Source: Coriobacteriales bacterium
GTDB lineage: Bacteria; Actinomycetota; Coriobacteriia; Coriobacteriales; UBA8131
Reading direction: 5' to 3'
Assembly: GCA_031282085.1 (NCBI GenBank)
Contig: JAITEK010000068.1
Span: forward strand, 1 to 40,150
DNA: 40,150 nucleotides
In this document: positions 1 through 40,150 of the stretch, piece after piece
Position numbering within the stretch: the stretch's first letter is position 1
Layout of the letters: each line of letters starts with the position of its first letter
Program-made: the position numbers and the translations under genes
The notes under the pieces: generated by a model
What the model was told of the DNA's origin: nothing
Seen by the model: only the letters and a program-made list of their open reading frames with translations
Database searches by the model: none

Positions 1-842
1 ATGGCACGGGTTATCGCCTGGCGTATCCACCAGGTCGCGTAGGTGGAGAACTTAAAGCCCTTGGTGTAGTCGAACTTCTCCACCGCGCGGATAAGGCCGA
101 GGTTGCCCTCCTGAATGAGGTCCAAAAAGAGCATGCCGCGCCCTACGTAGCGCTTGGCGATGGACACCACGAGGCGCAGGTTCGCCTCAATGAGCTGCTG
201 CTTTGCGTCGAGCCCTACCTGCTCCACGCGGGTAAGACGACGCTTTTCGCGCCGCTCAAGCTCAACCTTCTTGCGGTAGGCGTCCTCAAGCTGGGCGGAG
301 GCCTCCAGCCCTGCCTCTATCTTCATCGCGAGGTCTATCTCCTCGGCGGCGGTAAGTAGCGAGACTTTGCCTATCTCCTTGAGGTACATGCGCACCGGGT
401 CGCCCGTAAGCAACACGGCGGCGGAGTCGGACGCCTGACGCTTCTTGCCCGTCTTGCTTGAGCGCGTGCTCACCTTCGGCAACACCACGTCGATGGCTTC
501 GGCGGATTTTAGCTCGTCCTCGGGTATGCCTTCCAGTATCTCCTCGTCGGAAAGACTCACGGTTACGTCGTCATCGTCGTCAACCAAGCCGATGGATGAG
601 ACCCCGCCGGGGAGCTCCATCTCCTGGTCGTCAGCATCATGCTCAACGCTGATGTCGTGCGAACGCAAATAGTCGAGGACGGCTGTTACCTGCTTATCGG
701 TGAGATCGTAGTTGGAGAAGAACTCCTTTGCTTCCTCCTCTGAGATGGAGCCGACCTTCTTGTACTCGCCAACCAGCTTCTCAAGCTCAGGCTCAAGCAT
801 CTCTATCTCGGGAGCGAACCGTGTGTTTGGGGCTTCTGCCAC
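1..842 (-). CDS. rpoD: Principal-type sigma-70 RNA polymerase sigma factor, 5' portion only (the gene runs off the left edge)
   Basis: Reverse-strand reading from GTG at 842-840, with SD gaaaggaag at 846-854 (minus strand), gives ...[32 protein letters not shown]...[46 protein letters not shown]. These are sigma-70 regions 1.2 and 2.1-2.4. The frame is absent from the ORF track because it has no stop inside the window. Confidence 0.9.
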
Positions 843-966
843 AGGCTTCCTTTCTCGATGGAACGAATCTTACAGTATAGGCCATTCACCCATGCTTTGT
901 GTTGGTATTTGCACAGATTCGACACAGATTTGATGTTGAACCGACACGCCGCGTTGGTCTGCCGCG

Positions 967-1815
967 TCAACCAGCAGCTCCCGAAGGAGCAGCGCGTTCG
1001 GCGAGGCGGAGGTTTGTTGAGAGCCAATCCTCGACGGTGCCCACATCAAAGCCTTCATCGGGGTCGACGATGAGCGCGTAGACCTCCTCGTAGGCGAGCA
1101 GCTCGATAAGCGCGTCGGTGAGCTGTATCTCGCCACCGGCGCCAGGAGCAACGCGAGAAAGCAACTCCATGACCCGCGGCGTGAGCAGGTAGCGCCCAAA
1201 GATCGCCAGGTCGGAAGGCGCCTGCTCAACAGAAGGCTTCTCAACCATGCCCGTAATGCGCCAGATGCCGCCTTCAACAGGCTCTCCCGCGATAACGCCG
1301 AAGCGGTTGACCTGTTCGCGCGGCACGCGGATCACCGCGATGACACTCGCCCCCCCATGCGCACGGCTTGAGGCGAGCATGCGGGGCAGCAGGGCGTTGT
1401 CGGGGACCAACACGTCGCTGAGCAGCACGTAGAAAGGCTCCGCTTCCGCGTCGCCCGCGTCGCCGAGGACCTTGGCGGCTGCACAGTGGATAGCATGTCC
1501 CAGTCCGAGCGGCTCGGGCTGCTCGGCAAAGGAGACCGGCAGGCTGCCAACACGGCGCACCTCGTCTGCATAGTTAGTCTTTCCCCTCCCCTCAAGCTGA
1601 GCAACCAGCGCCTCATCTGGCGAAAAATGCGCCGCGATGGCCTGCGTTTGGGCGTTGCCGACAACAACGACTTCGTCAGCCTCCGCCGCCAACGCTTCTT
1701 CTACCACATATTGGATGGCGGGTTTGTTGAGCACGGGGAGCATCGCCTTGGGCTGCGCCTTCGTGGCTGGCAAAAAGCGCGTTGCGAGTCCCGCGGCGGG
1801 GATGATTGCCTTCAT
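967..1815 (-). CDS. galU: UTP--glucose-1-phosphate uridylyltransferase
   Basis: 282-aa ORF. The N-terminus MKAIIPAAGLATRFLPATKAQPKAMLPVLNKPAIQYVVEEA is the classic GalU nucleotidyltransferase signature. EKP and the GRYLL-type C-terminal motifs are present. Confidence 0.9.
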   Translation of the reverse strand: MKAIIPAAGLATRFLPATKAQPKAMLPVLNKPAIQYVVEEALAAEADEVVVVGNAQTQAIAAHFSPDEALVAQLEGRGKTNYADEVRRVGSLPVSFAEQPEPLGLGHAIHCAAAKVLGDAGDAEAEPFYVLLSDVLVPDNALLPRMLASSRAHGGASVIAVIRVPREQVNRFGVIAGEPVEGGIWRITGMVEKPSVEQAPSDLAIFGRYLLTPRVMELLSRVAPGAGGEIQLTDALIELLAYEEVYALIVDPDEGFDVGTVEDWLSTNLRLAERAAPSGAAG

Positions 1816-1940
1816 CGGTTCACTCCGTTTTCTGTATTCTCTAGGGGGCGATACGGTAAAACGTCATATTTACCTACGAGTTTACCACGTAGATTCTGGG
1901 ACAAGCCCAGAATGACGAGCAGGAGGGCGCGGCGGAATGC

Positions 1941-2050
1941 CGGGCGGCAAACTCCAGGATGGCGGGCGGCAAGTCCCCGGATGACAGACGGCAGACTCCA
2001 GGATGGCGGGCGGCAAGTCCCCGGGTGATGGGTGGCAACGGCGGACTGCT
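1941..2050. repeat. Tandem array of five 22-bp units (alternating A/B types, i.e. a 44-bp period twice plus one degenerate unit)
   Basis: The units are cgggcggcaaactccaggatgg, cgggcggcaagtccccggatga, cagacggcagactccaggatgg, cgggcggcaagtccccgggtga and tgggtggcaacggcggactgct. Units 2 and 4 match 21/22; units 1 and 3 match 19/22. The array lies in the tig-galU spacer. Confidence 0.85.
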
Positions 2051-2053
2051 GCG

Positions 2054-3391
2054 TCAGTCGAGGTACTCTATCTCGGCGGTTTCCAGCAGCCATTTGTTCG
2101 CCTTGTTGCGCAGCGCGCCCTCGTGGACCTGGTACATGCGCCCCGTGAGCTCAAACTCCATCCGCGCCTCCTTCTCGTGGCCAGGCGCCATGAGGCGGAA
2201 GGTCTCCGCGATGTCCTCGTCAGTGACCTCAAGCTCAAGGTGCCGCGCCAACGCGTCGAGGCTAAAGCCCTGCGCAAGCATCTCGCGGGCCTGCATCATC
2301 AATTGCATCGAGAACTGCTGCTCGTCACCGGCCTGCTGCTGGATGAACTCCTCCAGAGTACGCCCCTGCTCCCGGAGACTTTGTTGCAGGCTCTGCACGA
2401 TACTGTTGCGGGTCATCTCGTACAGCTCATCGGGAATCTTGCCCTTAAACCGCTTGGCGAGCTCCGAGGCCACAAAGAAGCGCCGCGCCCCTGCGAGCTC
2501 CTGCTCCCGCTGGGCAAGCCCCTGCTTGCGTATCTCCTCACGTAGCTCAGGAACCGTCTTAACGTTGGGGATGTTCTTCTCTACCCATGCGTCCGTGATG
2601 GCGGGTATGACTCGCTTCTGTATCTCGAGAAGCTCAACGGTAAAGGTGACGGTGAGGGTCTTCGCGACGCCTTCCTTCGCGTCCTCGCCAGCGCTCGCGC
2701 CGTCCGCGTCGGGCGCCTGCGGGATCGTCTCGCTCACCGTGAAGGTCCGCGTCTCGCCCGGCTTCATCCCGATGAGGTTCTTGTCAAAATCAGCCGGCAT
2801 GCCGCCCCTGCCAAGGCCGTAGCTGCGCCGTTCGGCGGTAAAGGCCGCGATCTCCTCACCCTTCTCGTCGAGGGATTTGAGGGAGAACAGCACGATGTCG
2901 CCCTCCGCAACGGGGCGGTCATCGTCCTTCTCAAGGCTTGCGGCGCGTTCCGCGAGCATCACGAGCTGCTGCTCTACCTCGGTGTCGCTGACCTGCGCGC
3001 GCCGGGATTGTATCTTCACGGGGCTGAAGTCGCTGAGCTCATAGACCGGCTTGGGGGTCACCTCGACGGTAAAGCTGAGTTCCTTCCCCGGGGTGACGCC
3101 TGCCGGAGGGGAGCTTACCTTGGGACTGCCGATGATGGCGAGCTTCTCCTGCGTAACGGCGAAGGGAGCGAGAAAACGCGCGACCTCGAACTCAAGGAAG
3201 GAGTTGTAATAGGCCTCGCCGAGTTTCTCCTTGACCGCGTTGTTGAGTTCCTCGGGCCTCTGGGGTTGGATGCCGTTTTGCAGCGCAAGCTGGAAATCGA
3301 CAAACCGGATGGCCTCCTGCACCTTGTCGGCGGGCGCAGTAACCTCAAGCTCGATCTTCCCCTCGGAGGTCGTGCTTCTTTTGATTTTCAT
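2054..3391 (-). CDS. tig: Trigger factor-like ribosome-associated chaperone (FKBP-type PPIase middle domain)
   Basis: 445-aa ORF with trigger-factor length and three-part layout. The middle segment ADFDKNLIGMKPGETRTFTV resembles the TF PPIase domain. The canonical GFRxGxxP ribosome-docking motif is not obvious, so this looks like a divergent member. Confidence 0.7.
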   Translation of the reverse strand: MKIKRSTTSEGKIELEVTAPADKVQEAIRFVDFQLALQNGIQPQRPEELNNAVKEKLGEAYYNSFLEFEVARFLAPFAVTQEKLAIIGSPKVSSPPAGVTPGKELSFTVEVTPKPVYELSDFSPVKIQSRRAQVSDTEVEQQLVMLAERAASLEKDDDRPVAEGDIVLFSLKSLDEKGEEIAAFTAERRSYGLGRGGMPADFDKNLIGMKPGETRTFTVSETIPQAPDADGASAGEDAKEGVAKTLTVTFTVELLEIQKRVIPAITDAWVEKNIPNVKTVPELREEIRKQGLAQREQELAGARRFFVASELAKRFKGKIPDELYEMTRNSIVQSLQQSLREQGRTLEEFIQQQAGDEQQFSMQLMMQAREMLAQGFSLDALARHLELEVTDEDIAETFRLMAPGHEKEARMEFELTGRMYQVHEGALRNKANKWLLETAEIEYLD

Positions 3392-3505
3392 CTATACTCC
3401 TCTTATTCAGACGGGGTGGGATTATCAAAGTATAGCGGTTTGTTTCTTTTTCGCCCCGCACACAGAGGATTTTGTCTATAATATGACCTTGCGCGACCGG
3501 TAAAG

Positions 3506-3526
3506 ACTGTTTTGTGACATAATGGG
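3506..3526 (+). promoter_or_regulatory. 21-nt motif ACTGTTTTGTGACATAATGGG containing an extended -10 (TGaCATAAT at 3515-3523)
   Basis: An exact 21/21 copy occurs on the minus strand at 34476-34496. TGnCATAAT fits the extended -10 consensus TGnTATAAT. It lies about 190 nt upstream of the phosphohexomutase start. Confidence 0.45.
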
Positions 3527-3563
3527 TGACACACAAAGACCTGTCGTCGGTTTTGCGGCGACC

Positions 3564-3640
3564 GCAGAGATGGGTACGTTGGTTGCGAGCAGGAGAAATC
3601 CTGCTACGACGCCCCTCGCCTCCAACGTACCCATCTCTGC
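3564..3640. repeat. Perfect 19-bp inverted repeat forming a rod-like hairpin with an internal GAAA-capped helix
   Basis: gcagagatgggtacgttgg (3564-3582) pairs perfectly with ccaacgtacccatctctgc (3622-3640). Inner helices are gcgag/ctcgc (3585-3589/3615-3619) and gcagga-GAAA-tcctgc (3589-3604). The outer helix can extend by cgac/gtcg with a 1-nt bulge. Confidence 0.9.
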
Positions 3641-3716
3641 GTCGGTTTAGCGCCTTTACCGGCATCATCCCCTGTGACAATATCCCTTACCTCGTACCTG
3701 TATAGGAGCTGGCGGA

Positions 3717-5420
3717 TTGAAGGATAGCGATAGCGTAAGGACAGCTGCCACCCTGAGCGACACGCAGGCTCCTGTCGATTCGGTTCATTTCGGCACCGAC
3801 GGATGGCGCGCCATCATCGGGGAGGACTTCAACGTACGTAGCGCGGCTCGTGTTGCCGCTGCCGCCGCTCGGGTATTCAAACGGCAAAAACAAGCCGGTG
3901 AACGGTACGTCGAGCGGGCCGACGGACAAGATACCGAACAAAACCCTGAGAAGCAGGGCCCTGGCGGAGAATCGTCGCCTACCTCGCCCACCATCATCGT
4001 CGGCTATGACTGCCGCCAGGACGCCGGGCGCTACGCCGCACTGGTGGCAACCGTTGTCGCCGCACACGGCTTTGACGTTATCGTCTCCGACCGGTACTGC
4101 CCTACACCGACTCTGTGCTGGACGGTTGCGCGCAACCCGCATGCGGTGGGCGGCGTCATGCTCACCTCAAGCCACAATCCTGCTGAGTACCTGGGCATCA
4201 AGCTGCGCATGGCCGACGGCGGCGCTTCTCCGGCGGATTTTACCGATGAGGTTGAGGCTGAGCTTGTCGACGAGGTGCCGGCCTGCTTTGAGGAGGCGCT
4301 CGCGAATTTTGCCGTCGCGCAAAACGGCACACCCAGTAAGCCGGCAACGGCCCCCCAGGCGCCTTTCTCCTCTGCGGACGCCTCGCCGCCGGACGCCTCG
4401 CCAAAAGACCGCCCTCTCTCGCCCCCCTTCCGCCTCCAGGACATCATGGCCCCCTATCTCGCGTCGCTGACCGCCCTCGTCGACCGCTCGGTCATCGAGA
4501 AGGCAGGCCTGCGCGTTGTGGTGGATCCCCTGTTCGGCGCGGGCCGCGGTTACCTGGCCGAGCTGCTGCGCCAACTCGGCGTTGAGGTAACGGAAGTCAA
4601 CGGCGAGCAGGACCCCAGCTTCAACGGCCTGCACCCCGAGCCCATCCTCCCCTGGGTCCGCACAGGGGCCGCAAAGGTGGCCGAGGGTGGCTACGGCGCC
4701 TGCTTTGTAACCGACGGCGACGCCGACCGCATCGGAGCCATAGACGACACGGGCGCCTACGTAAGCTCCCATCGCGTGCTTGCCTTGCTCATCGGCCATC
4801 TGGTGGAGGACCGTGGACAAACCGGCCGGGTCATTCGCACGCGGGCCGGCTCCAACCTCCTGCGTCGCCAATGCGACCGCCTCGGCCTCGCGCTCACCAC
4901 CAAGCCCATCGGCTTTAAGTGGATATACGAGGAGATGCTCAAGGGCGACGTGCTCATCGGTGGCGAGGAATCCGGCGGCATCGGCATCCCCAGCCACGTA
5001 CGCGAGCGCGACGGACTGCTCATGGCGCTGCTGCTCGCCGAGCTTATGGCTCAAAAGGGCAAGAAGCTTCATGAACTGGTTGACGATCTGCTCGCCACGC
5101 TGGGAACCCTCGAGTACGCGCGCCGGGACCTGCGCCTGACTCCCGAGCAGAAGGCCCAGCTGTTGGCGACCCATGTTAACGTGGATACGCTTGGCACAGA
5201 GAGCTACCAGGAGCTGTTTTCACCCCTTGACGAGACGCTCGTCGCCGTCAGCAGCGGCGATGGCATCAAGTTTGAGCTCGCCTCGGACAGTTGGCTGCTT
5301 GTACGCCCCTCCGGCACCGAGCCCCTCGTGCGCGTCTACGCCGAGGCCCCAACCGATGCCCAGGTAGAGTCCCTTCTCAACCTCGGTTGCGCTCTCGCCC
5401 AAGGAGGACAGAACAAATGA
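3717..5420 (+). CDS. Alpha-D-phosphohexomutase family enzyme (phosphoglucomutase/phosphomannomutase type)
   Basis: TTG start at 3717 with AGGAG SD at 3703-3707. Motifs: FGTDGWRAIIG near the N-terminus, active-site loop GVMLTSSHNPAEYLGIKL, metal loop FVTDGDADR, and sugar/phosphate loops GGEESGG and VRPSGTEP. Two Pro/Ser/Ala-rich insertions are present. Confidence 0.85.
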   Translation: MKDSDSVRTAATLSDTQAPVDSVHFGTDGWRAIIGEDFNVRSAARVAAAAARVFKRQKQAGERYVERADGQDTEQNPEKQGPGGESSPTSPTIIVGYDCRQDAGRYAALVATVVAAHGFDVIVSDRYCPTPTLCWTVARNPHAVGGVMLTSSHNPAEYLGIKLRMADGGASPADFTDEVEAELVDEVPACFEEALANFAVAQNGTPSKPATAPQAPFSSADASPPDASPKDRPLSPPFRLQDIMAPYLASLTALVDRSVIEKAGLRVVVDPLFGAGRGYLAELLRQLGVEVTEVNGEQDPSFNGLHPEPILPWVRTGAAKVAEGGYGACFVTDGDADRIGAIDDTGAYVSSHRVLALLIGHLVEDRGQTGRVIRTRAGSNLLRRQCDRLGLALTTKPIGFKWIYEEMLKGDVLIGGEESGGIGIPSHVRERDGLLMALLLAELMAQKGKKLHELVDDLLATLGTLEYARRDLRLTPEQKAQLLATHVNVDTLGTESYQELFSPLDETLVAVSSGDGIKFELASDSWLLVRPSGTEPLVRVYAEAPTDAQVESLLNLGCALAQGGQNK

Positions 5421-6670
5421 AGCAAGACTTCGCTGCCAGGCTTACGGCTTACGCCCGGCTCATCATTCGTGCGGGCTGCAATCTCCAACCGGGGCAGGAA
5501 CTTTTGCTCTCCGCCTCTACCGACTGCGTTGAGTTTGCCCGGCTGCTGGTAGCCGAGGCTTACCAACAGGGCGCACGCCACGTAACGGTACGCTTCGGGG
5601 ATGAGAAGATTGCCCGGCTGCACTACGAGAACTGCGCACTCGAGGTCTTTGAGCACTTCCCCGAGTGGCAGGCATTGCTCAACAATTCCCTGGCACGAGA
5701 AGGCGCCGCCGTACTCAGCATCATCAGCGAGGACCCTCTGGCGCTCACAGGCGTCGACCAGCGCAAACTCGTTGCCAACGCACGCGCCTCACACGAGGCC
5801 TGCAAGGAGTTCTACGACGGTATCGACCAGGGCCGCGTGGTCTGGTGCATCGCCGGCGCGGCTGCTCCGGCCTGGGCGCAGCACGTCTTTCCCACCCTGT
5901 CGCCCGAGGAAGCTACGGCAAAGCTCTGGGAGGCCATCTTCAACACCACACGCGTTAACGAGCCAGACCCTGTCGCCGCCTGGCAGGAACATCGTGCGAG
6001 CTTTGATGCGCGCAAGGCATGGCTCAACGCACAGCACTTCGACGCCCTGCACTACACCAACAGCCTCGGCACCGACCTCACCATTGGCCTCAACACCAAG
6101 GGTCTTTGGCAGGGTGGCGGCGACGTTACCACCGCTGGCACGGAGTTCTTCCCCAACATGCCCACCGAGGAGATATTCACCACGCCCGATCGCCTGCGCG
6201 CCGAGGGCATCGTCTACTCCAGTATGCCGCTGGTGCATCACGGCAGTCTCATCCAGGACTTCTGGCTGAGATTTGAGGGCGGCCGCGTAACGGAGTACCA
6301 TGCGCGTACCGGCAATGACGTGCTCGAAGCCATTTTCGCCGTGGACGAGGACGCCGTTCGGCTTGGCGAGTGCGCTCTTGTGCCGTGGACCTCGCCCATT
6401 CGGCAAAGCGGCATCCTGTTCTATAACACCCTGTACGATGAGAACGCTTCGTGCCATCTGGCTGTTGGTCAGGGCTTCCCCGACTGCCTCGAAGGTGGGC
6501 AAGCGATGGATGCAGAGGAGCTCAAAGCCGCCGGCGTTAATAAGAGCGCAACCCATGTGGACTTCATGATAGGCAGCGCCGACCTCAACATAACCGGCGT
6601 CAAAGCAGACGGCGCCAGTATCCCCGTATTCCGTGACGGCGAATGGGCATTTGCGCCCATCGATGCCTGA
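5417..6670 (+). CDS. M29-family aminopeptidase (AmpS/PepS type)
   Basis: The ATG at 5417 overlaps the upstream stop (ATGA at 5417-5420). The product MKQDFAARLTAYARLIIRAGCNLQPGQELLL... is about 417 aa, typical of thermophilic metalloaminopeptidase (M29) proteins. The longer ORF-track start at 5291 would overlap the preceding gene by 130 nt. Confidence 0.8.
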   Translation: MKQDFAARLTAYARLIIRAGCNLQPGQELLLSASTDCVEFARLLVAEAYQQGARHVTVRFGDEKIARLHYENCALEVFEHFPEWQALLNNSLAREGAAVLSIISEDPLALTGVDQRKLVANARASHEACKEFYDGIDQGRVVWCIAGAAAPAWAQHVFPTLSPEEATAKLWEAIFNTTRVNEPDPVAAWQEHRASFDARKAWLNAQHFDALHYTNSLGTDLTIGLNTKGLWQGGGDVTTAGTEFFPNMPTEEIFTTPDRLRAEGIVYSSMPLVHHGSLIQDFWLRFEGGRVTEYHARTGNDVLEAIFAVDEDAVRLGECALVPWTSPIRQSGILFYNTLYDENASCHLAVGQGFPDCLEGGQAMDAEELKAAGVNKSATHVDFMIGSADLNITGVKADGASIPVFRDGEWAFAPIDA

Positions 6671-6717
6671 TTGCACACGCTCAAAACACGCGGTACGTGT
6701 CACCAGCCCCACAGACG

Positions 6718-6740
6718 TTCGCCCGGGCGAAAGGTTTGTG
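6718..6740 (+). terminator. Possible weak intrinsic terminator after the aminopeptidase gene
   Basis: The palindrome ttcgcccgggcgaa (6718-6731) is followed by aggtttgtg. The stem is short and the U-tract poor. Confidence 0.3.
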
Positions 6741-6747
6741 ATTCTGG

Positions 6748-6777
6748 GTGACGCGTAGACTAAAAAACCCGTATACT
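6748..6777 (+). promoter_or_regulatory. Candidate sigma-70 promoter for the response-regulator gene
   Basis: GTGACG (6748-6753), an 18-nt spacer, then TATACT (6772-6777), about 145 nt upstream of the ATG at 6921. Confidence 0.3.
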
Positions 6778-6920
6778 GAATATTGATATTTGGCACAGAC
6801 AGTTCGTTCACGGGAGTTTCGCACACACAACCAGAACAGGGCAGCAACTGACGTAGCGATGACTCAGATCCGCCGAGTCCGTTCAGGGACAGGACTTGCG
6901 TCGAAGGGATAGCAGCTTCC

Positions 6921-8096
6921 ATGACAGGCAACACAGATAAAGCCGTGATACTCACTGTTGATGATGATCCAATCATCTTAAACGCCGTTCTCGAAGTCCT
7001 CAAACAGGATTACACTGTGCGCCCGTTCACCTCGGGCGAGGCCGCCCTCTCCTATCTCAAGAACAACAGCGCCGACCTCATACTGCTCGACCACAACATG
7101 CCCAACATGACCGGGCTGGAAGTGCTCCAGCAGCTTCAGGACGACCCAGCAACCCGCACCATCCCCGTCATCTTCCTCACGGGCTCGGTAGACAGCGAGG
7201 ATGAGGTACGCGCGCTGGAGATCGGCGCAATGGACTACCTGCTCAAACCCTTCCGGCCCGGCTCGCTGCTGACCCGTGTCCGGCTCCAGATAGAGCTGTA
7301 CCACCATCGCCACCGCCTTGAGGACCTCGTCAAACTGAGGACCGAGGAACTGCGCGCGGCCAATCAGAAGCTCGAGCGGCGCGACAAAATCACCATCGAC
7401 CTGCTCGCCAAGGCCTCCGACATGCGCGACCACGAAACCGGCGCCCATATCGAGCGCGTGGTGCTCTTTACCGAGGTCATCGTCAACGACCTCCTCGCCG
7501 ACCCTCACGGGATCTATCAGATAACCGAGCAGTACGGCCGCGACATCGTCGACGCCGTTAAGCTCCATGACCTCGGCAAACTCGCCATGCCCGACAACGT
7601 GCTCCTCAAACCCGGCAAGCTCACGGAGGAGGAGTTCCGCGTTATCAAAACCCATCCCATCTATGGTTCCAAGATGTTGAGCCAGGCCATCGAGAAGATG
7701 GGCGAGGACTCCTTGCTGTGGACCGCTTTTGAAATTGTTTACGGACATCACGAGAAGTGGGACGGCACGGGCTATCCTAACGGCGTGAAGGGTGATAAGA
7801 TTCCACTGAGCGCACGAATCGCCGCAGTCGCGGATGTGTTCGATGCCCTCACGTCGGAACGGCCCTACAAACATGCTTGGACTCCCGAGGAAGCCTTCGC
7901 CCTCATCTATGCGGACGCAGGGAGGCACTTCGATCCGTATCTCACCGAGATCGTGAAGCGCCACGAGGAGGAGTTCATCCAGATTGTGGTATCGAATCGC
8001 GACATCGAGCAGCTGCCAACGCCCGAGCAGGAAGCCGCAGCCGAGATCGAGATCAGAGCCAAACAGGCCGCCGCCGCGCCCGGAAACGAGAACTGA
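6921..8096 (+). CDS. Response regulator with REC and HD-GYP domains (putative c-di-GMP phosphodiesterase)
   Basis: REC domain: VILTVDDDPIILN...DLILLDHNMPNMTGLEV...MDYLLKPF. HD-GYP domain: HIERV...KLHDLGKLAMPD...GHHEKWDGTGYPNG. Confidence 0.9.
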   Translation: MTGNTDKAVILTVDDDPIILNAVLEVLKQDYTVRPFTSGEAALSYLKNNSADLILLDHNMPNMTGLEVLQQLQDDPATRTIPVIFLTGSVDSEDEVRALEIGAMDYLLKPFRPGSLLTRVRLQIELYHHRHRLEDLVKLRTEELRAANQKLERRDKITIDLLAKASDMRDHETGAHIERVVLFTEVIVNDLLADPHGIYQITEQYGRDIVDAVKLHDLGKLAMPDNVLLKPGKLTEEEFRVIKTHPIYGSKMLSQAIEKMGEDSLLWTAFEIVYGHHEKWDGTGYPNGVKGDKIPLSARIAAVADVFDALTSERPYKHAWTPEEAFALIYADAGRHFDPYLTEIVKRHEEEFIQIVVSNRDIEQLPTPEQEAAAEIEIRAKQAAAAPGNEN

Positions 8097-8184
8097 GAAC
8101 AACGGTTCCGCAAGCACCTCAAGCGCGTTTGCGGAGCAAAATCGAGTAAAAACACTCGCATGTGGGAGATGGGAGATTCCAACC

Positions 8185-8811
8185 ATGGCTTTAGAGAACG
8201 ATAAGATACGCGCGATACTTGACGAGAGCCCCATCGAGGGCGTCGATTACGCAGACGGCCTGGCCCGCTTTGGGAACCAGCCCGCGATTTACCTGCGTAT
8301 CATAAAATCCTTTATCAAAAACACGCCGGAGGCCCTTGAGACGCTCGCAAGCGTTACGCCGGAGACCTTGAGCGACTACGCGATACGCATACACGGCCTT
8401 AAAGGCAGTTGCTACGGCATCAGCGCGATGAAGCTCGGCGACGAGGCAAAGGCCCTTGAGCTTGCCTCCAAGGCCAACGACTGGGCAACCGTTGAGCAAG
8501 ACAACCCCACGGTCATCGCACACGTCCGCGAGCTGATAGCGCAGCTCGAGGCCATAGTGGACAAGGTTGAGCAAAGCGAGGACGCCGACGGCGACCTGCG
8601 CCCCGTAGCAGACGCGCCCGACCGCGAGCTTCTGCGCGAGCTGCTCGAGGCAACCCGCAGTTTTGATGTTGAGGGCATGCAGCAGGCCATCGACAAGCTG
8701 GACGTCGTGCGCTACCGCGCGCACCCCCGGCTTGTCAGCGACCTCAGGGAGCAACTGACGAACTTCCGCTACGACCTGATAGAAGACAAGGCGCGCGAGC
8801 TTCTCATCTAG
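8185..8811 (+). CDS. Single-domain histidine phosphotransfer (Hpt) protein
   Basis: ATG at 8185 (GGGAGA upstream). The Hpt signature IRIHGLKGSCYGISAMKLGDEAKALE carries the phospho-accepting His. The ORF-track start at 7984 overlaps the upstream gene and is unlikely. Confidence 0.8.
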   Translation: MALENDKIRAILDESPIEGVDYADGLARFGNQPAIYLRIIKSFIKNTPEALETLASVTPETLSDYAIRIHGLKGSCYGISAMKLGDEAKALELASKANDWATVEQDNPTVIAHVRELIAQLEAIVDKVEQSEDADGDLRPVADAPDRELLRELLEATRSFDVEGMQQAIDKLDVVRYRAHPRLVSDLREQLTNFRYDLIEDKARELLI

Positions 8812-8850
8812 CAAGCCACCACCCCCAACCGCATACCGCACAACGGGAGG

Positions 8851-8871
8851 GGGCATAATCGTGCCCTTTTT
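8851..8871 (+). terminator. Possible intrinsic terminator after the Hpt gene
   Basis: gggca-taatcg-tgccc (8851-8866) followed by TTTTT (8867-8871). The stem is only 5 bp. Confidence 0.4.
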
Positions 8872-8890
8872 GTGGGGCTTTAGCACAAAA

Positions 8891-8920
8891 TTGACCCCTT
8901 GTGGGAAAAATCATCATATT
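8891..8920 (+). promoter_or_regulatory. Candidate promoter of the synthase operon
   Basis: TTGACC (8891-8896), an 18-nt spacer, then CATATT (8915-8920). This would give a leader of about 240 nt before the TTG at 9169. Confidence 0.35.
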
Positions 8921-9168
8921 TCACTAGAAAATTCTGCAACAACCCGTTATAGTGGTATGTACGATACGTGGGGGGATTGTGGGGGCGACCGTTGTTGGGT
9001 AGGTCGATCCGGTGTCGTGTGTTAATCCCTTACACATCTAAATTAAGAACGTTCTGGTTCGTAAGCAAACGGGCGACGGGGTGTTTCCTTGTTTGCATGG
9101 CGAACGAATAGGGGGAAAGAACGCTCGTTCCCTCTATGCTTCACTGATGTGATGAAAGAGGAGGAAGC

Positions 9169-12100
9169 TTGAACACCAGAATCGCGATTAGCACGCCTTT
9201 TGAGGCTCCGGATGTGTCCTTGGCAGTAGCTACCGCCCACTCGGGTGCTTTTCCTATCCTGCATTTGGGGAGAAGCCGCGAAGAGGCAACAGACGCTTTG
9301 GCAACAACGGCCCAAAGGCTGCGACAGCCCTTCGGCGTATGCATCGCCGACGAAACCCTGGCAGATCTACCGTTACCCGAGCAGGTATCACGCGTGGTGC
9401 TTCCCTGGGGATTCACAAAGCCCAAGGGGACGAAAGCCGAGGTACTGTGGCAGGTGCACTCGGTGGCAGAAGCCAAAGAGGCCCTGTCCCAAAAGGCAAA
9501 GGCCTTGGTCCTCAAAGGCAGCGAGGGCGCGGGAAGATGCGCGGAGGACTCATCCTTCCTCTTGTTCCAGAGCCTGCTTGAGCCATCTCGCAAGGCTAAA
9601 GCCTCTCTCTATATACAAGGAGGCGTCGGCGTCCATTCGGCAGCCGCCTATCTGACCCTTGGCGCCCAGGGCGTCATCCTGGACTCCCAGGTCGCGCTGT
9701 TCCCCGAGTGCTGTCTTTCCGAGGACCTCAAAACAACCATAGGGCGTTTGAGCGGAAGCGAGATACGGACGAGCGGGGACTACCGTTACCTGCTGCGCCC
9801 CGGTGCGCCCGACCCGGGTGAGGACACGAGCTTTGACGAGCTACTGCCCCGCATAGGCATCGACGCGGAGCACGACTGTGTGCCCCTTGGGCAGGACGCC
9901 ATACTGGCTCCCGATTACGCCAAGGAATACCGGCGCCTGCGCTACCTCATAAAAGCCATTGAGCGCGCCACTGATTCACATCTGCGCCTGGCCCAGACCC
10001 GCGATGCTCTCACGCGCGGCGACGCCATGAGCGAGTATCTCGGTACCGAACTCCCGCTCGCACAGGGGCCCATGGCTCGTATAAGCGATGTTCCCGCCTT
10101 CCTGCGCAACGTAGCCGATGGCGGCGCTTTGCCCTTCCTCGCCATGAGCATGATGCGGGGCGCAGCCGCCGAGAACGCACTTACCAAGACCGCCGAGGCG
10201 CTTGAGGGTAAGGCGTGGGGCGTGGGCATCCTGGGCTTTGCCTATCCCAAGATGCTGGAGGAGCAGACCCGCCTCATCCGTGAGGTAAAACCTCCCGTCG
10301 TGCTCATCGCCGGCGGACGGCCCTCCCTGGCCAAGCCCTTTGAGCAGGACGGCATCAAGGTCTTTCTGCACGTACCGGCAGCCGGGCTGCTTGAGATGTT
10401 CTTAAAGGAAGGCGCCCGCTCCTTTATCTTCGAGGGACGCGAGAGCGGCGGACATGTGGGTCCGTTGTTCTCAACCGTGCTCTGGGAGAAGCAGATGAAC
10501 CTCCTGCTCGCCCATGAGGACACCGCCGCGCTGAACCTGTTCTTCGCTGGCGGCATCCACGACGAGTTCTCGGCCGCCTTCGTGCGCCTGGTGACGATAC
10601 CTCTGTCTGCCCGCGGCGCCAAGGTCGGCATAATCGCCGGTACTGCCTATCTGTTCACCAAAGAGATAGTTAAAAGCGGCGCCATCACGGAGGAATACCG
10701 CCGCCTGCTCATCGAGGGCGACTCCACCGTGCTGCTCAAGTCCGGCAAGGGTCAGGAGACCCGCTCCGTACCCTCCCCCTTCACCGAGTTCTTCGCAGAT
10801 GAGCGTCGTCGCATGCTCAGCGAGGGAACCGACACCGTTGACGTCCTCATGCAGCTGGAAGACCTCAACATCGGCCGTTTGCGCATAGCCTCCAAGGGCA
10901 TTGAGCGCCAGGGCGATGAGCTGATAGAGCTTCCTTTGGACGCACAGCGGGAGAAGGGCCTCTACATGACAGGCGCCGTTACCCCGCTCATCAACAAGGT
11001 GACCACCATCGACGCCCTCCACAGCCGGCTCATCGATAAGAGCCGAGCTTTGCTTGAGGAGCTCAAGCCCGCCGCGGAGCCGCAGAACGTAACCCCGACC
11101 TCTGGGTCTGTGGCCGTTGTCGGCATGGCGGCGATGTTCCCCGACGCGGAGGACCTCGAGGAGTATTGGCGCAACATCCTGTTCGGCAAGAACAGCATCA
11201 CGGAGGTGCCGGCCACGCGTTGGTCCACCGAGCTGTTCTACGACCCGGACCCCAAGGATACCGACCACGTTGTCTCCAAATGGGGAGGCTTCATCGGCAC
11301 GGCCGACTTTGACGCGCTTGAGTTCGGCATCACGCCGCAATCCCTTGCCGCCATCGAGCCCATTCAGCTTCTGAGCCTGCTGATAACCAAACGCGCCTTT
11401 GAGGACGCGGGTTATGGTGACCTCTCCGGGGTTGACCTGGAGAACACCTCGGTTATCTTCGGCGCTCAGGGAGCAGGCGAGCTTACCACCGCCTACGGCT
11501 TCCGTGCAGGGCTGCGTCATATGTTCGGCGAACTGACGCCCGAGCTCAACGAGATGCTGCCGCGTCTCACCGAGGACTCCTTCCCCGGTGTGCTCTCCAA
11601 CGTTATCTCCGGCCGTATCTCCAACCGCCTCAACACTGGCGGACGCAACTTCACCGTCGACGCCGCCTGCGCCTCATCGCTCGCCGCGCTCGACATAGCC
11701 TATGGCGAGCTTACCTCGCATCGCGCCGATATGGTGGTGCTCGGCGGGGCCGACGCACACAACTCCATCGGCGACTTCCTCATGTTCTCGAGCACCTTCG
11801 CGCTCTCCAAGCGCGGCTACTGCGCTACCTTCGACAAAGACGCCGACGGCATCACGCTCGGTGAGGGCGTCGGTGTGCTTCTGCTCAAGCGTCTTGAGGA
11901 CGCCGAGCGCGATGGCGACAAGATATACGCCGTCATCCGGGGCATGGGCGCCTCGAGCGACGGCAAGAACCTCGGCCTTACCGCTCCAAGCAGGCGCGGT
12001 CAGATAAAAGCACTGGAGGAGGCCTTCGCCACCAGCGGCATACAGCCCTCGGACGTGGGACTCGTTGAGGCCCACGGCACGGGCACCTCGGTGGGCGACC

Positions 12101-15100
12101 GCATCGAACTCGGCGCGCTGACCGACGTATTCCTCGACGCGGGCGCGCTGCCCAAGCGCACCCAGCTCGGTTCCGTCAAGACCCAGATAGGCCACACGAA
12201 GTGCGCCGCTGGCGCTGCTGGGCTCATCAAGGCCGTACTCGCCGTCCAGCACGGGATACGGCCGGCAACCCTCAACCTCCAATCGCCCAACGACGCTTAC
12301 GTGGATGGGGGGCCGTTCTTCTTCCGTACGGATAAACCGGGGCTTTGGAGCGAGGAGCGCCGCATTGCCGGCGTGAGCGGCTTCGGCTTCGGCGGTACGA
12401 ACTTCCACGCGCTGGTTGAGAGCTACGGGGATACGCGCCCCGACACCGTGCTCAAGGCATGGCCCTCCGAGCTGCTGGTGTTCCGCGGCAAGAGCGCTGA
12501 GGAAGCACGCACGCTCATGGAGAAGGTGCGCACGCTCCTGCTCATAAACAACCGCCTCAAACTCAGGGACATTGCCTACAGCCTGGCCTGCTACGGCGAG
12601 GACGAGGCCAACGCGACCGCTGAGGCTGGCGAGGGCGAAAAGGCCGAGGAGGCTGCTGAGAGCGCCATCCATTACGCCATCGTGGCCGAAAGCCGCGAGG
12701 AGCTGCTCGCGAGCATCGACGCCACCTTAAACGGCGAGTCTGCCAGCGGCGTCTACCCACTTGAGCCCCTCGAGGGCAAGGTGGCCTTCCTGTTCCCCGG
12801 GCAGGGGAGCCAACGCGTGAACATGGCGGCCGACTTGTTTGTCATCTTCCCCAAACTGCGTCGCCTGCTTGAGGCGCATCCCGAATATGAGGAAATATTG
12901 TTCCCGCCCGCGGCCTTCAGCGCAAAGGAGAAGGCCGCTCAACGTGCCGCTATCACCGACACCCTGAACGCACAGCCGCTGCTGGGCCTCGTCGATCTGG
13001 GGATCGCGGAGCTCCTGCGCGACTTCGGCGTTGCGGCAGATATGGCCTGTGGGCATAGCTACGGCGAGCTGCCCGCTTTAAGCTTTGCCGGCGCGCTCGC
13101 GGCTGAAGACCTACTCGGTTTGAGCCGCGCGCGCGCGCAGGCCGTCCTCAGCGCGGTGGGGGCAGACCCCGGGCGCATGATCGCCGTAAGCACCGACAAG
13201 CAGACCCTCGACGGTCTGTTGGCGGGCGAGAAGGACCTCTGGGCAGTAAACCTCAACGCGCCACGTCAGATCGTGGTGGCAGGCACAACGGAGGCTATCG
13301 CGGCCTTTGCCGACAAACTGAAGGAGGCAGAGGTCAACTTCAGCGAGCTGAACGTGGCAGCCGCCTTCCACTCTCCCCTGCTCGCGGACGCGGAGGGCAT
13401 CTTCGCCCAGACGCTGAAGGACGTAAAGCTGAGCAAGCCGGCGCTCGACGTCTGGTCGAACACGACTGCCGCTCGCTATCCTCAGACCTCAGCGGCCATA
13501 AAGCGCCGCCTGGGAGAGCACCTCGTCAAACCCGTACGCTTTGTCGATGAGATAGAGGCGATGTACGAGGACGGGGCGCGCGTATTCATCGAAGTAGGCC
13601 CCGGCGGCGTGCTGACAGGGCTTGCGAACAAGATACTTGCCGATAAAGAAGCCCTCCTTATACAGACGGAGCGCAAGGACGCGGAGGGTGTAAGCCTGCT
13701 CTTACACGGGTTGGGGCGTTATATCGCCTCGGGCAGGACAATCGATCTGAAGGGTTTATTCGAAGGAAGGGGTGTTACGGTGTTGGATATAGACCAGCCG
13801 GAAAGCTATCGCAAAAAGGGCACGGTGTGGAATGTGGACGGGCAGAAAGCCGTGCCAGAAAACGGCAACCTCCCCGTTCACGCAAACAAACTGGGAGAAG
13901 CGGGGGCCTTTGGGAGCTTCTCACTGAACGCAGCGTACGCGGGCGCAAGCCCCGAGCAGATCATGATGTCGTACCTGGACAACATGAACGCTGTCATCCA
14001 AGACCAGCGCGACGTGATGCTGGGCTATCTGGGACAGACGGAGATCATTCCGCGCGCCGCGGCGGCGCCACGACGCTTTGACACTACCGCGTCTGCCGCT
14101 TTGCCCGCCTCCCCCATCGACATCTCCACCAGTGAGGCGGAAGTGGTCGTTGCGGACGCAGGCAGCGCCCTGCCCTCCATACTGGAGCTTTCCACCGAGG
14201 AGGTGCGTGCCATCATCCTGGACGTGGTGAGCGAGAAGACCGGCTATCCTATCGACATGCTCGATTTCTCCGCCAACCTCGAGGCCGACCTGAGCATCGA
14301 CTCCATCAAGAAGATGGAGATCGTCGGCGGTCTGCGCGAGCGCGCGGCCTTCCCCGATGACGAGGACGACATGGAGGAATCCTTTGAGAAGCTCATCTCC
14401 ATCAAGACCTTGCAGGAGATGCTCGACTGGATACAGAGCCTTGAGGAGGGCAGCTCCGGCGGCTCCTCGCAAGCGCCTGCTTCTGAGGGCCTCGGCGCCA
14501 TCACGGCCACTGCCGACGCCGCCGCCCTATCCGACGACGCGGACGACGCGGACGACGCAGATGACGAGAACGCCATCCATCGCCTGATACCTGTTGAGAA
14601 GCCCGTTGAGCTCAAAGAGTCCGAGCAAAACCTCCTTGAAGGAGCGCACATCGCCTTAACCGATGAGGGGACCGATCTCACCGCACGGATCGCCGAGGAG
14701 CTCAAGGCCCGCGGCGCCGTGGTTGACATCGTTACAGCCGACACCGCCGATCTGACGGATTTTGACGGACTGGTGCTCGTGAATGTTGCCGGCTCGAAGG
14801 TGCACTACCAGACCACGGACCTGTTCGAGCTTATCAAACGAGCCGACCTGGAAAAGCTGAAGACGATCTACACCTTTGACGACGCGGTGGGAACCCTGCT
14901 TGCAAGCGAGGACCTGAGCAGGCTCGACCTGCTGGAAGGCTTTGCGGGCTTTATCAAGAGCCTCAAGCACGAGTATGGCGACAAGCGGCTGTGCGCGATA
15001 AACCTCTACACGCCGGCGGACGCCGAGAGCCTTCCCGCGATCGTGGCGGGCGAGCTTTTGGTGGAGGAGCCCTTCCCCGAGGTGTTCTACCGCGGAGCCG

Positions 15101-16026
15101 AGCGCTTCTTGAGACTGGCGGAGATCGAGGAACTGGACGCTGAGACCGAAGGCGCCGGGCTGGCACTGGACAAGGACTCCCATGTCCTCGTACTCGGTGG
15201 CGCCCAGGGTATCACCCCCGCGCTCGTCGCTCGTTTGGCGGCCACCTATCCCGCTCACTACATCCTCGTCGGCCGCTCGGCCGCCTCGCAGGACAACGAT
15301 GCCTATCGCGACCTGGCTACTGCTGACGAGATCCGCAGCTATCTCATCAATACCGAGGGCATGAAGCAGCCTCGCGAGATAGAGAAGCGCATCAAGGAGA
15401 TCTTCAAGACCAACCAGATACAAAACGCGATCGCCCGCATCGAGGAAGCGGGTGGCAGCGCCAGCTATCGCGCCGTTGACGTGCGCGACGCCGAGGCCTT
15501 CCGCGCGCTCATCGCCGAGCTCAAGGAGGAGTACAGCAGCATAGACGGCGTCATCCACGCCGCTGGCATCCTTGAGGACAAGCTGTTCCAGGACAAGGAG
15601 CTTGAGTCCTTCAAGCGCGTCTACGGCACCAAGGTCGACCCGCTCAAGCCCATATTGGATGAGCTGATCGACGAGCTCAAGCTGCTCGTCATGTTCTCCA
15701 GCAGCTCGTCTACCTTCGGTAACATCGGTCAGAGCGACTACGCCGCCGGCAACAGCGTGATGGACAACATCGCCCTGCTCCTGGATGACAAATATCCCGA
15801 GCTGCGGGTCGTGGCCTTTAACTGGGGCCCCTGGAAGGGCGCTGGCATGGTAAACGCTGGCCTGGAGCAGCAGTTCCGCAACCGGGGAATCGCGTTCCTC
15901 CCGCTTGAGGAGGGCAGCAGCTTCTTCGCGAACGAGCTGATAAACGGCGACAAGCACGGCGTAGTGGTGCTGGGAGGCAGCAAACGGGGACTTGTGAACC
16001 TGTTCGCGACGCTGCCGCGCTACTGA
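9169..16026 (+). CDS. Pfa/Hgl-like type I synthase subunit 1, domain order ER-like, ER, KS, AT, ACP, KR
   Basis: TTG start with GAGGAGGAAG SD (9158-9167); 2285 codons. Domains read from the translation:
- NMO/FabK-like barrel with degenerate motif GSEGAGRC (about 9169-9990).
- PfaD/FabK-type ER with QGPMARISD and FEGRESGGHVGP (about 10040-11050).
- KS with DAACASS (Cys codon 11668-11670), EAHGTGT (His 12073) and GHTKCAAG (His 12193) (about 11110-12425).
- AT with FPGQGSQ, GHSYGE (Ser codon 13057-13059) and AFHSPL (about 12775-13640).
- ACP with LSIDSIKKME (Ser codon 14302-14304).
- KR with LGGAQGITP (about 15196-15219) and SDYAAGN (Tyr codon 15739-15741). Confidence 0.9.
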   Translation: MNTRIAISTPFEAPDVSLAVATAHSGAFPILHLGRSREEATDALATTAQRLRQPFGVCIADETLADLPLPEQVSRVVLPWGFTKPKGTKAEVLWQVHSVAEAKEALSQKAKALVLKGSEGAGRCAEDSSFLLFQSLLEPSRKAKASLYIQGGVGVHSAAAYLTLGAQGVILDSQVALFPECCLSEDLKTTIGRLSGSEIRTSGDYRYLLRPGAPDPGEDTSFDELLPRIGIDAEHDCVPLGQDAILAPDYAKEYRRLRYLIKAIERATDSHLRLAQTRDALTRGDAMSEYLGTELPLAQGPMARISDVPAFLRNVADGGALPFLAMSMMRGAAAENALTKTAEALEGKAWGVGILGFAYPKMLEEQTRLIREVKPPVVLIAGGRPSLAKPFEQDGIKVFLHVPAAGLLEMFLKEGARSFIFEGRESGGHVGPLFSTVLWEKQMNLLLAHEDTAALNLFFAGGIHDEFSAAFVRLVTIPLSARGAKVGIIAGTAYLFTKEIVKSGAITEEYRRLLIEGDSTVLLKSGKGQETRSVPSPFTEFFADERRRMLSEGTDTVDVLMQLEDLNIGRLRIASKGIERQGDELIELPLDAQREKGLYMTGAVTPLINKVTTIDALHSRLIDKSRALLEELKPAAEPQNVTPTSGSVAVVGMAAMFPDAEDLEEYWRNILFGKNSITEVPATRWSTELFYDPDPKDTDHVVSKWGGFIGTADFDALEFGITPQSLAAIEPIQLLSLLITKRAFEDAGYGDLSGVDLENTSVIFGAQGAGELTTAYGFRAGLRHMFGELTPELNEMLPRLTEDSFPGVLSNVISGRISNRLNTGGRNFTVDAACASSLAALDIAYGELTSHRADMVVLGGADAHNSIGDFLMFSSTFALSKRGYCATFDKDADGITLGEGVGVLLLKRLEDAERDGDKIYAVIRGMGASSDGKNLGLTAPSRRGQIKALEEAFATSGIQPSDVGLVEAHGTGTSVGDRIELGALTDVFLDAGALPKRTQLGSVKTQIGHTKCAAGAAGLIKAVLAVQHGIRPATLNLQSPNDAYVDGGPFFFRTDKPGLWSEERRIAGVSGFGFGGTNFHALVESYGDTRPDTVLKAWPSELLVFRGKSAEEARTLMEKVRTLLLINNRLKLRDIAYSLACYGEDEANATAEAGEGEKAEEAAESAIHYAIVAESREELLASIDATLNGESASGVYPLEPLEGKVAFLFPGQGSQRVNMAADLFVIFPKLRRLLEAHPEYEEILFPPAAFSAKEKAAQRAAITDTLNAQPLLGLVDLGIAELLRDFGVAADMACGHSYGELPALSFAGALAAEDLLGLSRARAQAVLSAVGADPGRMIAVSTDKQTLDGLLAGEKDLWAVNLNAPRQIVVAGTTEAIAAFADKLKEAEVNFSELNVAAAFHSPLLADAEGIFAQTLKDVKLSKPALDVWSNTTAARYPQTSAAIKRRLGEHLVKPVRFVDEIEAMYEDGARVFIEVGPGGVLTGLANKILADKEALLIQTERKDAEGVSLLLHGLGRYIASGRTIDLKGLFEGRGVTVLDIDQPESYRKKGTVWNVDGQKAVPENGNLPVHANKLGEAGAFGSFSLNAAYAGASPEQIMMSYLDNMNAVIQDQRDVMLGYLGQTEIIPRAAAAPRRFDTTASAALPASPIDISTSEAEVVVADAGSALPSILELSTEEVRAIILDVVSEKTGYPIDMLDFSANLEADLSIDSIKKMEIVGGLRERAAFPDDEDDMEESFEKLISIKTLQEMLDWIQSLEEGSSGGSSQAPASEGLGAITATADAAALSDDADDADDADDENAIHRLIPVEKPVELKESEQNLLEGAHIALTDEGTDLTARIAEELKARGAVVDIVTADTADLTDFDGLVLVNVAGSKVHYQTTDLFELIKRADLEKLKTIYTFDDAVGTLLASEDLSRLDLLEGFAGFIKSLKHEYGDKRLCAINLYTPADAESLPAIVAGELLVEEPFPEVFYRGAERFLRLAEIEELDAETEGAGLALDKDSHVLVLGGAQGITPALVARLAATYPAHYILVGRSAASQDNDAYRDLATADEIRSYLINTEGMKQPREIEKRIKEIFKTNQIQNAIARIEEAGGSASYRAVDVRDAEAFRALIAELKEEYSSIDGVIHAAGILEDKLFQDKELESFKRVYGTKVDPLKPILDELIDELKLLVMFSSSSSTFGNIGQSDYAAGNSVMDNIALLLDDKYPELRVVAFNWGPWKGAGMVNAGLEQQFRNRGIAFLPLEEGSSFFANELINGDKHGVVVLGGSKRGLVNLFATLPRY
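14533..14568 (+). repeat. 9-bp coding tandem repeat (gacgacgcg-type, four units) encoding DDADDADDADDE in the ACP-KR linker
   Basis: Read directly: gacgacgcg gacgacgcg gacgacgca gatgacgag. Confidence 0.8.
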
Positions 16027-16050
16027 ACTACTGAGCCATAGTGGGGGGAT

Positions 16051-16069
16051 CTCGGCGCCTGGCGCCGAG
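16051..16069 (+). other. GC-rich hairpin between the two synthase genes
   Basis: ctcggcgcc-t-ggcgccgag is a 9-nt perfect inverted repeat lying 25 nt after the subunit-1 stop. There is no U-tract, so it is not a canonical terminator. Confidence 0.6.
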
Positions 16070-16171
16070 GATGACAAGCAAATGAGATAACGACAAGACA
16101 GAGGGTGTCACATATGACGATACATGAGCTGGTAGGTGGCGGATTTAGAGAGGATGTCATAGAAGCACCGT

Positions 16172-19100
16172 GTGGGAAGCAGGATGTCGCAAGTGAGTAA
16201 ACTGATTACCCGCGAAGATCGGGACATAGCCATTGTTGGCATATCAGTGTTCTGTCCGGCGGGCGAGAGCGTCGAGGAGTTCTGGGACGGGATATCCCGT
16301 GGCGTTGACTTTATCACCGACGCGCCGCCAGAGATCATTGCCGCGCACCATTTTGAGGGGCAGCCCAACGGGATAGATCGCTTCTACTGCAAGCGAGGCG
16401 GTTTTAGCAAGGCCTTTAAGGTCGATCCGCTTCGCTACGGTATCCTGCCCATCACCGCCGACGCCATAGACCCCGACGAGCTCCTCTCCCTGGCCGGCTC
16501 GGAGCAGGCGCTTATCGACGCCGACATCTTTGAGAAGGGCATACCGCTCCAGAACGGCGCCATCATAATCGGAAAGGGCAACTTCTCGGGAGCCGTCTCC
16601 CTGCGCAGCCTTGAGATAGTCCGCACGGCATGGCAGCTTACGGCGCTGATAAAGAGCATCCTGCCCGACCTGTCGGATGAGGACATCGAGCGCATACGCA
16701 AAGGCTACCAGGCGCAACAGGGGCGCTACCAGGCGGACATGGCCATCGGGACCATGCCGAACCTCGTCGCCTCGATGGTGGCGAACCGTTTTGACATGCA
16801 CGGCCCCGCCTACACCGTCGACGCTGCCTGCGCCAGCGGCATCGTAGCCATCAACCACTCCATCGGGCTGCTCAGAAGCGGCCAAATCGATGTTGCCGTG
16901 GCCGGTGGTATGCACACGGCGCAAAGCGCTATGTTCTGGGGCGCCTTCGACATGATGGGCGCCATGTCGCGCCGGGGCGAGATAGCGCCGTTCAGCAAGA
17001 ACGCCGACGGTCTGCTCATCGGGCAAGGCGGCGGCTTTATCGTCCTCAAGACCCTGCGCAAGGCCCTCGAGGACGGGGACCGCATCTACGCGCTCATCAA
17101 AGACACCGCCATCGCGAGTGACGGCGCGGGCACCCATGTGACGGTCACCTCCGTAAAAGGACAGGTCCGCGTACTCAAACGCGCCTGGGAAGCCGCCGGC
17201 ATGGACCCTGAGCTGCTCGGTTATGTCGAGGCTCACGGAACGGCGACGCCCGTAGGCGACCGGACCGAGCTAAACACGCTCAAGGAGTTCTTCGGCGACA
17301 ACACGCATCCTCAAGCCTTCGTCGGCTCCGTGAAGTCCAACATGGGACACACGATGCCCGCGGCGGGCATGATGGGCATCATCAAGACGGCGTTGTCTCT
17401 CTATCATCGCCAGATACCGCCCACCCTGCACTGTGAGGATCCCTTGCCGGCCATGTTCGAGTCGCGTTTCTTGCCGCCACAGGAGCTTATCGACTGGGAT
17501 ACCGACCAGTATCCTCTCATCGCAGGCGTTAACGCTTTCGGCTTCGGCGGCATCAACTCGCATGCCATCCTCACGGCCTATGAGCCGACAAAGGGCATGC
17601 CCCCACAACCAAAGCCCAAGGTCTGGCTGGGTGAGGCCCTCAGACTGTCGGCCACCAGCAAAGACGCCCTCATCGAGAAGCTCAAGTCGGGCGACTACAC
17701 CGACACGGGCGGCAACTACCGCCTTGTTATCTTCGAGCCCAGCGACGAGCGCGTACAGAAGGCCATCAGCATCGTTGAGAAGGACAAGCCCTGGCGCGGC
17801 CGCATGGACATCTGGTTCTCCAACCAGGCCCTGATCGAGAACGGCGGCAAGGTCGTGTTCCTCTGCCCCGGCTTTGGCCCTGATGAGATACCGGAGACGG
17901 AAAGCATCAGCAGAATGCTCGATTTGCCCTTCGTTGAGGAGGAGCTGGCCAAGCAGGACATACTGGAGCACACGAGGACGACCCTGCGCAACTTCATCGT
18001 CGGCTTCTTGTGCAAGGAAGCCTTAGAGAAGCTCGGAATCGAGCCGGACATCTACGTGGGACACAGTGTGGGCGAGTGGAACGCCACGATATACGCGGGA
18101 ATGACCGACGGCAACTGGAAGAAGATAGGCCGCATGGTGAACTCCCTGTATAACCCCCTGCGCTTCCCCCTGATAGCCGTCAGCGGCATCGACATCGAGA
18201 CGGTCAACGCCTGGTGCGACGAGATCGATGGCCTGTACCTCTCCAATGACAACTGCCCCAGCCAGGTGCTTCTGGCGGGAACAGAGAGCGCCGTCGAGAT
18301 ACTGACCAAGCGCCTGGCCGATGAGCGGCTGTTCTACTCGATCCTGCCCTACGGGGCCGGCTTCCACACGCCGCTGATAGGAGAGGACAACCAGGACCAG
18401 CAGATCCTGGAGACCGTCGACGTCCATGAGGGGCATACGCCGGTCTGGTCGGCGACGACGCTGGAGCTGGTTCCCTCGGACCGGGACGAATACAACGCGC
18501 TGGTAGACAGCCAGATGAGGCGCCCGGTCTATTTCCGCGAACTTACCGAGAAACTCTACGCTGAGCAGAACGCGTGCGTCTTTGTGCAGCTTGGCGTCGC
18601 CACTCTCAACAACTTTGTGGAGGACACGCTCAAGGGACAGGACATCTGCACAGTCTCGGCAGTCGCGAGTGGTCGGCTTGGCGCCGATCAGCTGCGGCGC
18701 GTTCTGGCGGCCCTCTATATCGAGGGACGCCCGGTCGACGCCGACTTCCTCGGCGTGAAGCCCCTGTATCGCACGGAGCACAGCCTCTTGACGGTACTGC
18801 GAGGGGCGCCGCCCATCCTCGACGAGCTCCCTGAGCTCACCGAGGTCGTGAAGCAGCGCTACGGCGACGTCGGCTCGCATCTTGCGCAGGGCCTGGAGGG
18901 TGCGGAAAGCCTGAGTGGCAACCCCGTTCTCGACGCGGCCAGCGCCAATCTACGCGAGGCCTCAAAGGTCCAAAGCGAACTGGTCCGCCTGTTCGAGCAG
19001 ATGCCACAGAGCGCCTTTACTTCTTCAACCACTCCCGCGGAGTCGGCTGCTGCCCTTGGGGCAGGCTCCTCCGCATCTCCTTTTACCTTCTCGAGATCCG

Positions 19101-20644
19101 CCCCGGCCGCCCCATCCCTCCCCCCAACAAATGGGTCGGCCGGCGCGCGGATACCTACGCAAGCATCGCGCGAGGACTTCAAGGAGACCTTGCGCCTCAA
19201 CTTTGAGGATCATCCCTATCTCGTAGACCACTCGATCGTGCGTCAGCCCGAGGGCTGGGAGTTCGCGGATGACCTCAACCTCGTCGTGCCTCTGACCATG
19301 ACCATCGAGCTGCTCTCTGAGATAGCCCAACGCTATGTGCCCGACCACAAGCTCGTGTGCGTAAGCAAGGTTTGGGCCTATCGGTGGATCACCCTTGAGG
19401 CTCCCTTTGAGGAGACCCTTGAGGGCCACTGGAAAGGACCACTGGTACTGGAGCTGAACCTGGTAGGCTTTGCAAAGGCCGAGTTCACTTTTGCGGATGA
19501 ATACCCGGAGCCACCCGCCGAGTACCTGGGCGACATAGACGTCGGCGAGAAGATCATGGAAAACGTAACGCCCGATGTGCTCTACCATCGCTACTCCTTC
19601 CACGGGCCGCAGTATCACTCCAACATAGGCCTGGTGAAGGTCGGCGCGCGCGGTATGATCAACTACGCGCAACGGCGCGGAGGAAAGGGCTCCCTGCTCG
19701 ACGTCATGGGGCAGCAGCTCGGATTGTTCCTGCATCTGACGCAGACCGTGAACACCATCTCCTTCCCCATCCGTTTGAAGGAGCTGAGCTTCTACGCCGA
19801 CATCTTCGACCAGGAAGGCGTCTTTGAGCACACGATGGTCATCACGCGCCTGACCGAGAGCAGCATCGTCGGCGACATGATACTTAAACGCGACGGCAAG
19901 ATATGGGCCGTGGCGCGGGACTTCGTCTGCCAGCGCTTTGAGAATTACCTCCCCGTCTGGGGCGTGATACGCGAGCCACAGTGCAACAAACTGGCCGAGG
20001 AGATAGCACCGGGCGTCTATCACTACACCAACGTCAGCCGCAACAACGTGCTCGATCTGCTCTCAAAGCGCTACCTGAACGGCCCAGACCGGGCGGAGAT
20101 CGAGAATCTCGGCTCGTCGACACGCATACGGGAGTTGCTGACCAGCCGTATCGTCTTAAAGGACGCCGTGCGCGATTTTGTGCAGCAACACCATGGCGGC
20201 GGCGAGATGATATTCCCCATTGAGATATTCTATGCCCACGACGAGAAGGGCAAACCCCTCGTCAACGGCTATGGGCGCACGGTGGAGCTCATCGAGGATC
20301 TCGAGATCTCGTTGTCGCACAAGGGCGATGAGGCCGTCGCGATAGTGGCAAAGGAGCCTGTCGGCATCGACCTTGAGAAGATAGAGGAGAAGTCCGAGGG
20401 CTTCCTCAAGGCCAGCTTCACGGAGCGGGAGCGTGCGTTACTCGCCCCGCTTGAGCAACCCGAAGCCATCCTGCGATTCTGGGTAGCAAAAGAGGCCGTC
20501 GCGAAGAAAGCCGGCACTGGCCTTGAGGGCAATCCGAAACGCTTTGAAGTAACCGCGGTGGACGGTGATGTACTCACCGTGGGAGATCAAAAGGTCCAAA
20601 TCGTTAAGATCGGAGAGGAGCACGTGGTCGGATGGACAATATAA
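16172..20644 (+). CDS. Pfa/Hgl-like type I synthase subunit 2, domain order KS, AT-like, PKS-type DH, Sfp-type PPTase
   Basis: GTG at 16172 (alternative ATG at 16184). Domains:
- KS with DAACASG (Cys codon 16829-16831), EAHGTATPVGD (His 17234) and GHTMPAAG (His 17348) (about 16220-17585).
- Divergent acyltransferase with CPGFGPD and GHSVGEW (Ser codon 18065-18067) and GAGFHTPL (about 17850-18620).
- DH with HPYLVDHSIV (His codon 19229-19231), FHGPQY and LLDVMGQQ (about 19180-20000).
- C-terminal phosphopantetheinyl transferase with ISLSHKGDEAVAIV, GIDLEKI and FWVAKEAVAKK (about 20040-20641). Confidence 0.9.
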   Translation: MGSRMSQVSKLITREDRDIAIVGISVFCPAGESVEEFWDGISRGVDFITDAPPEIIAAHHFEGQPNGIDRFYCKRGGFSKAFKVDPLRYGILPITADAIDPDELLSLAGSEQALIDADIFEKGIPLQNGAIIIGKGNFSGAVSLRSLEIVRTAWQLTALIKSILPDLSDEDIERIRKGYQAQQGRYQADMAIGTMPNLVASMVANRFDMHGPAYTVDAACASGIVAINHSIGLLRSGQIDVAVAGGMHTAQSAMFWGAFDMMGAMSRRGEIAPFSKNADGLLIGQGGGFIVLKTLRKALEDGDRIYALIKDTAIASDGAGTHVTVTSVKGQVRVLKRAWEAAGMDPELLGYVEAHGTATPVGDRTELNTLKEFFGDNTHPQAFVGSVKSNMGHTMPAAGMMGIIKTALSLYHRQIPPTLHCEDPLPAMFESRFLPPQELIDWDTDQYPLIAGVNAFGFGGINSHAILTAYEPTKGMPPQPKPKVWLGEALRLSATSKDALIEKLKSGDYTDTGGNYRLVIFEPSDERVQKAISIVEKDKPWRGRMDIWFSNQALIENGGKVVFLCPGFGPDEIPETESISRMLDLPFVEEELAKQDILEHTRTTLRNFIVGFLCKEALEKLGIEPDIYVGHSVGEWNATIYAGMTDGNWKKIGRMVNSLYNPLRFPLIAVSGIDIETVNAWCDEIDGLYLSNDNCPSQVLLAGTESAVEILTKRLADERLFYSILPYGAGFHTPLIGEDNQDQQILETVDVHEGHTPVWSATTLELVPSDRDEYNALVDSQMRRPVYFRELTEKLYAEQNACVFVQLGVATLNNFVEDTLKGQDICTVSAVASGRLGADQLRRVLAALYIEGRPVDADFLGVKPLYRTEHSLLTVLRGAPPILDELPELTEVVKQRYGDVGSHLAQGLEGAESLSGNPVLDAASANLREASKVQSELVRLFEQMPQSAFTSSTTPAESAAALGAGSSASPFTFSRSAPAAPSLPPTNGSAGARIPTQASREDFKETLRLNFEDHPYLVDHSIVRQPEGWEFADDLNLVVPLTMTIELLSEIAQRYVPDHKLVCVSKVWAYRWITLEAPFEETLEGHWKGPLVLELNLVGFAKAEFTFADEYPEPPAEYLGDIDVGEKIMENVTPDVLYHRYSFHGPQYHSNIGLVKVGARGMINYAQRRGGKGSLLDVMGQQLGLFLHLTQTVNTISFPIRLKELSFYADIFDQEGVFEHTMVITRLTESSIVGDMILKRDGKIWAVARDFVCQRFENYLPVWGVIREPQCNKLAEEIAPGVYHYTNVSRNNVLDLLSKRYLNGPDRAEIENLGSSTRIRELLTSRIVLKDAVRDFVQQHHGGGEMIFPIEIFYAHDEKGKPLVNGYGRTVELIEDLEISLSHKGDEAVAIVAKEPVGIDLEKIEEKSEGFLKASFTERERALLAPLEQPEAILRFWVAKEAVAKKAGTGLEGNPKRFEVTAVDGDVLTVGDQKVQIVKIGEEHVVGWTI

Positions 20645-20949
20645 GCAGCACTTCGGCGGGGGCGCCACAGCGGATTGAGCCAGGCTCGATAGCCGCACAG
20701 ATCGTAGACATCGTCATCGAGATCATCGGTGAGGATGCTGCGAGCTTTTTGGTGTTCACCAAAGAGAGCAGCTTCATCAACGACCTTGAGATGGACAGTA
20801 TCCAGGTCATCCGCCTCTCAAAACGCGTTAACGAGCTGTATGGAGACCAGGTCGACCTTATCGGATGGCTCTCCAAGCGACCCGTCAACGAACTGCTCAC
20901 CCTCACGATAGGCGATGTGTCGTCCTTTGTGGAGGAGGGTTCTCGATGA
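20632..20949 (+). CDS. Free-standing acyl carrier protein
   Basis: 105-aa ORF whose ATG lies 13 nt inside the end of subunit 2. It carries the phosphopantetheine attachment motif FINDLEMDSIQVIRL (Ser codon 20797-20799). Confidence 0.8.
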   Translation: MDNISSTSAGAPQRIEPGSIAAQIVDIVIEIIGEDAASFLVFTKESSFINDLEMDSIQVIRLSKRVNELYGDQVDLIGWLSKRPVNELLTLTIGDVSSFVEEGSR

Positions 20950-21656
20950 ACCGTCCGGCCATCGCGACTTTGCAGAGTGTGACCAAGGTATATCAGGCCG
21001 AGGGCCTGCCGGTCATGGCCATCGAAGGCGCCTCATTCAGCGTCGGGCAGGGGGAGATCTGCGCGATCATCGGAGCTTCCGGCTCGGGCAAGACGACCCT
21101 CCTCAACATCATAGGAGGCATAGACCGCTGCAACTCCGGCACCGTTGTCGTGGATGGCAGGGACATCACCCTCTTAAACGACAAGGAGCTGACGGAATAC
21201 CGCCGCCGCGAGGTGGGCTATGTGTTCCAGTTCTACAACCTGATACCGAACCTGACCGCCCTGGAGAATGTTGAGCTTGCCTCCGACATCTTCAAGACGC
21301 CGATCAAGGCGGCGGACATGCTGGACGCCGTGGGGCTGGGCGAGCGTCGCGGCAACTTCCCCTCTCAACTCTCGGGTGGAGAGCAGCAGCGCGTGGCCAT
21401 CGCGCGCGCCCTGGTGAAGATGCCTAAGCTGCTATTGTGTGATGAGCCGACCGGCGCCCTCGACAGCAAGACCGGCGTTCAGGTGCTCAGGATGCTGCAG
21501 CAGGCAAGCCTGTCGTTCGGCGTGACTGTGATACTGGTTACGCATAACACGGCAATCGTCGAGATGGCGAACCGCATCATAACTGTACGGAACAACAGGA
21601 TCGAGCGCATCATCATCAATCCCCAACCCTACCGTGCGGAGGATATCGTGCTATGA
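20946..21656 (+). CDS. ABC transporter ATP-binding protein (MacB/LolD/FtsE-like)
   Basis: The ATG at 20946 overlaps the ACP stop (ATGA). Walker [13 protein letters not shown], signature [15 protein letters not shown], Walker [14 protein letters not shown]-loop VTHN. Confidence 0.9.
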
Positions 21657-24600
21657 GCCGAGCACTGGGAAAGATAACGCGACGAGGGCTGCTTCGTGCG
21701 CCCGGACGCTTCATCGCGCTCTTCCTCATCATAGTGCTGGGGGCGGGCTTTTTGGCAGGTCTCCAATCCACGGCCCCCGACATGGTCGCGACCGCCGACA
21801 AGTATTTTGTCGATAAGAACCTTGCGGACTTCCGCCTTGCCTGCGACCTGGGCATCACCGAGGACGACGTTGGTGCCGCCCGGGCGTTGCCGGAGGTGGC
21901 ACAGGCAAGCGGTACCTACCGCGTCGACCTCAAGGGCGCCATCAACGAGACGTCGGCTATCTATGCCATCCACAGCCTTCCTTCCGACGTGGCAAGCGGT
22001 ACCTACCTCTCGCAGCTAGCACTGCAGGAAGGCCGTCTGCCCGAGCAACCGGAGGAATGCGTCGCCGACTCCTACTCGTCTATCCAGATCGGTGACAGGA
22101 TAGTGCTGGCCGAGGATAACCCCTCAGGCTCGCTTGAGATGCTGTCGCCCCGGACGCTCACCGTTGTCGGGCTGGCGCGCTCGTCGGCCTATGTCTCAAC
22201 GACCCGCGGCAACAGCGGCATCGGCAGCGGCCGGGTAAATAACTTCCTCTACGTGCAGGAAGCAGCGTTTACCAGCGAATACTACACCGGAATCGAACTC
22301 CGCCTTACCTCCACCGAGGGTCTTTCGGCCTTCTCGAAGAAGTATACGGAGGCTATCGAGGAAGGGCGGGCTGTTCTTGAGGAATTTACCCAGCGCCGCG
22401 CAGAGCTGCGACGCGACGACATAACCGCGGAGGTTGAGACAAACCTCGACGAGGCCGAAGCCGAGTTGGAGACTGAGAGCACGCAGGTAGAGACCGATTT
22501 GGCCTCGGCACAAGAAGCGCTGGAAAGCGGCCTGATAAGCCGTGATGAGGGTCTGCGACGCTACGAGGAGTCCTCGATAACCCTTGCGCGGAGCCGCCGG
22601 GAGCTGGACCAGGGCTGGACCAATCTCTCCGTGTCCCAGCAGGAGATAAGCACGCTACAGACGACATTCGAGGCGAGTCAGAGCGCGGTGGCAGGAGGTC
22701 GGGCAACCCTCCAGGAGCTTACGCAGCAACGCGACGCCCTCAAGACCGCGCTGGCGTTTGAGAACGATTCCGCGGCGGCGGCGACCCTTCAGATACAGAT
22801 AGACGCGCTCCAGGCGCAGATAGACCCGCTTTCCTCGCAGATAAGCGCCGGCGAGACCGAACTCGCAAAGGCCGAGGAGCAACTCAGCTCCGCCCAGGCG
22901 GCCTATGCGGAGGCCGAAAGCCAGCTCCAGAGGGGTGAGCAGGAATACCGCGCAGGAGAAAACGCGCTGTGGAACCTCTACTACCAGATCGAGCGGGCGA
23001 CCGAGCAGCTCAACTCAGGCCAGCAGGAATACGACCAGCAATCGGCGGAAGCCACAGACGCGCTTGAGGAGGCCCGCGCCGAACTCGACCAGAACCGCAA
23101 CGAGTTGGAGACACTGGCCCTGCCCGCCTGGTCCATCGAGGAGCGCAAGGATTTCCCCGGATACGCGAACTTCTCCGCTGACAAGGATCGCATCGCGAAC
23201 CTCTCCCTCGTCTTGCCCTGGTTCTTCTTCCTCGTCGCGAGCATCGTCTGTCTCACGACGATGACCCGTATGGTAGAAGAACAGCGTGTGCAGATAGGGA
23301 CGCTCAAGGCCTGCGGATACCGCCGGGAGCAGATAGCCTTCGGTTACCAGGCCTACGCCTGGCTCATCGGCCTGAGTGGCGGTGCCCTAGGCGTCGCGAT
23401 CGGCGTGGCTCTTTTCCCCCAGGCCATCTGGAGCTCGTACACCGCGGTATATCTCATGGAACCCTTCCAATCGATACTCGCTCCCCTCCCCTGCCTCGTC
23501 GGCCTGTTGGGCGGAGCGATTGCACTGTCTTTGGCAACAGCGTTTGCGTGCCGCAACACGCTCGACCGGGAAGCCGCCGAGCTCATGCGTCCTCGCGCCC
23601 CCAAAGCCGGCAAGCGGGTATTCCTCGAGCGCTGGCAGGGGCTGTGGGCTCGGATACCCTTCAGCCGTAAGGTCACCATCCGCAACCTGTTCCGTTACCG
23701 TACCCGTTTTGTCGTCACGGTCCTCGGCGTGGCGGGCTGCGCGGCATTGCTGCTGGCCGGCTTTGGCCTGCGGGATTCCATCGCCAGTGAAGTCGAGATG
23801 CAATATGGCAGCGAAGGCGTCTTCCATCTACGGGCGACCCTCGCGCTCAATAATGCCTCCGGCAGCCAGGAGGATACGGAGCTGAACAAGGCGTTGGAGG
23901 GCGTTGCTGATACCTACACCCACATCGAGAACCTTACGGTGAGTTTTGGCGGCAAGACCAACGGCGATGTTGTTACCTATCTCTCGGTGCCCGAGGACAT
24001 TGATTCCTTTGGCGAATTCATCACCCTGCGTCAGCCGTCGGACCACGAGCCGATAGCGTTCCCGAGCACCATGCCGGACAGCACGACTGGTGTGGGCGAC
24101 CGACCGGCTGTTGTGATAACCGAGCAGTTGGCCAACAGGCTCGGCATAAAGGTCGGCGACGAGATCAGCTTCGGCCCGCCCACCGGGATCCCCGCAAAGG
24201 CCCGCGTAAGCGGCATAGCGGAGAACTACGTCTACAACTACGTGTACCTCTCACCTCAGAACTACCGGACGCTTTTCGGTGCGGAGCCTGAGTACCGTTC
24301 GATCTACCTGATGTCCGACCTGCCCGAAGATGATTTTGAGGAGCTGCTGACGAAGCTGGTAGCAACGGATAACGTAGCGACAGCCTTCCCCGTCTCCTCG
24401 TTCAGGGACGTGGTGGACCTCGTGATCGCAAATATGAGCACCGTTATCTCACTCATGATCGGTGCGGCGTTCATATTGGCTGCCGTCGTTCTCTATAATC
24501 TCATCAGCATCATGGTGCTGGAGCGGCAGCGGGAGTTCGCGACGATGAAGGTACTGGGCTATCACCGGGGCCAGGTTGCCGCTTTCCTCTCCCGCGAGAC

Positions 24601-24835
24601 CACGGTTATGACCTTTATCGGCCTGATCCTCGGCCTGCCGCTGGGCCTCTGGTTACACGGTTACGTTATGGCTACCATCGAGGTGAACGAGCTCATGTTC
24701 TCTCGCGTGATACTGCCGTTGAGCTTTGTTTTTGCGATAGTGTTCCCTTTGATCTGCAACTACGTGGTGAACCTGTGCGTGCGTCCGCGCCTGAACAGGC
24801 TCGACCCCGCTAAGGTTCTGAAGTCCATAGAGTAA
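21653..24835 (+). CDS. Double-FtsX/MacB-type ABC permease with a large coiled-coil extracytoplasmic insertion
   Basis: The ATG at 21653 overlaps the ATPase stop (ATGA). 1060 aa with an N-terminal TM segment (FIALFLIIVLGAGFLAGL). A heptad-like Ala/Glu/Gln-rich stretch of about 270 aa covers about 22355-23183. There are two FtsX-type TM bundles (about 23210-23760 and about 24430-24800) with a second extracytoplasmic domain between them. Confidence 0.85.
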   Translation: MSRALGKITRRGLLRAPGRFIALFLIIVLGAGFLAGLQSTAPDMVATADKYFVDKNLADFRLACDLGITEDDVGAARALPEVAQASGTYRVDLKGAINETSAIYAIHSLPSDVASGTYLSQLALQEGRLPEQPEECVADSYSSIQIGDRIVLAEDNPSGSLEMLSPRTLTVVGLARSSAYVSTTRGNSGIGSGRVNNFLYVQEAAFTSEYYTGIELRLTSTEGLSAFSKKYTEAIEEGRAVLEEFTQRRAELRRDDITAEVETNLDEAEAELETESTQVETDLASAQEALESGLISRDEGLRRYEESSITLARSRRELDQGWTNLSVSQQEISTLQTTFEASQSAVAGGRATLQELTQQRDALKTALAFENDSAAAATLQIQIDALQAQIDPLSSQISAGETELAKAEEQLSSAQAAYAEAESQLQRGEQEYRAGENALWNLYYQIERATEQLNSGQQEYDQQSAEATDALEEARAELDQNRNELETLALPAWSIEERKDFPGYANFSADKDRIANLSLVLPWFFFLVASIVCLTTMTRMVEEQRVQIGTLKACGYRREQIAFGYQAYAWLIGLSGGALGVAIGVALFPQAIWSSYTAVYLMEPFQSILAPLPCLVGLLGGAIALSLATAFACRNTLDREAAELMRPRAPKAGKRVFLERWQGLWARIPFSRKVTIRNLFRYRTRFVVTVLGVAGCAALLLAGFGLRDSIASEVEMQYGSEGVFHLRATLALNNASGSQEDTELNKALEGVADTYTHIENLTVSFGGKTNGDVVTYLSVPEDIDSFGEFITLRQPSDHEPIAFPSTMPDSTTGVGDRPAVVITEQLANRLGIKVGDEISFGPPTGIPAKARVSGIAENYVYNYVYLSPQNYRTLFGAEPEYRSIYLMSDLPEDDFEELLTKLVATDNVATAFPVSSFRDVVDLVIANMSTVISLMIGAAFILAAVVLYNLISIMVLERQREFATMKVLGYHRGQVAAFLSRETTVMTFIGLILGLPLGLWLHGYVMATIEVNELMFSRVILPLSFVFAIVFPLICNYVVNLCVRPRLNRLDPAKVLKSIE

Positions 24836-24963
24836 AACATGAGGAAAGGTGTGTAAAAGAGGGGTATAAAGAGGTAGGGGGAGAGGATTTGTACGGGAAT
24901 TCTGGTAGGAAGGTTTGAGAGCCGTAATCCCTGCAAGGGGGGATAAGGTAAGTGAGGTGCAAT

Positions 24964-26781
24964 ATGACCACAACAACGATTACGACAGCAAACACAAACA
25001 CAACCGCAAGCGTGGCAACAGCCGGGAGAGCAAGCACAACCCTGCCCTCAACCTCGGCGACTCCGGCGGCCTCGGCGCCTCCGGTGACCACAACAGCAGC
25101 GTCGGCGCCAGCGCCGACGCACGCATTCTACGAGCAGGAACGGCTCACTCCTTTGGAGCGCGTCACCGGAATCGTCGATGCAGACTCCTTTGAGGAATGG
25201 GACAGCGAGCTTTTGTGCCGCACACCGTTCCCGCTGCCCTTCTATGAGGACCGTTTGGAGCGTGAGAGGGAGAAGACCGGGTATCCCGAAGCGGTCTGCT
25301 CGGGCAAGGCGACCATCGGCGAACATCCCGTTGCCGTTATCGCAATGAACCCCTTCTTCCTCATGGGGTCGATGGGCTCAACCGTGGGCGAGCGCATAAC
25401 GCGCGCCATAGAGCACGCAGGCGAGGCGGGGTTGCCCCTCATCGTCTTTGCCGCATCGGGCGGTGCGCGCATGCAGGAAGGGCTGGCCTCGCTTCTGCAG
25501 ATGGCGAAGATCTCCTGCGCGCTGGCCCGTTACGCCGAGAAACGGCTCCTCTACATCTCCGTGATGACCGACCCGACGACCGGCGGTGTTATGGCCGCGC
25601 TCTCGTCACAAGGCGACATCATCATCGTGGAGAGGGGCGCCCAGATAGGTTTTACCGGCCGCCGCGTTATCGAGGCGACCTTCCGTCCGCAGTTCCCGGA
25701 GGAATTCCAAAGTGCGGACTACGCCCTAGAGCATGGTCTTATCGACATCGCCGTGGAGCGTTCAGAGCTGCGCGCCACCCTGGCACGCCTGCTTGCACTC
25801 CATCGGCACCGCGGACGGGACGCAACGGGGCATACGCATAAGGTCGAGATCCTGCCAAGCTCCGGGCGACATTGGCCCAACGCCAATGCGGGCGCCGACG
25901 GGAAGCGCTCTGCCTGGGACAAGGTCCGGCTCGCACGGAAGATGGACCGCCCCACGGCACAGACCTATCTGAGAGAGATAATCACTGATTTCGTCGAATT
26001 GCGCGGCGATCGCGGCTTTGCTGATGACTCGGCTATTATCGGCGGCGTCGGACGCCTCGGTGGCTTCCCTGTTACGGTTATCGCGCAGGAGAAGGGCGTC
26101 ACCACCGCAGAGCGTGTCGCGCGTAATTTCGGCATGCCACACCCCGAGGGTTACCGTAAGGCGATGCGTCTCGCACGCCAGGCCGAGAAGTTCGGGCGCC
26201 CGGTCATCTGTCTCGTCGATACGCAGGGGGCGCATTGCGGCGTCGAGTCGGAAGACCGCGGCCAGGGCAACGCCATCGGCGATTGCCTTACCGTTATGTC
26301 GACCTTGCGGGTGCCCGTGATAAGCGTCATCCTCGGCGAGGGAGGCAGCGGCGGCGCATTGGCGCTGGCGTTGGCGAACTCGGTCGGTATGCTGGAGAAC
26401 GCGATCTACTCCATCTGCTCCCCCGAGGCGTTTGCGACCATATTGTGGAAGGACTCCTCGCGTTCGGCTGAGGCCGCGGAGATCATGCGCATCACCGCTC
26501 ACGAGGCCTTTGAGATGGAGGCCATCGACGAGGTGATTCCTGAGCCGACAGAAGGCGCGCACGCCGATCCACACACAGCCGCGGAGGCGGTAGAGCACTT
26601 CCTCGTACGGGAGCTGGAGCGCCTTGTGCCTCTGGATGCAGAAACGCTCATGCGAAAACGGCAGCAGCGGTTCCGCGACTTCCTGCGCATCGAGCAGCAG
26701 CACACACACGAGGCCAGCATCTTGGATTTTAGGGCCATTGACCGTGAGGAGTACGAGCTGTCGGTAGCCCAGGGTCGCTGA
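24964..26781 (+). CDS. Acetyl-CoA carboxylase carboxyltransferase, fused beta-alpha (AccD-AccA) polypeptide
   Basis: ATG at 24964 (GAGG 7 nt upstream; the ORF track uses GTG at 24952). AccD-like portion: GKATIGEHPVAVIAMNPFFLMGSMGSTVGERI...FAASGGARMQEG. AccA-like portion: WDKVRLARKMDRPTAQTYL...GDRGFADDSAIIGGVGRLGGFPVTVIAQEKG...GEGGSGGALA. The N-terminus is Thr/Ala/Pro-rich and lacks the CxxC pairs of the AccD zinc ribbon. Confidence 0.85.
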   Translation: MTTTTITTANTNTTASVATAGRASTTLPSTSATPAASAPPVTTTAASAPAPTHAFYEQERLTPLERVTGIVDADSFEEWDSELLCRTPFPLPFYEDRLEREREKTGYPEAVCSGKATIGEHPVAVIAMNPFFLMGSMGSTVGERITRAIEHAGEAGLPLIVFAASGGARMQEGLASLLQMAKISCALARYAEKRLLYISVMTDPTTGGVMAALSSQGDIIIVERGAQIGFTGRRVIEATFRPQFPEEFQSADYALEHGLIDIAVERSELRATLARLLALHRHRGRDATGHTHKVEILPSSGRHWPNANAGADGKRSAWDKVRLARKMDRPTAQTYLREIITDFVELRGDRGFADDSAIIGGVGRLGGFPVTVIAQEKGVTTAERVARNFGMPHPEGYRKAMRLARQAEKFGRPVICLVDTQGAHCGVESEDRGQGNAIGDCLTVMSTLRVPVISVILGEGGSGGALALALANSVGMLENAIYSICSPEAFATILWKDSSRSAEAAEIMRITAHEAFEMEAIDEVIPEPTEGAHADPHTAAEAVEHFLVRELERLVPLDAETLMRKRQQRFRDFLRIEQQHTHEASILDFRAIDREEYELSVAQGR

Positions 26782-26813
26782 TTGATCGGTTGATTGATTA
26801 AGGCTCGGCGCGC

Positions 26814-27932
26814 CTACACGGTGCGCTGAGCCTTGTGAGCGCGTTTGTAGAAGTACATCTTCTCATCGGCCATGCTGAGCAGTTCGCTCGCAGGCAGTTT
26901 GCTGGCCTTTGTCACCCCGACAACACCATAGCTCATCGAGTGGTTATACAGCGAATCCGGCTCGTCGTTCTTCGCGACGAGTTTGTCACGCAGGCGCTCA
27001 AGCCGCTCCTCGGCGGCACTCGCGGCCCAATCACGGGCCAGCAGCATGAACTCGTCACCACCGAGACGGCAGAGCACCGAGTCGTCGGAAAACGCACGGA
27101 GCTGCTCCGCGACCATCAGGATGTAGGCGTCACCCTCATTGTGGCCGAACTTGTCATTAACGTACTTGAGGTTGTCCATGTCGATGAAGCACAGGGAGAA
27201 CTCAACGTGGTTCTCAAGCCACTGGTTAAAGGTCAGCATGCCGTAGTGGCGACTGTAGACGCCCGTGAGCGGGTCGTACTTCGCGATCTCCTCAAGGTCC
27301 GAGAGCTCGCGGCGACTTGCGGTCACATCGGTGAAGATAAACACCACCGCCTCGTTATCCCCCCATATATAGGGGTGCTGCTCAACCGAGAACGCCTGGA
27401 AGCCGCCCTCAAAGGTAAGCTCCATGTCCGAGGTCGTCTTGAGCCCACAGCGGTCATCGGCAAGTTGCGCGCCAAGCCACTCGTAAAGCTGCGGCTCGGT
27501 TGAAGGGTTGAGGAGGACCTCCTCAACCGGGTGATTGCGCAGCAACTCCTCTTTGCTATCCTTGTTGAGCACTATGATGAGCTGGGACATCTGCGCCGTG
27601 ATGTCCTCAAAGACCGCAATGCCCCGTTGCAGGGCCTGGGACTTCCGCTCGCTCACTTCAACCGCCTGCTCCAAGGCTGTGCGCCGCTCATCGAGCTGCT
27701 GCACCATGTTGTTGAGCGCCTCGGAGAAGTCCCCCATGAAGCTGACCCGCTGCTTGTAGTCGCCCTTGGCTATCTGCTGGGTCTGCCAGGTGAGGTGGCG
27801 CAACGACGCCTGGAGCGATTTGAGCCCCGCGGCTACCTCGTTGCCTGGGGAGAGCGGGTTGGTGTCGAGATCGCCTTGCGCTATGTCGGAGGCAAGCGTG
27901 GTGGTCTCCCGCACACTTTGGACATAGTACAA
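26814..27932 (-). CDS. Cytoplasmic HAMP-like/coiled-coil GGDEF diguanylate cyclase
   Basis: TTG start at 27932 (AAGGG 6 nt upstream). HAMP-like ASDIAQGDLDTNPLSPGNEVAAGLKSLQ. GGDEF core YDPLTGVYSRHY...NDKFGHNEGDAYL...LCRLGGDEFMLL. No N-terminal TM segment. Confidence 0.85.
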   Translation of the reverse strand: MYYVQSVRETTTLASDIAQGDLDTNPLSPGNEVAAGLKSLQASLRHLTWQTQQIAKGDYKQRVSFMGDFSEALNNMVQQLDERRTALEQAVEVSERKSQALQRGIAVFEDITAQMSQLIIVLNKDSKEELLRNHPVEEVLLNPSTEPQLYEWLGAQLADDRCGLKTTSDMELTFEGGFQAFSVEQHPYIWGDNEAVVFIFTDVTASRRELSDLEEIAKYDPLTGVYSRHYGMLTFNQWLENHVEFSLCFIDMDNLKYVNDKFGHNEGDAYILMVAEQLRAFSDDSVLCRLGGDEFMLLARDWAASAAEERLERLRDKLVAKNDEPDSLYNHSMSYGVVGVTKASKLPASELLSMADEKMYFYKRAHKAQRTV

Positions 27933-28136
27933 CAGGCCCTTGGCAAAATCCCTGAATCCCTCCGGCAGATCCTCAGGATCAAGTTTTGCCTCGTTGGGGA
28001 AGTACAGGACATTCCTCAGGTACTCGAACAGTTGAGTGGCTACGGGATCCGTACGTACTCACCAGCCTTACCGGAGAAGCTCGGCCATTGTTGCCGGCCA
28101 AGCATGGCGGTCATTGATTGGAATTGCAGAAAACCC

Positions 28137-28691
28137 CTACGACAGAACCGTGCCCTTAAAGCGGCAGACGCGGTCGCCGTTGGCCCAACAGTCGACTTCA
28201 CGCACGTCATACTTGTGGCCGGTATAGGTCTCGAGGATTCCCGAGATAAAGCCCTCGTCATAGAAGCAGACTGTCTCGTTGGTCATCGGCAGGCCGCTGC
28301 AATCGAGGTCCTGTCCAACGGTCAGCACGAGATTGCCGGTCTCCGCGTCGAAGGCCTCCATGCGCAGGATGCCGATCTTGAGGTCCTCAAGCGCCTTTTG
28401 GAGATTGGCCACAAAGGTGTCGAGATCGACGTCCAGATTCAGCACGTTCTTCGCGAACTCAGTGCCCGCCAAGAACCCGCATTTGCGCCATAACTCGTTG
28501 GCTTGCTCCGTGCCGTACTCGCGTGTGAGTACGTCGAGCATCGTGAACTGCATGAGGCGATATACCAGTACCGGCATCTCCTCACCCAGATCGCCGCGCC
28601 CCTCTTTGATGTCTCCGAGATTCTCCCAACGGAATACGTTGTGAGTCGGAGGCGCTTGGAACACATTTTCCGCCTGAAACACATTTTCCAT
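28137..28691 (-). CDS. V4R (4-vinyl reductase-type) small-molecule-binding domain protein
   Basis: 184-aa ORF with GGAG SD. The C-terminal VCFYDEGFISGILETYTGHKYDVREVDCWANGDRVCRFK is a typical V4R Cys-containing signature. The N-terminus carries an 18-bp tandem duplication (ENVFQA twice). Confidence 0.7.
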   Translation of the reverse strand: MENVFQAENVFQAPPTHNVFRWENLGDIKEGRGDLGEEMPVLVYRLMQFTMLDVLTREYGTEQANELWRKCGFLAGTEFAKNVLNLDVDLDTFVANLQKALEDLKIGILRMEAFDAETGNLVLTVGQDLDCSGLPMTNETVCFYDEGFISGILETYTGHKYDVREVDCWANGDRVCRFKGTVLS

Positions 28692-28787
28692 TATTATCGC
28701 TCCTCACGTAACTGATAGGCCCTAGGAGACGCGCCAATAACCGCCAACGCTTCCCCAAACGTAGCTTACTTTCATTTTCCCTTGTCC

Positions 28788-28793
28788 ATTATA
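28788..28793 (-). promoter_or_regulatory. Perfect TATAAT -10 box upstream of the V4R gene
   Basis: The minus strand reads ctgatagTATAATggacaag, about 95 nt upstream of the ATG at 28691. There is no convincing -35. Confidence 0.35.
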
Positions 28794-28863
28794 CTATCAG
28801 TTTAGCTGCCTTGACCAGTATCCGCACCGCCCATTCGCACCGACGGATATCCTCGTACGTCAC

Positions 28864-28896
28864 CCGTCATACTGGCTTTATGCCAGCATCCACCCG
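28864..28896. repeat. Copy A of a 33-nt hairpin-containing motif (CCGTCATRCTGG.TTYAT.CCAGCATCCAMCCG)
   Basis: ccgtcatactggctttatgccagcatccacccg matches copy B at 28/33. The hairpin is ctggc-tttat-gccag. Confidence 0.8.
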
Positions 28897-29027
28897 ACGG
28901 CGGTGGCCGTCCCCGTGAGACCGTGTGTCGCGCTTCGCGCTCTCTAAGCGTCGCTCGCTATCGCTCGCGACTGGATTTAAGGGACAAGACCCGTAGGTTC
29001 GCGCAAGCGCTTCACCCGTCCTTCGCT

Positions 29028-29052
29028 GACAAGGCTCCACTGGAGCCTTGTC
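29028..29052. repeat. Perfect 11-bp stem hairpin
   Basis: gacaaggctcc-act-ggagccttgtc. Confidence 0.85.
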
Positions 29053-29086
29053 CGGGCGCTCGGACCCAGAATGACGGGATTTTCGT

Positions 29087-29119
29087 CCGTCATGCTGGGT
29101 TCATCCCAGCATCCAACCG
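29087..29119. repeat. Copy B of the 33-nt hairpin-containing motif
   Basis: ccgtcatgctgggttcatcccagcatccaaccg, with hairpin ctggg-ttcat-cccag. The C/G to G/C difference from copy A is compensatory. The 5' part also pairs with cccagaatgacgg (29066-29078). Confidence 0.8.
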
Positions 29120-29153
29120 GGCGCGATAGCGACCGGGTGTGCTGCACACCGCG

Positions 29154-29171
29154 GAACGGCGTCAGCCGTTC
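29154..29171 (-). terminator. Hairpin just downstream of the PilT-like gene (possible terminator, no U-tract)
   Basis: gaacggc-gtca-gccgttc, a 7-bp stem lying 13 nt after the stop at 29184. A second hairpin ggtgtgc/gcacacc follows. Confidence 0.3.
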
Positions 29172-29183
29172 TCGTGACACGGG

Positions 29184-30245
29184 TTATGAGGCGGCTAATT
29201 TGGCCAGGGAGTCGGGGGATAGGGCGCGGGTGAGCATTTCCTGGTAGGAGATGCGGCCTGCGCGGTAGAGGGCCAGCAGACTTGCGTCCATGCCGATCAT
29301 CCCCTCCTCGGAGCTGGTGTTGATGACCGACGGTATCTGGTGCGTGCGTCCCTCGCGGATGAGGTTGCGCACGGCGTTGTTGCAATGCATGATCTCAAAG
29401 GCGGGTACCATCCCCCCATCCAGCAGAGGGACGAGCTGCTGAGACACCACCGACTGGAGCACCATGGAGAGCTGCATACGCACCTGGGTCTGCTGCTCGG
29501 CGGAAAACGAGTCCACCAGACGGTCAACCGTGTTGGTTGCACCGACCGTGTGCAAAGTGGAGAACACGAGGTGGCCCGTCTCGGCGGCCGTCAGCGCAAT
29601 GGAGATGGTCTCGGCGTCGCGCAGCTCGCCGATGAGGATCACGTCGGGACTCTGGCGCAGGGCGGCGCGCAGGGCGGTGGCGTACGAGGACGTGTCGATA
29701 TTGACCTCGCGCTGGCTCACCAGGCTTTTTGCGTGCCGATGGAGGAACTCTATGGGGTTCTCCAACGTGATGATGTGGGCGTTGCGCGTGTTGTTGATGC
29801 GGTCGATGATGGTGGCGAGCGTGGTGGTCTTGCCCGAGCCAGCCGGCCCGGTGATGAGCACCAACCCCCGCCTCAGCTCGGCAAGCTCAAGGACGGAGGG
29901 TGGGATGGAGAGCGTCTCGGGGTCGGGCATCTCAAAGGAGACCACGCGGATGACCGCCGCAAAGGTGCCGCGTTGCCGATAGGTGTTAACGCGGAAGCGC
30001 GAGACCCCCTTGATAGCAAAGGAGAAGTCGTCGTCCCCTCGATCGATGAGGTAGTCGAGCGAGCGGTCGTCGGCGAGCTTGTATATCTGCTCGATGAAGT
30101 CATGGGTGTCGGCGGGCATGAGTATCTGATCGTCACGCGCGCTGATGATGTTCCCTCGCTTGTAACTCAGCGGCTTACCGGTGATGACGAAGACGTCCGC
30201 GACGCCCATGTTCACCATCTCGGTCAATAACTCCTGTGCGTTCAT
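29184..30245 (-). CDS. pilT: PilT-family type IV pilus retraction-type ATPase
   Basis: ATG at 30245 (GGGAAGGG SD); the ORF-track start at 30305 is less likely. Walker A GPAGSGKTTTL, Asp box ITLENPIEF, Walker B DVILIGELRD, His box GHLVFSTLHT, and the PilT-type C-terminal signature AVRNLIREGRTHQIPS. Confidence 0.85.
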   Translation of the reverse strand: MNAQELLTEMVNMGVADVFVITGKPLSYKRGNIISARDDQILMPADTHDFIEQIYKLADDRSLDYLIDRGDDDFSFAIKGVSRFRVNTYRQRGTFAAVIRVVSFEMPDPETLSIPPSVLELAELRRGLVLITGPAGSGKTTTLATIIDRINNTRNAHIITLENPIEFLHRHAKSLVSQREVNIDTSSYATALRAALRQSPDVILIGELRDAETISIALTAAETGHLVFSTLHTVGATNTVDRLVDSFSAEQQTQVRMQLSMVLQSVVSQQLVPLLDGGMVPAFEIMHCNNAVRNLIREGRTHQIPSVINTSSEEGMIGMDASLLALYRAGRISYQEMLTRALSPDSLAKLAAS

Positions 30246-30327
30246 GTAGTACCCTTCCCTCAAAGAGCCGTGGCTCTCCTTCTCCAATGTGCGCTGGCGT
30301 TGCACCAGCGGCGCCCCTTGGGCTCCT

Positions 30328-30771
30328 CTATCGCTTCGGTGTGGTCTGCCATCTGAGTATATCTGTTTCCCCCACCGTGTCGAGGGCTATCTCGACGATG
30401 AGGTCGCGCCGCTCATCGATGGCAAAGGTCTCGGTGAGGTGCACGTTCCCGCTGTTGTCAACAGTGGCCTTATAACCCGCCGCGGACAACTTGTCCGCAA
30501 GCGCGCTCAGCGCGGCACTGTCACCCCACTCCAAATGGCCGCGATTGTTCCGGACAAAGGCCTCCATATCGGCCAGCCACTGTTCCGCCTCACCATCCGC
30601 CGCGTAGTAATGCTCCGCCGAATCGGTCGCCTTGTCCGAGAGCCGCAGATCCGCGCGGGCCGAGACGAGGGCAAGCACCGAGAAGGTGGTGAGGAGCACC
30701 GCGACCATGATGGTTACCAGCGTGGAAAGCCCCACGCCCACGGCAGAACGAGGTGTGATCCGCTTGCTCAT
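30328..30771 (-). CDS. Single-pass membrane protein, PilX/ComGG-like N-terminus (putative minor pseudopilin or assembly factor)
   Basis: 147 aa. N-terminus RSAVGVGLSTLVTIMVAVLLTTFSVLALV. ATGA overlap with the upstream gene (30768-30771). No canonical G/FxxxE processing site. Confidence 0.5.
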   Translation of the reverse strand: MSKRITPRSAVGVGLSTLVTIMVAVLLTTFSVLALVSARADLRLSDKATDSAEHYYAADGEAEQWLADMEAFVRNNRGHLEWGDSAALSALADKLSAAGYKATVDNSGNVHLTETFAIDERRDLIVEIALDTVGETDILRWQTTPKR

Positions 30772-31286
30772 CCGTCAACTCCCGTCCCCAGTTGATAGGC
30801 GCTCACCTGATATTCGAGGATCGTCGTCGCGGTGGCTGGCGTTGAGCCCTCAAGTAAGGTGATCCGGGCCTTTTGGACGGGGTCGTCCTGCTCGGCAATA
30901 AAGTCGCAGCGCAGCGTGAAGTACGGCCGATTGCCGCCATCGGCGCCCTCAACAGCACTGCCCTCGCCCACGCCGCTGACCGGCAGCAAGTTCTGGTCGT
31001 AGTACCAAACGAGCGCGCCGTCCTCCTGGTGGGCGCCGGGCAGGTCCGCCAACGCCGAAGTCTGGCCGCCCTGCGCCTTAAACAACTCCGCCCGCTCCTG
31101 GGCCTCTATGCCCAACTGCGAGAGGGCGGCGCTACGGGTGCTTTCCACACGCGCCGCGCCGAAAACTTGCAGGCAGATAACCGCGCAGATGGCAAAGATA
31201 ACAAGGTCGAGGGTCAGCTCGAGGAACAGGGCGCGCGTGACGGCGGTGCGGTGCGGCGGGGTGACCATGGCTTTGCGCGTACCCAT
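30768..31286 (-). CDS. Single-pass membrane protein (putative pseudopilin-like or assembly factor)
   Basis: 172 aa. TRALFLELTLDLVIFAICAVICLQVF is a hydrophobic N-terminal helix with a Glu in a pilin-like position but no Gly at -1. There is a 1-nt TGATG overlap with the upstream gene. Confidence 0.5.
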   Translation of the reverse strand: MGTRKAMVTPPHRTAVTRALFLELTLDLVIFAICAVICLQVFGAARVESTRSAALSQLGIEAQERAELFKAQGGQTSALADLPGAHQEDGALVWYYDQNLLPVSGVGEGSAVEGADGGNRPYFTLRCDFIAEQDDPVQKARITLLEGSTPATATTILEYQVSAYQLGTGVDG

Positions 31287-31837
31287 CAGTCTACACCCCC
31301 CTCTCTGCGTATAGGCGCCAGGGAATCAAGTTCCTCAAGGCCAGAGCCCGGGTAGCGGTCGCTCACTGTTCCCCGTTGCGTGCGCAGCCAGAGGTTCACG
31401 TCGGTCGCCTGCCCGTCCAGCGTATAGAAGGTGGCGTTGACGAGCGGGCCGTCCTGCTTGAGCACCAAGGACGCCATGGGCATGATGGGCTGGCACAGCT
31501 TGGGGTCTACCGTATCCCCCGGAGCAAAGAGCCCCTCGTACAGAGTCCGGTCCTGCACAAAGAGCCAGGTCTCGTAATTCTGCCCGCTCCGCTTCTCGAT
31601 GAGTACGAGGGCCGGTGCGCCCTCAACCGAATCGACGCGCAGAGCGTCGCTGAGGTCGTTTTGCCGGACCTTCTCGGCAACGTACAGGGCGCTCGTGCGC
31701 TGGTTGTAGTTATTCTGCATGACCTCCGCCGTGTCGCGGTAGACCTCGGCGCCGATGATACAGAGGAACAGCGCACTGGTGGCATAGACAAAGAACAGCG
31801 CGACCACAACAACCAGGTCGAGAGAATGTCGCCTCAT
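31286..31837 (-). CDS. Single-pass membrane protein (unknown; pilus-operon component)
   Basis: 183 aa. N-terminal helix LDLVVVVALFFVYATSALFLCIIGA. Tightly packed in the operon, with a 9-nt gap upstream. Confidence 0.5.
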   Translation of the reverse strand: MRRHSLDLVVVVALFFVYATSALFLCIIGAEVYRDTAEVMQNNYNQRTSALYVAEKVRQNDLSDALRVDSVEGAPALVLIEKRSGQNYETWLFVQDRTLYEGLFAPGDTVDPKLCQPIMPMASLVLKQDGPLVNATFYTLDGQATDVNLWLRTQRGTVSDRYPGSGLEELDSLAPIRREGGVD

Positions 31838-31846
31838 CGCTACCCC

Positions 31847-32245
31847 CTAGCCCTCTGTACCGGGCAGACCGAGGAAGTCCGCGATGTCGTGGGTGGGAGC
31901 GGCCTGGGGGATGGGGACAACCCTGATCTGCGGGATGAGGTTGTCGCCCAACGACTCGTAGTAGACCACGTAACGCTTGCTATCGATGGTGAGGCCGTAG
32001 TTATCCCGGAGATACTCAACACCACCTATTGTGGGAGGGAAGCTGCCCTCGATGGCGTAACATTGAATGGCGCTGCGCCGCACGCTGTCGGCGACGAACT
32101 GGGCCTGCTTGTCTGTGACCGTATTGGACCAACCGCCGCTGCCCCCTATAACGAGGACGCAGACGAGCGCCACGAACACCAGCGTCCACAAAAGACGCGA
32201 GGTGACAACGCGGAGCACGAGCGGTCTTTGGGTCCTATCCTCCAT
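31847..32245 (-). CDS. Single-pass membrane protein (unknown; pilus-operon component)
   Basis: 132 aa. TM helix LLWTLVFVALVCVLVIGG. 18-nt gap after the PilC-like gene. Confidence 0.5.
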   Translation of the reverse strand: MEDRTQRPLVLRVVTSRLLWTLVFVALVCVLVIGGSGGWSNTVTDKQAQFVADSVRRSAIQCYAIEGSFPPTIGGVEYLRDNYGLTIDSKRYVVYYESLGDNLIPQIRVVPIPQAAPTHDIADFLGLPGTEG

Positions 32246-32263
32246 CGCAGACGACGTTCCTCC

Positions 32264-33325
32264 TTAGATTGTGCTCAGGATGCCCAGCAGCGGCAGCATG
32301 ACCGAGAGCAGGATAACGCCCACCAATACGCACATTATGCCGACAAGGGCAGGCTCGATGGCGCCGACAAGACGGTCGAGCCGTCGCTCGGTCACCACGG
32401 CTATGGAGGTGCCTACCTCGTCGAAGGCCTGCGCGTCGGAGCCAGTCCGAAAGCCGACCGCGAGAAGCGACATCTCCTCGGGCGGGAACAGCTTGCTTTG
32501 CTCGATGGCAGTCTGGAAGCCCGTCCCGCTGTCTACCCCCTCGCGGATGACGCGCAGCTTCTCGCCTGCCCGTGCGTTCTCGATGATCGGGCCGATGAGC
32601 ACCAGCGCGGTGCTGATGTCGATGCCGCTGCGCAGCATTGTGGCCATGGCAAAGGCAAAGCGCTGGAGCGCTAGCTTAAAGGAGAGCTCCCGCGTGATGG
32701 GCGCGTGCTCATAGAGCAGACCGAAGAGGCGCCTGCCCGCCGGAGTGAGGCGCAGTAACAGCACGATGACGACGATGGCCGCAAGCGTAGCGGAGATATA
32801 CAGCGCGGATGAGCGTAGCGCGTGCCCCACGCCGAGCAGGCTGCCCGCGAGGCCCGTGAGCTCAAAGCCCAGCTGGTTGAACACCTGGTCGAACACCGGC
32901 ATGGCCTGCGTGAGCAGGATAACCACCACCACGAAGACCATGAGTATCATCGTCGAGGGGTAGACGAGGGCCGCGCGCAGGGCCTGGGCGAGCTCGTCGC
33001 GCCGGTCGTAATACTCGTGGAGGTTGCGGCAGGTGTCCTCCAGGCGGCCCGTCTCCTCGCCGATGCGCAGCAGCGACAGCGCATAGTTGGGGATGCCACC
33101 CGCCTTCTTGAGGGCCTCGGTGAGCGGCAGGCCGGCGGCGGCCGAGTCGTAAAGCGACTCCATCCGGGCCTTGGCCCTGGCGCCGGGCGCGCTTTGTCTG
33201 AGGATGTCGAATCCTTCCGTAAGCGTAAGCCCGGAGTGGTAGATGAGTTCCAGATTGGAGAAGAAAAGGCTCAGCTCGGCTGGAGAGAGCTCTCCTTGCC
33301 TGTTTGTCTTGCTGGGCATCAACAT
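32264..33325 (-). CDS. GspF/PilC/ComGB-family polytopic platform protein
   Basis: 353 aa with two T2SS-F repeats (LFFSNLELIYHSGLTLTEGFDIL... and FAFAMATMLRSGIDISTALVLI...) and three TM segments. The SD (AAGGGGG) abuts the first ATG, so the ATG at 33319 may be the true start. Confidence 0.85.
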   Translation of the reverse strand: MLMPSKTNRQGELSPAELSLFFSNLELIYHSGLTLTEGFDILRQSAPGARAKARMESLYDSAAAGLPLTEALKKAGGIPNYALSLLRIGEETGRLEDTCRNLHEYYDRRDELAQALRAALVYPSTMILMVFVVVVILLTQAMPVFDQVFNQLGFELTGLAGSLLGVGHALRSSALYISATLAAIVVIVLLLRLTPAGRRLFGLLYEHAPITRELSFKLALQRFAFAMATMLRSGIDISTALVLIGPIIENARAGEKLRVIREGVDSGTGFQTAIEQSKLFPPEEMSLLAVGFRTGSDAQAFDEVGTSIAVVTERRLDRLVGAIEPALVGIMCVLVGVILLSVMLPLLGILSTI

Positions 33326-33433
33326 CCCCCTTTCCTGTGTGCCTGGCCTGACCGTGTGGCCGGGCCCTTTGCCTGGTCGGTACGCGTTGGTACTCGTGTG
33401 GTGCCGTGTGTTGCCACTTCTTGTTAACTCCTG

Positions 33434-34480
33434 TCAATAATAGAGTATCGGCTGATAGTTTTGCCCATCACCGATGATCTGGCTTATGTCTCCGGTCCCT
33501 TTGCCGGCGGAATCGAAGGTCGGGTCCATGCGCACCCAGGCGCTGCCCGGGAACTCTATCTTCTTGCGGACCCACCCCTGGTCCGTGGTGTAGACCTCGA
33601 TCCACGCGTGGTAGGCCTGGCCGCAGTAGCCAACGTCGAGCTTGGTCGGCAGCCGCTGTGCGCGCAGCATCGACGCGGTGAGCATCGCGAAGTCGTAGCA
33701 GATGCCTGTTTGGGTCGCAAGCGTATCGTCGTTGTTGGGCAGGTAGCCCGGCGCTACGCTGGCGGCCTTGTCATAATCATAGGAGATATTCTGGACTACG
33801 TACATATATATCTGATCAACTGCCTCAACGTCGCTCGTGGCGTTTTCCGTCAGTTGCTGGCTGAGTTGGACCGCCTGGTCGCCATCGGTGAAGTCGACGA
33901 CCTCGTTGGGGTAGAGGAAGGGGGAGAGCTCGTCACTCAACTCCGCCGCTACGTCTCCCGAGAACAGAGGCGAGTACTGATCGTCATAGAGGTTCTCATA
34001 GACGGTGACGCTATAGACGCCGCTCCCGTCGCTCAAGGGAATGGTTATGTAGCCGTCCGCCGAGAATACGGTGTACTGGTACCGCTCGCCGGAGGGACTG
34101 TCTATTATCACTTTCACCTTGGTTTCGCCGAGGTACGACGCCGCGCAGATGTAGCCGCTTGCCGCGTTTGAGTAGTCGAGGACCGCCGCGTTTGAGGAGA
34201 GCACCGCCGAACCCGGCTGCTCGGCGACCAGCACCTGCGGCGTGTTGTCGCGCGGGACACCCGGATTGGCGCGCTCCTCACTGTCCACGGGGACAGCGCT
34301 GCTCAGCTCCGAGCCACCCATCACATCGTCAACGAGGGCGCACGAGACCAGGAAGGTGCAACACAGGAAGACCGCGATGGCGGCAACGACCTTACGCACC
34401 TTCTTCTCAACACCACTCACAGAAACGGTCCCTTTCAGATCCTCTTCGCAAAAAAGCATGCTATTCGCTTCTTGCCCCAT
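33434..34480 (-). CDS. Transglutaminase-like cysteine protease-fold lipoprotein
   Basis: Signal peptide KKVRKVVAAIAVFLCCTFLVSC with lipobox LVSC. Transglutaminase core Cys GICYDFAML, His AYHAWIEVY, Asp WVRMDPT. The start is uncertain: the ATG at 34480 lies inside a promoter-like 21-mer, so the ATG at 34459 or a downstream GTG is more likely. Confidence 0.75.
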   Translation of the reverse strand: MGQEANSMLFCEEDLKGTVSVSGVEKKVRKVVAAIAVFLCCTFLVSCALVDDVMGGSELSSAVPVDSEERANPGVPRDNTPQVLVAEQPGSAVLSSNAAVLDYSNAASGYICAASYLGETKVKVIIDSPSGERYQYTVFSADGYITIPLSDGSGVYSVTVYENLYDDQYSPLFSGDVAAELSDELSPFLYPNEVVDFTDGDQAVQLSQQLTENATSDVEAVDQIYMYVVQNISYDYDKAASVAPGYLPNNDDTLATQTGICYDFAMLTASMLRAQRLPTKLDVGYCGQAYHAWIEVYTTDQGWVRKKIEFPGSAWVRMDPTFDSAGKGTGDISQIIGDGQNYQPILYY

Positions 34481-34496
34481 TATGTCACAAAACAGT
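34476..34496 (-). promoter_or_regulatory. Second exact copy of the 21-nt motif ACTGTTTTGTGACATAATGGG (extended -10 TGaCATAAT at 34479-34487)
   Basis: The reverse complement of 34476-34496 is identical to 3506-3526. It lies immediately upstream of, and overlapping, the start of the transglutaminase/pilus-like operon. Confidence 0.45.
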
Positions 34497-34578
34497 GCTC
34501 CAGCTTGGCGATGACCTTGTTGATGTTGATGGGCTTGCCGATATGATCGGTCATGCTGTTTGCGAGCGCGGGGCGGGG

Positions 34579-36024
34579 CTAGTTGACGGCGCGGGCTTGG
34601 CGGATTATCTCGTCGCGTTGGTGGCGGAGTGTGCGCTCGAGGCCTACGGGGTAGCTGTGGGGGTTGAGGAAGCGCTTGATGGTGGGGTGGAGGGACGCGA
34701 GGTTCGCGCGCGCGTTCTCCTGCGCCTCAAGCGTGCTCAGGCGACCGCCGACCGCCTTGCCATCCCGGACGAGCGGCTCGAGGAGCTCGCGGTGCGCAAA
34801 ACCCGTGAGATTTTTACGCCGCAGGTCGTCGTAAGGGTCGATGATGAGGTCGTCGGTGGGTTGCGACTGCTCGTCATAGACCATGTCGCCAACAAGGATG
34901 CCCTGCTCATCGGCGTAGCGACGCACGGCCAAAAGCCCGGGAAGCGTCGACTTGGAGGTCTGTTCGGAGACCTTGAGCTGTGGGGTCCACCGTTGCTCAC
35001 CCGCCTGCCGCGTGGCGCAGAGCTTGTAAACGCCCGTGAGCGCCGGCTGCCCCCAGGCGGTGATGAGGCGTGTTCCCACACCCCAGGAATCGATGCGGGC
35101 GCCTTGCTCGTGGAGGGACTGGATGGTGTACTCGTCGAGGTCGTTGCTCGCGACGATACGCACGTAGCCGAGCCCCTGCGCGTCGAGCATCTCGCGCGCA
35201 CGGATGGACAGCCATGCCAGGTCACCCGAGTCGATGCGGATGCCCGCAAGCCGCTGCCCACGCTGCTCCATCTCCTTGGCGACGATTATCGCGTTGCGCA
35301 CGCCCTCAAGCGTGTTATAGGTATCAACGAGCAGGATACTGTTGTGGGGGAATACCTCGGCAAACGCACGGAAGGCCTCCAGTTCGCTGCTGTGGGCCAT
35401 CACCCAGGAGTGCGCGTGGGTGCCGGAGACGGGCACGCCGAACAGGCGCCCGGCCTCGACATTGGAGGTTGAGGAACAGCCGCCGACAACGGCCGCGCGC
35501 GAGCCGAGCAGCCCGCCCGCGGGGCCCTGAGCACGCCGCAAACCGAATTCGGCAACCGGGCCCTTTGCCACCTCGCAGACCCGCGCGGCCTTGGTGGCGA
35601 TGAGCGTCTGGTAGTTGACGAGGTTGAGCAGGATGGTCTCAAAGAGTTGACAGTGGAGAATGGGTCCTGTGACGCGCGCGATAGGCTCATGGGGGAACAC
35701 TGCCGTGCCCTCGGCGACCGCGTCTATGTTGAGCGTAAGGCGGAAGTCCGCCAGGGTGTTGAGGAATTCCTGCTCGAACAGGGGCGTGTCCTGGGGTGTT
35801 TTGAGAGTCGCGAGGTAGGCGCGGTCGGCCTCGGTGAAGCGAAAACCCTCGGCGCGCTCGGCAACCTGCGCAAAACCACAGGCGATTGTGTAGCCTCCCT
35901 CAAAGGGGTTCTCGCGGAAATGCAGGTAGAAGCAGGCTTCTGTTTGGGAGAGGCCGCCCTTCCAGTACCCTTGCGCCATCGTGAGCTGGTAGAGATCGGT
36001 CAGCAATGCCTGTTCGTTGAGCAC
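34579..36024 (-). CDS. pncB: Nicotinate phosphoribosyltransferase
   Basis: 481 aa. GTG start with AAGGAG SD inside the end of the upstream gene. N-terminus LLTDLYQLTMAQGYW, plus GTHAHSWVM and DSGDL motifs typical of NAPRTase. Confidence 0.9.
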   Translation of the reverse strand: MLNEQALLTDLYQLTMAQGYWKGGLSQTEACFYLHFRENPFEGGYTIACGFAQVAERAEGFRFTEADRAYLATLKTPQDTPLFEQEFLNTLADFRLTLNIDAVAEGTAVFPHEPIARVTGPILHCQLFETILLNLVNYQTLIATKAARVCEVAKGPVAEFGLRRAQGPAGGLLGSRAAVVGGCSSTSNVEAGRLFGVPVSGTHAHSWVMAHSSELEAFRAFAEVFPHNSILLVDTYNTLEGVRNAIIVAKEMEQRGQRLAGIRIDSGDLAWLSIRAREMLDAQGLGYVRIVASNDLDEYTIQSLHEQGARIDSWGVGTRLITAWGQPALTGVYKLCATRQAGEQRWTPQLKVSEQTSKSTLPGLLAVRRYADEQGILVGDMVYDEQSQPTDDLIIDPYDDLRRKNLTGFAHRELLEPLVRDGKAVGGRLSTLEAQENARANLASLHPTIKRFLNPHSYPVGLERTLRHQRDEIIRQARAVN

Positions 36025-36026
36025 TT

Positions 36027-37481
36027 CTACTCCTTGGCTGAAGGCCTGTTGCGCGGGCGGCGGCGGCGTTGTCGGCGGGCGCCCGGGCTGGGTTGTCCGG
36101 CGTTGGGGGTCTCGCCGCCGGTTGCGCCGGTTGCGCCGGTTGCGGCTTGCGCGTCGCTCGCGGCAGCAGGGGTGACGTTAGCCGCGCCACGTTCGCCGCG
36201 CTCACGGCGTTCGCGCCGGTCACGCCGGTCGCCGCGCTCGCCACGCTCGCCGCGCCGCAGGCCCGAGGAATGCTGCCCGGGACGCGGACGCGTCTTCTGC
36301 GCCCTTTCGCCATGCGAGGCGCCCTCCGTACGGGCTTCCCTCTCCTCTTTGGGCTGCTCAGCCTGCCGCAAACCCGCTTCGCCTGCCTGTCGTTGCGCCG
36401 ACGCGTCGCCTTCGCTCTTGCCCCGGCCGCTCCTGCGGGGCCGCCGCAGAGGACGCTCCTGTTCGCGCGCCTGCTCGCTGTTCTGTTCGCGCCCCCTGTC
36501 ACGGCCCCTCTCACGGCGCCGCTTCGGCTCGCGCTCAACATTCTTCGCACTCTCCTGCACCAGCTCCTGCTCGAGCGCCGCCATCGCCATGAGGATGCTG
36601 CTCGACGCACACCGGTCGATGGCCTCGCGCGACACGCAGCAGGGGCGTTTGCCCTCGTCTTTGCCCGTGGGACAGTCGAATTCGTTCAGGGGTATGGAGA
36701 GCAGTTTGCCGTCCTCAAGGCGCATGGTGATTATCTCGCGCGGCGTGTTGAAGTCGATGACTTTGGCCTGCCCTATCGGCGTCTCGATGAGAGCGCCGCG
36801 TTTGGGAGCGCGGCTTTTGAAGTCCTTGTACGCCTCGAACTCATAGCGCAGACAGCACATGAGCCGCCCGCAGGCGCCGGAGATCTTTGAGGGGTTGAGG
36901 GGCAGGTCCTGCTCCTTTGCCATGCGGATGGAGACCGGCTGGAACTCCCCGCCGAGCCGTGCGCAACACAGCTCCTCGCCGCAATGGGCAAGGCCGCCGA
37001 GTATGCGCGCCTCGTCACGCACCCCAATCTGCCGCATGTCAACGCGAGTGTGGAAGCGCGAAGCGAGCTCGCGGACCAACTCGCGGAAGTCGACCCGCTC
37101 CTCGTTTGAGAAGTAGAACACCGCCTTGTCCCCCGAGAACAGGAAGTCCACGGAGACGGGCTTCATGTCCAGCCCGTGCTTCTCGATGAGCTCGCGGAAG
37201 ACGGGCATCGCCTCGCGGCCTTTGGCGTCGAGCTCGTCGATGCGGTTGAAGTCGTTCTCATCCAGGGCGCGGATAACGGGTTTGAGAGGACTTCTGAGGT
37301 CCTTGATCTGTTTGCTGGTGACTACAACGGCTGGGTCGACCACCAGGCCGATCTCGCGCCCACGCTCGGTGTCCACGAGAACATGGTCGCCCTCCGCGTA
37401 GGTCGAGAGCGCAGGGTCGAACCAGAATATCTTGGGGTTATAGCGCAACCGTACCGCTACAACGGTTTGCTGTTCGGACAT
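36027..37481 (-). CDS. ricT: PSP1-domain protein (YaaT/RicT homologue) with a C-terminal Arg/Glu/Gly-rich tail of about 175 aa
   Basis: The N-terminal 300 aa include VVAVRLRYNPKIFWFD...ISGACGRLMCCLRYE (the PSP1 C-terminal domain with a Cys cluster). The gene sits in conserved position after holB. The tail REPKRRRERGRDRGRE...RRGERGERGDRRDRRERRERGERG...RRQRRRRPRNRP is low-complexity. Confidence 0.8.
   Translation of the reverse strand: MSEQQTVVAVRLRYNPKIFWFDPALSTYAEGDHVLVDTERGREIGLVVDPAVVVTSKQIKDLRSPLKPVIRALDENDFNRIDELDAKGREAMPVFRELIEKHGLDMKPVSVDFLFSGDKAVFYFSNEERVDFRELVRELASRFHTRVDMRQIGVRDEARILGGLAHCGEELCCARLGGEFQPVSIRMAKEQDLPLNPSKISGACGRLMCCLRYEFEAYKDFKSRAPKRGALIETPIGQAKVIDFNTPREIITMRLEDGKLLSIPLNEFDCPTGKDEGKRPCCVSREAIDRCASSSILMAMAALEQELVQESAKNVEREPKRRRERGRDRGREQNSEQAREQERPLRRPRRSGRGKSEGDASAQRQAGEAGLRQAEQPKEEREARTEGASHGERAQKTRPRPGQHSSGLRRGERGERGDRRDRRERRERGERGAANVTPAAASDAQAATGATGATGGETPNAGQPSPGARRQRRRRPRNRPSAKE
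36127..36153. repeat. 9-bp tandem repeat (gccggttgc, three units) within the ricT tail, encoding ATGATGATG
   Basis: Read directly from the sequence. Confidence 0.8.
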
Positions 37482-37498
37482 CGTTGTCTACTATCCTT

Positions 37499-38716
37499 TC
37501 AGTGAACCGCGGCGCCGAGGGCACCGCCGGTTGAGAGTTTATGCCCAGCTCCGCTCAGTTCATCGCGCAGGGTGAACAACAGAGCTTCGATCAGGGATTG
37601 CACTGATACATTATAGTGTATCCGCCGCTCCGCTTCATCAACAGCGCGCAAAGCCCGTACAAGCGCCGCCTCATCGGTGTTCAGAGCGATTTTGAGGATG
37701 TTGTAGTGGAAATCGGTGTTGACGAGGTCGTCCTGGCGCCCGATGCGCACCAGCAGACAGTCGCGCAGCCATGAGCGTATGGCGCCGAACGCCTCAACCA
37801 GCGTCTCACGTTCCCGACTCGTGAGGGCGCGCTTCTGCCGCTGCTCAAGCGCCGTGAGCGCCCCTTTGCTGAGGTACTCCTTGCCCTCTACCAGCTGTCG
37901 TTCCTGCTCGAGCTTGAGCTCGTCGAGGGGTTGTTTGAGGGAGATGAGCAGGGCGCGGGCGCTCTCAAGCAATTCCAGCGGGTCGGCCTGGGGCAGGCGC
38001 TCAACGGCCTCAAGCACTTTGAGGCGGCTGTCGCGCCGCGAGGGCGAGCGGAGGAAGGCGCGCGCGCGGTACACGGAGCCGCCCGCCGTTGCCAGCGCGA
38101 TGCGGGCGTCTTTGAGCGTTGTGGCGCTCTCATCCATGAGCAGGGGGACGGCCTCCACCTCGGGGACGAAGCGAAACGCAACGACCTGGCAGCGAGAGAG
38201 GATGGTCTCGAGCACGCTCTCGCGTGTGCGCGCCAGCAGGATGAAGGTCACGCGGACGGGCGGCTCCTCGAGCGTCTTGAGGAAGGCATTGGCGCCTGAG
38301 CCGCTCAGCAGGTCGGCGCGCGTGATGAGGTAGACCTTGTGCCGCGCACGAATCGGTGCGAGATTGGTGTCGTGGATAAGCTCGCGTATTTGCTCATTTA
38401 TATAGCTATTTGCGCCCTCGGGTTCGATGACCTTTACGTCGGGATGCGTGGCCCGCGTCACGCGGATGCAGTCGTCGCAGGAGCCACAGCCGCCGTTCTT
38501 GCAGACGAGCGCCTTGGCCAGCGCCCGCGCCGCGTCGGTTTTGCCCGAGCCGATCGGCCCGACGAACAGGTAGGCGTGGTTTATGACGCGGCTCTCGATC
38601 GCCGAGGTAAAGAAGCGCGCAACCAGCGGCTGACCCACCAGGGTATCAAAGGGGGGCTTGATAGTGAGCGAGGGGGCTTTTGCCTGCGCAGCGGCGGCAG
38701 AGGGCTGGGCGTCCAT
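37499..38716 (-). CDS. holB: DNA polymerase III delta-prime subunit
   Basis: 405 aa. AAA+ Walker A-like FVGPIGSGKTDAARALAKALVC, zinc module GGCGSCDDCIRV, FLKTLEEPP, SRCQ. The start overlaps the tmk stop by 1 nt (TGATG). Confidence 0.85.
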   Translation of the reverse strand: MDAQPSAAAAQAKAPSLTIKPPFDTLVGQPLVARFFTSAIESRVINHAYLFVGPIGSGKTDAARALAKALVCKNGGCGSCDDCIRVTRATHPDVKVIEPEGANSYINEQIRELIHDTNLAPIRARHKVYLITRADLLSGSGANAFLKTLEEPPVRVTFILLARTRESVLETILSRCQVVAFRFVPEVEAVPLLMDESATTLKDARIALATAGGSVYRARAFLRSPSRRDSRLKVLEAVERLPQADPLELLESARALLISLKQPLDELKLEQERQLVEGKEYLSKGALTALEQRQKRALTSRERETLVEAFGAIRSWLRDCLLVRIGRQDDLVNTDFHYNILKIALNTDEAALVRALRAVDEAERRIHYNVSVQSLIEALLFTLRDELSGAGHKLSTGGALGAAVH

Positions 38717-39423
38717 CAGTCGTGCGTCTCCCTCACTTGGTCGATGAGCTCCTGGGTGATGGCAAAATCCCGACCCGCCGCCTCGGGAAACAGGTCGGCG
38801 AGTTCGGCGAAGATCGCCTCGGCGGTCTCGGCGCGGTGCTCGCGGCTTTGCACGAGACGCACGCGCTCGGGGTCGCGCTCGGCTATCCGCGTGAAGCCCT
38901 CCAGCACGCGTGTGTGAAAAGCCAGCCCCTCGGCCTCCAGCCGGTCGGCGCCCTCCTCCGTTGCGCGCTCGAGGGCCTCACGGGGATCATGGGTGAGGAT
39001 GATGGTGCGCCGCGGGACCAGTCCCTTGCTGCCAAGGTAGTTGGCGCGCTCAACGGGCTCAAGGCCAAGACCGCGCGCAACCCCCTGATACGCCAGCGTG
39101 GAATCCGTGAAGCGGTCGCAGAGCACGGTCACGCCGCGCGCGAGGGCCGGCTCGATTATCTGAGCGACAAGCTGGGCGCGAGCGGCCTCGTAGAGCAGCA
39201 GCTCGCTCACATCATCCATCTCGCCGTTTGTGGGGTCGAGCAGTATCTGTCGTATCGCCTCGCCGATGCGCGTTCCGCCTGGCTCGCGCAGCCGCAACAC
39301 CTCAACACCCGCCGCCTCAAGGCGCAGGGCGAGCAGGAGGATGTGAGTCGACTTGCCGACCCCCTCTCCTCCCTCAAAGGTGATGAACACTCCCGGTGTA
39401 TTGTGCGCTGTTTTCTGCATCAT
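38716..39423 (-). CDS. tmk: Thymidylate kinase
   Basis: 235 aa. P-loop FITFEGGEGVGKST, the DRF motif (LCDRFTDSTLAYQG) and a lid region. Confidence 0.9.
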   Translation of the reverse strand: MMQKTAHNTPGVFITFEGGEGVGKSTHILLLALRLEAAGVEVLRLREPGGTRIGEAIRQILLDPTNGEMDDVSELLLYEAARAQLVAQIIEPALARGVTVLCDRFTDSTLAYQGVARGLGLEPVERANYLGSKGLVPRRTIILTHDPREALERATEEGADRLEAEGLAFHTRVLEGFTRIAERDPERVRLVQSREHRAETAEAIFAELADLFPEAAGRDFAITQELIDQVRETHD

Positions 39424-39580
39424 CCCATGATAGGGCTTCCCCCGGCTTTTTGCAGGGCTGACGCGAGTGTTTTGTCATGCGGCGTGCGGCACGCTTGCGG
39501 CGTGGGGTCGCGTTGGCCTGTTGACCAACGCAAAGACTCCCCGCACTCCGCATCGGGAACGCGCATTGCGCGCGACACTG

Positions 39581-40150
39581 TTATACGCGTTGGTAGAGGT
39601 CGGCGCCCTGGGTGTCTATAGCGACAAAGGCAGGGAGGCCGTTGAGGGCGAGTTTTTGGAGGGATTCGGTGCCGAGGTCCTCCCAGGCGACAGGCTCAGC
39701 GGCAGTCACAAAGCCCGCGAGATAGGCAGCCGCGCCGCCCGTTGTGGCGAGATAGACGCTTTGCGTCCGCGCACAGGCCTCCACGACCGTCGGCGAACGC
39801 GGGCCTTTGCCCAACATAACCGTGATACCAGCGCCCAACAGTTGCGGCGTTGCAAAATCCATACGAGAGGCCGTTGTTGGCCCTATCGCGCCGAAAGGAC
39901 GGCCTGCAGCTGCGGGCGTTGGCCCTGCGTAGAACAGCGCCTGCCCCGCAAGGCCGAAGGGCAGCTCACCGTGCTCGTTGAGATATTCGAGGGCGCGTCG
40001 GTGCCCGGCGTCGCGCATCGTGTAGATGGTGCCGTACAACGCAACCGCATCCCCTACGCGCAGTTCTTCCAAGGCAACGCGCTCAACAGGCAACTCAAGC
40101 CGGATGGGCGCGGGGGCCCCGGAGGGCGCGGGGGGTACAGGGAGTGCGGG
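39581..40150 (-). CDS. Class I Fe-S hydro-lyase (fumarate hydratase / L-tartrate dehydratase type), C-terminal beta domain; the 5' end lies beyond the right edge
   Basis: LRVGDAVALYGTIYTMRDAGHRR...GPTTASRMD...GKGPRS matches the Fumerase_C/TtdB domain. The ORF track starts at TTG 40093, but the frame stays open to position 40150 through a Pro/Ala linker (PALPVPPAPSGAPAPIRLE). This suggests a fused alpha-beta enzyme. Confidence 0.7.
   Translation of the reverse strand, partial: PALPVPPAPSGAPAPIRLELPVERVALEELRVGDAVALYGTIYTMRDAGHRRALEYLNEHGELPFGLAGQALFYAGPTPAAAGRPFGAIGPTTASRMDFATPQLLGAGITVMLGKGPRSPTVVEACARTQSVYLATTGGAAAYLAGFVTAAEPVAWEDLGTESLQKLALNGLPAFVAIDTQGADLYQRV

Follow-up and report, generated by a model that had tools for sequence, protein, structure and literature searches.

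The window, as we call the whole 40,150-nt stretch of Coriobacteriales contig JAITEK010000068.1 analysed here, carries at positions 9169-26781 six co-directional, translationally coupled genes, all on the forward strand (ORF calling and direct reading: 9169-16026, 16172-20644, 20632-20949, 20946-21656, 21653-24835 and 24952-26781). From gene 1 to gene 6 they encode a pseudo-ER/ER-KS-AT-ACP-KR protein, a KS-AT'-DH-PPTase protein, a discrete ACP, an ABC ATPase, a double-FtsX permease and an AccD-AccA fusion. Housekeeping genes flank the cluster, and the site is syntenic.

Junctions and borders of the cluster

Direct reading of the sequence confirmed every start/stop overlap claimed in the initial annotation: the gene 2 stop (TAA, 20642-20644) overlaps the ATG of the discrete ACP at 20632, and ATGA overlaps join the ACP and ABC genes (20946-20949) and the ABC and permease genes (21653-21656), with a GGAGG-type Shine-Dalgarno sequence before each of the three overlapping starts (20632, 20946 and 21653). 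Gene 1 begins with TTG at 9169, behind a strong Shine-Dalgarno sequence (GAGGAGG). A consensus scan and inspection of the sequence placed promoter-like hexamers at 8891-8920 and 8925-8953 (-10 TATAGT), followed by a leader of ~215 nt, on the forward strand (8891-9168). This leader and its counterpart in the sister contig L006 share ~80% identity despite a dS of ~0.8-1.0; the 8891-9168 region matched no Rfam family, and its fold z-score of -1.5 is not significant.

Terminator-like sites within the cluster do not exceed chance (18, compared with 14.2 +/- 4.2 in shuffled sequences), in keeping with the earlier statement that no convincing terminator precedes 26781. Just 3' of the last stop, where accDA and a GGDEF gene converge, direct reading revealed a 15-bp hairpin with two G-U pairs and the loop TACAC (26800-26834), at which the transcription unit probably ends; the terminator scan did not report this hairpin because it lacks a canonical T-run.

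Domains of the synthase, exporter and carboxyltransferase

Gene 1 (9169-16026; 2285 aa; Pfam, NCBIfam) scores below the PfaA cut-off (TIGR02813, 940 bits compared with 1010). Its first 282 residues (9169-10014) form a degenerate NMO/FabK-like TIM barrel with a marginal Pfam NMO match (E 0.09), whose homology to the second barrel emerges from profile-profile alignment (hhalign probability 97.4%, E 1.2e-11). The second barrel (aa 283-640, 10015-11088) is a FabK/PfaD-type FMN enoyl reductase by Pfam NMO, by TIGR03151 (FabK) and by its best PDB matches, which are FabK enzymes. All 42 homologues retain its catalytic His and the motif E[CS]GGH, whereas the equivalent position in barrel 1 is occupied by R, L, K or F (Arg in the window). 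Since none of the 42 has His there, we regard barrel 1 as a pseudo-ER: of the two NMO/PfaD-type ER barrels originally proposed, the second stands as an enzyme and the first is a homologue that has lost its standing as a catalyst.

The remaining gene 1 domains agree with the initial reading in profile and motif alike. They are a KS with an intact Cys-His-His triad (aa 647-1037, 11107-12279; Pfam ketoacyl-synt and its C-terminal domain; DAACASS, EAHGTGT, IGHTK), a canonical malonyl-type AT (aa 1207-1507, 12787-13689; Pfam Acyl_transf_1 and TIGR00128 FabD; PGQGSQ, GHSYGE, the downstream Arg and AAFHS), a single in-line ACP (aa ~1683-1725, 14215-14343; Ser motif LSIDSIKK; Pfam PP-binding E 0.0032 in the whole protein and 5.5e-4 in the sub-sequence) and a KR (aa 2006-2223, 15184-15837; YAAGN; Pfam KR E 7e-33).

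Gene 2 (16172-20644; 1490 aa, or 1483 aa in the NCBI call; ORF and Pfam) opens with a second KS (aa 17-422, 16220-17437; Pfam) in which C213, H348 and H386 are invariant among 16 homologues. Both KS domains thus keep the triad, as had been claimed, and with its residues intact this one is not a chain-length factor. The AT' domain that follows (aa ~555-830, 17834-18661) is a Ser-His transferase by Pfam (Acyl_transf_1, 37.5 bits) and alignment. In the alignment the nucleophile motif is G[HY]SxGE[WY] (GHSVGEW in the window), PG[FY] replaces PGQGSQ, the His of HTP is invariant, and downstream of the Ser no Arg is conserved. Judged on these residues, AT' is devoid of malonyl-loader features, which makes the earlier suggestion that it off-loads the chain a reasonable one.

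Pfam gives no match for the adjoining region (aa 985-1300, 19124-20071), where a PKS-type dehydratase had been predicted; an AlphaFold model (pLDDT 82, pTM 0.82), whose best Foldseek matches are PKS DH domains (MlnB, CurF/J and a MAS-like PKS; E down to 2e-12), and a His and a DxxxQ motif invariant among aligned homologues agree on a double-hotdog DH of this type. The protein ends in an Sfp-type PPTase (aa 1396-1471, 20357-20584; Pfam ACPS; conserved GIDLE, WVAKEA and ISLSH), and ISLSH fits the hShxH (P1b') motif assigned to Types M-T (Shulse & Allen). Downstream lies the discrete ACP (20632-20949; 105 aa; LEMDSIQ), which at 21.7 bits passes the Pfam PP-binding gathering score of 20.8. The PPTase and this ACP are both present as first described.

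Pfam likewise bears out the last three genes. The ABC ATPase of the MacB/LolD/DevA group (20946-21656; 236 aa; ABC_tran E 1e-35) has the same start called on a Logan contig, and its best models are LolD and DevA, in that order, both below their own cut-offs. The double FtsX/MacB-type permease (21653-24835; 1060 aa) contains two FtsX and two MacB_PCD matches and, in its first extracytoplasmic domain, a coiled-coil insert of ~270 residues (coiled-coil-type Pfam matches, aa 219-490); its orthologues in L006, L007 and L095-L098 are 1033-1075 aa long. The fused AccD-AccA acetyl-CoA carboxylase carboxyltransferase (24952-26781; Pfam ACCA E 5e-111 and Carboxyl_trans; NF004344 AccA 364 bits, cut-off 357) is called by JGI from 25084 (565 aa), which is rated the likely start. 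This domain set supports the original description: a Pfa-like type I lipid synthase that reduces its chain fully, activates its own carriers and is accompanied by an exporter and an ACC subunit, distinct from canonical PUFA synthases and from actinobacterial FAS-I.

A widespread family and its candidate release enzyme

The synthase core is of a known architecture, contrary to what was first proposed. Its three genes were catalogued in many bacteria in 2011, and the arrangement [ER-KS-MAT-ACP-KR] + [KS-AT-PPTase] + [ACP] corresponds domain for domain to Types M/N/O, with the domain order of gene 1 equal to that of ArsA of Azotobacter (Type P; Shulse & Allen 2011, File S1). Long saturated fatty acids are the products of the ArsA system (C22-26, PMC3098273; C23-C25, PMC4824345), and members that share the exact cassette of the window have no known product. 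Homologues number >120 in Streptomyces, and the DH-PPTase half forms 189 clusters at 50% identity.

Of 56 family loci, 37 have a homologous ACP after gene 2, 44 an alpha/beta hydrolase adjoining the ACP gene and 31 GT1 glycosyltransferases 3' of the hydrolase. A Streptomyces plasmid locus comprises PKS, gene 2, ACP, hydrolase, GT and methyltransferase, and a Dysgonomonas locus combines the hydrolase with two GTs and an ABC exporter. Listeria, Streptomyces and Dysgonomonas possess type II FAS, so in them the family would be secondary. The Listeria hydrolase and ABC-MacB_PCD-FtsX form a single fused polypeptide, which links release to export; the Coriobacteriales and Listeria permeases share no BLAST similarity, so the link to an exporter may have more than one origin. 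The copies in Listeria grandensis and L. cornellensis have frameshifted or split genes.

Sister loci in Coriobacteriales read Hyd-ABC-FtsX2-AccDA, with or without PapA-like acyltransferase genes, of which several loci hold one to three (scoring above the Pfam Condensation gathering score; PDB match PapA5). Exporter and accDA accompany the megasynthase here, accDA standing 3' of the permease in all six loci where the region is visible. On one sister contig there are four paralogues of gene 2 and two copies of accDA, besides a KR-only gene; another locus has genes 1 and 2 in permuted order, and the gene set of the window is the most reduced among the seven loci. In the termite-gut Coriobacteriales the hydrolase sits between the ACP and ABC genes in five of the seven loci and is missing only from the window and L006, a nested pair in the gene-2 tree, which marks its loss as derived. 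All six genes are under purifying selection, with dN/dS between the window and L006 of 0.09-0.23 (gene 1, 0.094; gene 2, 0.13) at dS ~0.8-1.1.

Within the window we detected no TE, R, C, AGPAT, hydrolase, PapA or GT (Pfam; tblastn, all E > 0.01). The claim that the cluster has no release domain thus holds for the window and fails as a design principle, and "self-contained" was an overstatement, given that most relatives carry a separate hydrolase as candidate for release, lost among the Coriobacteriales loci only here and in the sister contig.

A probable exported envelope lipid and the competing readings

We favour, at a probability of about 0.6, an exported secondary envelope lipid pathway built on an iterative, fully reducing synthase of the catalogued kind, with a type II FAS assumed in the host. 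The alternative that the type I cassette took the place of the type II fab genes upstream of accDA and makes the bulk fatty acids of this lineage is unlikely, albeit deserving of attention. The discrete ACP would then receive chains from AT' and feed PlsX/PlsC, and loss of the hydrolase would make sense because hydrolysis wastes acyl-ACP. Replacement is conceivable since in other Coriobacteriia accD-accA ends a type II fab operon: a ~50%-identical AccD-AccA closes acpP-fabK-fabD-fabG-fabF-fabZ-accDA both in Anaerotardibacter muris and in a second Coriobacteriales genome, a position that would suit a primary role just as well, and in the window lineage accDA closes the megasynthase-transporter set in 6/6 loci. 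The 21 AccDA homologues with at least 64% identity are all of the short form, and each one whose context was examined is cluster-linked; the housekeeping neighbours, the syntenic site and purifying selection on all genes also fit, and Pfa synthases are able to cover FAS II functions (PMC8174602). However, the flanks of the two fab operons share no synteny with the window, a secondary Type R cluster also contains ACC genes (PMC3098273), the operon includes a conserved exporter, and the sister loci, five of seven with the hydrolase, vary as in secondary metabolism, in paralogue and PapA-like gene number and in gene order.

We consider very improbable a pathway like that of heterocyst glycolipids, in which the chain is glycosylated and a DevBCA-like exporter deposits it outside the cell. 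The analogy drawn initially serves as a working model, given that most family members have GTs, several have ABC exporters, the permease is of FtsX/MacB type and the ATPase scores well against DevA (196.7 bits). But that score lies below the 295.8-bit cut-off and below that of LolD, neither the window nor any Coriobacteriales or Listeria locus has a GT, a thioester reductase for fatty alcohol, a CLF and a DevB-type adaptor are lacking, and the domain order of the window cluster is unlike those listed for Hgl by Shulse & Allen (2011, File S1). Least credible is a decaying remnant that lost its hydrolase and PapA-like genes and yields no finished product: the reduced gene set and the damaged Listeria copies point that way, against six intact ORFs with catalytic residues kept, preserved translational coupling, and the low dN/dS since the split from L006, which also has no hydrolase.

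On the favoured reading, the core reached the termite-gut Coriobacteriales by horizontal transfer and is joined there to a MacB-type ABC exporter and the lineage's AccD-AccA. For this secondary lipid pathway, we infer the following steps from the domain set. The fused PPTase would activate both the in-line and the discrete ACP; malonyl-CoA, supplied by AccDA with an unlinked biotin carboxylase and BCCP, would be loaded by the canonical AT, and the two active KS domains would elongate the chain, reduced in every cycle by KR, PKS-type DH and the single catalytic ER braced by the pseudo-ER barrel. The predicted product is a long acyl chain, saturated or terminally 3-hydroxy. A separate alpha/beta hydrolase is the family's release candidate and probably frees the chain in sister clusters, where up to three PapA-like acyltransferases may esterify it to an acceptor. 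Off-loading by PfaB-type ATs has been reported. As no release enzyme is encoded in the window, this step is conjecture there, and with hydrolase and PapA-like genes both lost, either the Arg-less AT' domain or an enzyme from another part of the genome would have to perform it. Taken off its carrier, the product would pass to the ABC/double-FtsX exporter and on to the cell envelope or the medium. As read from its genes, the locus is a real and intact cluster for the synthesis and export of a long fatty chain, trimmed of the putative release enzyme of its closest relatives.

Organization of the cluster and its domains

The cluster comprises six ORFs, all on the forward strand between 9169 and 26781, as the initial annotation had proposed: gene 1 (9169-16026), gene 2 (16172-20644), a gene for a discrete ACP (20632-20949), an ABC ATPase gene (20946-21656), a double-FtsX permease gene (21653-24835) and an AccD-AccA fusion (accDA, 24952-26781). 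The start/stop overlaps claimed at 20632/20644, 20946-20949 and 21653-21656 are directly visible: the ACP start codon (ATG 20632) overlaps the end of gene 2 (stop codon TAA 20642-20644), the other two junctions are ATGA overlaps, and a GGAGG-type ribosome-binding site lies ahead of the start at each of these junctions. Gene 1 starts with TTG at 9169, preceded by GAGGAGG, and a consensus scan placed promoter-like hexamers at 8891-8953. The cluster was also said to contain no convincing terminator before 26781. Terminator-like sites occur within it at a frequency no higher than in shuffles, and a 15-bp hairpin (26800-26834) follows its last stop codon.

The 357 bp upstream of gene 1 (8812-9168) are ~80% identical to the corresponding region of L006, the sister contig of the window, and include long invariant blocks; synonymous sites are near saturation. 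A search of this conserved leader against Rfam returned no family (riboswitch or other known RNA), and its fold is no better than that of shuffles. Proteins may bind here, or the region may contain a leader element that has yet to be described. Signalling genes stand on either side of the cluster: upstream a response regulator with an HD-GYP-type HD_5 domain (6921-8096, + strand) and an Hpt protein (8173-8811, + strand), downstream a HAMP-GGDEF diguanylate cyclase (26814-27932) and a V4R-domain protein (28137-28691), both on the - strand. It is conceivable, if speculative, that c-di-GMP regulates the lipid cluster. Further downstream, 29184-33325 (- strand) encodes a T2SS-E ATPase, a T2SS-F platform protein, a DUF4860 protein and several small ORFs without Pfam match; it looks like a type IV pilus/Tad-like or competence-type operon unrelated to the lipid cluster, and is followed by a transglutaminase-like protein gene (33434-34480). 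Megablast against plasmid DNA gave no match for the window.

Domain calling with Pfam and NCBIfam bore out most of the domain list drawn up from the sequence. Gene 1 contains NMO (the ER), KS, AT, PP-binding and KR in this Pfam order, gene 2 contains KS, a weaker Acyl_transf_1 (AT) and ACPS, and the next gene is a PP-binding protein. Both KS domains keep the Cys-His-His triad attributed to them, the residues being invariant in 16 homologues; with its active Cys kept, the second KS was rejected as a chain-length factor. The DH region of gene 2 gave no Pfam match and nothing useful in a PDB sequence search. Its AlphaFold model (pLDDT 82) has PKS dehydratase domains as its top 50 PDB matches in Foldseek (E down to 2e-12), and the His and the DxxxQ motif are invariant among homologues, in agreement with the PKS-type DH first proposed.

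Two ER barrels had been described; both are present as barrels, but just one of them is competent as an ER. The N-terminal 282 residues of gene 1 match Pfam NMO marginally (E 0.09), and a profile of 42 homologues aligns this first barrel with the second at 97.4% probability (E 1.2e-11). The catalytic His of the E[CS]GGH motif is found in 42/42 second barrels and 0/42 first barrels. The first barrel was accordingly rejected as a second active ER; it is a conserved pseudo-ER that probably acts as a structural partner. In the divergent AT-like domain of gene 2 (AT'), alignment shows that the Ser-His dyad is kept, that PG[FY] replaces PGQGSQ, and that there is no conserved Arg at the position where FabD-type enzymes bind the malonyl carboxylate. 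The altered motif and the absence of the Arg make malonyl loading by AT' unlikely, and an acyl-transfer or hydrolytic role plausible.

Relation of the core to known lipid synthases

In the domain table of secondary lipid synthase Types in File S1 of Shulse & Allen 2011 (PMC3098273), Types M, N and O have three genes in succession, encoding ER-KS-MAT-ACP(1-3)-KR, KS-AT-PPTase and ACP. Type M includes Frankia, Renibacterium, Actinosynnema and S. avermitilis (NP_828538/37/36); Type N, Chryseobacterium (Chryseobacterium gleum) and Chitinophaga, whose gene-2 entry reads KS-PPTase; and Type O, Dinoroseobacter, Gloeobacter (Gloeobacter violaceus) and Parvularcula bermudensis, the last with the first two genes only and no ACP entry (PMC3098273). 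Compared by listed domain order, the window has the same three-gene core in the same order: the Pfam order of gene 1 corresponds to ER-KS-MAT-ACP(n)-KR of File S1, a KS-AT-PPTase gene is adjacent to it, and a discrete ACP gene follows. The P1b' motif of the gene 2 PPTase, ISLSH in the window, fits hShxH, the PPTase signature of Types M-T (Shulse & Allen 2011), and not (F/S)NxSH. Full-length Streptomyces homologues of gene 2, at 32% identity, have the same neighbours. Since the core order matches these Types and ISLSH fits their signature, the core would appear to be of a known kind, and the view that the architecture is unprecedented cannot be maintained: File S1 lists both this core and, under Type P, the order of ArsA.

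There are also differences from these entries. The window has one in-line ACP, as does the Type O entry of Parvularcula, whereas most Type M/N/O entries have two or three; its DH and second barrel are absent from the 2011 table for these Types. It adds the ABC/double-FtsX exporter and accDA, and lacks the alpha/beta hydrolase and glycosyltransferase genes that adjoin most family members. Judged by domain content, the core thus appears to belong to a known and widespread orphan family, with the novelty of the window confined to accessory genes.

Type P is the only type with a known product, a long saturated chain. Its ArsA, from Azotobacter vinelandii, is listed as ER-KS-MAT-ACP-KR, which in the File S1 listing is the same order and ACP number as in gene 1; ArsD is listed there as PPTase only, and the chains made by ArsA are given as C22-26 (PMC3098273) or C23-C25 (PMC4824345). 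The ArsA/ArsD system makes the alkyl chain of the cyst alkylresorcinols of this organism, and ArsA has no integrated thioesterase. Miyanaga et al. reportedly found in 2008 that the chain is handed directly to partner enzymes. The Ars system has type III PKS genes between its synthase genes and the window does not: Pfam detected no type III PKS domain of the arsB, arsC type in 42 window ORFs and sub-sequences, a set that takes in all six genes of the cluster and, on either flank, the plausible genes. A literature search (PUFA-synthase-like glycolipid, hglE-KS, Chitinophaga, Listeria grandensis) found no paper assigning a product to this cassette. According to a 2026 paper, 'only a handful' of secondary lipids are known. 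Genomes of Streptomyces, Chryseobacterium and Sphingobacterium are often described as containing the antiSMASH class hglE-KS, and we infer that this label denotes the present family.

Three further systems were compared and set aside. Gene 1 shares the KS-AT-ACP-KR backbone of PfaA from canonical PUFA synthases, with TIGR02813 (PfaA) as its best NCBIfam match, and the ER of the window is likewise of the FabK/PfaD type. However, gene 1 scores 940.4 bits against the TIGR02813 cut-off of 1010.1, and ER and PPTase are fused into large proteins, unlike in PfaABCDE. The departure from PUFA synthases noted at the outset was correct in all three features: there is no tandem array of at least three ACPs (one PP-binding match in gene 1), no KS/CLF pair with a Cys-less second KS (both keep Cys-His-His), and no FabA-type DH/isomerase pair (no FabA match, the sole DH being a PKS-type double hotdog). 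A canonical PUFA synthase is thus ruled out. Actinobacterial/fungal-type FAS-I is a single polypeptide with the order AT-ER-DH-MPT-ACP-KR-KS; the different order in the window, split over two proteins, excludes it, again as originally stated. The Hgl system (HglE/C/D with DevBCA/HgdBC) had been named as the closest precedent, which is apt insofar as there, too, a Pfa-like synthase works with an ABC exporter of the FtsX/MacB type that serves an envelope lipid; glycosyltransferases, as in Hgl, are also common to most family members outside the gut-anaerobe clade. The likeness does not extend to the genes themselves: Hgl is listed as KS-CLF-AT, separate ER and KR, ACP-TE/reductase and separate PPTase (PMC3098273), and none of its hallmarks (KS-CLF-AT, ACP-thioester reductase, the glycosyltransferase HglT, the DevB adaptor) was found in the window, which therefore does not hold an Hgl island.

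Distribution of the family and loss of the hydrolase

Relatives were gathered by genome scan, protein search and metagenome scan with gene 2. Full-length homologues, at 28-79% identity, were obtained from MAGs of termite-gut Coriobacteriales, Clostridiales and Family XIII, from three Listeria species, from Dysgonomonas, Propionibacteriaceae and Streptomyces, and from many contigs of soil, peat and marine origin. With only the DH-PPTase half as query, 189 cluster representatives (50% identity) were retrieved at E <= 1e-30, and a Streptomyces copy used as query retrieved >120 Streptomyces clusters at identities of at least 74%. Neighbours were counted by BLASTP against the ORFs of the 56 fetched loci with at least 5 kb downstream of gene 2. 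An alpha/beta hydrolase is found in 44/56, a discrete ACP in 37, gene 1 upstream in 36 and a GT1 glycosyltransferase in 31, followed by an ABC ATPase (10), an FtsX permease (6), accDA (3) and PapA-like genes (2).

An annotated Streptomyces plasmid has the order type I PKS, gene 2, ACP, alpha/beta hydrolase, glycosyltransferase, methyltransferase; a Dysgonomonas locus carries the hydrolase, two glycosyltransferases and an ABC exporter; and in Listeria a single 891-residue protein consists of the hydrolase fused to ABC-MacB_PCD-FtsX. All cluster genes are intact in Listeria sp. PSOL-1 (L008). In L. grandensis (L002, 3281-9987) gene 1 is broken before the KR into ORFs of 2020 and 180 aa, and in L. 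cornellensis (L004) gene 1, gene 2 and the hydrolase-ABC fusion all seem to be split, which may reflect either decay of the cluster in some Listeria or assembly errors.

Seven Coriobacteriales loci occupy the same neighbourhood, with response-regulator/HD-GYP and Hpt genes on one side and GGDEF and V4R genes on the other; this signalling-gene bracket was seen in the sister loci L006, L007/L009 and L095. Locus L096 comprises gene 1, gene 2, ACP, hydrolase, ABC ATPase, double-FtsX permease, accDA and a PapA-like gene. L097 has the same set with three PapA/condensation-like acyltransferase genes in tandem after accDA (21192-24380), and upstream of gene 1 a second gene-2 copy, an ACP-like gene and a B12-radical-SAM gene. 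L095 and L098 have gene 2, gene 1, ACP, hydrolase, ABC ATPase and permease, with accDA seen in L095. L007 and L009 form one 56978-bp Coriobacteriales contig (JGI 3300042652) with an expanded form of the locus: four gene-2 paralogues, one of them without PPTase, two accDA genes, a hydrolase, a PapA-like gene, a B12-radical-SAM gene and a gene for a stand-alone, KR-only protein of 755 aa that resembles the C-terminus of gene 1. L006, at 79-87% identity to the window, lacks the hydrolase and keeps one PapA-like gene; the window lacks both.

No remnant of hydrolase, PapA-like or glycosyltransferase genes was detected in the window by tblastn, and the domain search agrees with the initial annotation that no condensation or reductase domain for off-loading is present there. 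In the gene-2 tree the window pairs with L006, and the pair is nested among loci that carry the hydrolase; the absence of the hydrolase is therefore a derived loss. Between the two, dN/dS is 0.09-0.23 for all six genes (dS about 0.8-1.1): the cluster is maintained despite this loss.

Mycobacteria combine a PKS, PapA acyltransferases and a transporter, as in Mas-PapA5-DrrABC/MmpL7 and Pks2-PapA1/2-MmpL8. The sister Coriobacteriales loci likewise unite a synthase and a dedicated exporter with PapA/condensation-like acyltransferases, of which they have one to three, and by analogy these PapA-like genes would fit a role in esterifying a long acyl chain to an acceptor in the envelope. In the lineage of the window, however, the synthase is Pfa-like rather than Mas-like and the exporter of MacB rather than MmpL type, and the window itself, unlike the mycobacterial systems, has no PapA-like gene.

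Export, carboxyltransferase and possible roles of the cluster

By Pfam, the ABC gene encodes ABC_tran and the permease contains FtsX twice and MacB_PCD twice; a cytoplasmic ATPase, FtsX bundles and MacB periplasmic core domains together identify a MacB-type (type VII) ABC exporter. A coiled-coil insert of ~270 residues (22300-23150, aa about 219-490) with SMC-like and colicin-like matches lies in the first extracytoplasmic domain of the permease, and permease lengths are alike in sister loci. It may be speculated that the insert forms a stalk through the monoderm wall, replacing the MacA/DevB adaptor.

In the AccD-AccA fusion, the AccA module passes the cut-off of NF004344 (364.1 bits against 357); the AccD module falls below that of TIGR00515 (271.9 bits against 317.45), yet is a clear match, and we count the two modules as a carboxyltransferase. 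Beyond the termite clade, the nearest homologues (~50% identity) belong to other Coriobacteriia, where they close the type II FAS operon acpP-fabK-fabD-fabG-fabF-fabZ-accDA, as at 3917-12334 of locus L093 and 5150-12553 of locus L094. These are long-form proteins of 777-850 aa; the cluster-linked copies are all of a form ~200 residues shorter, and each stands as the last gene, after the exporter.

We infer the steps of a possible mechanism from the domain set. The family-wide association with hydrolase, glycosyltransferase, PapA-like and exporter genes points to a lipid that is released, tailored and exported; in the window, release would be carried out by AT' or by an unlinked enzyme. The original observation stands, and its interpretation finds partial support; the novelty of the architecture is given up in view of File S1. 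The position of accDA is compatible with its recruitment by such a secondary cluster, as has a precedent in Koribacter (Type R cluster; PMC3098273). Together with the place of accDA at the end of the fab operon in other Coriobacteriia, it is also compatible with another reading, in which a type I system displaced the fab genes ahead of accDA; we regard this as unlikely. Likewise unlikely is its fuller version, in which termite-gut Coriobacteriales acquired a Pfa-like synthase of Type M/N/O by horizontal transfer, which was inserted before their own accD-accA and then took over bulk fatty-acid synthesis. Such a take-over would have been completed in the sub-lineage of the window by loss of the hydrolase and the PapA-like genes, with phospholipid synthesis then drawing its acyl groups from the discrete ACP. 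A literature search found no relevant paper on type I FAS in Coriobacteriia.

Among the orphan lipid-synthase cassettes of bacteria, the family to which the cluster appears to belong ranks with the most widespread, reaching from Streptomyces and Bacteroidota to soil, peat and marine metagenomes and gut anaerobes, with no product assigned apart from the Azotobacter Ars chain. In our working model, synthase, ACP and alpha/beta hydrolase form the conserved module, and tailoring and export are lineage-specific: most phyla have glycosyltransferases, Listeria and Coriobacteriales have a MacB-type exporter, and Coriobacteriales add PapA-like acyltransferases and accDA to it. Should the lead from accDA prove true, the cluster would represent a natural case in which a Pfa-like (PUFA-synthase-like) type I system replaced type II FAS; should it not hold, nothing sets the cluster apart from the ordinary members of this known orphan family. 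As a natural 'minimal' version without the hydrolase, the window could show whether the Arg-less AT' alone releases chains.
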